Virus record (IMG/VR): IMGVR_UViG_3300028048_000213
Coordinates: 1 to 44,891 of that record
Reading direction: 5' to 3' (one strand)
From: a virus
DNA: 44,891 nucleotides
Shown: positions 1 to 44,891 of the stretch, in pieces
Layout: every line of letters starts with the position of its first letter
Numbering within the stretch: the stretch's first letter is position 1
Notes under the pieces: generated by a model
Told to the model about the DNA's origin: nothing
What the model saw: only the letters and a program-made list of their open reading frames with translations
Databases searched by the model: none
Program-made: the position numbers and the translations under genes

Positions 1-59
1 AATGATGAGGCTTATTTGGAGGCTCATATAAGCAGCCTGCTTGGTGAAGAGGTGAAACT

Positions 60-269
60 ATGAAGAATGGACTGCAAAACTTCCTTGCATATTGTTATAT
101 GTGTTATACTGGCAAGGCAAGACTAGATAAAACTCAGAATGATATTCATGACAAGCTAATCCTTGTCGGTTTTGTCTTACTGTTCATACTGGGAATCATT
201 ATTGGATGTGCAATCTGCTTCCTTATCCAGCCACCTTCATATTTCAGTACTGAACTGGCTTTTTTATAG
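60..269 (+). CDS. Small membrane protein (paralog of 36649-36858)
   Basis: Hydrophobic stretch LILVGFVLLFILGIIIGCAICFLI; GGTGA RBS upstream; ORF conserved in copy B. Confidence 0.7.
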   Translation: MKNGLQNFLAYCYMCYTGKARLDKTQNDIHDKLILVGFVLLFILGIIIGCAICFLIQPPSYFSTELAFL

Positions 270-282
270 GGGGACAATATTT

Positions 283-471
283 ATGAGAACTATCAAAAAG
301 GAAGAAAAAGTAGTAACTGATTGGCATGGTGTACTCAAAGAAATCAATAAGATTGGCGTGTTTGGTGCCAAGAAAGTACAAACTATCAGCATCAAGCAAT
401 ACTGGTCAGAACTGCATAATAAACCAGAGTACACACTTATCATCAATACTTTGGAGGAGAGAGATGACTAG
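283..471 (+). CDS. Hypothetical early protein (paralog of 36872-37060)
   Basis: ATG at 283 after a GGGGG RBS; near-identical protein in copy B starts at the equivalent ATG. Confidence 0.7.
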   Translation: MRTIKKEEKVVTDWHGVLKEINKIGVFGAKKVQTISIKQYWSELHNKPEYTLIINTLEERDD

Positions 472-658
472 TATTGGAGAGTTAGCAGACGAACTACTCG
501 AAGCCATTGCATTGGAGGATATGAAATCCTTCCAAAAAAATGGTTTCTACACAACATTCACAAAGGCAGGCGATTGCAAGGTACTCGTATTCGACCTGCC
601 AAACGAACAAACCAAACTCGAACAATTCAACATATGGAGGACCAAAAATGGCAACTAA
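464..658 (+). CDS. Hypothetical early protein (paralog of 37053-37247)
   Basis: ATG overlaps the previous ORF end; protein identical in copy B. Confidence 0.7.
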   Translation: MTSIGELADELLEAIALEDMKSFQKNGFYTTFTKAGDCKVLVFDLPNEQTKLEQFNIWRTKNGN

Positions 659-1022
659 AAAAGAAGAAACCCAAGAAATGGCACCACTCCGATACACCGA
701 TACTGTTTACAACTGCATCGGACTATGGAGACAAAAAGGCATCGATGTTAATATGATGCTGATAAAAGAACTGGAAGGAGCAAAGAAAAACCTAGACGTC
801 TACCGACAGAAAGTCGATATTGACAAAAACACCCTATTGCTTGAAACCAATTGGGACAAAGTCAATGAAGAAAGGAAAGCACAAGGATTAACAAAGATAA
901 GCAATGAGAGTATGAGGAAGGCTTACATTGACAGTCAACTCGTACAAGAAAAAAGAGAACTAAACACTTTAATCGTTGAGTATGAGACATTATTAAGAAT
1001 TTATGATGCAATCAAGGAGTAA
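648..1022 (+). CDS. Helical/coiled-coil early protein (paralog of 37237-37611)
   Basis: GGAGG RBS before ATG 648; synonymous differences between copies indicate coding constraint. Confidence 0.75.
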   Translation: MATKKEETQEMAPLRYTDTVYNCIGLWRQKGIDVNMMLIKELEGAKKNLDVYRQKVDIDKNTLLLETNWDKVNEERKAQGLTKISNESMRKAYIDSQLVQEKRELNTLIVEYETLLRIYDAIKE

Positions 1023-1030
1023 CTGATACT

Positions 1031-1705
1031 ATGGCATTCGAAACAGAAGAAACCACTAATGAAATGGTAGTTGTCGAACAAGTGAACGATCAACCTGCAA
1101 CCTTGCCAGATTATGCAATCCTTAACCCTGAAATACCAATGAGTGCTAAAGTAGGTGTTGCTACCAATGTGGCAAATACATTAGCACCATTAGTAAGGGA
1201 ACAAGGATTAACTGTTAAAGGATTAAACAAGAAAAACAAAGAAGCAGAATATGTAATGGTTGAAGGCTGGGAAGTCCTAGGAACATTCTTAGGTATTGTT
1301 CCAGTTACTACAATCATAGATGAGATTAAAAATAAGCATGGGCATATTGTAGGTTACAAGGCAAGAGCAACATTATACCAAAACCCTATAATCCAAAATG
1401 ATGAGATTATGGGCGGAACTGTCATTGCAAGGGCAGAAGCTCAAGCAGATAAGACAGGTTTTCAAAAGGATATGTTTGCCATTGCAAGTATGGCTCAGAC
1501 TCGTGCTTTAGGTAAGGCTTATCGTATGGGATTATCTTGGATTATGAAGATGGCAGGATTTGAAGGCACATTTGCAGAAGATATGCCTAAATTCAAACCA
1601 GATGATTTTGATGTGATAGAAGCAGAACATGAGGCTAAAGTAGAAAGAGCAAGAAACAAACTGAAAAAAGACACTAAGATTATTGAAATGGAGGCAGAAG
1701 AATGA
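1031..1705 (+). CDS. Putative single-strand annealing protein / recombinase (Rad52/ERF-like)
   Basis: Motif ASMAQTRALGKAYR resembles the conserved helix of phage annealing proteins; homolog at 37960-38781; typical position in a replication module. Confidence 0.55.
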   Translation: MAFETEETTNEMVVVEQVNDQPATLPDYAILNPEIPMSAKVGVATNVANTLAPLVREQGLTVKGLNKKNKEAEYVMVEGWEVLGTFLGIVPVTTIIDEIKNKHGHIVGYKARATLYQNPIIQNDEIMGGTVIARAEAQADKTGFQKDMFAIASMAQTRALGKAYRMGLSWIMKMAGFEGTFAEDMPKFKPDDFDVIEAEHEAKVERARNKLKKDTKIIEMEAEE

Positions 1706-2265
1706 GCAGAGGATTAGAACAATACACTGAGAGAGTAGTAGAACAACCAAGAAAGAAGGAGAAGGAGGCTAAAACCACCTTCTTCCCAAGCCTTGAGGGC
1801 GAAATGGTGGAAGAAAACGACTTCAACGATGAATGGTACGACTACCTGAAAGTAACACTCTCCAACCTAGAAGACGGTGAAACATGGACCGGATTCCCAG
1901 TACTCTCAGATGTCCAGACAGTACAATGGGAAGACAACCCAAAACCACAACACCGCGTAACCTTAACACTAGTGGATGAAGAAATGGAAGAAAGACTCGA
2001 AATCCCGATCACATTAAAAACTGATGGAGACATCCAAAAGAACATCCACCACAAAAGCAAACTTTACGCTTTCCTTGCCAGTATCAAAGACCTTGAAGAA
2101 CCTGGCTGGAGCAAGAAACATAACCGTATAGGTAAAGCAGACCTTGACGAATACCGCAGATTCCTTGACTCCGCAAAGGTCTGCACCATCAAAGCGATCG
2201 AAGTCCCAGCAAGGAAAGACTTCCCAAGTTACATGACTTTTAAAGTGGTTAAAATTCAACTTTAA
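1702..2265 (+). CDS. Hypothetical protein, possible ssDNA-binding protein
   Basis: Beta-rich and acidic, between the annealing protein and helicase; positional counterpart of 37620-37970. Function inferred only. Confidence 0.4.
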   Translation: MSRGLEQYTERVVEQPRKKEKEAKTTFFPSLEGEMVEENDFNDEWYDYLKVTLSNLEDGETWTGFPVLSDVQTVQWEDNPKPQHRVTLTLVDEEMEERLEIPITLKTDGDIQKNIHHKSKLYAFLASIKDLEEPGWSKKHNRIGKADLDEYRRFLDSAKVCTIKAIEVPARKDFPSYMTFKVVKIQL

Positions 2266-2313
2266 CCACTAAAACCCTTTTCTTTTTTTTATAAGAATAA
2301 ATGTTAATCGGAG

Positions 2314-4170
2314 GTGAAAAAGTTGACAGAGATACCAGCACAGGAACTTCCAATATTCCAATACTTCCTATCTGTAGAGCAGAAAGGCAAAACAGATTAC
2401 CGGTACAAACTAATCAAGGATGGCGAGATAATCTACAGGAATAATAGCAAGACAAGGCCTGGGCAACTAAACACTAACAGCAGTTTAGTGAAAGAACTAA
2501 TCAAGGAATTAGAAGGCAATGTCACCATAACCGTGGATGATGTCACCCAAGTAGTTAGCAGACCCAATATTAGTAAAAAACTGATGGCTTGCTTGGAAAA
2601 CATCGAGAATGCTCTTGAACAGTACATCCTTAACAAGAACAGGAACCAGCAAGAGCAGGACTTGAAAGAACAACGGGAGAGATTGGAAAAACTGGAAACA
2701 AGGGCTGGAGACTTCTGCAACTTCATAGAAACAAAGGAAGCCGACATAACCACATTCCTTTATTATGCAGCGGAATGGTTGAGCGGAGGCGAAGCCAGAA
2801 ACACACTCGTAGGAGTAATCTGCCACCTGAGCACTTACTTCCATATCAAACCAATATGGTTCTTCAGTATGGGTAAAGCAGGCGAGGGTAAAAGCGTAAT
2901 AGAAGAATGTGCTCATGAGATAATGCCGCCCGAGGCTTTCCGTAACGGCCGTATAAGCGAATCAGCATTACATCGTAAAACCGAAACCGAAGGCATCGAT
3001 TACCTTGACGGCAAGATAATGCGAATGAAAGACATGGGAGGCAAATCAGATTATGAGAAATGGGCCGACACTTTGGATCGTTACAAGGAATTAACCACAG
3101 AGGGCATAGTTGAAGTTGAGAAAACAAGCGATACTGCTAACCCTGATACTGGCCGCAGGGAAGTTGACTTCTTCCAAGTCCGCGGATATTGTAGTGCCTG
3201 CATAACCAGTGTGGATAGTGAGGGATTAGATGACCAGATACTGTCACGTGGGATAGATGTGACCCCTGAAGCTACAAACGAGCAAGTGCAAAAATTCTTT
3301 AAATATAATCAAGGATTGATTAAAGAAGAAAGGGCTCGCATCATTAATGATGAGATTGGTATGTTTCATGATTATGTGAATTATGTTGAAGCCAGGAGCA
3401 GGGAAGTTGAAATCATCAACCCTTATGACCCTTGCTTGTATGATTGGTTTGAAGAAGCCGAGTATTACAAAAGGGGATTAAGCACTTTCCCGGCACTCGT
3501 GAAAACAGTCACTTTACTCAATTATGATTACCGCCAACGCATAGTACGGGACGGGAAAACCTACCTTATAAGCACCCGAGCGGATAACCAGTTAATCGCT
3601 GACTTATTCAATCCAGGGCATGGAGTGAGCAAGTCTTCCATAAAAGTTTTCAATCATATGACTAACTGGTTCGAACCATATAGGCCTAGCGAAGAAGATT
3701 ATGCAAGCGAGTTTGAACGATACGAAAGAGGAGAGATACCTAACATTAAACAATGCAAGGAAATCTTCAATGTCAGTATCGTGAAGTCCAAAGTCAATAA
3801 AAACAGCAACCTTAAGGGACTCCCGGTAGGGGAAATCATAGGCAGCCTTACCAATCACGGATTCATAGAACCTATTGGAAAGATGCCAAGAGGCAATAAG
3901 AATGTGTATGCTCTTGTCCAAACGGAGCCTATAAAGAGCAACCCGATACTTTTTGAAAGTGCCGTTATTGAGGAGTATGTGGGGGAGCTCTCCCTCATGT
4001 ACGGAGTGCCGTATACCCCCCTCCTGGAAATGGTCAATCATGAAAACACCGAAAACGATGGAGAGCCTTGCAATACCCGATTGGAGCTTCCTCCGTGGAG
4101 TTCGGAAGTGCCGCACAAGTGCCTTAAAGGTGCCAGGAGGTACCACGTAGGTACCGCAAAAACCGGTTAA
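2314..4170 (+). CDS. AAA+ P-loop ATPase, putative replicative helicase (MCM-like divergent); start likely TTG 2323
   Basis: Walker A GKAGEGKS, acidic Walker B region MKDMGG, arginine-finger-like LSRG; GGAGGTGA RBS precedes TTG 2323. Confidence 0.65.
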   Translation: MKKLTEIPAQELPIFQYFLSVEQKGKTDYRYKLIKDGEIIYRNNSKTRPGQLNTNSSLVKELIKELEGNVTITVDDVTQVVSRPNISKKLMACLENIENALEQYILNKNRNQQEQDLKEQRERLEKLETRAGDFCNFIETKEADITTFLYYAAEWLSGGEARNTLVGVICHLSTYFHIKPIWFFSMGKAGEGKSVIEECAHEIMPPEAFRNGRISESALHRKTETEGIDYLDGKIMRMKDMGGKSDYEKWADTLDRYKELTTEGIVEVEKTSDTANPDTGRREVDFFQVRGYCSACITSVDSEGLDDQILSRGIDVTPEATNEQVQKFFKYNQGLIKEERARIINDEIGMFHDYVNYVEARSREVEIINPYDPCLYDWFEEAEYYKRGLSTFPALVKTVTLLNYDYRQRIVRDGKTYLISTRADNQLIADLFNPGHGVSKSSIKVFNHMTNWFEPYRPSEEDYASEFERYERGEIPNIKQCKEIFNVSIVKSKVNKNSNLKGLPVGEIIGSLTNHGFIEPIGKMPRGNKNVYALVQTEPIKSNPILFESAVIEEYVGELSLMYGVPYTPLLEMVNHENTENDGEPCNTRLELPPWSSEVPHKCLKGARRYHVGTAKTG

Positions 4171-4228
4171 AGTACCAAGAAGTACCGCAAAAAATGACAA
4201 AAGTGCCAAGAGGTACCGCAAAAAATGA
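4130..4228 (+). repeat. Iteron-like direct repeats GT(A/G)CCAAGA(A/G)GTACCGCAAAAAATGA; candidate origin A
   Basis: Near-identical 26-mers at 4172-4197 and 4203-4228; partial copies at 4130-4144 and 4149-4162. Confidence 0.75.
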
Positions 4229-4779
4229 TACACAAAATACCATGCATAAAACAATACATCTACGAAACAAATGAAGGAAACAGAAATCAAAACCTATTCA
4301 AAGCACTCAACCATCTAAGAAGGTTCAACAAACACGAACCCACCGACTTGATGGAAGAAGAAGCTGAAAAACTAAACCAATACTTCAAAGAACCATTACC
4401 AACCAATGAAGTCAAAAACATACTCAAACACGTAACCAACCATAACTATAGATCCAACTGCAAATCTTTTGAACCTTATTGTCAAAGATGCAGGTATGGT
4501 GATATGAAGGAGCGTTACAATGAGATTAACCCAAGATACCATTGGCACATAAAAGAGGATAATACATTGTATGGGTTCCCTGGTTTGCCTGATGGAACCT
4601 ATTATCCATGGGATTTTGAGAACACTCAAGATTTGGATTATACGGCTAAAAGGCTGGTGATGGAGTTGAGAGAAGCGAAGGGGATAAGTCCCTTGATAGA
4701 CCAGGAGATAATTGCGAATGGGATACCAGTAGGAGACGAAGCCCTAAACGAATACTTGGAATACTTAAAAGGAGAGTAA
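4225..4779 (+). CDS. Primase C-terminal (PriCT-1-like) domain protein with Cys cluster
   Basis: EGNRNQNLF...LNQYFKEPLPTNEV matches the PriCT-1 pattern; followed by CxxxxxYCxxC. Confidence 0.6.
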   Translation: MIHKIPCIKQYIYETNEGNRNQNLFKALNHLRRFNKHEPTDLMEEEAEKLNQYFKEPLPTNEVKNILKHVTNHNYRSNCKSFEPYCQRCRYGDMKERYNEINPRYHWHIKEDNTLYGFPGLPDGTYYPWDFENTQDLDYTAKRLVMELREAKGISPLIDQEIIANGIPVGDEALNEYLEYLKGE

Positions 4780-4784
4780 TCAGC

Positions 4785-4928
4785 ATGAACGAAGAACAAT
4801 GTGAAAGATTAGTGAAAGCATTTGAAAAAATAGCAGAATGGTTCGAACTTAACCCATTATCTGATGTTGCAGGTGCTATTGAGGAGATAAGCAACTCTAT
4901 TGATGAGATGAATGACAAGGAGGAGTAA
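4785..4928 (+). CDS. Small acidic hypothetical protein (47 aa)
   Basis: ORF MNEEQCERLVKAF...DKEE with a GGAG RBS; fills the gap between genes; not in the ORF track. Confidence 0.55.
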   Translation: MNEEQCERLVKAFEKIAEWFELNPLSDVAGAIEEISNSIDEMNDKEE

Positions 4929-4972
4929 CGGATGATACATAGTGAAACTGTAAAGCACATTGGAGATAAGAA

Positions 4973-5686
4973 ATGATGGAGATACTGATTGATGCACGGG
5001 AGCAGGGGGAGAAATACTCCCTCGGAACCCGCAAAGACAGAGCCCAAAAACATTACAATGAACTAGGCTACCCCGCAATTATAGCACAACTAGACTACGG
5101 GGACTACCTATTCAATAATGAAACCATCTTCGAGTACAAGACAATCGCAGACCTGATGAGCAGCATAAGGGACAAATCAGTATTCGAAGAAGTGGCAAAC
5201 CAAACCAAACACTACCCTTACAGTTTCCTAATAATCGTAGGAGACATAAACCATTATATTAAGTATATGTTCGACATTCCAAAGATTTACAATCACTGGG
5301 ACGGGGATTATGCTGCATGGAGAGCCAACTGCTACAAACGATATTATGGTGGACTCAGGAGATTAAGATGCTACTCCAATATCATACATTCAATGAGCGA
5401 AACACAAGCTTTTGATGAGATGCTGTTGCAGGCGATCAAGTGCAGCCATCCAAAATATTATGGTGGAACTAAACGACCTGTTAAGGGTACGGATATTATT
5501 ATCCATATGTTGTGTGGGTCTGGTAATGTGTCCCTTAAAAAGGCAGAGAGGATTAAGGAAACCTTAAGATTAGGGAGTCCGAGTGATTTGCTTGAGGCTA
5601 CCATTAAGGATTTTGAACAAGTGAAAGGAATAGGGCATAAGACTGCAACTAATCTATATGAATGGCTTCATAATGTGGAGGTTTGA
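4973..5686 (+). CDS. ERCC4/XPF-family structure-specific nuclease with HhH motif (probable resolvase)
   Basis: IDAREQ...GDY...EYKTIADLMSSI nuclease motifs; C-terminal VKGIGHKTA helix-hairpin-helix. Confidence 0.85.
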   Translation: MMEILIDAREQGEKYSLGTRKDRAQKHYNELGYPAIIAQLDYGDYLFNNETIFEYKTIADLMSSIRDKSVFEEVANQTKHYPYSFLIIVGDINHYIKYMFDIPKIYNHWDGDYAAWRANCYKRYYGGLRRLRCYSNIIHSMSETQAFDEMLLQAIKCSHPKYYGGTKRPVKGTDIIIHMLCGSGNVSLKKAERIKETLRLGSPSDLLEATIKDFEQVKGIGHKTATNLYEWLHNVEV

Positions 5687-5928
5687 TAATATTTTGTGAG
5701 AGTAGTGAGGATTTTAACAGCAGAGAATATAAGGGGTACAAGCCCTACACAATGCCAGAACGGGGCTATGATTGGAAGGATTATGTAAGATTGAATGATG
5801 CCGAGGATAAAGTAGTGAGTTGTCATATGTGCGACATCCGAAAAACCGGTTGCATAAGCAAAGCTACACCAAGGTATTATTGTAAACGGGATAAGCGATC
5901 AATACAAACAAGTTTAGGAGATTTTTAA
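5683..5928 (+). CDS. Small Cys-rich protein with C-terminal PIP-box-like motif (paralog of 42210-42455)
   Basis: TTG start after GGAGG; CHMC...C...C cluster; ends QTSLGDF. Confidence 0.7.
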   Translation: MIIFCESSEDFNSREYKGYKPYTMPERGYDWKDYVRLNDAEDKVVSCHMCDIRKTGCISKATPRYYCKRDKRSIQTSLGDF

Positions 5929-5929
5929 C

Positions 5930-6655
5930 ATGAATAATTTTGAAAAGATTTTTGAAAAGCTAGCACGTACCCATGACCCTATGAATCTCTTTAGTGAGTT
6001 TTTAGATTATTGCATTGACATAAATCTTCTCACTCTTAAAAGCCAAGGATTAGATTTCAAAGGAAGAGAAAAACAGTACATGGAAATGTTCAAGGAATGG
6101 ATACTAATCACTAATGAAACCCTAGAGAAAGAGGATTCCATAGGTTGGTATGATTACCTTGGAGAGTTTTACGAAGCGGTAATCCAATCCAAATTCAAGG
6201 CTGGAAGTATGGGTCAGTTTTTCACACCATCTAACGTTTGCGAAGCTACGGCTGAGATGACTATGATGGGAAAGCCAAGTGATGGCATGATTAATGATTG
6301 TTGTTGTGGAAGTGGAAGATTATTACTTGCAGGGCATAATCATGATCCAAATGCCATAGTAATAGGTCAGGATTTGGATAGTGTTAGTGTTAAGATGGCA
6401 GCTTTGAATTTTTATATTCATGGTGTACGTGGTAGTGTTTTGCATATGAACAGTATTACCAATGAGTTTTTCGGTGGCTATAAGGTTAACCAGTATCTTG
6501 GGTATGGGTTGCCTTTACCTCATATAGAACTGTTGCATTCATATGAAGATGCTTTCCATTTCTTTGGTGAAGGTTTCAATAAGAGTATTGAAGAGGAACA
6601 GATAGTTGAATTGCATCCTTCAGGTAAGGAAACAGTACAAACAACATTAATCTAA
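5930..6655 (+). CDS. Short HsdM-like (N6-adenine methyltransferase fold) protein lacking the NPPY/F catalytic motif
   Basis: GQFFTP, DCCCGSGRLL (SAM motif I), GQDLD; no [ND]PP[YF]; ends QTTLI. Confidence 0.75.
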   Translation: MNNFEKIFEKLARTHDPMNLFSEFLDYCIDINLLTLKSQGLDFKGREKQYMEMFKEWILITNETLEKEDSIGWYDYLGEFYEAVIQSKFKAGSMGQFFTPSNVCEATAEMTMMGKPSDGMINDCCCGSGRLLLAGHNHDPNAIVIGQDLDSVSVKMAALNFYIHGVRGSVLHMNSITNEFFGGYKVNQYLGYGLPLPHIELLHSYEDAFHFFGEGFNKSIEEEQIVELHPSGKETVQTTLI

Positions 6656-6671
6656 GGTGGGCGGAGTTTGT

Positions 6672-7097
6672 ATGTATGATACATTATTAGATTACAATAA
6701 CAACATGGGATATGTTCCACCATTAGATGTTCCCGAATCCAAAGCAGAACTCATTTATCGTGTTACAGAAAAAATGAGCAAATACTGTAATCAGAAACAA
6801 TTAAGCGAATTAAACAAGGTTCTGATTCATGAATTAGAAAAAGTGGACATCATAACCCAAGAAAAACCTATTTTAGAAGATGCGAAAAGAGAGAATGAAA
6901 GATTATTGAATGATTTTATTGATGCTAAAAAACTGGAAGGCCGAAGCATAAACACTTTAGTCTATTACAAATCCACACTTGAGAAATTTTTAGAAACCCT
7001 TAACAAACCAGTTACCGATGTAAGAGCTCAGGAATTAAGACCATACCTGCTTAATTATGGAGAAACTGTTAGTAAAGTCACATTAGATAATGTCCGA
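6672..7097 (+). repeat. Direct repeat copy A3 (homologous to 44466-44891)
   Basis: 426 bp with 4 substitutions by manual alignment; the last 127 bp (6971-7097 / 44765-44891) are identical. Confidence 0.95.
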
Positions 7098-7727
7098 AGG
7101 ATTTTCAGCAGCTTCTTTGCTTGGCTACTTGAAGAGGAATATATCTTCCGAAACCCTATGAATAAGATCCATAGAGTAAAACAGCCAAAGACAATTAAGA
7201 AACCATTTACCGAGTATGAGATTGAACAGTTAAGGTTAGCTTGCACTAACCTGCGTGATAGAGCAGTGCTTGAACTATTATTAAGTACTGGAATAAGAAT
7301 AACCGAACTAATCCAATTGAAAAAGGATGATGTCGATTTCCATGACAGGAGCATAATCGTATGGGGTAAAGGTGCAAAACAAAGAGAAGTATATTTCGGA
7401 GAACAAGCCGAACTTCATCTCCAAATGTATCTTGATTCAAGAACTGATAATGACCCTCATTTATTCCTAGCCCTCATAGGAGGGAAACCTCTTCAAAGTA
7501 ACAGCAGTCTTATATCAATGTTCAAGGGATTAAGTGAACGTTCAGGAGTTCCTAAAGTTCATGCTCACAGATTCCGCAGAACCATGGCCACATGGGCAGT
7601 CAATCATGGAATGCCTATAGAACAAATCAGCCAATTATTAGGGCATGCCAGTTTGGAAACTACTCAGATTTATGCAATAGTGGACCAGTCCCAACTCAAA
7701 TATGCTCATAAGAAATATATAAGATGA
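6672..7727 (+). CDS. XerD-like tyrosine recombinase
   Basis: RDRAVLELLLSTGIRITEL (R), GKGAK (K), HAHRFRRT (HxxR), LLGH and TQIY (H, Y); N-terminal SAM-like domain. Confidence 0.93.
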   Translation: MYDTLLDYNNNMGYVPPLDVPESKAELIYRVTEKMSKYCNQKQLSELNKVLIHELEKVDIITQEKPILEDAKRENERLLNDFIDAKKLEGRSINTLVYYKSTLEKFLETLNKPVTDVRAQELRPYLLNYGETVSKVTLDNVRRIFSSFFAWLLEEEYIFRNPMNKIHRVKQPKTIKKPFTEYEIEQLRLACTNLRDRAVLELLLSTGIRITELIQLKKDDVDFHDRSIIVWGKGAKQREVYFGEQAELHLQMYLDSRTDNDPHLFLALIGGKPLQSNSSLISMFKGLSERSGVPKVHAHRFRRTMATWAVNHGMPIEQISQLLGHASLETTQIYAIVDQSQLKYAHKKYIR

Positions 7728-7746
7728 TACTGGAAGGAATGCTAGG

Positions 7747-8163
7747 ATGAAAGGGGTTCCAAATACAAAATACATAGGGTATCGTAAAAACACGGGGAAT
7801 TATTACATCCAAAAAAGAGTAAAAGATAAGATATTCCTCTTTGGAACTTATGAAACTCTTGAAGATGCAATATTCTGGAGAGATTACCATGTTAAACATG
7901 GATGGAACCTGAATGAAAGATTGATGGGATCTAAAACAAAATTCATAGAAGAATACGCTGACGGAAAATACATTATTAAAAAAGTGACAAATGGGAAAAA
8001 GAAGACTTTCGGAGTATTCACAGATTATTATGAAGCTCTTCGAGAAGTTATGCTTTTGAAGAAATGCGGTTGGGATTGGGAGGCAATCTGCGAATCAATA
8101 GATGAAACTATTGATGGCAAAATAATAATGAGAAATAGGATTGTGGAGGAGTTAAATTTATGA
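7747..8163 (+). CDS. Tandem AP2-like DNA-binding domain protein
   Basis: Two repeats of Y-x-I-x-K...FG(T/V)(Y/F)...(D/E)A...GW. Confidence 0.6.
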   Translation: MKGVPNTKYIGYRKNTGNYYIQKRVKDKIFLFGTYETLEDAIFWRDYHVKHGWNLNERLMGSKTKFIEEYADGKYIIKKVTNGKKKTFGVFTDYYEALREVMLLKKCGWDWEAICESIDETIDGKIIMRNRIVEELNL

Positions 8164-8330
8164 GTGATGACCAATTATTTGGCGAAACTGATTTTGAAAT
8201 TGAGAACCAAAAATTAAGAGAAGAGAACCAAAAGTTACAAGGAAAGATAAAGAGGCTGAATGCTTTCATTGTTAGTAAAGATTTAGCAATAGAGTATATA
8301 CGATGGCAAAAAGGTAGTGGTGATGATTGA
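8160..8330 (+). CDS. Small coiled-coil protein (56 aa)
   Basis: ATGA overlap with the previous stop; QKLREENQKLQGKIKRL heptads. Confidence 0.55.
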   Translation: MSDDQLFGETDFEIENQKLREENQKLQGKIKRLNAFIVSKDLAIEYIRWQKGSGDD

Positions 8331-8512
8331 TGAGAAAAATAAGTGAAATAGATAGTGTTTATTCAGTACAAGATGGCAATTGGATTGTTGCTTGGTTTTT
8401 TGACAAGACTCTTGCAAAGAATTATGTCAAAAGAGCATATGAGGACTGCAAGTATAATGATTTGAGCATTATTATGAAAAAAGTCAAAATAGAAGTGATT
8501 GAAGATGAGTGA
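8327..8512 (+). CDS. Hypothetical protein
   Basis: Translationally coupled ORF in a same-strand gene string; GGTGA RBS. Confidence 0.6.
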   Translation: MMRKISEIDSVYSVQDGNWIVAWFFDKTLAKNYVKRAYEDCKYNDLSIIMKKVKIEVIEDE

Positions 8513-8708
8513 GAAACGATTTGATGGAGAACCTATAAGTGAAGACACTTGTGCAAGGGTTAAAATGACTGATATATTATATCACATTATTGCTTTGAAA
8601 AAAAGAGCCGTAACTGAAAGGGATAAGGAGTTGTATGAGATTGCAGACTCATTGGAATTTCAAATGAAAATATTGATGGATAGTAACAACTCTTTTGAAA
8701 GGTGGTAA
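8505..8708 (+). CDS. Hypothetical protein
   Basis: Coupled ORF. Confidence 0.55.
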   Translation: MSEKRFDGEPISEDTCARVKMTDILYHIIALKKRAVTERDKELYEIADSLEFQMKILMDSNNSFERW

Positions 8709-8857
8709 TGATGAGTGATTGTGATAATTGCATACACACCTACTATGATAATAATGAATGGTACTGCATAATCGGAAACAGACCAAACAAGGAATGCAAA
8801 GACTATCGCCATTGGAACCAGTTAACAGATGAAGAGAGAGACCAATGCAACAATTAA
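8708..8857 (+). CDS. Small Cys-rich protein (49 aa)
   Basis: TAATG coupling; CDNC...WYC...C pattern. Confidence 0.5.
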   Translation: MMSDCDNCIHTYYDNNEWYCIIGNRPNKECKDYRHWNQLTDEERDQCNN

Positions 8858-9048
8858 AATGCAACTACTGTGGGAATGCCATAACCATAAGTGAATTATC
8901 AGCATTCCTACATTACCTATTCAAAAAGAAGTATTATGTACAATGCCCCAAATGCAGACACATAAGCAACTACCACATACGCTTATGGCTAGTACACGAC
9001 ACAACAGACAAACTCGAAAAAGAAACCAACAAAAAACTGAGATGGTAA
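8845..9048 (+). CDS. Zinc-ribbon protein
   Basis: CNYC...CPKC. Confidence 0.65.
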   Translation: MQQLKCNYCGNAITISELSAFLHYLFKKKYYVQCPKCRHISNYHIRLWLVHDTTDKLEKETNKKLRW

Positions 9049-9293
9049 AATTGACAGAAACAAAAACCGTACTACTAAAAGACCTAGTAGAACAAGCAAG
9101 ACGAACCTATGGATGGCCAAACCTACGCTCCAGTCCAAAGAAAGACCACATACGAAAAATCCCAGACACCTACTGGAAAGAACAACACGATCAAGGCAAA
9201 CAACTAAAACAGGTCGCCGAAGAATTAAACATAAGCCCCTGCTACCTATCTAAATACTTAACCAGTCAAGGGATATATTGGAGACAGTTATGA
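9042..9293 (+). CDS. Helix-turn-helix protein
   Basis: LKQVAEELNISPCYLSKYL HTH pattern; start at ATG 9042 overlaps the previous gene end. Confidence 0.6.
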   Translation: MVKLTETKTVLLKDLVEQARRTYGWPNLRSSPKKDHIRKIPDTYWKEQHDQGKQLKQVAEELNISPCYLSKYLTSQGIYWRQL

Positions 9294-9472
9294 TGAATGG
9301 CAGATACGAATATGATATAACCAATAGGTTAATCAAAAAAGATGGGAATTACCTTGCAAGATTAACCGACAAGGAAGCCCACAAGATAATTGATGAGCTT
9401 AACAGACAAGACAGAAAACTGAATGAATACGAAAGAACAATCAGTAAGATAAGGAAAATATTAAGAAGCTGA
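9278..9472 (+). CDS. Hypothetical protein with C-terminal coiled coil
   Basis: ORF track; coupled to neighbouring genes. Confidence 0.5.
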   Translation: METVMMNGRYEYDITNRLIKKDGNYLARLTDKEAHKIIDELNRQDRKLNEYERTISKIRKILRS

Positions 9473-9477
9473 TAAAT

Positions 9478-9642
9478 ATGCCGAACCAATTAGAGAATAT
9501 GTTAAGGGAAGTACAACAATCAATACTAATGATAGACAAACGAATAGCAAGCCTTGATGAAAGAAAAACAGAGTTGCTTAACTTCCGCCAAGAACTAGTA
9601 ACTGAACAAGAAAGACTACTCAGGGAGAAGCGATTAAGATGA
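9478..9642 (+). CDS. Small coiled-coil protein (54 aa)
   Basis: Open frame MPNQLENMLREVQ...RLR; stop overlaps the next ATG. Confidence 0.55.
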   Translation: MPNQLENMLREVQQSILMIDKRIASLDERKTELLNFRQELVTEQERLLREKRLR

Positions 9643-9833
9643 ATCCAAAACATAAAAGAAGCCTAAACATAATCAACGACACAATAACAGACCTAACCAA
9701 CTTCATCAACAACTTCTACAAACAACTACCACAAGGAGGAGACGATCCAAACCTTGACAAGAGGATAAAATCCGACCTTGACGATTTAAGAATATGTATC
9801 CAAATATACGAGAACAGGCTGGAACGGGAATGA
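9639..9833 (+). CDS. Hypothetical protein
   Basis: ATGA coupling on both ends. Confidence 0.55.
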   Translation: MNPKHKRSLNIINDTITDLTNFINNFYKQLPQGGDDPNLDKRIKSDLDDLRICIQIYENRLERE

Positions 9834-10096
9834 AATGCGGATACTGCGGAACACCATTCATACCACAGTATCCCAATCAGAAATACTGCAGCAAGGAGTG
9901 TAGCCGTAACAGGCACCGTGAGCAGAAATGCGAGTATGCACGGAGACGATATAATCAGATAAGGAATAAACAAATCATTGATGCTTCAGCCTTTCGTCCT
10001 GGAACAGGCAACCTAACACAACACAGGTTAACCGATGAAGAGGCGGAGTATGAGCGAATACAACGAGAAATCAAAAGACTACGGCTCCGAACTTAA
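9830..10096 (+). CDS. Zn-finger protein (CxxC...YCSxxC), paralog 1
   Basis: CGYC...KYCSKEC; shares GTGxLxxHR...EYExIQxExxRLRLR with 10733-10996. Confidence 0.7.
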   Translation: MKCGYCGTPFIPQYPNQKYCSKECSRNRHREQKCEYARRRYNQIRNKQIIDASAFRPGTGNLTQHRLTDEEAEYERIQREIKRLRLRT

Positions 10097-10438
10097 ACCG
10101 TCTAGGGTTAATAATAGTATAGGAGGAAAACAAAGGAATAACAAAAACAAGGGGAGCTTAACATTTTCACCTGATTGGATGATACTTCCCACAAACAATA
10201 ATACTAAAACTCTTCCCTGATAATCCTTTCTTTTTCTTTTATACCAAACAGTTCAAATGCAATTCATTAATACAAAGTTCCAAGTAATTAAAAGTCAAAT
10301 CGTCGCAAAGCAAAGTATATACCAAATAGTTTTACCATTTCTATAAGTATAGCCAAAATATAACAGCAGTCTTCAATCATTTGTGCAAAATATAGTATTC
10401 ATTTAAGTCCCTCCTACAAAGGATTTGAAACACAACAG

Positions 10439-10528
10439 GGTTTAGTATCATCCAAAAAATGGTGAAAAAAAAACAAGTTTCATTTATTTTAACTGGCATG
10501 GATTTTGGTTCAAACCCAAACCAAGCCA
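10439..10528 (+). pseudogene. Degenerate tRNA-like element
   Basis: Perfect T-arm TTTGG-TTCAAAC-CCAAA; acceptor stem 6/7 paired (GGTTTAG/CCAAGCC); D-like stem TCAT/GTGA; anticodon arm does not fold canonically. Confidence 0.35.
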
Positions 10529-10605
10529 ACAATATTTCCAAAAAAAGAAACCATTGTTTAAGGAATCATACGATATAAAAATATGCAACTATATCATAAT
10601 ATAGT

Positions 10606-10690
10606 AAAAAAACAGGGGGAGTACCATTGGGGGCTTCAGCAACCATAAACACTTTTTCTTATGGGCCTCAAAAACTCTCCCCCTTTTTTT
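10606..10690 (+). promoter_or_regulatory. Three-stem hairpin ending in a T-tract (terminator/attenuator-like or small RNA)
   Basis: AGGGGGAG/CTCCCCCT (8 bp), TTGGGGGC/GCCTCAA and CCATAA/TTATGG nested stems, followed by T7. Confidence 0.55.
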
Positions 10691-10732
10691 ACAACTACAA
10701 AAAAAGATAATACTTTTAACACTATTTTTAAT

Positions 10733-10996
10733 ATGACCACTCACTACTGCCAACTATGCGGAAAACCATACAAAAAAACAACGAACAACCAAAGATACTG
10801 TTCACAAGAATGTAGTCAGGAAGCCCGCAGACTCAAATCACGGGTATATTTTAGTCGATGGTACACGAAAAACAAAGTATACTGTTGGGCAAGGAAAAAG
10901 GGCACCGGCACACTAGGACCACACAGGCACGACAATGATGAGTCAGAGTATGAGGCGATCCAGAAAGAATTGCACCGCCTACGGCTACGAAAATAA
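10733..10996 (+). CDS. Zn-finger protein (CxxC...YCSxxC), paralog 2
   Basis: CQLC...RYCSQEC; same C-terminal motif as 9830-10096. Confidence 0.7.
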   Translation: MTTHYCQLCGKPYKKTTNNQRYCSQECSQEARRLKSRVYFSRWYTKNKVYCWARKKGTGTLGPHRHDNDESEYEAIQKELHRLRLRK

Positions 10997-11020
10997 AACT
11001 AACCCTAATCCTTTTTGACT

Positions 11021-11035
11021 TGCTTTGAGTGTATA
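11021..11035 (+). promoter_or_regulatory. Putative late promoter motif TGCTTTGAGTGTATA (copy 1)
   Basis: Exact 15-bp match to 17129-17143; both copies are intergenic and upstream of late gene blocks. Confidence 0.6.
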
Positions 11036-11072
11036 ATAACAGAACCCAAAATAAAAGGATAGGGAGGATAGG

Positions 11073-11432
11073 ATGAGTGGAGTCGAATGCCTACACGAAG
11101 AACAAATACAAAACCAATCACGGAAAATAACCGAACTAGAAGCACGTGCGGATTTCAAAGACAAAAGAATCGATGAATTATACGTTAAGATGGATAAGAT
11201 GGAAGATAAACTAGACAAGCTTAATGAGAATGTTAATCAATTATTGATACAATCACGGCAAGGGGACACCGACCTCGAATTAAGATTAAAAGCCATCGAA
11301 ACCGAACTCGCATTACAGAAACAAACCACCCTCGACAACCACAACCGAATAAGCAGCTTATTAGCCCTCATTGGTGTCGGATTAACCATTATAACCATCT
11401 TGATTAACGTTTATTTCAACATAATACGATAA
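11073..11432 (+). CDS. Coiled-coil protein with C-terminal transmembrane helix (XhlA/holin-like architecture)
   Basis: Long heptad repeat followed by LLALIGVGLTIITILINVYF. Confidence 0.6.
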   Translation: MSGVECLHEEQIQNQSRKITELEARADFKDKRIDELYVKMDKMEDKLDKLNENVNQLLIQSRQGDTDLELRLKAIETELALQKQTTLDNHNRISSLLALIGVGLTIITILINVYFNIIR

Positions 11433-11483
11433 CCCATTCATTAGAGAAAAATAAGATACAACAAGGATAATAATGGTGATAAT

Positions 11484-12164
11484 ATGGCAATAACCGAATG
11501 GCACGAACCTATACACGAATGTCAAAAAGGAGAAGTACAAAGGGAACGATGCTATTTAGAACCATACTTTTTCTTTAATGGAAATTTAAAAGACTATGCT
11601 GAATTATTACAATATGCATACAAAAAGAAATATCAACCGGACTTCTGCCAAACATCTGCTCAACATGAGGAGTTCCTTGAGAAACACCCTATATGTTTCC
11701 ATCCTTATGATATTAAAAAAGGGAGTGCACCTACACACATTCAACTAAAAGAATGGAGTAGAGGAGTAAATGTTTCATGTGATGAAAAGCATAACTGGGA
11801 TGCGAGAAGGTCAAGTAAAAGGAATGAAGTCAACCGATTAGCCGAAGAAAACCTTGCAGCACAATTAACCGAAGACTTACCTTATTTTTATGAATGTGTC
11901 AAAAGAGGTTTCAAAGAAGTGGATGAATCTGTTGAAAACGCAAAGATGATGGGAAAATTCACACCACATCAAGCAGAATCAGCAACCAAAGGAAGAAACA
12001 ATGCAGTCAACAGTTTACTTCAATTAACTGGTAAAGACAAGAATTATAATGTCAAAGCAGATGTTGATGCAGAAACCAAAGTAGAATACTCTAACGTGGA
12101 TAATTTACTGGAGGCATTCCATGCAAGCAAAGCCGAATGGGACAAACACAAACAACAACAATAA
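11484..12164 (+). CDS. Probable terminase small subunit
   Basis: Lies immediately upstream of and overlaps terL; helical C-terminus. Positional inference. Confidence 0.55.
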   Translation: MAITEWHEPIHECQKGEVQRERCYLEPYFFFNGNLKDYAELLQYAYKKKYQPDFCQTSAQHEEFLEKHPICFHPYDIKKGSAPTHIQLKEWSRGVNVSCDEKHNWDARRSSKRNEVNRLAEENLAAQLTEDLPYFYECVKRGFKEVDESVENAKMMGKFTPHQAESATKGRNNAVNSLLQLTGKDKNYNVKADVDAETKVEYSNVDNLLEAFHASKAEWDKHKQQQ

Positions 12165-13425
12165 TATCTTGCACCTTGGAGCCTTCAGCCTCAAAGCACA
12201 GTCATTCATCTATGACTCCGATGCTTTCATCAATATTGCACATGGAAGTGTCCGTAGTGGTAAGACAATCGCAGCAACATTCAAATTCCTAATCTTCGTA
12301 CTCAAATCAGACTACTACGAGTTTATGATAAGTGGTAAAACAAGAGACACTATTGAAAGGAATGTAGTCAGAGACCTAATCCGCATGATAGACGGCAGAA
12401 TACCATATGTCTATCGGAAGTTCGACAACTACATTGAAATCGCCGGCAACAAGATATGGCTAATCGGTTTCAGTGACGAAGGAGCAACCGAGAAAGTACG
12501 GGGAATGACAGTAGGCGGATGGTACGCCGATGAAATAATAAGTGCAAGTAAATCCACTGTTGAGATGGCAATCACAAGGTGCAGTGTGGATGGAGCACAA
12601 ATGTTCTGGACAATGAACCCAGAATCTCCTTATCATTTCATCTACACCGACTACATAACCAATCAAGAATTACTTGACTCAGGAACCGTTAAGTGTTGGC
12701 ACTTCACACTAGAAGACAACCTACACCTAAGCCAAAGATACATAGAGGAACTCAAAAGAGTCAACCGGAAATCACAAGTCAATTACAAACGAAACATACT
12801 AGGAGAATGGGTAATCGCCGAGGGAGTAATCTACGACAGCTTCGACGAAAACATCCATGTCTTCCATGACGATCTAACTTCAACCTTCGATGAGATTAAT
12901 ATCTGTTGTGACTATGGAGTATCCACAGTAACCACTTTTGGAGTGATGGGGATAGTCAAGAATACAAAAGAGGGCAACACTTACTACCTGCAAGAGGAAA
13001 CCTATTACGATGCAACCGTGAAAGGAGTAGCCCAATCTGATAGTGATCGTGTAAATGATATTCTCCGATTGCAAGACAAGTATGGATTAGGTAAACGAAG
13101 CACTATCTACTTGCCACATGATGCTGCAAGTCTGAAAGCCCAATGCAAACAAGACCCCCACATACGGATGAAAGTACGAACCTACGCCCCTGACACTTTC
13201 AAAGACATAACAAGGATACAGGACCTGTTCAACAATCAAAGGTTCTTTATTCATGAATCCTGCAAGAATAGTATTACCCAAGCTCAAACTTATTGTTGGG
13301 ATACCAAAGCTCAACAACGTGGCGAGGATAAGCCTTTGAAGGTGGATGACCATTGCCCTGATATGTGGCGTGGTGGTTTATTCGGTTCCAGGTTGAGCCG
13401 AAGAGGACAAAAGATTAATGCGTGA
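12121..13425 (+). CDS. terL: Terminase large subunit (PBSX-like)
   Basis: HGSVRSGKT Walker A, YADE Walker B, TMNP motif, nuclease residues CDYG and DDHCPD. Confidence 0.93.
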   Translation: MQAKPNGTNTNNNNNILHLGAFSLKAQSFIYDSDAFINIAHGSVRSGKTIAATFKFLIFVLKSDYYEFMISGKTRDTIERNVVRDLIRMIDGRIPYVYRKFDNYIEIAGNKIWLIGFSDEGATEKVRGMTVGGWYADEIISASKSTVEMAITRCSVDGAQMFWTMNPESPYHFIYTDYITNQELLDSGTVKCWHFTLEDNLHLSQRYIEELKRVNRKSQVNYKRNILGEWVIAEGVIYDSFDENIHVFHDDLTSTFDEINICCDYGVSTVTTFGVMGIVKNTKEGNTYYLQEETYYDATVKGVAQSDSDRVNDILRLQDKYGLGKRSTIYLPHDAASLKAQCKQDPHIRMKVRTYAPDTFKDITRIQDLFNNQRFFIHESCKNSITQAQTYCWDTKAQQRGEDKPLKVDDHCPDMWRGGLFGSRLSRRGQKINA

Positions 13426-13431
13426 TATATT

Positions 13432-15030
13432 ATGACAAAGAAATCTGATAGTTTTATAGTGACAATCGACAATGAAAAAGAGTACCATGTTATCGACCAG
13501 TTAGAACTCGATAAGCACGCTTTGAAAGCAGATATTGACCCTGCGACTGGGAGTAAACAAGTAGTGGATGAAACCTACAAGATGGGACATAACATTCTGA
13601 ACCCAAAGTACAACCCATACGACCTTGTACAGTTACTAGACTTGTACACTTATCATGCGAGTTGTGTGGAAGCGGTCGCAATGGATGCCAGCGGTATCAG
13701 TTACACATTGAAACCAATAGAAGGTACCGAACCAATCGAGGCGGAAAAGGAACGCTTCATTAGTGTGTTGGATAATTGTACTCCAAGTATTAATACTCAT
13801 TTGCAACGGTTAGTGTATGACCGCCGTGCAATCGGTTATGGTGCTTTGGAAGTGATAAGGGAGGATAAGTCTGATTCTGATATTATCAGGTTGAAGCATA
13901 TTCCTGCACAGACATTAAGAAGACACGCCGACCTTAAACGGGTATTGCACACTACACCATCTGGCAAGCGAGTATGGTTCGTGATTTATGGTAAGAATTA
14001 TGATGAGTATGGTAACAAGTGTGATGTTCATGCAGATACTGGTGAATTCCACCCATATAATTCATTGGAGCCTCATGAGAAAGCCAACGAATTGTTATGG
14101 AGTATGGAGTATGCTCCTGGCACGGATTATTATGGCAGACCACCAATAGTCAGTTGCCTTGGTTCAATTAAGGGGGATATTGGAGCGGTCAAGTATAATA
14201 ATGCATTCTTTGACAATTATGGTATGCCAAAATTCGCAATCACAGTTACAGGCGATTTTGCGGATTATGACCTGGAACCTGATGACCCTGAATATGATGT
14301 AACCCAAACACTCAGGTATAAGATTGGTCAGCAGATTAAGGAAGTCATTAAGAACCCACACTCTGCAATATGTATAACTATCCCTAGTGAGGGTGAAGAG
14401 GGTAATGTTGACTTGAACATCACACCTTTATCTGTGCAGACTGAGGAAGGACATTTCCGTATGTATCGTAAGGATACCCGTGATGAGGTTATTCATGCTC
14501 ACCATATGGACCCAAGCCGTCTCGGTGTGTTTGATAGTGGTAACCTAAACGGCAGTAACTCCGAAGCGACTATGAGCAGTTACAAATATGGTACTATTGC
14601 TCCAATCAAGGCAGAGATGGAGTCATTGATTAATCAAATCGGAACCGAATTAGGAATCACCAGTTGGAAGTTCAGTATTGAAGATGTTGCACCGATTGAT
14701 TATACTAAGGACTTGGCATTAGCCGACTTCTTGTTTGCAAGGGGTGCTATGACTATTAAGGAATTGATTGATAACTTCGGTGGAAAATTCGGACTAACAA
14801 TTGAAGATCCAGATGATTATTACCTGAATGCAAGATATTTGAATAATGTACCACTTGAACAAGTATGGAATAATACCGAGAACAATCCAATGCTCGAAGT
14901 GGACACTATACTCGGCAGTTTGGAAGACCAATTATGGAATGATAATGAAGAGGTAAAGGATGACATTACCCGAGAGGACCAAGAAACAGTTGCTGGCAAG
15001 CCAGGTCGCATTGAAGCGAAGGCAGAATAA
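13432..15030 (+). CDS. Portal protein
   Basis: Follows terL; YYGRPP and FFDNYGMPKFAI portal motifs; 532 aa. Confidence 0.9.
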   Translation: MTKKSDSFIVTIDNEKEYHVIDQLELDKHALKADIDPATGSKQVVDETYKMGHNILNPKYNPYDLVQLLDLYTYHASCVEAVAMDASGISYTLKPIEGTEPIEAEKERFISVLDNCTPSINTHLQRLVYDRRAIGYGALEVIREDKSDSDIIRLKHIPAQTLRRHADLKRVLHTTPSGKRVWFVIYGKNYDEYGNKCDVHADTGEFHPYNSLEPHEKANELLWSMEYAPGTDYYGRPPIVSCLGSIKGDIGAVKYNNAFFDNYGMPKFAITVTGDFADYDLEPDDPEYDVTQTLRYKIGQQIKEVIKNPHSAICITIPSEGEEGNVDLNITPLSVQTEEGHFRMYRKDTRDEVIHAHHMDPSRLGVFDSGNLNGSNSEATMSSYKYGTIAPIKAEMESLINQIGTELGITSWKFSIEDVAPIDYTKDLALADFLFARGAMTIKELIDNFGGKFGLTIEDPDDYYLNARYLNNVPLEQVWNNTENNPMLEVDTILGSLEDQLWNDNEEVKDDITREDQETVAGKPGRIEAKAE

Positions 15031-16864
15031 CGAAGCCCAGCTTGAAAAGGAATTAGGCCGCTTCTTCCGTAAGCTAAAAAAGGAAGTCTTAAAAGGATTA
15101 GATGAGTATTGGAGCGATTACCAGTTACTCCAAGGCCAGGTTAATCTGATGTTAAGCCCAATCCACGAAGCTCACAAGGAATACTATGAGATAATACGGA
15201 AGTATAAGCTCCGAGAATACCAGTTAGGAAAGGCTGAGGCTAAACGGTTAACCAAGCGAGCAAACAAGGATAAGGTTGCTTTAAAGGCCGCCACTACATT
15301 AAGCATTCAGGGATTCATAGACAAGGATAAGAATTCCTTGTTTGGCACAATACCCAAGGCGGAAGAAGACCTACTCAACAGAACATTCCGAGCCAGTGAG
15401 AACACACTAAACCGAGTAGACAACCAACTCAACCAGATAATAAGTGATGGTTACCGAGAGGGAAAGGGCATAAACAAGGTCGCAAATGACATTACCCAAA
15501 GGTTCGACCAGTTAGCGGACTGGGAAGCCCGAAGGATAGCACGGACTGAGATAAACACCAGCCACAACCAAGCAACAAGAGACCAATACAAGGAGGACGG
15601 TGTAGAGTATACTCAATGGATCGCCGCAAATGATGACCGTACCCGTGATAGTCATGCCGAGGTGGATGGTGAGATTATACCGATTGATGGTAAATACTCT
15701 AATGGTTTAGCGTTTCCTGGGGATACTAGTGGTCCTATTGAAGAGTGGATTAATTGTAGGTGTAGTAATGCACCTTTCGTGATTCCTTATGGTTTTATGG
15801 CTCCAAGTTTCAGTCCTTTCAGGGAGTCTGACCTTGTACCAATCAATACGGAAAGTTTAAGCGAACCAAGTCAGGAGCAATTAGAGGCTAATCTTACACA
15901 AGCCCAAAGAAGCCAATACGAGCAGTACACTAAGGCGGTTAATGAGGCACAAGCAGTTATTGATAGTAAGTTCAGTCTGCCACGTGAACGGTTACAGGCT
16001 AGGACTCAGTTGGAGTATAATCTTAGCAAGCTTAATCAGTTGAAGTTGGTGGCTAATGGTGAATTGGCACGTGGTTACCAAGGAATAATCGGAGCTGTAA
16101 CAACACCACAAGACCAACGAGAAGCGGAAACCCAAGACACTCAACAAATCATTGATGAAATGAACAAACCAATAGAAGAAGAAAATTGGGTTAATACTTA
16201 CGCTGTTGAAGAGGGTTCAACATTTAATACATATACCCTAGAAAATGGAACACAAATAACAGTTGACCACGAAACTAATTTAACATTTGAAATTTTACAA
16301 GACCATTTAAATAACCTTCCATCAGATGCAAAATTAAGCTCTGAAAACCTCGCAAAAATTGAAATCAAAGCAACTAACAAGAGGTCGGTTAATGGTGAAT
16401 TTAATAATAGAACTAAGACATTGACAATATATGATAACAATCAAACTGTTGGAAAAAAGTTAGATACATTTAATCACGAATTAACTCATGCTAAAGATGG
16501 TGCAAATAGTAAATATTTCAAATTATCTAGTATTGAAGAGTATGAGAAGATTGTGCAAGAAGATAATAAATTATACAAATATATTGCACCTAATGGTAAA
16601 GAGAGAATTCCTTATAAACCTCCTACAGATTATGCTGGAAGGTCCTATGTTAAATATAATAAAAATTACAAAACTAAGTTAAAAACTTGGAAAAAAGGGT
16701 CTCAAAATCCTGCTTTAAAACCACATAATGAATGTTATGTGGAGGATTTTGCAGAGTCTGGAATGTTATACTTAAATGAGAGTACACATAATCAATTTGT
16801 TAAAGAGTTCCCTAATCGTGCAAAATATTTAGAAGGGATTTATGGCAAACCAAAATTCAAATAG
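14960..16864 (+). CDS. MuF-like minor head protein with C-terminal HExxH metallopeptidase-like extension
   Basis: RRIARTE...W...DDRTRDSH...INCRC MuF signature; C-terminal FNHELTH and EDFAES. Confidence 0.85.
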   Translation: MTLPERTKKQLLASQVALKRRQNNEAQLEKELGRFFRKLKKEVLKGLDEYWSDYQLLQGQVNLMLSPIHEAHKEYYEIIRKYKLREYQLGKAEAKRLTKRANKDKVALKAATTLSIQGFIDKDKNSLFGTIPKAEEDLLNRTFRASENTLNRVDNQLNQIISDGYREGKGINKVANDITQRFDQLADWEARRIARTEINTSHNQATRDQYKEDGVEYTQWIAANDDRTRDSHAEVDGEIIPIDGKYSNGLAFPGDTSGPIEEWINCRCSNAPFVIPYGFMAPSFSPFRESDLVPINTESLSEPSQEQLEANLTQAQRSQYEQYTKAVNEAQAVIDSKFSLPRERLQARTQLEYNLSKLNQLKLVANGELARGYQGIIGAVTTPQDQREAETQDTQQIIDEMNKPIEEENWVNTYAVEEGSTFNTYTLENGTQITVDHETNLTFEILQDHLNNLPSDAKLSSENLAKIEIKATNKRSVNGEFNNRTKTLTIYDNNQTVGKKLDTFNHELTHAKDGANSKYFKLSSIEEYEKIVQEDNKLYKYIAPNGKERIPYKPPTDYAGRSYVKYNKNYKTKLKTWKKGSQNPALKPHNECYVEDFAESGMLYLNESTHNQFVKEFPNRAKYLEGIYGKPKFK

Positions 16865-16870
16865 GAGCAT

Positions 16871-17005
16871 ATGTTTATGACACAAGTAGAAGAATTAATC
16901 AAAGAAGTAAAAGAGTTAAGAAAACAAGTTGAAGAATTAACCAAAAGAGTAGATGATTTGGAGGATGTTGTGGCGGATGTTCCGAGCGATATAATCGTAC
17001 CTTAG
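16871..17005 (+). CDS. Small coiled-coil protein (44 aa)
   Basis: GGAG RBS; VEELIKEVKELRKQVEELTKRVDDLE heptads; not in the ORF track. Confidence 0.55.
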   Translation: MFMTQVEELIKEVKELRKQVEELTKRVDDLEDVVADVPSDIIVP

Positions 17006-17031
17006 ATGATGCTTGTGAAATTCATTCTCAT

Positions 17032-17125
17032 TATCCCCCCCCTTTTTTTATCCCTTTTTTTATCCTTTTTTTGATTATCGTAACAATTTAGTTTAATCTT
17101 TTTTTCTTTACTACCTTTTTTTTTA
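17032..17125 (+). terminator. T-tract terminator region with repeated (T)nATCC units
   Basis: Several T6-T9 runs; the same (T)nATCC unit recurs at 34194-34238 after the lysis block. Confidence 0.55.
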
Positions 17126-17128
17126 AAC

Positions 17129-17143
17129 TGCTTTGAGTGTATA
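17129..17143 (+). promoter_or_regulatory. Putative late promoter motif TGCTTTGAGTGTATA (copy 2)
   Basis: Exact match to 11021-11035; upstream of the protease/capsid operon. Confidence 0.6.
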
Positions 17144-17185
17144 CTAAGAAAGCCTAAAAATAAAAGAGCATAATCGGCTTTCGGA

Positions 17186-18205
17186 ATGATGCATATGAAA
17201 ACAATAAAAACACTAACCGACGGCACAATCCACTTAACCGCCCCCGTAATGATACCAGGAGCAAAAGACTGTGACTGGGTAAACGGGGAGCCACCACTAA
17301 CCAGTGAACAAATCCGTGAATTCGCAAAGTCATATGAAAAATATGGCTTCATAGACCACGAACACGGACTCACAAGAAACGGAGAACGGATAGGAGAACC
17401 CGTCGACTCATTCTTACTAACAGAAGACACTACCATGCACCTCATTGATGGATCCATGAAATCATATCCGAGGGGGTCATGGTTTGTCACTTCACATATA
17501 ACCAACCCCGAGGCAGTACAAATAGCACGGGAGGGTGGTTATACTGGGTATAGTGCTAGTGTCTTCACTAAGTCACGGGCGGACGAGTACCTAACTGCTT
17601 TGAAGAGCGAGCCGGATACTCCTTTGCCTTGCAGTTGTAAAGATGTTAGTAGCTCAGGCAACAGCCTAATACGGGATGTGCCTGACCCAGTAGTGCTATC
17701 CGTGTCACTCGTAAAGAGTCCATGTTTACACGATAGTAAATTCTGTGAAGTAAATGGTGATATAATGGAAAACCAAGAAGATGTTAAATCATTAAAAAGT
17801 AAAGTCTTGTCTGCTATGGGCATGAGTGAAGAAGCAGAAGTAGAGGCTTTAAAATCTGAGGTCTCTGAATTAAAAGCAGAGATTGAAGGATTAAAAGCAG
17901 ACTTCCCCGAAGCACTTAAATCCATGCAGGAAGATTTCAAGCAAACTTTAACCCAAGCCCTCACACCAGTCGAGGCTTTAAAAGCCAAAGAAGAGGATGA
18001 GGACAAGGAAGAAGAAGAGAAAGAAGAAACTGAAGAGGAAACCGCTGAGGAAGTAGCGGAAGAAGTAGAGACCGAAGAACCGGTAAGTGAAAAAGGCGAA
18101 TCCAAAGCAGAACCAGTGCATGATAACTTGTCTGCTGAGAAGAGTAAGCCTGTTAATATTTATGAAATCATGGGCAAAAACCCTGATGGAACACGTAAAA
18201 AATAA
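17186..18205 (+). CDS. XkdF-like prohead protease with C-terminal acidic scaffold region
   Basis: IDHEH, GSWFV and YTGYS motifs; Glu-rich coiled-coil C-terminus; precedes the capsid gene. Confidence 0.8.
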   Translation: MMHMKTIKTLTDGTIHLTAPVMIPGAKDCDWVNGEPPLTSEQIREFAKSYEKYGFIDHEHGLTRNGERIGEPVDSFLLTEDTTMHLIDGSMKSYPRGSWFVTSHITNPEAVQIAREGGYTGYSASVFTKSRADEYLTALKSEPDTPLPCSCKDVSSSGNSLIRDVPDPVVLSVSLVKSPCLHDSKFCEVNGDIMENQEDVKSLKSKVLSAMGMSEEAEVEALKSEVSELKAEIEGLKADFPEALKSMQEDFKQTLTQALTPVEALKAKEEDEDKEEEEKEETEEETAEEVAEEVETEEPVSEKGESKAEPVHDNLSAEKSKPVNIYEIMGKNPDGTRKK

Positions 18206-18224
18206 ACCCATATATTTTTGAGGT

Positions 18225-19235
18225 ATGATATTTATGGTGAATGAACATATTTTATCCCAAATCGTAAACGAACAAGAAAAAGAAGTATTTAAGGGTATGA
18301 GAACTGATATGAATACTGCAAAAGCATTATTGAATGATGAGCAATTTGCTCAATTTATGCGTGCTGCTACTATCAGTCAAACCATGTTAGCAGATGCAAG
18401 TTTCCGCCGTATGAACAGTATGTCCCAAGTAGTATCCAGCACTAAAATCGTTGGCCGTGTATTACAAAACGGTTACGATTCTAACGGTAATACTGAAGAC
18501 CAATTGACTGAAGCAAAAATTGGTTTCGGTAAAGCAGAGTTAAACGCTAAGAAATTAAAAGCAAAAACCTCCTTACTCGATGATGATAAAGAAGACAACA
18601 TCGAACAAGCCCAATTCGAACAAACCTTACTCAGTATGATGGGTGAAGCAGTAGGTGTAGACCTTGAAGCATTAGCAGTATACGGAGACACCACCAAGAC
18701 CGGCTTATTCGGTGTTACTAATGGCTGGTTAAAAGGAGCAACCAACCACATCGTACAAGGAACCGACTATGATGTAACCACCAAAGGCATCGTTGACTTG
18801 TTCAATCAAGCATTATACAAATTACCTGAAGCATACAGACAAGCAAACCTCATGAAAGACCTTGTCTTCTATGTACCATTCGAAGTTTACGAAGCATACA
18901 GAAACTTCCTCATTGATCGTGAAACCGGATTAGGAGACTCTAGTTTATTGAATGCTGATGAATTAAAATACAAGGGAATCCCAGTAAAATACGCACCAGT
19001 ATTGGATGCTGCTGATGGAAGAACTTCCTACGGTAAAGTTGCAGGCTGTGTATTAACTGTGCCGGAGTTCCTTTGGTACGGCGTCTGGCGTGACCTTAGC
19101 GTGGAGCCTCATCGCGTTGTCGCAGAAGAAAAAACCGAATACTACTACAGAATCAGATGCGATGCAAGTCTCCAATGGACTGATGCTATCGTTGTCGCGG
19201 ACATGACCGCAGCACAAGCAGCAGCCTTACTCTAA
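18225..19235 (+). CDS. Major capsid protein (HK97 fold)
   Basis: Position after the protease; 336 aa; YKGIPV and C-terminal YYYRIRCD-type strands typical of HK97-fold capsids. Confidence 0.85.
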   Translation: MIFMVNEHILSQIVNEQEKEVFKGMRTDMNTAKALLNDEQFAQFMRAATISQTMLADASFRRMNSMSQVVSSTKIVGRVLQNGYDSNGNTEDQLTEAKIGFGKAELNAKKLKAKTSLLDDDKEDNIEQAQFEQTLLSMMGEAVGVDLEALAVYGDTTKTGLFGVTNGWLKGATNHIVQGTDYDVTTKGIVDLFNQALYKLPEAYRQANLMKDLVFYVPFEVYEAYRNFLIDRETGLGDSSLLNADELKYKGIPVKYAPVLDAADGRTSYGKVAGCVLTVPEFLWYGVWRDLSVEPHRVVAEEKTEYYYRIRCDASLQWTDAIVVADMTAAQAAALL

Positions 19236-19282
19236 AAACCATTTTTCTATTTTTTTTCTTTTTATAATTATGGGTGATATTC

Positions 19283-19396
19283 ATGTCTATGAAACTTAAG
19301 AAGAAAGTTAAAGAGTTAGAAGAAAGAGTTGAAACCTTAGAAGAAAAGATTGTACGGATAACACACGGCTCCTCTTCTGAGGGTGGCCGCTCATAA
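19283..19396 (+). CDS. Small coiled-coil protein (37 aa)
   Basis: GGTGA RBS; KVKELEERVETLEEKI. Confidence 0.5.
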   Translation: MSMKLKKKVKELEERVETLEEKIVRITHGSSSEGGRS

Positions 19397-19422
19397 AAAC
19401 CCATTAATGGAGGATTCTGGGT

Positions 19423-19563
19423 ATGGCTGATGAGAAACCAAAAAACAAGAAAACTGCTAAGGCGAAAAAGAAGGAATTATTACCCTTTGATGAGTTGCCA
19501 ATAGTGGTAAAACGTAACAGAAAACTTTTATACGAATACATTAGGACTGGAGAATTACCATAA
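19423..19563 (+). CDS. Small basic protein (46 aa)
   Basis: GGAGG RBS; open frame MADEKPKNKK...TGELP. Confidence 0.5.
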   Translation: MADEKPKNKKTAKAKKKELLPFDELPIVVKRNRKLLYEYIRTGELP

Positions 19564-19619
19564 AAATGGGTGAATCTTCACTCCTACTTTTTAATTTTTT
19601 ATTATATGGTGACAAATTT

Positions 19620-20018
19620 ATGTGGATTAGTGTAGATGACGTAATCAATTTCACAGGTTTAAAACCAAAGCATTTAAATCTTGAAAAAGACGACACCACA
19701 GGATTAAACAACATAGTATCCGATTGGATTAATCAATCACAGGATTTGATTAACATGTACACTAATCGGAACTATACCGACGATAATGTGAGAGATGCCA
19801 TCCGCAATATCTGCCTACGATTAACCAGCAACATGGTAACCCTCGCAATCCAGAAACGAGACAACCCAATAATCAAGGTCAATGACTGGACCATACAAGG
19901 ATTAAGCAGTGACATTTTCACTGATGACTTGAAAGACGATCTAAAACCATTTGTTAAAGATTCTTCAACAGAGCCTGATAGTATTGGTGTGCTCGCAATT
20001 ACAGGAAGGGATGAATAG
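19620..20018 (+). CDS. Head-tail connector (adaptor) protein
   Basis: Position and size; SVDDVINFTG...SQDLINMYTNR pattern typical of gp6/gp15-like adaptors; GGTGA RBS before ATG 19620. Confidence 0.7.
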   Translation: MWISVDDVINFTGLKPKHLNLEKDDTTGLNNIVSDWINQSQDLINMYTNRNYTDDNVRDAIRNICLRLTSNMVTLAIQKRDNPIIKVNDWTIQGLSSDIFTDDLKDDLKPFVKDSSTEPDSIGVLAITGRDE

Positions 20019-20444
20019 ATGGCAAGCTTCACCATCGACATCGACACATCTGATTTAACTACCCGGTTAAGTCCTGATAAGTTGACAGAGGCTAAGCAGA
20101 AGGGTTTGGAGTATAGTAGTCAGGAATTGATAAGGGTGCTGATGCGTAACAGTCCAGTAGACCATGGATTATTAAAGTCATGGTTCCTTGATTCATTGAG
20201 TAGTGATGAGGCGGTTATTAAAAGCCCTGCCGAATATGCCGAATGGGTAAACGATGGAACCCAGCCTTACACAATAACTCCTACTAGTAAGAAGGCGTTG
20301 TACTGGGAGGGTGCAGACCACCCAGTCAAGGTAGTTCATCATCCAGGAATAAAAGGAAGGCATTTTGTGGAAGACAGTCTCGCGGATGTTAACGGCAGAC
20401 TTGATGGCTATTTCTTAAAGGCAATAAGTGAGGTGATGGGATGA
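20019..20444 (+). CDS. HK97 gp10-like neck/tail-completion protein
   Basis: SPVDHGLLKSW...YAEWVNDGT...VHHPGIKGRHF signature. Confidence 0.8.
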   Translation: MASFTIDIDTSDLTTRLSPDKLTEAKQKGLEYSSQELIRVLMRNSPVDHGLLKSWFLDSLSSDEAVIKSPAEYAEWVNDGTQPYTITPTSKKALYWEGADHPVKVVHHPGIKGRHFVEDSLADVNGRLDGYFLKAISEVMG

Positions 20445-20953
20445 CTAACATAGTAATCGGAATGGAAACATTACAAAATATCCTAGCCGGTTGCATCACA
20501 ACCGAAATGACAGAGGATGGCTTACTCAATGATGTGCAAACCTTCAAGAAGATTTACCTTGAAGAAGAGCACATCGACGAACCATTCATCTGGATGTACC
20601 AGCACGAAACAAGACCAAACCGGCAAGCCGATATAAGTCGGACAATGGAATTAACCACACCCTTCCAGTTTAATTGTGCAGTTTACGAGCCAGAACTCGA
20701 AGATGCCAATGAATCCACTATGAACCTTGCTACAAGGGTAATACTAAGCGTGCAAAGGAATTGGCAAACAATACAAAACCAGGAATTGCCAGGACAAAGA
20801 CTAATAAGGAATATCACACTCGAAACCTTCTACCCCCTCGGAACCGTAGATGTCAATAACAAGAGTGAACGATTGCCAGTAGTCGCCGCCGTCTTGAATG
20901 TGAACCATATAATAGATTGGAGATTATGCTGCAAACAACAATTAGGAGAATAA
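20441..20953 (+). CDS. Probable tail terminator protein
   Basis: Position between the gp10-like gene and the tail tube gene. Confidence 0.55.
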   Translation: MTNIVIGMETLQNILAGCITTEMTEDGLLNDVQTFKKIYLEEEHIDEPFIWMYQHETRPNRQADISRTMELTTPFQFNCAVYEPELEDANESTMNLATRVILSVQRNWQTIQNQELPGQRLIRNITLETFYPLGTVDVNNKSERLPVVAAVLNVNHIIDWRLCCKQQLGE

Positions 20954-20960
20954 TGATAAT

Positions 20961-21986
20961 ATGAATAGAGGATTTGGATTAGAAGTCGAAACCACCTACG
21001 GAGATACCAGTGTCGTTCCTTCAAGTTTCGACCCAAGCTTCTGGAACCACGCCGAAAGCGTTGAGTTCAAACTCAATGACGAACCAGTAACCAAAAGCGG
21101 CTCATCAAGGATGAATAAGCGTGCCAGAGCAGGGATAATGAAACCAACCGGCTCAACTAGTGCTGATGCTGATTTGCAACAGTTGACTTGGTATTTCCTT
21201 GGCTTCCTTGACAATTACAAATATACCGCGGGTACTGGTGATTACCATACCCACGAGTTTTATGGTGGTGAAGGCAAGGAGTTAACCAGTTTCCGTGCAA
21301 TGGCCGCCTATGATATGCTGACAAAGTATGTGTACGGACTGCTTGAAGATAAGTTAACCCTGGAAGTAAGTGATGAGTCTATGACTGTGGGTGCTGATTG
21401 GATTTACAAGACCGAGAAAGCAACCATTAACCAGTCATTCACCGAACCAGATGCATTGACTAATGAGGACTTGTTCATCATGTTCTATGATGTGTCCTTA
21501 AAATTGAATAATAAGGCCGTCGATGGAGTATCTACTGCTTTCAGTTTTGAGGGTAATAATAACCATAATGTGGATAGTACAATCGGATTAGGCAGCCGTC
21601 ACCCACAGAAACGTGCTACTGCCGGTAAACGTGAAAACAGTATCAGCATCACAACCAGCCTGACAAGTGAAACAGTCAGAAGCATCCTTGACGCAGAATA
21701 TGGTGAAGTCGATGCTTTACAACCGTCCAGTTGTAAACTCTTGCAGATACCATTAGAGGTTAATATTAATCATTGCGAAGACCCTAACCTTTCCTGCAAG
21801 ATTGTCTTCCCAAAGTGTACTGTAAGAACCGAATACAATGTAAGCAGTGTCGACAGTATCGAAACCACCCTTACCTTGGAGAGCCTTGGCAGTAGCACCG
21901 TAACCTTACTTGACGGCACAACCGAAGTGGAAACCGATATGTACATTAAGCTTGTGAATAATCAGGAAGCTTTAATCAGTGAATAA
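20961..21986 (+). CDS. Major tail (tube) protein
   Basis: Beta-rich 341 aa; N-terminal RGFGLEVETTYG; position before the chaperone and tape measure genes. Confidence 0.8.
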   Translation: MNRGFGLEVETTYGDTSVVPSSFDPSFWNHAESVEFKLNDEPVTKSGSSRMNKRARAGIMKPTGSTSADADLQQLTWYFLGFLDNYKYTAGTGDYHTHEFYGGEGKELTSFRAMAAYDMLTKYVYGLLEDKLTLEVSDESMTVGADWIYKTEKATINQSFTEPDALTNEDLFIMFYDVSLKLNNKAVDGVSTAFSFEGNNNHNVDSTIGLGSRHPQKRATAGKRENSISITTSLTSETVRSILDAEYGEVDALQPSSCKLLQIPLEVNINHCEDPNLSCKIVFPKCTVRTEYNVSSVDSIETTLTLESLGSSTVTLLDGTTEVETDMYIKLVNNQEALISE

Positions 21987-22022
21987 AAATAATTTTAACA
22001 AACAACTAAGAGAACCATTTTT

Positions 22023-22061
22023 AGCACCACCATCATTATTATTGTGTGGTGCTTTTTTTTT
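22023..22061 (+). terminator. Hairpin plus T-tract terminator
   Basis: AGCACCAC (22023-22030) / GTGGTGCT (22046-22053), then a T-run. Confidence 0.75.
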
Positions 22062-22097
22062 AAACAATTTTTAACGATTATAATGGGTGATTAATGC

Positions 22098-22532
22098 ATG
22101 AGTAATAAGGATATGATACAAAAGTTAACTCTTGGAGTGGATGATATCCAAGAGGTTTGTATTGATTGGGAAGGCGAAGAATTAGAGTTCAAGTTAAGAC
22201 CATTGACTAGTGGCGAATTAAGCAAGCTTCAAGTGATTGAGAAAAAGCCATTATCAATCAAGGTCAACATGAGAAACGGCAAACGAGAGGCTGTGCAAAC
22301 CAATATGAATGATGTGGATATTAATACTGGCGAATTCACCGAAGCCCAAGCCGAGGCAATGTACAAGGCAGTAGCATTGTCTTTATCTGTGGATGGTGAA
22401 AAAGTAACCACTGATGAAGTAAGGGGTATGGTTGTTGGGTTACCTGAACTCTTATTCACAGAAGTCATCAATGTAAGCCGTTTAAGTGATAATGACTTGA
22501 CTATGGTGAAACAATTTCGCAAAAACGAATGA
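22098..22532 (+). CDS. Tail assembly chaperone
   Basis: Between the tail tube and tape measure genes; FKLRPLT motif. Confidence 0.75.
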   Translation: MSNKDMIQKLTLGVDDIQEVCIDWEGEELEFKLRPLTSGELSKLQVIEKKPLSIKVNMRNGKREAVQTNMNDVDINTGEFTEAQAEAMYKAVALSLSVDGEKVTTDEVRGMVVGLPELLFTEVINVSRLSDNDLTMVKQFRKNE

Positions 22533-22716
22533 AGCCATAGTACTATATCAAAGTCATTGCGACGGTTTAAGATTAGTGAGTAATATGAATGAAGGAACAC
22601 TCTTGCAAAATGCCTTCCTTAACATAATGAGTGCAAAAAAATACTCGTTCCTTAAAGGATTAGACATAAAAGTCAAAGCCCTTGCGGAAGCAAATGGAGT
22701 GAAATTCAAAAAATAG
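22510..22716 (+). CDS. Tail chaperone extension in the +1 frame (frameshift product, or separate ORF from ATG 22585)
   Basis: Open frame 22510-22716 overlaps the chaperone 3' end; the -1 frame closes after a few codons. Confidence 0.55.
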   Translation, partial: NNFAKTNEAIVLYQSHCDGLRLVSNMNEGTLLQNAFLNIMSAKKYSFLKGLDIKVKALAEANGVKFKK

Positions 22717-22729
22717 GATAAATGAGAGT

Positions 22730-25255
22730 ATGAGCGAATTAATAGAAATAATACTACAAGCCGTGGATAATGCCAGCAATGTATTCTCATCTGTCACCGA
22801 CTCGGTCACTGGCATGGCCGACAGTTTATCCGGTACTGCCGACACAGTATCCAGTGACTTTACGAGTATGGAGGAAAACGTTACAGGCTTCCAAACTGCG
22901 GTAAGCAACATCGACAGTTCCAGTATCGATGAATTAGCCACCGAATTAGGGATGAGCACCGAAGAAGTGGAAAGATTAATCGATGCAGGAGCACAAGTTG
23001 GAAGCATACAATTCAATGAGGCCGCGGCTGGTGCTGGCGAATTAGAAGCAAGTGTGTCTAGTGCTGATGCTGCGGTTGAGGACCTTGGCAGCGACCTCGA
23101 CATCATCAATAGCAGTATGCTCCTACAATTAAGCGAGCAGGTTGGCCAAGTTGGTGCACAGGCCGAAGGCATGGCTCAAGATATGAATACCGCGGCGATC
23201 AGTGTCGGACAATTAGCCACACAGACCGGTATAGCCGAGCCTCAGATGGTAAGCCTTATTAATAATATCAGTAATGCTACTTTCCCTAATGATGAAGCCA
23301 TGATGTACGTGAAGAGTCTGGACCAGATGGGAGTAAGTGCCGAGAACCTTGGCACAAGCGCGACTAATATTGACAGGATTAATGATGCTTTCGGATTGGG
23401 TGCACAGACCACCAACAGTCTTGCTCAGGAATTAGGCGTGCTCGGTGTAGATATGAACAACGTAAGTAGCAGTTTTAATGCATTGGCCTATGCTAACAGC
23501 AATACCGTTGGTGGAATGCAGAACTACTACACATTCCTCAGGAAATATGACAGCCAATTTAAAGAATTGGGCTTCGATGTCGACCAGTCAAGCATGATTA
23601 TTGCGGCTGCTACTCAGAAGTATGGTGGTGGAAGAGCCGCATTATCTGGTTTAAGCAGTGCATTGGAGGAGTGTGATGGAGACACCAGAAAACTAGAACA
23701 AGCCCTCGGAATGCAAGCAGGAAGCCTCGACCATGCAAGCGAAATAACCGGCCAATACGAAGGACAATTACAACAATTAGCAGATGAAGAAGCCGAACAT
23801 AAGACCTTGACCGACCAACTCGGAGCGGCTTGGGAGGATGTAAGCCTAAGCCTAAGCGGAGTATTAAGTCCATTGGGCAGTTTTGTTGGATTGATTGGCA
23901 GTGCCGGAAGCTTCGCACTACAAATCAATGGATTAAAAACCTTGACTGATACCATGAAAGGCTTCAACATCCAACAAACCATTACTAATGCATTGGAAGG
24001 TAAAGGTGCAATCGCCCGTGTGGCTTCGGCGCTTGGTATTACTTCTGAGGCCGCCGCGGCCGAAGGTGCAACAACAGCCTTTGGAGGATTAGCAATCGCC
24101 GAGGGAGCTGCATTATGGTGGATTATTGCTATTGTAGCAGCGATTGCCGCCCTTGTAGCGATTGTATATGAAGTCGGCAAAGCATTCGGATGGTGGGATG
24201 ATGTCGGCGGAATGCTCGATGCAATAAGTGCTGGTGTTAACAGGCTTTGGGAGGCTTTTATTAATAATCCTGATGTTCAAGCATTCCTAACTGCAATAAA
24301 TGAAGCTTGGACTGCGATGGTTAGTGCCGTTCAACCAGCAATCGATGCAGTATTATCTTTCTTTGGTGTGAACCTAGGTGGAAACTTTGATATAGTAAGG
24401 GCTTTGATTGATGCTATTGGTTTTGCTTGGAATGCGATAACCGCACCTATCAGACTCGTTATTGGTTTGATTTGGCAAGTGATAAGCGTTTTCCAATCAC
24501 TCGTTAGTGGTCAGATAAGCCTCCAACAAGCCATTATACTCATATGGGGTGCGATTACTGGTTTCTGGAGCACCATCCTGACAAGATTAGCAAGCCTCCT
24601 GCTCTCCGTATTCAGTAAGATGGTGAATAATGCCAAACAGAAAGCACAAGCCATCGTAACCGGAGTAATCACCAGCATAACAACACTACCTGGCAAGATG
24701 ACCACACAATTATTAAAAGGAGTTACCAGTATAGTTAATGCTGGTGGAAAATGGGTAAGCCATGCAAAGACCGAAGCCGGCAAGGTAGTTAGTGGTGTGA
24801 GTGACAAGTTATCCGGTATCGGCGGCAGCATCACCAGTGCCCTTAGTGGTGTGGTTAATGCTTTCACCAAGCCATTTAAAGATGCTTATGATGCAGTCGC
24901 TGACTGGGTAGGTAAAATCAAAAGGAAGGCTAGTGAGGTTCCTGTGAGTGGTGGTGCTTTTGGTGGTGAGGACCTCCCATTGGGTGGTGCTTATGGTGGC
25001 GAAGACCTAACACCATCACAAGTCAGTAGCATTGAGAAGATGGAAATACACACCACCAATGATGTTAATCTTAATCTGGATCTAAGGAATGTCCCCGTTG
25101 GTATTGATGAGAATGTTTTAAGGAATGCATTAGTTGAGAGTTTGACTGATAAGAGTGTGTTATCTGTGTTGGTGAATAATAATGATTTCCAAAGTTTGGA
25201 TAATAGGGCGAAGGCTCGTATCCTTGCAAGGAATAATAGAGCGAGAGGAGTGTAA
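22730..25255 (+). CDS. Tape measure protein
   Basis: 841 aa, Ala/Gly-rich amphipathic repeats; N-terminal IEIILQAVDNAS; hydrophobic mid-segment. Confidence 0.9.
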   Translation: MSELIEIILQAVDNASNVFSSVTDSVTGMADSLSGTADTVSSDFTSMEENVTGFQTAVSNIDSSSIDELATELGMSTEEVERLIDAGAQVGSIQFNEAAAGAGELEASVSSADAAVEDLGSDLDIINSSMLLQLSEQVGQVGAQAEGMAQDMNTAAISVGQLATQTGIAEPQMVSLINNISNATFPNDEAMMYVKSLDQMGVSAENLGTSATNIDRINDAFGLGAQTTNSLAQELGVLGVDMNNVSSSFNALAYANSNTVGGMQNYYTFLRKYDSQFKELGFDVDQSSMIIAAATQKYGGGRAALSGLSSALEECDGDTRKLEQALGMQAGSLDHASEITGQYEGQLQQLADEEAEHKTLTDQLGAAWEDVSLSLSGVLSPLGSFVGLIGSAGSFALQINGLKTLTDTMKGFNIQQTITNALEGKGAIARVASALGITSEAAAAEGATTAFGGLAIAEGAALWWIIAIVAAIAALVAIVYEVGKAFGWWDDVGGMLDAISAGVNRLWEAFINNPDVQAFLTAINEAWTAMVSAVQPAIDAVLSFFGVNLGGNFDIVRALIDAIGFAWNAITAPIRLVIGLIWQVISVFQSLVSGQISLQQAIILIWGAITGFWSTILTRLASLLLSVFSKMVNNAKQKAQAIVTGVITSITTLPGKMTTQLLKGVTSIVNAGGKWVSHAKTEAGKVVSGVSDKLSGIGGSITSALSGVVNAFTKPFKDAYDAVADWVGKIKRKASEVPVSGGAFGGEDLPLGGAYGGEDLTPSQVSSIEKMEIHTTNDVNLNLDLRNVPVGIDENVLRNALVESLTDKSVLSVLVNNNDFQSLDNRAKARILARNNRARGV

Positions 25256-25258
25256 AGT

Positions 25259-28246
25259 ATGGCTTCAACAACAAAATATGCAGGTACCGTGACTCAAACC
25301 ACGGGCGGTCATTATGTAACCTTCGATTATTTAAGTAATATTCGTAATGCGGCGGAGAATAGTCATGCCATATCAAGTATTTTGATTCAGGGTAAGAGCG
25401 AAACCAAGAATAGACCTAGTACGATTAGTTGTACTGGGTTCGGTTTTAATCTGCCATTGGGTGCAGAACCTACAAAAATCATTGTTGAGTATCGTCATCG
25501 TAAGAATACTGGCAGTGATTATTCCAGTAAGTATCCTAAGCGTGTGGTGAATATACCGGCTCCAACTATATCATTGTTGGGTGTGAGTGGTTTTAGTGCG
25601 AAGGGTGTTGCACCGACTACATCAATGAAAACCAATACTAAAACCTTTGATGTTAAGGGTAAGATTACCCGTGCACAACTGAATAGTGGCAATTTCGGTT
25701 GCCGCATCAACTATCCGGCAAATACGAACAAATGGAACGGTTACCTTAGGATTAGTTATGTTCGTATTAAGGTCGAGTATGTCCTAAGTGATTATACGGT
25801 TAAGGTTGATGCGGTTGATGGTTATAATCGGGAACCGTTTGATGTTACTTTACGTGTTAGTAATAAGAATTTGACACGGTATAATCCGACACTTACTTTG
25901 ACTACACCAGTTGGGTTCTCTTATGAGTCTTATGAGGGAACTGGACGGGTTACCAAGGTTAATAATACGACTTATCGTTGGGAGCCGAGTGTCGCGGGTA
26001 GTGGCAGTAGTAATGTTACAGTAAGGTTTATTCCAAGTGTTACTTATCCATCTGGGTCTGGTGTTTTCACTGGTAGTTTTACATTGTCTGAGAGTTTGAA
26101 TGGTGCGAATGCCACTAAAACTATTAGTATTCGTGAAAAACCAGTAACAAGTGAAGAGTCCGAGACTGGTGGCACTACTGATGTAAGTAGTGGTACTGAT
26201 GACGATGGGAACATGATTATTGAGATGGCTGATGATATCGTTTATCAGACTGTCAATGAAGAGTTCAAATTCACAGTACGCAAGGAGGATATGCGTTACT
26301 CCCAATCCGGAGGCTACTGGTATCAACATCTCAGGGTCAACCCTGAAACCACCACTATCCGTCCGGACAGGGAAACAACCGCAAATGTCCGTTACAACCC
26401 AGGGGCTGGCCTTTTCTGGGTGTTTGATTGGGGCGAAGAAGAAAGTGTAAACCTCCTGATACGGTTCACTGCTCTCGGGGCACAAAACATCAGATTGCTA
26501 CCCCCTGATGAAGTGGGTTATGTTGATTATCCTTTCCATGTTATCCCACAAACTGGTGAGGTGGTTAACAGTATCCTCCTCCAACCCACCGAAGAAGAAC
26601 AGGACAGATTAGGCACTGGTTACCCTTACATCGCTCAGGCAGATATGAAACAAACAACTAATGATACTTATAAAAGAAACTGGTACAAAAACAATCGGAT
26701 TGGAGTATTCAACAACCCAATAACTGATAATATCACAATAACCGAAACTACCGACCCTGATACAGGCGAAGTAACCGAAACCATAACCGATAGCACCGAT
26801 TACGAAAACTTAACAACAAGTCAGATTATTGAGAATGCGGAATACTGGAGCCAAGACCTCGCCGGCATAAACACCTATAATAATGTGGACTGCGAATTCA
26901 CCTACAACGAAAACTACCCCCTGTATATTATCATAACCGGCGACCACACCGAAGCCGAAAGTGCAGGGTTCGACCCAGGAAACATAACCTTCAATAATAT
27001 CTGCATTATCGAGAAACAAGTGTACAAGGGAAGAGAACAAACTGGCAACTACCCAGAACCAATCAGTAACCTACTCGATGAGAACATCGCCGAAACCAGT
27101 ATACCTAATTTGGATACAACAGAAACCATAGTCTTATACGATTTCCCATTAGAAGAAGAGTACGGAACCGACGAAACCCATAGTATCCGTGGAATCGAGG
27201 TAACTGGAACCATAGAACAAGCCGATGAAATGGTACTCTCCGCAAAACTCGTAAGCCCATCTGGTGAAACAGGCGAAAGAACCATAATCCTTAACAACCA
27301 AGACACCATGGACTCACAGACCGAGTTCAAGTTCGGAGGCTTAGGCGACCTTTGGGGCTTCCAAACCACCGACCTAACACACCTAAATGACTGGGAGGTG
27401 CAAATCTTCGCAAACAATATCCTACTCGAAGAAGATGCTAACCTCAACTTCGGCGATATAAGAATAGGCTTCTATATTGAACAATTGCAGGAACAGTTAA
27501 TCAATGTAAAGGTGAATGGTGAGGATTTAAGTTATTATGGTGCCTTCATAGAAGATGCCAAAATACCAGAAGGATTAGACACCGACACAAGCTTCTTGTC
27601 TATCGATGGAACCGACACCAATGATGCCTACCGACAAAACATCAGAGAAAAAACCATAGAACTCGAAATGAGCATCGGCGAATGCGACCTACAAACCAGT
27701 ACAGATATGTTAAGACAATTAACAAAGTTACTGGTGAATGAAAAAGACGAATACAACCGACCAATACCAAACACGATCGAGTTTTCACATTATCCTGATG
27801 TCTACTTCGAGTATATTATGACCGACACAATGGACATAAGCACAAGTGCAGGGGCTTACACTATCAAGGCAAAACTGACAATACCTGCGGGTACTGCATA
27901 CTCAAAACAGAACACAAGTACCAATATCACTGGATTTGTGCAGGGAATAGCAAGTGTTAATCCAGTAATCAGTTTAAAGGCACAAGATAATGTAATCACA
28001 CTCCAAGAAACTGTTACCGGTCAAAAATTCACAATCGGCTACGATGGAGACTGGCAAACCGGTATTGTTGAGATAGATTGCGAAGAAAGACGAGTCTACC
28101 ACCGGACTAATGAGGACGATACAGAACCAACCGACCTAAGCAAGTATGTAGACTTTAATAGTGATTGGTTTAATCTGCACGGAGAGTATAATTTCAACGC
28201 CTCAGGCTGCACAGTCAGAAAGGTAGAATTCACGGAGAGATGGTAA
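25259..28246 (+). CDS. Distal tail (Dit-like) protein with large N-terminal beta-sandwich/receptor-binding domains
   Basis: Follows the tape measure gene; the C-terminal ~250 aa resemble siphovirus Dit; N-terminal Ser/Thr-rich beta domains. Confidence 0.65.
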   Translation: MASTTKYAGTVTQTTGGHYVTFDYLSNIRNAAENSHAISSILIQGKSETKNRPSTISCTGFGFNLPLGAEPTKIIVEYRHRKNTGSDYSSKYPKRVVNIPAPTISLLGVSGFSAKGVAPTTSMKTNTKTFDVKGKITRAQLNSGNFGCRINYPANTNKWNGYLRISYVRIKVEYVLSDYTVKVDAVDGYNREPFDVTLRVSNKNLTRYNPTLTLTTPVGFSYESYEGTGRVTKVNNTTYRWEPSVAGSGSSNVTVRFIPSVTYPSGSGVFTGSFTLSESLNGANATKTISIREKPVTSEESETGGTTDVSSGTDDDGNMIIEMADDIVYQTVNEEFKFTVRKEDMRYSQSGGYWYQHLRVNPETTTIRPDRETTANVRYNPGAGLFWVFDWGEEESVNLLIRFTALGAQNIRLLPPDEVGYVDYPFHVIPQTGEVVNSILLQPTEEEQDRLGTGYPYIAQADMKQTTNDTYKRNWYKNNRIGVFNNPITDNITITETTDPDTGEVTETITDSTDYENLTTSQIIENAEYWSQDLAGINTYNNVDCEFTYNENYPLYIIITGDHTEAESAGFDPGNITFNNICIIEKQVYKGREQTGNYPEPISNLLDENIAETSIPNLDTTETIVLYDFPLEEEYGTDETHSIRGIEVTGTIEQADEMVLSAKLVSPSGETGERTIILNNQDTMDSQTEFKFGGLGDLWGFQTTDLTHLNDWEVQIFANNILLEEDANLNFGDIRIGFYIEQLQEQLINVKVNGEDLSYYGAFIEDAKIPEGLDTDTSFLSIDGTDTNDAYRQNIREKTIELEMSIGECDLQTSTDMLRQLTKLLVNEKDEYNRPIPNTIEFSHYPDVYFEYIMTDTMDISTSAGAYTIKAKLTIPAGTAYSKQNTSTNITGFVQGIASVNPVISLKAQDNVITLQETVTGQKFTIGYDGDWQTGIVEIDCEERRVYHRTNEDDTEPTDLSKYVDFNSDWFNLHGEYNFNASGCTVRKVEFTERW

Positions 28247-28249
28247 AAT

Positions 28250-31200
28250 ATGGGATTAACTATTGTTGTAATGACTGGTGATGAGGAATTCCTACGATTC
28301 CTCGACCCAGAATTATGTGATTTAACCGAGACACACGAACAAGGTGGCTTACGCTCACTTGACTTCACCTACCAGTTCCAAGATTTGCACGAAGACAAGC
28401 AACTATTCCGAATCGGCAACAAGGTCTGGATTAGTGGCGACAATAATTTAACAGATTGCTTGTATGTCATCAATACACCAGTAGAAACCGATGTTTACCA
28501 AGAGAATAGTTTCCATACTGAACTGGAAGAAGTCCTTGTAGAATTGAATTATGCTCCATTGTTTACACAGAACGAACTAACAAGTAGTAATGGTTTTGAT
28601 GTGAGTGTAACAAATGGACAACAAAGCGTAAACATCGACTATAATGCCTTGCATTACTGGTTTGGAGACTGGTTTAATATTGGAGTAGTGCAATATGCAA
28701 TGAACAAAGCCTACAACCATATCAGCCTGAACGGCACAATTAACTTGATGACATTGTTAAGGTATATTGAAGAGGAAACAGGTAATGTGTTCGTTACAAG
28801 GTATGAAAAAGACCAACTAAACAATACAATCCATAGGTATTTGGATTTCTTGAATCCGATAGATGTAAGCAAGAATTGGCAGTTGAATATAGAGTATGAT
28901 TTCGTAACCGAAAACAACACAACCCCCGAAATCTACGATACTGATGGAAACCCAACAACCGACACCTACGAAGACGTCGAAGAAGAAGACGACATAGTAA
29001 ACTTTGATGACGGAACCGTATTAGCGAATATTGATCCAACCAATACAGAGTTAAGAATCACTAACTCTAATGGCGAACTCCTTAACAGTGATGGCAAAGT
29101 CTACAAAGAAGGAGACACACCACTCAGTTGGAATGCCAAGACCGTCGGATTAGATGGAACAGACCCTAATGTCTGCATCTGCCTTTCAATGAATCACGGC
29201 ACACTCGGTATGGAAATCAAGGGTAAAAGCTTCGCCGTCGCAGCCACTGATGTGTGTGGTGTTCAACCTAAAAGCTTTATCAGTATAGCGGATGACCCTG
29301 ACACTATTACGGATACTACCATTCCTGATGATTGCTACTTTACAATCTATGATACTGAAAACAAGTTAATATTGTATATGACTTGCATTAACAGGGAAAT
29401 AGGTCATGTGCACGAAGAAGTCCTAGACTTTGGTTTTAACTTGGAGAATGTCCAGTTTGAGACAGATGAGACCGAAACATTCACCAGCATAAGCCCAATC
29501 CTAAGCCTTGATGAGAATAATGGTCTTACAAGGAATGATATGAACAATATCATAAATGCTTGGAAGAACCTAAGCGTCACTAAGGGCGAAACAATACCAA
29601 TGATAATCGAGAGGGTGCAGATACAAGCAAATGACACTAGTATGGCACAGCAACAAATGGGAGCAAGCAGTAAGAGTAATTTCTGGCAAAGACCATATCA
29701 CCCAAATGATAATGTGGACACTCAAACCGCATCTAATAGCAAATGGGAGTATTGGAGAGCCACTGCTTATTGGAAAGCACCATATAATAAACTGGCGGGT
29801 GATTTGCACGTAAGCACCGAGAATATTCCTAATATGGAGTATACCACAGTCTATGGCAATCCTGATGTCCGTGACGATTTCTTATTGAATCGTCCGAAGA
29901 TGGGAACCGTTGAAACCAGTGACGAAGTAGCCCTAGCAATCTACAATGATGTTGCAATGAAACTCAAAGAAAAATCCACTAGGGAATTCAACATTACCGT
30001 AGATGTCGCTAACCTACGGAAAGAGGGAAGCTTCAACGATTATGAATTACACGATAAGGTGTATGTGAAGCTTCCGGATTATAGTGAATTGGTCACGGCT
30101 AGGGTGGTTAAGACACATAAGGAGGCTCATGATGTAGCCAAAAACACCATCGAACTCAGCAATTATAGCTTGAATAATATTAAAGCAGTGACCAAGGAAA
30201 CCAGTATCAATGCAAGTAATGTGTCATTTAAATATCCGAATGAAAAATTATATAGTGTTCGGTTGGAGAATTTGGATTATGATGAGACCGACACCTATAG
30301 CACACAATACCTACCGAATAAACTGGTTACTTTTGCCTTGTACACGGTAAAGGATAATGGCAGCAGTAAGACCTTGACCAAGCACACCTACAATCGTTTG
30401 ACCGATGCAAATGGTTACGCAAGGCTGAACCTGCAATTTAATCCAGGAGACTACGAACTCGTTATAAGTTTCGGTGGTGATGAGGAGTACGAAGAAGCCA
30501 CAAATACTGTCCAGGTTAATGTGTCTGGTACTGTGGAGACTCCTCCGAAGCCAGTTGATACAAAGAAGAAAACACCTAAGGATTTGAAGCAGAAAACCAC
30601 AAAGAAAACAAGTAAGTCTACAAAGGGTGTAAAACGATACTATACTAAGTATGGTGTATCGCCTGATGGTAAATACTTGATGGCCATTGGTCTACCTAGT
30701 GCATATGGTGAGTTACCCAAATATGGTGCCAAATTTTATAAAACCGTGTTTAAAAGGAAATGTCCATTCTGTGGCAGTAAGGAATTGTATTGGGGTATAT
30801 TCTGGGCTGGCAACGAGCACAGCAACTGGGGAAAATTCCCAGCCACAGGCAACAGAGAAGGAGGCTCCGCAGAAGGACACATCTTTTGCAAGAAGTGTGA
30901 TGCAGACTTCAGCACAATCACTGGAGCAAACCACGGAAGCAACCCAAAGAAGCTTAAAATGTACAAAAAGCCTGTCAAATGTACAAAGACAGATGCCTAC
31001 ACCCTTAAAAAAGGGAAAATGTACTACGACACAATAACAAAAACCGTCAAAGCCAAGAATGTCGAATCCAGTAAAAACCGGACATCTAGTTACACGATCA
31101 ATAAGAACCTTGTGCAATTAGCCAAGAATATTGTTGGCAATAGTACGGGTTTGGCGGCGGCGAAGAAGATTGCTGCTTGGTGTGGTAAAAAGAGTAATCT

Positions 31201-31540
31201 TAGGTATGATTATTATGATAATTTCAGGCGTTCACCAACATATGTTATGAAAGTGAAAGGAGCGAATTGTTGTGACAGTACAAGGTTCATGTTTACTTTG
31301 ATGGATGCCGCGGGTTGCACGGAGACATTACGGTTGGAGTATGTGCATACAAAGAATGGCCGTAATGGTCATGTACTCGGCAAGATTACCACTATTAGCA
31401 CGGGTAAGTGGCGGTATGTTGACCCTGTGTTGAAGTATCGTAAGCCTTGGGGCAACCACTTAAATAACCCAAAATATGGTACTGTTCCTGGCAGGACTCA
31501 TAGTTATCAGGGTCCGAATTATCCTAATGGTTTCTTCTAA
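28250..31540 (+). CDS. Tail-tip (Tal-like) protein with Ig-like, Zn-binding and C-terminal transglutaminase-fold pseudomurein peptidase domains
   Basis: Position after Dit; DANGYARL...PGDYELVISFGGD Ig-like repeat; CPFC...CKKC; catalytic triad NCCD / GHV / VDP. Confidence 0.75.
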   Translation: MGLTIVVMTGDEEFLRFLDPELCDLTETHEQGGLRSLDFTYQFQDLHEDKQLFRIGNKVWISGDNNLTDCLYVINTPVETDVYQENSFHTELEEVLVELNYAPLFTQNELTSSNGFDVSVTNGQQSVNIDYNALHYWFGDWFNIGVVQYAMNKAYNHISLNGTINLMTLLRYIEEETGNVFVTRYEKDQLNNTIHRYLDFLNPIDVSKNWQLNIEYDFVTENNTTPEIYDTDGNPTTDTYEDVEEEDDIVNFDDGTVLANIDPTNTELRITNSNGELLNSDGKVYKEGDTPLSWNAKTVGLDGTDPNVCICLSMNHGTLGMEIKGKSFAVAATDVCGVQPKSFISIADDPDTITDTTIPDDCYFTIYDTENKLILYMTCINREIGHVHEEVLDFGFNLENVQFETDETETFTSISPILSLDENNGLTRNDMNNIINAWKNLSVTKGETIPMIIERVQIQANDTSMAQQQMGASSKSNFWQRPYHPNDNVDTQTASNSKWEYWRATAYWKAPYNKLAGDLHVSTENIPNMEYTTVYGNPDVRDDFLLNRPKMGTVETSDEVALAIYNDVAMKLKEKSTREFNITVDVANLRKEGSFNDYELHDKVYVKLPDYSELVTARVVKTHKEAHDVAKNTIELSNYSLNNIKAVTKETSINASNVSFKYPNEKLYSVRLENLDYDETDTYSTQYLPNKLVTFALYTVKDNGSSKTLTKHTYNRLTDANGYARLNLQFNPGDYELVISFGGDEEYEEATNTVQVNVSGTVETPPKPVDTKKKTPKDLKQKTTKKTSKSTKGVKRYYTKYGVSPDGKYLMAIGLPSAYGELPKYGAKFYKTVFKRKCPFCGSKELYWGIFWAGNEHSNWGKFPATGNREGGSAEGHIFCKKCDADFSTITGANHGSNPKKLKMYKKPVKCTKTDAYTLKKGKMYYDTITKTVKAKNVESSKNRTSSYTINKNLVQLAKNIVGNSTGLAAAKKIAAWCGKKSNLRYDYYDNFRRSPTYVMKVKGANCCDSTRFMFTLMDAAGCTETLRLEYVHTKNGRNGHVLGKITTISTGKWRYVDPVLKYRKPWGNHLNNPKYGTVPGRTHSYQGPNYPNGFF

Positions 31541-31569
31541 AAAGAGTATGATGGAGTGTGAATTAATTT

Positions 31570-31917
31570 ATGGTTGAGAAAATCCTAATAAGCCCAGCCC
31601 GTTTAAGGTGCTATGGGAATGTAATAAGTGAGCATAGTCTTGAAGATTATATGCTGAATAAGAGTATCCTGGTGAAGATGACTGACACTATTGATGGTGT
31701 ATTGCAGACTGTTTACCAGTTCGGCTATACCCTTTATGGTTTCATCTTCGGCGTGGATACGGGGTTAAAAGAATTGTACGTGCAGACCGAGAATACGGGA
31801 TCGTTAAGCTTCGGCTTGAGTAATAAGAGTTTGTACGTGGAAACAAGCAATGAGGATATGACTTGCAGTATTGGCGTAGAGAATAAAGGATTGTATATTG
31901 AAATAGATGAGGCATGA
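31570..31917 (+). CDS. Minor tail / fibre-associated protein
   Basis: Position in the tail module; beta-rich repeats. Confidence 0.5.
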   Translation: MVEKILISPARLRCYGNVISEHSLEDYMLNKSILVKMTDTIDGVLQTVYQFGYTLYGFIFGVDTGLKELYVQTENTGSLSFGLSNKSLYVETSNEDMTCSIGVENKGLYIEIDEA

Positions 31918-32567
31918 TATGTATGAGTGAAAGAAGCAATGTAAGTATAAGTGAAATTCTTGGTGATAATTATTACATCGACAAGTTAACCAGTAGTGAT
32001 TACAGCCCTGCTGTGGGTGATACAGTTACAATAACCTTACTGGTCCGGGATGTGTTCGGCGACCCTGCCAATGGTCAGACCCGTACTGTTACTTGTACTG
32101 GTGGAAGTTTTGTTAGTGTGAATGGCACTAGCATTACTGCAACTGATAGTGTGAATGTTACTACAAGTAGCAGGGGTACTGTTACACTTGGTTTAAGTGT
32201 GAATGTTGCAGATACCATCACAGTATCAAGTGGTATGGATGATTGTGTTGTTTGTTCCCTTGCAGACACTACCTCTTGGAAGTATTACGTTAATGATAAT
32301 ACCTATAGGGTTAGGTATAATGCTTCTCGTGTCAATGTTGATGTGAGCATTACTGGAACAAGTGCCAGTACAACACTTTCAGCCTATGGTGTATCAATAT
32401 TACCTGATGAACTCCGACCAAGGTATCCAATCAGTGAATTATGCAACGGGGGAAATGTATTAGTAGTAATCACGGACACTGATAATAAACTGTATCGTAA
32501 GAGTATGACTGGCAATAGTCTGTCTAATGTTAGTATTTATGCTCATTTGGAATGGGATAGGAAATAA
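31914..32567 (+). CDS. Ig-like tail fibre / adhesin
   Basis: TVTITLLVRDVFGDP Big-like motif; Ser/Thr/Val-rich. Confidence 0.55.
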   Translation: MICMSERSNVSISEILGDNYYIDKLTSSDYSPAVGDTVTITLLVRDVFGDPANGQTRTVTCTGGSFVSVNGTSITATDSVNVTTSSRGTVTLGLSVNVADTITVSSGMDDCVVCSLADTTSWKYYVNDNTYRVRYNASRVNVDVSITGTSASTTLSAYGVSILPDELRPRYPISELCNGGNVLVVITDTDNKLYRKSMTGNSLSNVSIYAHLEWDRK

Positions 32568-32628
32568 TCAGATGTTCCATAATGACAGATAGACAAAAAA
32601 ATAATAATAAAATTATAGGAAAGGGATT

Positions 32629-33675
32629 ATGTCAAGAATAACACAAAAAAACATAATCAATGAAGCGGTTGAAGTTAAACATTTTATTGAAACTAATAAG
32701 AAACTGCCAAAGTATTGTACTATTGAGGGTAATCAGTATAGTGTTTACACAACTGCCTACTTGATAAGCAGAACAATCGCAAACTTGAAAACAGAAAACA
32801 TCAAAGTAGAAACAATCAACAAATCCAATCAAGGATTCAGTACCAAACTAGATGAGAATTGCAGTAAAACAACCTATTTGGATATGGTGTCAAGGTTCAA
32901 TGAGTACTGCAACAAAAATGGTAGAGTCCCTGCATATGTAATAACCATAAGAAACAAGGCAGACTTCACAACCTACCTATATGCTTGTTGTAAAATACTA
33001 AATTACTACAAGCAAAACAATACTTTACCTAACTCTTGCTTGTTTACATCATCATACATTGATGTAAATAAAAAGGAGACTACAAAAACAAAAAACAATC
33101 AAAGCACATCTACATCAACCAATGCAAACATAGAAGTTTATACAAGCAGTCCACATTATCTGAATACCGGTTGCAACAACCTAGGACAATGCACCAGTTA
33201 TTATTGTGGTGTTCATTCAGTCCATCAAGTATTGCGGAAGTTTGGCATAACCAAATACAACGAGAATAAACTTGCAGGCTGGGCAGGAACCACAACCAGC
33301 GGTACCGACCATCAAGGCATAAATACAGCCATAGCCAAAGCCAGTAACGGCAACCTAAAAACAAGGTGGATTAATTTCAGTAGCCTCGGCGAAGATACAA
33401 GCGCTAGGTTTAAAGCCCTTGGCAAACTAATAAGCCAAAAGGATACTGACTGCATCATACACAACCTATACCGACTCAAATATGGTCACTACGAGACAAT
33501 CCATAAAATAGACCATAATAATAAAACAGTTTATGTCTTAAACAGTCTCGGCAACAAATGCGGAACCACAAGCTACTGTGGCTACATCGAAAAAAGAAGT
33601 TATACTGAATTTGCTAAGTATATTGCAAACACACCAGCCAACCAACCAAGCATATGCCTAATCACAAAAAAATAA
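32629..33675 (+). CDS. Endolysin: pseudomurein-binding repeats plus C39-like peptidase (PeiR-like)
   Basis: FIETNKKLPKY and YCNKNGRVPAYV PMBR-like repeats; QCTSYYCG, GHY and LNS papain-like catalytic motifs; next to a holin. Confidence 0.8.
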   Translation: MSRITQKNIINEAVEVKHFIETNKKLPKYCTIEGNQYSVYTTAYLISRTIANLKTENIKVETINKSNQGFSTKLDENCSKTTYLDMVSRFNEYCNKNGRVPAYVITIRNKADFTTYLYACCKILNYYKQNNTLPNSCLFTSSYIDVNKKETTKTKNNQSTSTSTNANIEVYTSSPHYLNTGCNNLGQCTSYYCGVHSVHQVLRKFGITKYNENKLAGWAGTTTSGTDHQGINTAIAKASNGNLKTRWINFSSLGEDTSARFKALGKLISQKDTDCIIHNLYRLKYGHYETIHKIDHNNKTVYVLNSLGNKCGTTSYCGYIEKRSYTEFAKYIANTPANQPSICLITKK

Positions 33676-33863
33676 TGATGCTTATGACAATACAAAAAAT
33701 AATCTTAAACCAGAAAATAGCCAACCGACTATATGATTGCCTGGGCGATCATAAACTCGTGATTGAATACCAAAGCCGAGTAAATCAGAAAAAGCATAAG
33801 GACAATATCATAAATAAGGATGAGGTTGTCTTTACGGATGAGAATGGAAACTATGTACAATAA
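33654..33863 (+). CDS. Hypothetical protein (true start probably ~33675)
   Basis: ORF between endolysin and holin. Confidence 0.45.
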   Translation: MPNHKKIMMLMTIQKIILNQKIANRLYDCLGDHKLVIEYQSRVNQKKHKDNIINKDEVVFTDENGNYVQ

Positions 33864-33866
33864 GAG

Positions 33867-34181
33867 GTGAAAATTTTTATGTCAAACCATACTGGAAATA
33901 TTAGTACAATCGTGAAAATGATACTTCTGACCGTCTTGCCCTACATCATAGCAGACACACAAACCCAAGACCAAGTAATAAGCATAATCCTTGCAATTGT
34001 GGGATTGATTATTGCTTATGTTGATGCGAAGTATCCGAATACATTGGCTTTCCTTGATAATGCTCCAAGCATTGAGGAGCCTGCACAGGTCGGTGAAATC
34101 AGACAACCAATCATCTTGAACGAGGAGTACATCGAGCCAGTGCCACCAGTCGAACAAGACGATGAGGATGCTGGATGCTAA
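33867..34181 (+). CDS. Holin-like membrane protein (start probably ATG 33879)
   Basis: Two hydrophobic helices and an acidic tail; downstream of the endolysin. Confidence 0.65.
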   Translation: MKIFMSNHTGNISTIVKMILLTVLPYIIADTQTQDQVISIILAIVGLIIAYVDAKYPNTLAFLDNAPSIEEPAQVGEIRQPIILNEEYIEPVPPVEQDDEDAGC

Positions 34182-34461
34182 AACCATAAAACTTTTTTTT
34201 ATCCTTTTTTTATCCTTTTTTTATTACTTTTATCCCCTATTTGTATTACATTCTACTATTTTTTATAACTTAAAAAACAAACACATAACCTAAGCCATAC
34301 CAAAATAGTAAAACTAGGTGAAAAAGTAGGCAGAAACAACCCACAGTTCTTATCGAAAACCCTACACAATTTCCACCCAAAAAAGAATATTACTTATCAA
34401 AAGCTCTCACTTTACTTTAAAAAACACAAAACCACAAAACTATACAAAGGGACACAAAAAA

Positions 34462-35577
34462 ATGTACAAGGAAGACAAGGAACTACTAACAAGAATAGCA
34501 AAAGCAAAAAACCTCACCCAGAACACGATCAACAATTACCATTCGGCAATCAACAAATACACAACCTACTGTGGCAAAAGCATGGCCCAATTACTGGAAG
34601 AGGCAGAGCAAGAAGAAGAAGACGGCATAAGATGGAAACGGCGAAAAATCCGAAAACGCCTCATAGGGTACAGAGCAAGCCTAATAGACGAGTACGAGTA
34701 CGAAGGAACAATCAGAGTATACTTGCAGAAAATACTCGCAATCTACCGACACTACGAGATAGAATTACAACCACTCCCACAGGTAAGCACACGGAACAAA
34801 ACAAAACCCAATGTCAATTACACAGACCTACCAGACAAGGAAATAATCCGAAGAGCCGTAAACCTAACCGACCCCAAAATGAAAGCACTAATCCTCTTCA
34901 TGACCAGCAGCGGAACAGGCAGAACCGAAACACTAAACCTAACAATACAAGACTTCATCCAAGCGACAAGCGAATACCACAACAAGGAAGAGATTCATGA
35001 AGTATTGAAGGAGTTAGATCCAAACACGGATATAATTCCAACTTGGAGGATACACCGACAGAAAACCAACAAGGATTATTATACTTTCAGCAGCCCCGAA
35101 TCCACAAGAGCAATCATATACTATCTTGAAAATAAAGAGGATTGTTTAACCAGTACAAGCAGATTATTCGATTATGATTACTCCTACCTTGGGAAGAAAT
35201 TCAGTCAGATTAATAGGAAGCTCGACCTGGGTAGTGTTGGGAAGTATCATCGGTTCCGTAGTCATATGCTCAGGAAGTATCATGCGAGTCAATTATCACA
35301 AGGCGAGAATGCTTTGACTCTTGATGAAATTGATGCTTTGCAGGGGCGGAGTAAGGAGAAGACGAGGCAATCTTATTTCCTGAATAATCCTGATGATTTG
35401 AAAAGGAAGTATGCTCGGAATATAAACCAACTCTTGATATTGGAGGAGGTTAAGCAAGTTGAAAATGAAGAGTATTATGAATTAAAAAAGAAGTATGAGA
35501 AATTAGAAGCCAATATTAAAGAGGCTGCACGTGAGGAGGTGAGACGGATATTATTGGATTTGGGTTATGAATTATAA
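34462..35577 (+). CDS. int: Tyrosine integrase
   Basis: SSGTGRTE (R), RQKT (K), HMLRKYH (HxxR), LQGR...SYF (Y). Confidence 0.88.
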   Translation: MYKEDKELLTRIAKAKNLTQNTINNYHSAINKYTTYCGKSMAQLLEEAEQEEEDGIRWKRRKIRKRLIGYRASLIDEYEYEGTIRVYLQKILAIYRHYEIELQPLPQVSTRNKTKPNVNYTDLPDKEIIRRAVNLTDPKMKALILFMTSSGTGRTETLNLTIQDFIQATSEYHNKEEIHEVLKELDPNTDIIPTWRIHRQKTNKDYYTFSSPESTRAIIYYLENKEDCLTSTSRLFDYDYSYLGKKFSQINRKLDLGSVGKYHRFRSHMLRKYHASQLSQGENALTLDEIDALQGRSKEKTRQSYFLNNPDDLKRKYARNINQLLILEEVKQVENEEYYELKKKYEKLEANIKEAAREEVRRILLDLGYEL

Positions 35578-35811
35578 AAAAAAGGGGTATGGCTGCCAAA
35601 GCAAGTAGTAGAATAGAGAATAATACGATAAAAAAAAAGAGAGTTCACATTAGTTAAAATAATAACTTATAATTTTTTTGCACAAATAGGATTTATTTAT
35701 TTATTTTTGAACTATGAAAACCTTTTACTTTTTATAGCATTGTTTATCTTCAGCAACCATGAACTTATTTTTGTCCATGATTACTTATAAAGATGTCGCT
35801 ACATTAAGATT

Positions 35812-36003
35812 TTAATCGTCGCTATTTTCTCTCTTTTTTACTGTTATCACCTTCTCATCGTCGATGACATTGACAGTCCAAGTCAACTCATCATTTGGTT
35901 CAACTTCTAAAACATCACCTATTGCCTTCGGAATGCCAGTTCGGAGGCTATTACTGGTGGTGTTTGCCTTATTGATTTTACTATGCTGTTTCAAGATTAT
36001 CAT
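35812..36003 (-). CDS. AbrB/SpoVT-like swapped-hairpin transcription regulator
   Basis: SLRTGIPKAIGDVLEVEPNDELTW pattern; the only convincing minus-strand gene; divergent from the early operon. Confidence 0.75.
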   Translation of the reverse strand: MIILKQHSKINKANTTSNSLRTGIPKAIGDVLEVEPNDELTWTVNVIDDEKVITVKKRENSDD

Positions 36004-36076
36004 ACCTCTTGTTATATTTTTCGTTATATATAATTATACTTTTTATCTATAATAAATGTTGCCATTAAATTAAACA

Positions 36077-36099
36077 AAAAGTCGCAACTTTTATATAGT
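36077..36099 (+). promoter_or_regulatory. Early promoter: palindrome AAAAGT-CGCA-ACTTTT abutting a TATA box (TTTATATA)
   Basis: Archaeal TATA-like sequence ~80 bp upstream of ATG 36177; a related palindrome ATGT-CGCT-ACAT lies at 35793-35804. Confidence 0.55.
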
Positions 36100-36176
36100 A
36101 TGAAGACCAACATTAAATCAAGCAAGACTTAAATTCTTGACTTAAAAATTTTTGCACAATAGGAATTTTGGTAACT

Positions 36177-36308
36177 ATGAAAATCGAAGAAAACACAATT
36201 GTCTTATTGCCGAATGGTGATTTGACAACTGGAGAAAACATAATACGAGCATTAAAGCTCGAAGAAAGAATACTGAAATTTGCCAAAGAAGGTGAAAACA
36301 ATGGTTAA
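36177..36308 (+). CDS. First early gene, hypothetical (43 aa)
   Basis: Open frame MKIEENTIVLLPNG...; stop overlaps the next start. Confidence 0.5.
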   Translation: MKIEENTIVLLPNGDLTTGENIIRALKLEERILKFAKEGENNG

Positions 36309-36486
36309 GCAAACTTTTTTTTCATTTAACCATGGCTTATGGGTACAAAATGCCCATGGCAAACATTATAAGGTCTTCCTCGGAAGAGGCGTACCCAAGA
36401 GCCAGTTAGTACCTGGAAGGACTGTTGAAGTTGAATTTAGAAACCATAAAGGTTACATTACCGGAGTGTGCCATGATGGATTTTGA
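36301..36486 (+). CDS. Hypothetical early protein
   Basis: GGTGA RBS before ATG 36301. Confidence 0.55.
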   Translation: MVKQTFFSFNHGLWVQNAHGKHYKVFLGRGVPKSQLVPGRTVEVEFRNHKGYITGVCHDGF

Positions 36487-36652
36487 GGATTACCTTGAAC
36501 TTGGAGCAATCCATACTGTCGAGGCTCCTGATGAAATCCCATGGTACGATCCAAAAGATGAAGAGGATTACATTGTGGATTGTTACTTGAATGATGAGGC
36601 TTATTTGGAGGCTCATATAAGCAGCCTGCTTGGTGAAGAGGTGAAACTATGA
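36473..36652 (+). CDS. Acidic hypothetical protein; its 3' end is also present at 1-63
   Basis: ATG 36473; C-terminus identical to window positions 1-63. Confidence 0.6.
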   Translation: MMDFEDYLELGAIHTVEAPDEIPWYDPKDEEDYIVDCYLNDEAYLEAHISSLLGEEVKL

Positions 36653-36858
36653 TTAATGGATTGCAGAACTTCCTTGCATATTGTTATATGTGTTATACTG
36701 GCAAGGCAAGACTAGACCGTGTACAAACTGATATCCACAGGACACTTGTCCTGGTTGGTTTTGTAACACTCCTTGTTCTTGCATTTCTGGGACTTGTAGC
36801 ACTTTGCTTCCTTATCAAGCCACCGGAATATTATAGCACACCTTTGGCTTTTTTATAG
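36649..36858 (+). CDS. Small membrane protein (paralog of 60-269)
   Basis: Same length; hydrophobic helix conserved. Confidence 0.7.
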   Translation: MINGLQNFLAYCYMCYTGKARLDRVQTDIHRTLVLVGFVTLLVLAFLGLVALCFLIKPPEYYSTPLAFL

Positions 36859-36871
36859 GAGGATTTAGTTT

Positions 36872-37060
36872 ATGAGAGTTATTAAGAAAGAAGAAAAAAT
36901 CATTACAGACTGGCACGGAGTCCTGAAAGAAATAAACAAAATAGGGGTCTTCGGAGCCAAGAAAGTACAAACCATCAGCATCAAGCAATACTGGTCAGAA
37001 CTGCATAATAAACCAGAGTATACCTTAATCATCAATACTTTGGAGGAGCATGATGACTAG
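36872..37060 (+). CDS. Hypothetical early protein (paralog of 283-471)
   Basis: Near-identical protein. Confidence 0.7.
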   Translation: MRVIKKEEKIITDWHGVLKEINKIGVFGAKKVQTISIKQYWSELHNKPEYTLIINTLEEHDD

Positions 37061-37247
37061 TATTGGAGAGTTAGCAGACGAATTACTCGAAGCCATTGCA
37101 TTGGAGGATATGAAATCCTTCCAAAAAAATGGTTTCTACACAACATTCACAAAGGCAGGCGATTGCAAAGTACTCGTATTCGACCTGCCCAATGAACAAA
37201 CCAAACTCGAACAATTCAACATATGGAGGACCAAGAATGGCAACTAA
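37053..37247 (+). CDS. Hypothetical early protein (paralog of 464-658)
   Basis: Identical protein. Confidence 0.7.
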   Translation: MTSIGELADELLEAIALEDMKSFQKNGFYTTFTKAGDCKVLVFDLPNEQTKLEQFNIWRTKNGN

Positions 37248-37611
37248 ACAAGAAGAAACCCAAGAAATGAAACCATTACGATACACCGACACCGTTTACA
37301 ACTGCATCGGACTATGGAGACAAAAAGGCATCGACGTCAACATGATGCTAATCAAAGAACTAGAAGGAGCAAAGAAAAACCTGGACGTCTACCGACAGAA
37401 AGTCGACATCGACAAAAACACCCTATTGCTTGAAACCAATTGGGACAAGGTGAACGAAGAAAGGAAAGCACAAGGATTAACAAAAATATCAAATGAGAGT
37501 ATGAGAAAGGCTTACATTGACAGTCAGCTCGTACAAGAAAAAAGAGAACTAAACACACTCATAGTAGAGTATGAAACACTATTAAGAATTTATGATGCAA
37601 TCAAGGAGTAA
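37237..37611 (+). CDS. Helical early protein (paralog of 648-1022)
   Basis: Near-identical protein. Confidence 0.75.
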   Translation: MATKQEETQEMKPLRYTDTVYNCIGLWRQKGIDVNMMLIKELEGAKKNLDVYRQKVDIDKNTLLLETNWDKVNEERKAQGLTKISNESMRKAYIDSQLVQEKRELNTLIVEYETLLRIYDAIKE

Positions 37612-37619
37612 CTGATACT

Positions 37620-37970
37620 ATGGCATTCGAAACAATCACACCAGGAATAGACGAAACAAGCAGATACTGGGAACCACTAACAGTTGGAGACCAAATAGAA
37701 GGAAACGTAATCGATTTTGTAGAAGACAACTACGGCAATACTCGTATCCTACTTGAATTGGAGAGCGGATTCGAAAAAGAACTACCATCTCACAGGGACC
37801 TGCAAAGATACAACAGGAAAGTAGACATCGGCGACTACATCAGAGTAACCCTTGCGAAGATAATACCATCTAACAATGAAAACTACGCCGACAAAAGAGT
37901 ATACAAAGTCGAAAAAGACCCAAGCAGAAGAGTAGAATACGAAGAAGAGGAGGCAGAATATGACTACTAA
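37620..37970 (+). CDS. Putative OB-fold ssDNA-binding protein
   Basis: YWEPLTVGDQIEGNV...VDIGDYIRVT...YKV OB-like pattern; acidic C-terminal tail EEEEAEYDY. Confidence 0.55.
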   Translation: MAFETITPGIDETSRYWEPLTVGDQIEGNVIDFVEDNYGNTRILLELESGFEKELPSHRDLQRYNRKVDIGDYIRVTLAKIIPSNNENYADKRVYKVEKDPSRRVEYEEEEAEYDY

Positions 37971-38781
37971 AAACGAAATCATAGAGGCGGAGGCAAAAAC
38001 CTCCTCCCTCGACCTAATCAAAGACGAAAACAAACTCAAAACCGAAAACCATAACGCCCTAGCAGTAGTACACGAAGTATTACACAACAAGGAGAAACCC
38101 GTTATAGTAAACGGGAAACGCCATCTTGAATTCGAAGACTGGATCGCACTAGGCAATGCATTCGGAATAGCCGTAAGAACCGGTGAAGCGGAACCAGTCG
38201 AGATATTCGAGGCCAAGGGATTCAAAGCAAGAGCTGAAGTAGTGAGAGTATCCGATGGCATAATCATTGGTGGAGCCGAAGCTTACTGCTTGAACAATGA
38301 AAGAAACTGGAGAAACAAGGATTACTTCCAAATGGCTAGCATGGCGCAAACTCGTGCTGGTTCGAAGGCCCTTTCCAACCAGTTAAGAGGATTCGTAAGC
38401 CTTGACAAAAACTTGAATGGCACACCATCCGAAGAAATGGTAGGGATAAACAATGAGAAAAAAGGTCAAGTTAGGCGTAGGAAGAAGGCTCCGGCACAAC
38501 CGAAAAAAGAAAAAGAAGCTGAAGAAGCCGAAGTCATCGAAGCCGAAATAGTTGAAGAAAAACCAAAATCCGATAACCCAGCACTCGTACTCAAAGGAAC
38601 CGACAATGTGGTACTCGGCGAATGGTTTAGGAAGATTATCCAAAAACTCGAAAGACGCGGAGACGAACTCAACAAGAAAAACTTCACCCGCATCAGTAAG
38701 ATATGGGCATTCGACAACCAATACCCTGACTTCAATGAGGACATTTGTAAAAACTTACTTGAACACGTGGAAGAAGCATAA
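37960..38781 (+). CDS. Putative single-strand annealing protein (homolog of 1031-1705)
   Basis: Shared W..LG...GI, KARA and ASMAQTRA motifs. Confidence 0.55.
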   Translation: MTTKNEIIEAEAKTSSLDLIKDENKLKTENHNALAVVHEVLHNKEKPVIVNGKRHLEFEDWIALGNAFGIAVRTGEAEPVEIFEAKGFKARAEVVRVSDGIIIGGAEAYCLNNERNWRNKDYFQMASMAQTRAGSKALSNQLRGFVSLDKNLNGTPSEEMVGINNEKKGQVRRRKKAPAQPKKEKEAEEAEVIEAEIVEEKPKSDNPALVLKGTDNVVLGEWFRKIIQKLERRGDELNKKNFTRISKIWAFDNQYPDFNEDICKNLLEHVEEA

Positions 38782-38844
38782 AAACCCCTATCTTCCACCA
38801 CTTTTTTTTATCACCCAAACAAATACGGGAGGTGAAAAACCACA

Positions 38845-40881
38845 ATGACAGCACAAGTCAAAACAATACAAAGCCTAACCCAAACACTAACCGAAATCAA
38901 ACCAGAACTCACAGACACACTACTCAGACAAATCATAAGCGAAATGTTCACACAAGAAGTAGATCCAGAAACCTGTGAAGACATCATAAGGCCATTATGT
39001 GAAAACCTTGTCAACAATCCTGATTTTGAAACCATGTTTGACTGGGCCGACATAAACACATACCTAAATAATATCTACTCCTTAGAGGATAAGCCTAATA
39101 CTGGATTAGATGGTGTTAGTTTTTTATTATCAAGGAATTATGATGAGGCTGAAACCACAATGTTCAATCGTCGGTTGAAAAAGGCTTTGGCTCCGTATGG
39201 TACTAAAAAGGTTTACAGGGAGAAAACCGGAACCAACACCAGTATCATACTTAATCAGAAACTGGAGATAATCCAGTATGAATGGGATAATGGTAAGAAA
39301 GGCGAAAGGAACCTTGAAACTGTGATTAATGCTTACCCTCAGGAAGTTATAATCCATGACAGTCCGCTCGATGATATTGGCAGGACATTCACTATACGAT
39401 GGGTGAGTAAAACCAGTAGCAGAGTATTCGAGACCAATCGTAAAACCATCAAGGAAATCGAACAATACCTTGAAGAAGCCGGATGGGTAATAACACCAAG
39501 ACGATTAAAAGGAACACTCGCCGCGGTGATACAAATAAGTGTAAAGTACAAACTCGCCCAAATGCATAACGAGATTGACAATCCTGGAGTGTACTGGGAT
39601 AAAACCAATGAAGAATTGAAAATCATCCACCTTGATGTAGATGAGCCAAGCCAAGATGAAGTAAATGAGGCCCTTAATGTCATAGATTTACTTGCTCCCT
39701 TCTTTAAAGGACATGAAACCAAACTAAGCACCTGTTTAAAATGGGGATTAATGAGTATATTTGATTACAGTATCAAACAGATTGGTGGTAAATGGATGCC
39801 TTGGCTATACTTGTATGGTAAGGCTGGAAGTGGTAAGACCACCCTTGGCGAAATCATACTATTCATCTATGATATCCCAAACGAGGATAACAACCTAGGA
39901 GGCTCATCCTTTGATACAGTAGCAAGAGTCGGAAGCAGAGTAAGCCAATTCACCAAACCAATAATGGTAAGCGAACCAGAAGGAGCACTCAACAAGCCTT
40001 CAATCGTTGGAATGCTCAAAACCGCGATAGAATCCACAACAGCTCGTGGAAGATACCAAGGCAAAGCCTACAGGACAATACCAAGCTTCAGCTGTGGAAT
40101 AATAACCGCAAACCAAGGACTGCCCTCCGGTGATGCATTATTCAGAAGATTCACCAGCATCCTATTCAGCCACAACGAAAAAAAGGCCGCAGATAACAAG
40201 AAAGAATTTGATGAAATCTTCAAAATAAACAGTCCCAAAAGGAGCATACTAAACAAACTCAAAGCACTCGGAAATTATTTCATAACCGAAATAAAAAACA
40301 ATCCCGAATTATTACTCAACGATTGGCAAGAAACAGCAGACCTACTAGTAGGAAGAGCATACCTAGACACCGGCCACGATATGCCAAGTTGGATACTGGA
40401 CTGGCACAAAACCGAAACACTCGACGATCTAGATGAAGAAGAAATCGAAGAAATCAGATTATTCCTGATAGAGAAAATCAACCGAGCCACACAGAAAGTC
40501 CAAGTATGGAGTGAAGAAACCGGCAGACCATTAAACCAACAAGACCTTGACACGGATTTCAAAACCAATGATGATTTCAATGATAGAGTATGGAGTGTGT
40601 TGAATGAGAAGCTGATTCCTTGGCTTGACCTTCACCGTGGCCGTGATGGAACTATTAATGTAGTTTGCAGTAGCGGTATCAAGAAGGAACTTAAACAGAT
40701 TACTAGCAGCAGCTATAACTTGCAATCCATTAGCGAATTGTTAGGCTGGGAATACAAGCCAATATTGATTAATGGTAAAACTAAGAGGATGATGATTGTT
40801 AATTATCATGATTTCTTGGATTTCCTGTATCCTAAACTTGACGAGTATGATGGCGAAGGCAACTTTGAGGTGATAAGGTAA
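38845..40881 (+). CDS. AAA+/SF3-like putative replicative helicase (DUF927/Cch-like)
   Basis: Walker A GKAGSGKT, Walker B IMVSE, motif C IITAN, arginine finger RRF; GGAGGTGA RBS. Confidence 0.7.
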   Translation: MTAQVKTIQSLTQTLTEIKPELTDTLLRQIISEMFTQEVDPETCEDIIRPLCENLVNNPDFETMFDWADINTYLNNIYSLEDKPNTGLDGVSFLLSRNYDEAETTMFNRRLKKALAPYGTKKVYREKTGTNTSIILNQKLEIIQYEWDNGKKGERNLETVINAYPQEVIIHDSPLDDIGRTFTIRWVSKTSSRVFETNRKTIKEIEQYLEEAGWVITPRRLKGTLAAVIQISVKYKLAQMHNEIDNPGVYWDKTNEELKIIHLDVDEPSQDEVNEALNVIDLLAPFFKGHETKLSTCLKWGLMSIFDYSIKQIGGKWMPWLYLYGKAGSGKTTLGEIILFIYDIPNEDNNLGGSSFDTVARVGSRVSQFTKPIMVSEPEGALNKPSIVGMLKTAIESTTARGRYQGKAYRTIPSFSCGIITANQGLPSGDALFRRFTSILFSHNEKKAADNKKEFDEIFKINSPKRSILNKLKALGNYFITEIKNNPELLLNDWQETADLLVGRAYLDTGHDMPSWILDWHKTETLDDLDEEEIEEIRLFLIEKINRATQKVQVWSEETGRPLNQQDLDTDFKTNDDFNDRVWSVLNEKLIPWLDLHRGRDGTINVVCSSGIKKELKQITSSSYNLQSISELLGWEYKPILINGKTKRMMIVNYHDFLDFLYPKLDEYDGEGNFEVIR

Positions 40882-40890
40882 AAACACAAG

Positions 40891-41106
40891 ATTACATTTG
40901 AAATTACATTTTGTCTTTGTAATTCCAAAACCTTGGAGAACTCAGTATTTTGTAGTTTTGAGTATTCATAGGATTTATTATAAAATTACAAAATTTTTTC
41001 AATGGGTATTGGTATATTACAGAGCGACCTTTTTTATTGTTTGTAATTTTGTAATAATGTAATTCTAAACAATAAAATAAGCAATGTAATTTTGTAATTT
41101 TGTAAT
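40891..41106. repeat. AT-rich cluster of ATTACA/TGTAAT repeats; candidate origin B
   Basis: ATTACA at 40891, 40903, 40985, 41016; TGTAAT at 40918, 41042, 41050, 41058, 41085, 41093, 41101. Confidence 0.75.
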
Positions 41107-41134
41107 TTCAAAAAAAAATATAAGGAGACAACTT

Positions 41135-41503
41135 ATGTTAACTTGTGAATACGATGAAAGAAACCAATGCACAGGCTGCAAACTAGAAAACAACTGCCTA
41201 CTCAAAATAGGACTAACACCCAGCCTAAAACAAATACAAGACCACATACGAGACCTACTCAAGTTGATAAACATGGCAGAAACAGACCTAAACACAATCG
41301 ACAAAATACAACGATTCATCGACAACGGATTATACGAAAAACAAAGAAACATCTTCGGCGATCCAATAACAAAGGTTAGTGATGTTGCCAATTATCCACC
41401 AAGGGATGAAGTAGCTGAAGAATTGGATGATTTACGGTATGAGCTTAAATTGTACAGGCGTAAGGAATTCGAATTGATTAAAGAAGTGGTGAATAAATTA
41501 TGA
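41135..41503 (+). CDS. Hypothetical protein with N-terminal Cys cluster
   Basis: GGAG RBS; C...CxxC...C. Confidence 0.65.
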   Translation: MLTCEYDERNQCTGCKLENNCLLKIGLTPSLKQIQDHIRDLLKLINMAETDLNTIDKIQRFIDNGLYEKQRNIFGDPITKVSDVANYPPRDEVAEELDDLRYELKLYRRKEFELIKEVVNKL

Positions 41504-42213
41504 AGATAATTGTTGATACTCGTGAGAATGGTCCGCATGGTTTAACATCTACAAGGAAGAGCAGAGCCCAAGACTATTATCAGGGTAAGGGTTACGATTG
41601 CGAAATACGACAACTTGAATTCGGGGATTACTTATTCAATAACCAAGTGGTTTTTGAGTATAAACTAATCGATGACCTGATGAAAAGCATCACTAATGGT
41701 CGTTTATTTGATGAGTGTGTTAACCAAACAGTAACCTACCCTTACAGCTACTTGATTGTTGAAGGAGATTTGCAGGATTATATCTTGGACACTTGGGAAT
41801 CCTATATTGTGAGAAAGCAATACACATATGATTACCAAAAATATATCAAATCCACTTATGCCAGATACGAAGGGGCAATAAGACGGGTGCAGACCATCTG
41901 CCCAGTCATCTATGCAGCATCTGAGAGTGTGGCTTTCCAGGAGATGTTACTTCAGGCTCAGAAATGTTGTGAAAGCCGGTATTATGGTAGTGAGGTTAAG
42001 AATCTTGTTAAATCTGCTTCCGCGGTGGATAGTGTGTTGTGTAGTGTTAAGGGTGTGAGTGATAAGAAGGCAAAACTGATTAAGGAAACCTTAAAGATTA
42101 AAAGGCTACATGATTTAATTAATTGTTCTGTTGAGGATTTTAACAAGGTACGAGGGATAGGTGAAAAAACTTCACTTAACATATATGAGTTTATTCATAA
42201 AAAGGAGGATTGA
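41500..42213 (+). CDS. ERCC4/XPF-family nuclease with HhH motifs (divergent allele of 4973-5686)
   Basis: VDTRE...GDY...EYKLIDDLMKSI; VRGIGEKT; same length (237 aa) as the A allele. Confidence 0.85.
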   Translation: MKIIVDTRENGPHGLTSTRKSRAQDYYQGKGYDCEIRQLEFGDYLFNNQVVFEYKLIDDLMKSITNGRLFDECVNQTVTYPYSYLIVEGDLQDYILDTWESYIVRKQYTYDYQKYIKSTYARYEGAIRRVQTICPVIYAASESVAFQEMLLQAQKCCESRYYGSEVKNLVKSASAVDSVLCSVKGVSDKKAKLIKETLKIKRLHDLINCSVEDFNKVRGIGEKTSLNIYEFIHKKED

Positions 42214-42455
42214 TAATATTTTGTGAAACTAGTGATGATTTCAACAGCAGAGAATATAAGGGGTACAAGCCTTACCAGGAGCCAAGGCGTGGTTATGATT
42301 GGAAGGATTATGTAAGCTTGAATGATGATGGTGATGGTGTGGAGTGTTGTCATATGTGCGACATCCGAAAAACCGGTTGCATAAGCAAGACTACACCACG
42401 CTATTATTGTAAACGGGATAAGCGATCAATACAGACAAGTTTAGGAGATTACTAG
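42210..42455 (+). CDS. Small Cys-rich protein with PIP-box-like end (paralog of 5683-5928)
   Basis: Near-identical protein; ends QTSLGDY. Confidence 0.7.
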   Translation: MIIFCETSDDFNSREYKGYKPYQEPRRGYDWKDYVSLNDDGDGVECCHMCDIRKTGCISKTTPRYYCKRDKRSIQTSLGDY

Positions 42456-42456
42456 A

Positions 42457-42669
42457 ATGTTGGAAGTAGTACAGGAAGAGGATAAAGTGAAATGCAGTAA
42501 GGATTTGAATTATATCAAATTAAGTTTGAGTAATCTACGAGTGGGTCATAGTCAGTTAATGCTTGACCTGCCACTTGATTACCATACGGAAGAGTTTGAT
42601 AATGCGTTTATTGATTTGGTGGATGAGTTGGAGGATTTAGTTAAGGATTACGAGGAGAGAATATTATGA
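42457..42669 (+). CDS. Acidic hypothetical protein
   Basis: Coupled ORF present only in B. Confidence 0.55.
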   Translation: MLEVVQEEDKVKCSKDLNYIKLSLSNLRVGHSQLMLDLPLDYHTEEFDNAFIDLVDELEDLVKDYEERIL

Positions 42670-43619
42670 GTGATGCTAAATTAATTCAAGGAGATTGTTT
42701 AAAGGTTATGCAAGACCTTATCGATGATGGTGTAAAAGTGGATATGGTATTAACTGACCCTCCATATGGTAATGTGAAAGGATTAACTCTTGATGGGTGG
42801 AATGACAATTCTGTTGAATGGGATAATACCTTGCCAACAAAAGAGATGTTTGATTGTTGTGAGAAATTATTAAGAATGAATAGAGTTTGTATACTATTTA
42901 GCCAAGAGCCATACACCAGTTATTTAAGACAATTTAAACCAGAAAACCTCCCTTTTATTTACCCATTATACTGGTTTAAAGACCATTTCGCTAATCCTTT
43001 CAATAGCAAATCCGCACCCGTTTCTTATGTTGAAGATTTGAGTGTTTTTCGTAAAAGATGGGATAGTGATAATAAACACCCATTAAGGATTTATGCCCAA
43101 CAATTATTAAATGAGATGGGAGTTTCATATAAAGATATTGAAAGAAGATTAGGTCATAGGAGAGCCGAACACTTTTTTTATAGGGTGGAAAGTAGCCAAT
43201 TTTCATTATGTACTGAAAACACTTATAATGAATTAATTAGTGTGTTCAATATTGATAAGTTGCCTTGTTTTAAAAGTTATAGTGAACTTGAAGAGATTAA
43301 CTTTAAATTCAAGTCTAAATTCAAGTCTAAATTCAATTTAAAGGGTGATAAAAAATATAAATCAAATGTTTTAGAGTACCCTAAAAGTTATAATCATTAT
43401 CACCCTACTGAAAAACCTGTTCCTTTGTTGAAAGATTTAATATTGACATATTCTGATGTTGGAGATACAGTATTAGACTTTACAATGGGTAGTGGTTCGA
43501 CTGGTGTCGCTTGTATGGAAACCAATCGTAATTTTATTGGCATAGAATTAGAACCGAAATACTACGAAATAGCAGAAAAAAGAATAAGCGAAGCGAAAGC
43601 ACAGAGGAGATTAATATGA
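42666..43619 (+). CDS. Orphan beta-class N6-adenine/N4-cytosine DNA methyltransferase
   Basis: DPPY (motif IV) precedes HPTEKP and VLDFTMGSGSTG (motif I); ends QRRLI. Confidence 0.9.
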   Translation: MSDAKLIQGDCLKVMQDLIDDGVKVDMVLTDPPYGNVKGLTLDGWNDNSVEWDNTLPTKEMFDCCEKLLRMNRVCILFSQEPYTSYLRQFKPENLPFIYPLYWFKDHFANPFNSKSAPVSYVEDLSVFRKRWDSDNKHPLRIYAQQLLNEMGVSYKDIERRLGHRRAEHFFYRVESSQFSLCTENTYNELISVFNIDKLPCFKSYSELEEINFKFKSKFKSKFNLKGDKKYKSNVLEYPKSYNHYHPTEKPVPLLKDLILTYSDVGDTVLDFTMGSGSTGVACMETNRNFIGIELEPKYYEIAEKRISEAKAQRRLI

Positions 43620-43699
43620 GTGAAGCTGATTATTGCATCCTTGGAGAAGGATTTTGCCAATGGTGTAGGTATTGTATAATCAAGTATAAGGAGGAGTAA
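43616..43699 (+). CDS. Cys-rich microprotein (27 aa)
   Basis: ATGA and TAATG coupling at both ends; MSEADYCILGEGFCQWCRYCIIKYKEE. Confidence 0.45.
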   Translation: MSEADYCILGEGFCQWCRYCIIKYKEE

Positions 43700-44451
43700 T
43701 GATGGGAGAAAAAGAATTTGAAAAGGAATTCAACAAGCTCACATACTCTCATGAAGTGAGCATAGTGTTCAATGATTTCCTTGATTACACTATAGACCTG
43801 TTCACTATCAACCCTGACACCAAGCTATTCAATTGCAAGAACTACAAGGATAAAGAGTATGAGTATTTCTATAACATGTTCAGGGAACTTGTCCTTTGGA
43901 CCCGGGATGAATTAGAGCACAGACCCTTCTTTGATGGGCTTGGCACATTCTACGAGGACATTGTACAATCAAAATACAAGGCCGGGACAACTGGACAATT
44001 CTTCACACCCATGGATGTGACAAGATTAATGACCCGGCTTGTGGATGATGAAGAAAACCCTGTGGAAGATGTCAAGTGTGTTTATGATTGTGCCTGTGGA
44101 AGCAGCAGAACCTTATTATCCCACCATACTCAAAGACCTTATGACCTGTGCTTTGGCTGGGATTTGGATAGCACAAGCGTGAAGATGAGTGTTATAAATT
44201 TCCTCCTGCATGGTGTTAAAGGCAGCGTATGCCACATGAACAGTTTGAGCCTTGAGTTTTTCACCGGTTTCAAGGTCAATGAATTTATTGACCTGGGCAG
44301 ACCTTTCACTGTCTATCAATGCAGCAGTTGGAGGGAAAGTCAAGTATTCATAGGGCACAACACCAAGCAGGATGTTGTTACTGTGAAAGAAGAGGAGCGG
44401 CCTGTTGTTGAGAAGGCTATGGACAAAACAAAACAGACCACATTAATCTAG
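43699..44451 (+). CDS. Short HsdM-like protein lacking the NPPY/F motif (divergent allele of 5930-6655)
   Basis: GQFFTP, DCACGS, GWDLD; no motif IV; ends QTTLI. Confidence 0.75.
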   Translation: MMGEKEFEKEFNKLTYSHEVSIVFNDFLDYTIDLFTINPDTKLFNCKNYKDKEYEYFYNMFRELVLWTRDELEHRPFFDGLGTFYEDIVQSKYKAGTTGQFFTPMDVTRLMTRLVDDEENPVEDVKCVYDCACGSSRTLLSHHTQRPYDLCFGWDLDSTSVKMSVINFLLHGVKGSVCHMNSLSLEFFTGFKVNEFIDLGRPFTVYQCSSWRESQVFIGHNTKQDVVTVKEEERPVVEKAMDKTKQTTLI

Positions 44452-44465
44452 TGGGAGGAGTTTGT

Positions 44466-44891
44466 ATGTACGATACATTATTAGATTACAATAACAACAT
44501 GGGATATGTTCCACCATTAGATGTTCCCGAATCCAAAGCAGAAATCATTTATCGGGTTACAGAAAAAATGAGCAAATACTGTAATCAGAAACAATTAAGC
44601 GAATTAAACAAGGTTCTGATTCATGAATTAGAAAAAGTGGACATCATAACCCAAGAAAAACCTATTTTAGAAGATGCGAAAAGAGAGAATGAAAGATTAT
44701 TGAATGATTTTATTGATGCTAAAAAACTGGAAGGCCGAAGCATAAACACTTTAGTCTATTACAGATCCACACTTGAGAAATTTTTAGAAACCCTTAACAA
44801 ACCAGTTACCGATGTAAGAGCTCAGGAATTAAGACCATACCTGCTTAATTATGGAGAAACTGTTAGTAAAGTCACATTAGATAATGTCCGA
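44466..44891 (+). CDS. XerD-like recombinase, 5' part (second copy, truncated by the window end)
   Basis: About 99% identical to 6672-7097. Confidence 0.9.
   Translation, partial: MYDTLLDYNNNMGYVPPLDVPESKAEIIYRVTEKMSKYCNQKQLSELNKVLIHELEKVDIITQEKPILEDAKRENERLLNDFIDAKKLEGRSINTLVYYRSTLEKFLETLNKPVTDVRAQELRPYLLNYGETVSKVTLDNVR

Follow-up and report, generated by a model that had tools for sequence, protein, structure and literature searches.

Alternative replicative helicases at one locus of rumen methanogen viruses, and a contig that probably joins two of their variants

The window analysed here is the entire IMG/VR contig IMGVR_UViG_3300028048_000213 (44,891 nt; IMG/VR class 'linear'). It probably extends beyond the length of one genome, and is best explained by an assembler that traversed a mixture of related viruses, combined with real exchange of helicases at a single locus. 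Two variants, A and B, carry non-homologous replicative helicases at this position, MCM-like in A and SF3/D5-like in B as judged by predicted fold, and at least four helicase alleles occupy the same locus in related rumen contigs. The source viruses are probably temperate siphoviruses, close relatives of one another, whose host is a rumen methanogen with a pseudomurein wall; a PMBR repeat and helicase A homologues named from Methanobrevibacter arboriphilus point to such a host. They may be called Drs3-like (Anaerodiviridae-like), a label drawn from the portal, the helicase and the order of early genes.

Architecture of the contig

Positions 36590–44891 repeat positions 1–7097 in register, with repeat spacings of 36,589 and 37,794, as the first-pass annotation had noticed. 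The three blocks it described as near-identical are less uniform than this: the copies around 6630–7097 are indeed 97.7% identical, but those of 1–1045 share 87.6% identity and those around 5536–5923 share 80%, and at position 1 A and B are identical over 63 nt only (36590–36652 in the B copy). Identities of 87.6% and 80% are typical of the divergence among related viruses of this group. When the contig ends were tested for an exact direct terminal repeat none was found; true long terminal repeats on a linear genome were ruled out because the ends are diverged (80–98% identical) and genes within them are replaced.

The contig can be divided into successive segments, all read, like the genes below, on the plus strand. 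Positions 1–6970 are a fragment of variant A which comprises its early region only, its true upstream DNA being absent from the window. The shared block that follows (6971–30297) encodes the integrase, packaging and head functions and most of the tail, with Pfam matches to TerL, portal, MuF, XkdF protease, tape measure and Dit. Variant-B sequence then begins at 30298; the stretch up to 36589 contains the tail-tip C-terminus, a pseudomurein-binding peptidase, a second integrase-like gene and a switch region (a PMBR repeat and weak integrase matches were detected here), and is succeeded by the variant B early region (36590–44764). The final segment (44765–44891) re-enters the shared block: it is an exact 127-nt copy of 6971–7097, and the match breaks at the 128th base from the end. 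The contig thus stops exactly 127 nt past the last A/B difference, which is an assembly-graph signature of k=127.

Two independent assemblies, ENA ERZ27252073 (MEGAHIT, k141) and Logan SRR8442993, were compared with the window, and A and B co-occur in one sample. In the MEGAHIT assembly A (arm L051) and B (arm L032) fall on different contigs that end in exactly the same 141 nt, while in the Logan assembly A (L052) and B (L035) are both present at 100% identity. L051 matches positions 981–6902 at 100% bar one mismatch; L032 (37084–44696), L035 (37605–42375) and L054 (30442–36370) match at 100% throughout. A further MEGAHIT contig, L056, is identical to 1–710 and extends 1859 nt upstream of position 1, and this extension is ~73% identical to 34739–36589. 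Another, L060, begins at 6762 with 100% identity to the last 336 nt of B and then runs through the integrase to 8173. Together with L053 and L058 it matches 6762–8173 and 8678–30297 at 99.86–99.9% identity, a comparison which, for the shared block within 6971–30297 (~23 kb), covers the recovered pieces, 8174–8677 being absent from them.

From 30298 on L058 changes haplotype, with 49 mismatches in ~390 nt. The variants differ over 13–15 kb, including the tail-tip C-terminus, the lysis gene, the second integrase and the switch region. More than two haplotypes are present: L051 departs from the window at 673–980, L057 carries SNPs, and additional forks occur at 8174–8677 and in the capsid gene. 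That A carries the alternative tail-tip haplotype is therefore an argument from parsimony only, and the exact-protein look-ups are blind to any second, diverged backbone in the same sample. L057 is a B-like microvariant whose last SNP against the window falls at 36589, an indication of a possible recombination junction or fork in the graph there, bearing on where the contig starts. On this evidence the assembler would have begun within the variant A early region (1–6970) and passed through the shared 6971–30297. It would next have followed the variant B branch (30298–44764) round a circular map, halting when it re-entered the shared block.

Gene content on the two sides of the locus

The variable locus is limited on one side by a conserved gene of unknown function (160 aa; 540–1022), which is present upstream of every cassette allele and whose B copy (37129–37611) has 96% amino acid identity, and on the other by ERCC4 and 81-aa genes. 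In variant A the next gene encodes a 224-aa putative single-strand annealing protein (1031–1705) for which searches of Pfam, PHROG and NCBIfam gave no match. It is followed by a 187-aa protein of unknown function (1702–2265), 95–96% identical in amino acids in G004 and L018; this was earlier termed SSB-like, and family searches with it were empty.

Helicase A (2314–4170) is predicted from its fold to be an MCM-like AAA+ replicative helicase. Its AlphaFold2 model (pLDDT 85) found MCM2-7 subunits, SsoMCM and SCCmec Cch as best Foldseek matches (E 4e-7 to 1e-4); the TM is ~0.3 because the protein is multi-domain. The Walker A residues of the pattern G-x2-G-x-GK (G187, G190, G192, K193) are invariant in 27 homologues. 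Some homologues are annotated with precomputed PF27228 only, and homologues named from Methanobrevibacter arboriphilus are found. By sequence helicase A does not fall in the Pfam MCM family: it had no match in Pfam, PHROG or NCBIfam, and returned nothing from a PDB profile search. A 17-nt motif (AAGTRCCARGARGTACC) occurs three times across the helicase A stop codon (4128–4217), against 0.02 matches expected and zero elsewhere in the window, and this array is candidate origin A. Downstream lie a PriCT-1 domain protein (4225–4779; Pfam PF08708, PriCT_1, E 7e-7, over the curated cut-off), the A allele of an ERCC4 + HhH nuclease (4973–5686; Pfam), and the N-terminal half of an HsdM-like N6_Mtase lacking an NPPY-type motif (5930–6655). 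The tyrosine integrase comes next (6657–7727; Pfam Phage_integrase, E 3e-33), and its first 147 codons recur at 44451–44891, the copies being 98.6% identical in amino acids.

On the B side a 273-aa protein (37960–38781) belongs to PHROG 19042, of unknown function, and is a lead only as a possible annealing protein: Sak and Rad52 families are among its atlas neighbours, at scores of 0.89–0.90, which is chance level. The same holds for a 116-aa protein, whose atlas lead is the phi29 SSB at a chance-level score of 0.81. NCBIfam gave no match, and PDB sequence searches were empty for both of these proteins and for both helicases.

Helicase B (38845–40881) is likewise assigned by fold match, as a probable SF3/D5-like replicative helicase. 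Its AlphaFold2 model (pLDDT 86) matched Cch, SaPIbov1 Rep, NrS-1, PriRep1, MPXV E5, vaccinia D5 and ASFV PrimPol in Foldseek (E 1.5e-10 to 2e-5). The match to Pfam DUF5906 (D5-type NTPase) is weak, at 17.7 bits against a curated cut-off of 27.6, and a match at E <= 1e-3 was found in 5 of 32 family members. Among its 601 clusters of relatives, fusion to an N-terminal region of ~400 aa is frequent, and in L027 this region is a Prim-Pol. Immediately downstream, inside a 254-nt AT-rich gap, is an array of TGTAATT/AATTACA repeats (40902–41107) which packs 8 of the 16 exact copies in the window into 206 nt and is candidate origin B. A 122-aa protein with an N-terminal 4-Cys cluster (41135–41503) accompanies helicase B, and is followed by the B allele of the ERCC4 + HhH nuclease (41500–42213; Pfam). 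Beyond this are an N6_N4 DNA methyltransferase present in B only (N6_N4_Mtase, 42666–43619; Pfam PF01555, E 2e-29), which contains the DPPY motif read by the first-pass annotation, and an N6_Mtase N-terminal half (43699–44451; Pfam).

That annotation had listed an annealing protein, an SSB and an ATPase in both versions of a first swapped block, with a PriCT protein in A, a Cys protein in B and ERCC4 in both. The PriCT_1 domain, both ERCC4 genes and the MCM-like and SF3-like folds stand, but the SSB and annealing calls are without significant support. The ERCC4 alleles are homologous (44% amino acid identity), and distant homology (30% over 116 aa) also links the 224-aa and 273-aa putative annealing proteins. 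Where four genes had been counted in a second swapped block of B there are three ORFs of >=60 aa, the last being a 40%-identical homologue of the single gene of A.

Exchange of helicases and competing accounts of the contig

The expectation that other genomes would hold alternatives at these junctions was borne out: downstream of the 160-aa gene, no fewer than four helicase alleles (A–D) alternate in related rumen contigs. Immediately downstream of each one lie a small partner gene and a distinct repeat array. Neighbouring genes assort singly: helicase C is accompanied by small and annealing genes of B type, helicase D by A-like genes, and one and the same helicase adjoins varied annealing, ERCC4, HNH or GmrSD genes in relatives. 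The earlier picture of a plug-in replicon module is thus upheld as regards alternative helicases, their own repeat arrays and the low divergence of the cores, but the boundaries of the module are unfixed. The advantages which that annotation attached to it, coexistence of sibling viruses without replicon incompatibility and evasion of replication-targeting defences, are conjectural. Profile searches of genome contigs returned nothing for the 160-aa protein and, for helicase A, only short contigs in assorted MAGs, one of them Methanobacteriota; no provirus–host junction or att site was obtained from these searches.

Divergence of the module is discordant with that of the backbone, both in nucleotide identity and at 4-fold sites. 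The helicase B core is 95–99.6% identical in nucleotides in G001 and G003, against 80–90% for its flanks. The adjoining repeat region is 97–98% identical in the same two relatives, and 4-fold sites of the 122-aa 4-Cys gene are 94% identical in relatives. Across helicase cores 4-fold-site identity is 83–94%, compared with 41–81% for backbone genes, a difference which codon or mutational constraints could partly explain. At synonymous sites the divergence of the cores falls far below that of the backbones, which indicates that helicase cores have probably been exchanged recently between backbones. The mosaicism of the replication module is genuine; it is of a kind already known from bacteriophages, here in archaeal viruses.

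We infer that each helicase and its own repeats form a cognate initiator–origin pair, the repeat arrays being the candidate origins. Recombination in conserved flanking sequence may carry cores from one diverged backbone to another, either when viruses co-infect a cell or when proviruses reside in the same host, and the annealing proteins and ERCC4 nucleases encoded by the viruses themselves would perhaps aid the exchange. HNH endonucleases lie inside some cassettes. A bolder proposal, which we regard as rather doubtful, is that cores of helicase, repeat array and small partner (~2.6–4 kb) act as self-contained replicons that sweep diverged rumen methanogen virus backbones. The sweeps would be driven by selection (host defence or competition between co-resident proviruses) and perhaps aided by HNH enzymes, and alternative replicons would be kept together within a single rumen population.

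The low divergence of the cores might instead reflect purifying selection alone on old, vertically inherited polymorphisms. Selection is strong, the helicases being 99–100% conserved in amino acids (helicase B in more than 120 distinct sequences), but similarity well above that of the backbone is also seen at 4-fold sites and in the non-coding repeat region, and the same helicase stands beside different neighbours; we give this account a very low probability. Hardly any better placed is the model of the first-pass annotation, in which sibling viruses share one backbone and differ by two bracketed plug-in blocks, with circles of 36,589 bp (A) and 37,794 bp (B). The repeat spacings are as it requires, the A and B arms join the same integrase region, and the backbone at 8678–30297 is ~99.9% identical between assemblies. 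Variant B is moreover a coherent genome, a contiguous circular map of 37,794 bp at 7098–44891. For A the arithmetic is right, but the proposed circle is a chimera and no real genome, because the 1.86 kb upstream of A in L056 is only ~73% identical to 34739–36589: upstream, the A early region continues into diverged DNA of its own and not into position 36589. The difference between variants is not confined to the two blocks. A second haplotype begins at 30298, the blocks between the supposed cassettes are 80–88% identical, and relatives assort gene by gene rather than as fixed cassettes. With separate A and B arms in other assemblies, the k=127 end signature and variants that differ over 13–15 kb, the model seems very unlikely.

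Still less credence can be given to the contig as a real molecule, whether a heterodimer, tandem A/B proviruses or a diverged partial duplication with two replicons. A tandem arrangement is compatible with the assembly taken alone, the virus encodes integrases, and one relative sits on an 81.6-kb contig (L043). Against this, both contig termini fall within genes and have no host flank, the 3' end bears the exact k=127 signature, and the other assembler splits this DNA at k-mers which the arms have in common. The relatives, on contigs of 36.0 and 36.7 kb, contain a single cassette each, and 44.9 kb would be ~20% above unit length for a headful-type terminase. We therefore retain assembly across a mixture of variants, together with exchange of helicases at the locus, as the preferred explanation.

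Significance and relation to known systems

The record can accordingly be corrected: a '100% complete' viral contig of 44.9 kb would be a single genome of 37.8 kb joined to 7 kb from a sibling virus, and the two-cassette genome and the 36,589-bp circle are unfit for use. In their place a rumen methanogen virus locus is documented with at least four alternating replicative helicases, each with a candidate origin. The candidate initiator–origin pairs might serve as replicons when genetic tools are built for Methanobrevibacter-type hosts, in which, to our knowledge, such tools are currently lacking.

Replacement of genes by recombination among gut methanogen viruses has been described for MSTV1-like Methanobrevibacter viruses, in which TerL has undergone non-orthologous replacement (PMC11375127). 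TerL is also replaced in our relatives G003 and G004, in neither of which did the TerL of the window find a match. That study covers terminase and endolysin, whereas the locus described here concerns the replication helicase, and the MSTV1 portal is only 26% identical to that of the window. The closest deposited virus is Methanobacterium virus Drs3 (Anaerodiviridae), with a portal of 46.6% amino acid identity, a helicase B homologue of 35% and a similar genome size (37,129 bp). Its early genes stand in a similar order, annealing protein (ERF), helicase, X and ERCC4, the ERF protein lying at the position equivalent to the 224-aa protein. Drs3 is nevertheless a distant relative from another host genus; the similarity of its ERF protein to the 224-aa and 273-aa putative annealing proteins is not significant, and the MCM-like A allele had no match in Drs3.

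In structure, the best or near-best matches of helicase B are SCCmec Cch and SaPI Rep, self-loading initiator helicases from staphylococcal elements (PDB 5dgk, 8tch, 7ola), and Cch also matches helicase A. SaPI Rep–ori pairs are element-specific. Unlike the viruses described here, these are bacterial elements, and the sequence identity of 10–15% means that the likeness is one of fold and role only.

Mosaic replication modules are, as a principle, well known from bacteriophages. Modular mosaicism of this kind is familiar in temperate tailed phages, among them the lambdoid and dairy streptococcal phages, and is embodied in Botstein's modular theory. As in those phages, non-homologous initiator/helicase genes occupy one map position with their own (here candidate) origins between conserved flanking genes, and the history of the module differs from that of the structural genes. 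Unlike them, the viruses of this locus have archaeal methanogen hosts, their alternatives are MCM-like and SF3/D5-like helicases, and the specificity of initiator for origin is here only proposed.

Viral backbone, host and closest relative

The 44,891-bp record is classed as 'linear' by IMG/VR, with a CheckV completeness of 100%. Its genes lie on the plus strand almost throughout, and no tRNA genes were found in the window. Pfam matches outline a siphovirus backbone that includes a large terminase (TerL, 12073-13410), portal, MuF-like protein, XkdF-type protease, tape measure, Dit and a 1096-aa tail-tip protein with a transglutaminase-like domain at its C-terminal end. Two tyrosine-recombinase-like genes are also present, as is a peptidase whose pseudomurein-binding repeat points to a host among the Methanobacteriales. 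Homologues of helicase A (2314-4170), the helicase at the window start, have Methanobrevibacter arboriphilus as their named source, and the names of the assembly records suggest that the related contigs come from the ruminant gut. Among deposited viruses, Methanobacterium virus Drs3 (Anaerodiviridae, 37.1 kb) is the closest; it shares 46.6% amino acid identity with the window in the portal and has its early genes in the same order (annealing protein, helicase, an additional gene, ERCC4). Copies of a 48-nt direct repeat (11012-11059 and 17120-17167, 77% identical) precede the packaging and head gene blocks and could be a shared late promoter.

Two early regions on an assembler path

Sequence comparison bears out the proposal that the end of the window (early region B) repeats its start (early region A) in register. 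The flanking blocks had been described as near-identical, which holds for 6630-7097 against 44426-44891 (97.7% nucleotide identity) and not for 1-1045 against 36590-37634 (87.6%) or 5536-5923 against 42063-42450 (80%). At the protein level, A and B share 70% identity in a 69-aa gene, 96% in a 160-aa gene, 44% in ERCC4, 84% in an 81-aa gene, 40% in an HsdM-like gene and 98.6% at the integrase N-terminus. The putative annealing proteins are 30% identical over 116 aa and differ in gene order; there is no similarity between the large ATPases, or between the PriCT protein of A and a 122-aa protein of B. Two genes, a 70-aa ORF and a DPPY methyltransferase, are extra in B. Homology stops 15 nt into the first swapped gene, which begins MAFET in both. 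A and B share an identical block of 63 nt (1-63 and 36590-36652), flanked on both sides by diverged DNA, in which a 75-aa ORF stops and the 69-aa gene starts. In a contig of a B-like microvariant the last SNP, at 36589, falls just before this block, which may be a recombination junction.

The window contig is an assembler path and no single molecule. The last difference between A and B lies exactly 127 nt from the contig end, 127 being the usual largest k in metaSPAdes. Exact-protein look-ups recovered this DNA also from ENA ERZ27252073, a MEGAHIT assembly (k141) made independently, and from Logan contigs of SRR8442993. That single run contains A and B, each at 100% identity. Among the MEGAHIT contigs, B stands alone on a 7,613-bp contig (100% identical to 37084-44696) and A on a 6,288-bp contig (matching 981-6902 with one mismatch); the exact suffix common to both arms is 141 nt, equal to k. 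A 1,412-bp contig begins at this shared k-mer, is 100% identical to the last 336 nt of B and runs on through the integrase as far as 8173; B therefore wraps round into the backbone.

The 36,589-bp circle proposed for A in the first-pass annotation did not survive comparison with a MEGAHIT contig carrying A's first genes. This contig is 100% identical to 1-710 and has 1,859 nt further upstream that are only ~73% identical to 34739-36589 (49-83% per 100 nt). A's early region therefore continues into a separate version of the second integrase and switch region and does not adjoin 36589. Of the backbone genes compared with relatives, the second integrase-like gene (34462-35577), for which Pfam gave only weak hits, diverges most, with a nucleotide identity of 68-71%.

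Across 8678-30297 the match of the MEGAHIT backbone contig is near-perfect, the sole differences being one SNP and a patch of 15 mismatches within ~100 nt (18344-18440) of the putative major capsid gene. Over 20 kb it is this patch that sets apart two otherwise identical assemblies; it could be a short recombined stretch or a hypervariable site. The contig leaves the window haplotype at 30298, in the tail-tip gene, with 49 mismatches in ~390 nt, and a separate contig is 100% identical to 30442-36370. The C-terminal part of the tail-tip protein (30298-30774) has at least two haplotypes, ~12% diverged, in one sample; these may represent host-range variation. The most economical reading of the window is an A fragment (1-6970), a shared part (6971-30297), B (30298-44764) and a re-entry over the last 127 nt. 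Because there are more than two haplotypes, with other forks at 673-980 and 8174-8677 and one around 36518-36589, we only infer that the alternative tail-tip haplotype is linked to A.

Helicase alleles and candidate origins

Helicase A had no match in a sequence-based family search; its AlphaFold2 model (pLDDT 85) matches MCM2-7 subunits, archaeal MCM and SCCmec Cch. Helicase B (38845-40881) has weak sequence matches to DUF5906 and primase, and its model (AlphaFold2, pLDDT 86) matches Cch, SaPIbov1 Rep, NrS-1 and PriRep1, as well as the poxvirus D5/E5 and ASFV primase-helicases. Its family comprises 601 clusters, many members having a fused N-terminal extension of ~400 aa, which in the related contig L027 is a Prim-Pol. 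These model matches support the first-pass helicase calls, an MCM-like ATPase in A and an SF3/DUF927-like ATPase in B; the 'SSB' and 'annealing' calls were not confirmed by family, structure-database and Drs3 ERF comparisons.

Relatives were recovered from several samples with the conserved 160-aa protein (540-1022 in A, 37129-37611 in B) and the helicases as queries. At this locus, G003 (36.1 kb) and G001 carry helicase B, and G004 (36.7 kb) and L018 carry helicase A and an annealing-like gene of a third allelic type. L020 and L026 combine B-type small and annealing genes with helicase C (29% to A), an HNH gene and a B-type ERCC4; L027 combines A-like genes with the Prim-Pol-helicase D (29% to B) and has no ERCC4 at the usual place. 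HNH or GmrSD insertions occur in further B carriers. In some relatives, HNH endonuclease and GmrSD-like genes lie inside the recombination/replication region (L026 5285-6025; L036 3062-4624; L042-L044, ~8029-8472 and ~12858-13973), and are possibly homing or anti-defence cargo.

The backbones of the relatives are 80-90% identical to the window, against 95-99.6% for the helicase B core, made up of the helicase, the 254-nt gap and the 122-aa gene, and 95-97% for the helicase A core. At 4-fold degenerate sites the cores retain 83-94% identity and backbone genes 41-81%, and helicase B is 99-100% identical in amino acids in more than 120 distinct sequences. Such a pattern would be expected if the cores had recently been exchanged horizontally.

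Each of the four helicase alleles has its own repeat array directly 3': a 17-nt motif for A (4128-4217; three copies, 0.02 expected), TGTAATT for B (40902-41107; eight of the 16 window copies), TGGCAAAA for C (L026 4634-4836; four of five copies, 0.47 expected overall) and ATTACCT for D (L027 6582-6894; all five copies). Judged by this arrangement, helicase and adjoining array would form a putative cognate initiator-origin pair.

Gene replacement and its precedents

In G003 (4811-6380) and G004 (34474-36457), which are otherwise syntenic with the window, nothing matches the region holding TerL, in DNA or in protein. TerL is another replaced gene, as in MSTV1-like viruses, for which a TerL replacement has been published; replacement of TerL and endolysin by recombination is already published for gut methanogen viruses (PMC11375127). 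The HsdM-like gene, tyrosine integrase and a 138-aa gene (5930-8700) have no counterpart in G001, G003, G004 or L018, whose similarity to the window picks up again at ~8700. The MEGAHIT fork at 8174-8677 falls within this region.

That swapped replicons allow co-residence or escape from defence, as first proposed, is speculation; the switch region differs between A and B, so that their coexistence could equally plausibly be due to different immunity. A literature search on this helicase locus, with the main methanogen-virus compendium outside its scope, found no description. Among the replication genes of small dsDNA viruses, those for replicative helicases occur most often (PMC4889955). The helicase locus is a real mosaic, seen here through a chimeric contig, and is a further example of a phenomenon already known. 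Lambdoid and dairy phages offer classical examples of replication modules that alternate at a fixed position on the map.

Follow-up and report, generated by a model that had tools for sequence, protein, structure and literature searches.

Candidate sliding-clamp tails on methyltransferase-fold proteins and a small Cys-rich protein of a methanogen virus

Results

The locus and its host

The window analysed here is the virus record IMGVR_UViG_3300028048_000213 (IMG/VR, one record, positions 1-44,891) in its full length of 44,891 bp. Positions 1-7727 are a divergent second copy of 36590-44891 within the same window. The features relevant for this work are as follows.

4973-5686, + strand: XPF/Hef-like nuclease with ERCC4 and HhH domains, copy A (PF02732, PF14520; NCBIfam Hef and Xpf matches)
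5683-5928, + strand: 81-aa Cys-rich protein, copy A; QTSLGDF encoded at 5905-5925; four invariant Cys (C47, C50, C57, C67)
5930-6655, + strand: short HsdM-like SAM-binding protein, copy A, 241 aa (PF02384 at 5.7e-16; phrog_5696); tail KETVQTTLI encoded at 6626-6652
6657-7727, + strand: tyrosine integrase (PF00589 at 2.6e-33), directly 3' of HsdM-like copy A
32629-33675, + strand: pseudomurein endoisopeptidase-type endolysin (PF09373 pseudomurein-binding repeat at 9.7e-12 and a Peptidase_C39-like match)
41500-42213, + strand: XPF/Hef-like ERCC4 and HhH nuclease, copy B, 44% identical to copy A
42210-42455, + strand: 81-aa Cys-rich protein, copy B (84% identity with copy A); QTSLGDY encoded at 42432-42452
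42457-42669, + strand: 70-aa protein, in copy B only, between the 81-aa gene and the beta-class methylase; no clamp-type tail
42666-43619, + strand: beta-class N6/N4 DNA methyltransferase, 317 aa (PF01555 at 2e-29, profile positions 1-221 of 221; phrog_67); QRRLI encoded at 43602-43616
43699-44451, + strand: copy B of the short HsdM-like protein, 250 aa (43% identity with copy A); QTTLI encoded at 44434-44448

A second integrase copy begins at 44451 and is 99% identical to the one at 6657-7727 (repeat D1). Because an endolysin of the above type is encoded in the window, the host should be a pseudomurein-walled methanogen. The TerL DNA is 67% identical to that of the Methanobrevibacter gottschalkii virus vir075, and full-length relatives among GTDB genomes come from Methanobrevibacter only. 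Judged from these comparisons, the host is an archaeon of the Methanobacteriales, most likely Methanobrevibacter. Among replication genes, the window harbors a primase-helicase-like gene, while no polymerase or clamp gene of the virus's own is present in this record; the virus must therefore use the host replisome.

Five C-terminal tails in three protein families

The sequence-only reading had listed five Q-x-x-L C-termini, and all of them read exactly so: QTSLGDF and QTSLGDY in the 81-aa proteins, KETVQTTLI and DKTKQTTLI in the HsdM-like proteins and AKAQRRLI in the beta-class methylase. Gln at position 1 and Leu at position 4 are common to all five, and alignments of the homologs show both to be invariant or almost so. 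Three unrelated protein families, two with a methyltransferase fold and the Cys-rich one, thus share clamp-type ends, in two forms: Q-x-[ST]-L-x-[DE]-[FYW]-COOH in the 81-aa protein and Q-x-[KRT]-L-hydrophobic-COOH in the methyltransferase-fold proteins. The further claim that every methyltransferase-fold protein carries a tail also holds, as the Pfam scan of 35 window ORFs yields three such proteins (two HsdM-like and the beta-class one), all tailed. Divergence of the alleles has not erased the tails either: the HsdM-like copies are only 43% identical, yet both end in QTTLI, and the 81-aa copies retain their ends at 84% identity.

Neither tail form is present in the other plus-strand ORFs of the window. 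One minus-strand ORF (41065-41391) matches a loose version of the long pattern, by chance. None of the 32 early proteins of the related, methylase-free virus vir075 ends in such a tail. Chance origin of the tails was considered and ruled out: Q..[LIM][hydrophobic] fits 11 of 3352 stop-preceding pentapeptides (all six frames), against which stand three independent families in one gene cluster and peptide-level conservation that spans hundreds of homologs.

The tails had been equated with the archaeal motif QxxLxx[FY][FY], which is correct in part. Only the 81-aa protein is PIP-like, QxxLxx[FY], with a single aromatic residue at position 7 followed by the end of the chain, like host NucS (KVTLDAF). 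The methylase tails are shorter, Q-x-x-L-hydrophobic-COOH, and stop at position 5 (QTTLI, QRRLI). Two aromatics at positions 7-8, which define the canonical PIP box, occur in no window tail. Nor do the tails have the hydrophobic second residue and the Phe at position 5 that mark the beta-clamp motif of bacteria: T or R stands at 2, and I at 5.

HsdM-like proteins

In HsdM-like copy A, a folded core (residues 1-213) is followed by a disordered linker (214-232) and finally by KETVQTTLI. Its AlphaFold2 model has pLDDT 85, dropping below 50 for residues 214-241. Like a PIP box, the tail is thus part of a flexible chain end beyond the folded core, and the linker is hypervariable in both length and sequence. 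The earlier description of tails that follow linkers needs correction, as only the HsdM-like proteins have a long one; in the beta-class methylase, QRRLI comes directly after the last helix.

The tail is far better conserved than what precedes it. Among 120 HsdM-like homologs (46-98% identity), 108 end in Q-[TS]-[KTR]-L-[MIFW]. Entropy amounts to 3.0-3.7 bits per position in the linker versus at most 1.3 bits at tail positions -7, -6, -4 and -3. Two homologs with 89-93% identity to the window protein, P0081 and P0082, have QTTLGDF/Y as their end. Such replacement of the short tail by canonical PIP boxes recurs inside families, with QTTLGDF/Y, QVSLDSFLEG, QTTLGEF, QVSLEAFM, QSNLDKFVEV, QSTLDF and QSSLGDFL as the observed ends.

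Since the integrase directly follows the HsdM-like gene, the QTTLI shared by the two alleles might reflect conservation of DNA rather than peptide, at the upstream edge of the 99%-identical integrase block (for example, a ribosome-binding site or a recombination junction). Identity between the copies indeed climbs just 5' of the integrase start, which is 1-2 nt away. The Q and T codons, however, differ synonymously between the copies (CAA ACA versus CAG ACC), in L001, L002 and L004 unrelated genes or non-coding DNA stand 3' of this tail, and the beta-class and 81-aa tails are far from any integrase. On the grounds of synonymous codons and differing downstream contexts we reject this explanation, whose probability we regard as practically nil.

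Whether these proteins methylate DNA is a separate matter. The PF02384 match in copy A covers only profile positions 4-117 of 311, and the model contains five strands, ending at residue 213, in place of the complete seven-stranded methylase fold. The SAM-binding motifs X and I (GQFFTP; DxxxGSG) are present and conserved in 131-142 of 142 family members. Catalytic motif IV, (D/N)PP(Y/F/W), is missing; the window protein has V-N-Q-Y at this place and the family N-[PE]-x-L. Lacking the NPPY motif and half of the fold, the HsdM-like proteins are therefore only putative methylases, and tethered methylation may be wrong for them.

Beta-class methylase and other tail carriers

Viral DNA modification, as the sequence-only reading proposed it, is thus no more than putative for the two truncated HsdM-like proteins. 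The beta-class enzyme has the full-length domain including DPPY (VLTDPPYG). Its tail type, Q-x-[KR]-L-hydrophobic-COOH, is found on the Methanobrevibacter-associated branch of the family: 70 of 120 homologs have it, nearly all at 60% identity or more, and part of the branch has lost it. Distant and bacterial homologs, including one from Furfurilactobacillus, have no tail and end at the domain helix. Their distribution suggests that the tail was gained independently on the branch at 60% identity or more.

Other Methanobrevibacter proteins end in the same way: a full-length 553-aa N6 methylase, a 184-aa protein without Pfam match, a GIY-YIG nuclease, two chromosomal SplB-like radical-SAM proteins and one RNase HII. 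All of these carriers with an identifiable domain act, or are predicted to act, on DNA or nucleic acid. A genome-wide DNA-pattern scan for the tail gave 41 matches (30 of the 41 places were read), exactly as many as the reversed-pattern control (41), and is therefore informative only for the subset that ends long ORFs. The idea that host RNase HII generally carries the short tail was rejected, since only one of 31 Methanobacteriaceae proteins has it (L036, DVQTTLI), the other 30 having no tail of any kind.

The 81-aa Cys-rich protein

The 81-aa protein has 77 homologs. Q75 and L78 are invariant, every full-length homolog ends in the long form given above, with F or Y as last motif residue in the aligned ones, and homologs at 45% identity keep a PIP-like end (RQSSLFEF or RQSSLFEW). 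The protein has no Pfam or PHROG match and no tblastn match in the phage collection, and its fold is elusive (AlphaFold2 pLDDT 48; sub-threshold matches only in ESM Atlas).

Its gene is linked to that of the XPF/Hef-like nuclease. In copy A the start of the 81-aa gene and the stop codon of the nuclease gene overlap. Both window copies have the order ERCC4 gene, 81-aa gene, as do L115-L117, L148 and L149. In the distant L151, the 81-aa homolog is not beside an ERCC4 gene. The 70-aa gene occupies the equivalent position in L115-L117, and a homolog sharing the first residues MLEVVQ is found in L148 and L149. Crenarchaeal XPF needs PCNA and contacts it via its own C-terminal PIP; nuclease copy A has no PIP of its own.

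For the 81-aa protein we consider it possible, somewhat short of probable, that it is not a tethered enzyme but either a PCNA blocker, which would fill the PIP pocket and so exclude host clients (as proposed for TIP), or an adaptor that brings the PIP-less nuclease to PCNA. No enzymatic domain was found in it, the tail persists in its 45%-identity homologs, and its gene overlaps or abuts that of the nuclease. On the other side, L151 breaks the arrangement and the synteny is confined to close relatives, so that the adaptor is given little weight, and the low pLDDT leaves no usable fold.

Model of the complex with host PCNA and host clients

A complex model with Methanobrevibacter PCNA, the check suggested for the docking idea, turned out in its favor. 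The predicted pose of KETVQTTLI is in the canonical PIP pocket with ipSAE 0.76, compared to 0.00-0.20 for controls, a mark reached by 58 of 80 solved complexes and two of 110 mismatched pairs. Resemblance to PIP-PCNA complexes already solved may account for the score, however, the partner fold is uncertain and analyst-made alignments were used. The runs share at least 55% of contacts, with partner pLDDT of at least 44. In the model, tail residues 233-241 contact PCNA residues 40, 43-47, 124, 218 and 235-242, which we take to be the canonical PIP site, as in solved PIP complexes.

Host clients of PCNA have their boxes at the extreme C-terminus too: FEN1 ends in QGSLDAWF, PolD subunit DP2 in QSSLDVFF and NucS in KVTLDAF. 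All three carry the long form, not the short one, and the host DNA ligase has no C-terminal motif. Among characterised PCNA ligands, we are aware of none with the form QxxL-hydrophobic-COOH.

The tails could be genuine motifs for some other partner: the viral primase-helicase, RPA of the host, or a different factor in replication or repair. Such a hub would fit the departure of the short form from the canonical PIP box, the use of QxxLDx[FW][FL] by the core host clients examined, and the absence of a tail from 30 of 31 RNase HII proteins. We nevertheless hold it unlikely. The short and canonical forms interchange in nearly identical proteins (P0081, P0082), bacterial cousins have a beta-clamp motif at the same place, and the model puts the tail, unlike the controls, in the PIP pocket. 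Moreover, genomes that lack this virus encode chromosomal host proteins with the tail, so that a virus-encoded partner is improbable.

Bacterial-phage cousins

The HsdM-like family comprises 229 cluster representatives at E<1e-30 (phrog_5696). In the best 150 of them, about 78 end in a beta-clamp-type motif (QLSLF, QLTLF, QLNLF, QLSFF), about 17 in the Methanobrevibacter type only and 6 in the PIP type only. Faecalibacterium phages Roos and Taranis, for example, encode HsdM-like proteins that end in GQLTFF. In the archaeal branch, position 2 changes from L/M/I to T/S and position 5 from F (61 of 71) to M/I/F/W.

An equal abundance of the terminal motif in bacterial-phage homologs had been put forward as an argument against PCNA docking. 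Q-x-x-L-F ends are indeed common there, but as the beta-clamp motif QL[ST]LF, and the clamp reading is therefore strengthened rather than refuted. Since about half of the distant bacterial-phage members end in QLSLF or QLTLF, clamp tethering appears to be a trait of the family, with the motif switching along with the domain of the host.

Alternatively, the short tail might be a relic of the beta-clamp motif, left after the gene moved from bacterial phages to methanogen viruses and now functionless in the archaeal host or serving as a generic stability or degradation signal. The spacing shared with QLxLF and the mostly bacterial-phage, mostly QLxLF-ended family speak for such descent. A relic would hardly show the systematic change at positions 2 and 5 in the archaeal branch, nor would it stay invariant over 100 distinct sequences while the linker is randomised. 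The same tail also occurs on the unrelated beta-class methylase, N6 methylase, GIY-YIG nuclease, SplB-like protein and RNase HII, whose bacterial relatives have none. We thus regard a relic as very unlikely.

Discussion

We propose that the tails probably are short linear motifs which dock their proteins into the PIP pocket of host PCNA. The sequence and modeling work shows that the motifs exist and are conserved, that their context is disordered, that they are specific to the host and that they can be modeled in the canonical pocket; real binding, a benefit to the virus and any enzymatic activity of the HsdM-like proteins are presumed. The docking proposal of the sequence-only reading is favored by conservation, interchange with PIP boxes, the C-terminal boxes of the host, the complex model and the beta-clamp cousins, as far as sequence and modeling can tell. 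Several observations count against docking in PCNA or against tethered methylation: the methylase tails are without the PIP-defining aromatic pair and resemble no characterised PCNA ligand known to us, RNase HII, a classic PCNA client elsewhere, is mostly tailless, the host clients examined use the long form, the HsdM-like proteins are truncated, and part of the beta-class branch has lost the tail.

The presumed course of events is as follows. The tails would enter the hydrophobic cleft under the interdomain connecting loop and at the C-terminal strand of PCNA. PCNA rings loaded on viral DNA would then gather the beta-class methylase and the SAM-binding HsdM-like protein at the fresh duplex. 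The most likely purpose would be protective methylation in step with replication, much as DNMT1 works on PCNA in eukaryotes. Protection ahead of restriction and hijack of the clamp, the two purposes named in the sequence-only reading, are both putative.

A broader scenario, to which we give roughly even chances, is that the whole phage and virus HsdM-like family rides the host sliding clamp, by QLxLF on the beta clamp and by Q-[ST]-[TK]-L-hydrophobic or QxxLxxF on PCNA. Methanobrevibacter viruses would have grafted the minimal tail onto unrelated methylases and nucleases, and co-replicative, clamp-coupled DNA modification or some other clamp-directed counter-defence would be widespread and so far unrecognised. 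Q-x-x-L-hydrophobic-COOH would represent a new minimal PCNA ligand, to which the bacterial motif may have given rise once the gene had crossed domains.

Should PCNA bind these tails, viruses of methanogens would seat enzymes of DNA modification on the clamp of the replisome and mark new viral DNA during synthesis, ahead of host restriction, in a prokaryotic-virus counterpart of DNMT1-PCNA coupling, and the beta-clamp motifs on bacterial-phage cousins suggest the same trick across domains. Sliding clamps would join the host hubs used by phages in the arms race of restriction and anti-restriction. The candidate minimal ligand QxxL-hydrophobic-COOH could further help to predict the PCNA interactome of Methanobrevibacter, the dominant gut methanogen, which is hard to study, and among the candidates it already yields are a GIY-YIG nuclease and the SplB-like radical-SAM proteins. 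In the literature searched, no paper describes DNA methyltransferases of prokaryotes or viruses with a motif for clamp binding; in the paper on MSTV1, methylases figure solely as genes against restriction.

Comparison with known systems

Archaeal clients with a C-terminal PIP include FEN1, PolD DP2, NucS/EndoMS, RNase HII and NreA, with the consensus QXXhXXaa (PMC4929162). The tails described here likewise have Q, then an aliphatic residue three positions on, at the extreme C-terminus after a flexible segment, and IQTSLGDF of the 81-aa protein resembles the host tails of NucS (KVTLDAF) and DP2 (QSSLDVFF). Unlike those clients, the methylase tails end one residue past the aliphatic position and have no aromatic pair, and their carriers are viral methyltransferase-fold proteins, a kind of protein absent from the known archaeal clients.

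The closest functional parallel is eukaryotic. The motif of DNMT1 begins with QTTI, close to QTTLI of the window proteins. DNMT1 is a maintenance DNA methyltransferase coupled to PCNA by a PIP-type motif (PMC9690074 and its reference 93), and in both cases a DNA methyltransferase would sit on PCNA so that methylation trails the fork, which for the virus is a prediction. DNMT1 differs in being a cellular enzyme of the C5 cytosine class with an internal, N-terminal motif, and there is no homology.

With the HsdM subunits of type I restriction-modification systems (PF02384; PDB 3lkd, 2okc, 3ufb, 7vs4), the HsdM-like protein shares the N-terminal helical domain and SAM motifs X, I, II and III. VIA-align superimposes its model on them with Z 7.5-7.9 over approximately 175 residues, in the N-terminal half of the HsdM chains only. 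Unlike type I HsdM, it is truncated after strand 4-5, is devoid of (D/N)PP(Y/F) and of the HsdS-binding C-terminus, and has the putative clamp tail added.

Small archaeal proteins that engage PCNA have precedents as well. Sulfolobus virus SIRV2 has PCNA-recruiting proteins. TIP is a small PCNA inhibitor of Thermococcales with a putative N-terminal PIP (PMC4929162). The 81-aa protein resembles them as a small archaeal-virus protein with predicted PCNA engagement; it has no sequence similarity to either, its four-Cys site and C-terminal PIP set it apart, and neither of the two comes from a methanogen virus.

With the bacterial beta-clamp motif QL[SD]LF/QLxLF, finally, the tails have in common an extreme C-terminal pentapeptide with Q1, L4 and a hydrophobic residue at position 5. 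They differ in that positions 2-3 are polar or basic and position 5 is I, and in that the archaeal host has no beta clamp. In IS1634 transposases the same switch between bacterial and archaeal clamp motifs is known, with binding measured (PMC4549789), and the archaeal HsdM-like members, like these transposases, carry a PCNA-type motif in place of the beta-clamp one.

Two gene clusters and probable use of the host replisome

The window spans an entire IMG/VR virus record of 44,891 bp. Positions 1-7727 repeat 36590-44891 in divergent form (78-99% DNA identity), and the early-gene cluster is thus present as two "alleles". These two diverged early/replication clusters surround a single set of structural genes, and gene content differs between their conserved blocks. 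Either two related proviruses in tandem or a chimeric assembly that joined two strains could account for such a record. The genes in question are the following:

Genes of the two clusters
4973-5686, ERCC4/HhH nuclease, copy A
5683-5928, 81-aa Cys-rich protein, copy A
5930-6655, short N6_Mtase-like (HsdM-like) protein, copy A
6657-7727, tyrosine integrase, copy A
41500-42213, ERCC4 nuclease, copy B
42210-42455, 81-aa protein, copy B
between the 81-aa and beta-class methylase genes, 70-aa ORF, copy B
42666-43619, beta-class N6_N4 methylase, copy B
43699-44451, short N6_Mtase-like (HsdM-like) protein, copy B
after the short N6_Mtase-like gene, integrase, copy B

On top of the two near-identical integrase copies, another divergent integrase-like ORF (34462-35577, weak PF16795 and PF00589 matches) lies between the lysis genes and the early region. 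In a 1096-aa tail-region protein (28250-31540), a transglutaminase-core-like domain (PF01841, 1e-4) is found at the C-terminus; an Ig-like domain is also present.

The window encodes an endolysin with pseudomurein-binding repeat / C39-like domains. At the DNA level the window's terminase shares 67% identity with its counterpart in Methanobrevibacter gottschalkii virus vir075, and there is a match to Methanobacterium virus Drs3 in the portal region. Among 185,579 species genomes searched, full-length relatives of the HsdM-like protein occur in only five, all of Methanobrevibacter. One of these is the isolate M. cuticularis DSM 11139, where an integrase again directly follows the gene. There is no PCNA gene in the window and the only replication gene is a primase-helicase-like one (DUF5906, PriCT), from which we infer that the virus probably relies on the host replisome.

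Some Methanobrevibacter proviruses possess a PCNA homolog of their own. The one at L003:9661-10398 (a Methanobrevibacter MAG, G002; PF00705, 1e-19) is 53% identical to host PCNA and adjoins an HNH endonuclease and an ERCC4 nuclease; others lie at G003:C52:73469-73816, G024:C1:67162-67479 and G034:C3:24816-25136. A 130-aa protein ending QSKLI is found about 2 kb from the G003:C52 copy.

Conservation of the C-terminal tails

All five tails listed in the sequence-only reading are present in the window exactly as described: QTSLGDF (5928) and QTSLGDY (42455) on the 81-aa proteins, VQTTLI (6655) and KQTTLI (44451) on the HsdM-like proteins and AQRRLI (43619) on the beta-class methylase. They are indeed kept in both alleles, since QTTLI ends both HsdM-like copies despite their 43% identity; the 81-aa copies are 84% identical. 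Other plus-strand ORFs of the window carry neither the short form (Q-x-x-L-hydrophobic-COOH) nor the PIP form, and a loose short pattern fits 11 of 3352 stop-preceding pentapeptides of the window background. The tails exceed chance, and the decisive evidence for this is the comparison of homologs.

For the HsdM-like protein, Q..[LIMV] lies within the last ten residues of 114 of 120 close homologs (46-98% identity), with the exact ending Q-[TS]-[KTR]-L-[MIFWL] in 108 and the exceptions mostly fragments. C-terminus-anchored column entropy is 3.0-3.7 bits at -25 to -10 and falls to 0.95, 1.27, 1.03 and 1.19 bits at -7, -6, -4 and -3, positions which played no part in choosing the sequences. The alignment consists of a conserved core (about 213 residues), a linker with no conserved sequence whose length varies from 10 to about 60 residues, and the motif. 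In an AF2 model, pLDDT exceeds 90 for most of residues 1-213 and is below 50 for 214-241; the tail is predicted to be disordered. The proposal that the motifs follow charged, linker-like tails therefore holds for this family but not for the beta-class methylase, where the tail comes directly after the last helix. The latter family ends in Q-x-[KR]-L plus one or two hydrophobic residues in 70 of 120 homologs, almost all at least 60% identical; those below about 57% identity, a Furfurilactobacillus enzyme included, stop at the helix without a tail.

Every full-length homolog of the 81-aa protein keeps Q75 and L78. Despite changed neighbours (KVERQITLGDF, KKTIQMTLGDF, KVDRQSSLFEF), all the aligned ones end in F or Y except the homolog P0069 (QTSLGGFGL), and IMG/VR homologs at 45% identity end RQSSLFEF or RQSSLFEW.

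As the identical QTTLI stands just upstream of a 99%-identical integrase, its identity might be suggested to reflect a DNA-level effect rather than selection on the peptide. We rejected this explanation on codons, downstream contexts and the locations of the other tails: the two HsdM-like copies use different tail codons (CAA ACA vs CAG ACC), L001, L002 and L004 have the same tail followed by unrelated genes or non-coding DNA, and the beta-class and 81-aa tails have no adjoining integrase.

Nature of the tailed proteins

The sequence-only reading had called the carriers methyltransferases. This is right for the beta-class enzyme, an ordinary full-length PF01555 methylase with DPPY, and only putatively so for the HsdM-like protein (phrog_5696, listed as of unknown function). 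Nearly all of its 142 relatives keep the HsdM N-terminal helical domain and SAM motifs X (GQFFTP), I (DxxCGSG), II and III; N-[PE]-x-L stands at the (D/N)PP(Y/F) position, and the chain stops after strand 4-5, so that the latter half of the methylase fold is missing across the family. Four Cys are invariant in the 81-aa protein, which gave no family match and no confident fold. In both copies in the window and in five related contigs, its gene follows one for an XPF/Hef-like nuclease that has no PIP; this is not so in the distant L151. We hypothesize that it could be a PCNA adaptor for this nuclease, or a PCNA blocker.

PCNA as the presumed partner

Within both the HsdM-like and beta-class families, the short tail gives way at the same place to archaeal PIP boxes of the textbook kind. 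Two proteins with 89-93% identity to the window HsdM-like protein, P0081 and P0082, end QTTLGDF/Y; further members end QVSLDSFLEG, QTTLGEF, QVSLEAFM or QSNLDKFVEV, and some of the beta-class family QSTLDF, QSSLGDFL or QSKLDTF... The PIP consensus QXXhXXaa and archaeal PCNA clients have been reviewed (PMC4929162). Methanobrevibacter clients with C-terminal PIP boxes are FEN1 (...SQGSLDAWF), PolD DP2 (...KQSSLDVFF) and NucS (...KKVTLDAF); the 81-aa tail ...IQTSLGDF is of the same kind, whereas the short form is not used by these core clients.

The proposed binding to host PCNA was modelled for a single pairing, Methanobrevibacter PCNA (25-row alignment) with window HsdM-like residues 205-241 (34-row alignment). 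The runs gave ipSAE 0.76, 0.77 and 0.76 vs controls of 0.00, 0.20 and 0.00, with at least 55% of contacts in common and partner pLDDT of at least 44; of 80 solved complexes, 58 attain the ipSAE mark of this prediction, as do 2 of 110 mismatched pairs. The contacts predicted with confidence link the tail stretch KETVQTTLI (residues 233-241) with PCNA 40, 43-47, 124, 218 and 235-242; in solved PIP complexes these positions correspond to the hydrophobic pocket, together with the interdomain connecting loop and the LAPR strand at the C-terminus. The model favours PCNA binding without proving it, as the score may reflect likeness to solved complexes.

Bacterial homologs and the motif switch

C-terminal QLxLF is the bacterial beta-clamp-binding consensus. 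The HsdM-like family profile, searched against 1.84 billion cluster representatives, gave 229 matches at E<1e-30. About 78 of the best 150 end QLSLF, QLTLF, QLNLF, QLSFF, QMSLF or near variants, mostly at the extreme C-terminus behind a charged low-complexity linker; the nearest matches (about 17) have only the Methanobrevibacter form and six only QxxLxx[FWY]. L/M/I occupies motif position 2 in 54 of 71 distant tails, vs T/S in 106 of 108 close ones; at position 5, 61 of 71 distant tails have F, vs M/I/F/W in the close ones. The isolated Faecalibacterium phages Roos and FP_Taranis have homologs ending ...GQLTFF, and the homolog in an uncultured gut phage ends ...RLQLDLFD; the homologs in Flavobacterium phage laban6-1, Dulem virus 37 and Vibrio phage K389 are tailless.

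The sequence-only reading had named presence of the motif in bacterial-phage homologs as grounds for refuting its PCNA idea. This premise fails, because their QLxLF ends match the beta-clamp consensus; bacterial homologs are the strongest support for the clamp rather than its refutation. Judging by the sequences, sliding-clamp tethering is probably a trait of the HsdM-like family, with the motif following the host's clamp. The same switch is known for IS1634 transposases, where bacterial members carry QLxLF and those of methanogens a PIP box and where binding was measured (PMC4549789).

Other tail carriers in Methanobrevibacter

A pattern scan of five Methanobrevibacter genomes matched 41 places. 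Among the 30 read, eight long ORFs end Q[ST][TK]L[ILF]: four short HsdM-like proteins, one GIY-YIG nuclease, two chromosomal SplB-like radical-SAM proteins from different species, and a 130-aa protein adjoining a provirus PCNA gene. One of the 11 remaining places is an RNase HII gene (L036, G003:C105) ending DVQTTLI, the same as the viral tail. Elsewhere among archaea RNase HII ranks as a classic PCNA client; in the other 30 of 31 Methanobacteriaceae enzymes no PIP tail was found. The tail also occurs on a full-length N6 methylase of 553 aa and on a protein of 184 aa, both from other proviruses. For all carriers with a recognisable domain, DNA or nucleic acid is the known or predicted target.

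The SplB-like proteins (L131:649-1518 in G003:C65 and L128:1501-2376 in G009:C1) end ...KQSTLF-COOH; both are host-chromosomal and PA0069/Rv2578c-related, with a match below the curated cut-off. They are candidate new PCNA clients, and archaeal SplB-like genes have been tied by synteny to PCNA-binding Nre proteins (PMC4929162). The 419-aa GIY-YIG protein (L139:1504-2760), group I intron endonuclease-like and ending NVQSTLI, lies on a provirus-rich contig (G003:C72) which also bears two tailed short HsdM-like genes.

Possible mechanism and known counterparts

What we have demonstrated is that the terminal peptides are conserved, specific to the host and set in a flexible context, and that a model puts the HsdM-like one into the PIP pocket. 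We suggest that PCNA rings remaining on replicating viral DNA would draw the beta-class methylase to nascent duplex, and likewise the HsdM-like protein, whatever its activity. Such recruitment might hasten protective modification ahead of restriction enzymes, while the 81-aa protein would bring in the nuclease or compete with host PCNA clients.

Our literature search found no paper on clamp-binding motifs of prokaryotic or viral DNA methylases. We rate as probably new the client classes, the minimal motif form and the family-wide cross-domain switch. The known systems closest to those described here are C-terminal PIP clients of archaea, the clamp-binding motif of bacteria, the domain switch of IS1634 transposases and the eukaryotic coupling of DNMT1 to PCNA (PMC9690074).
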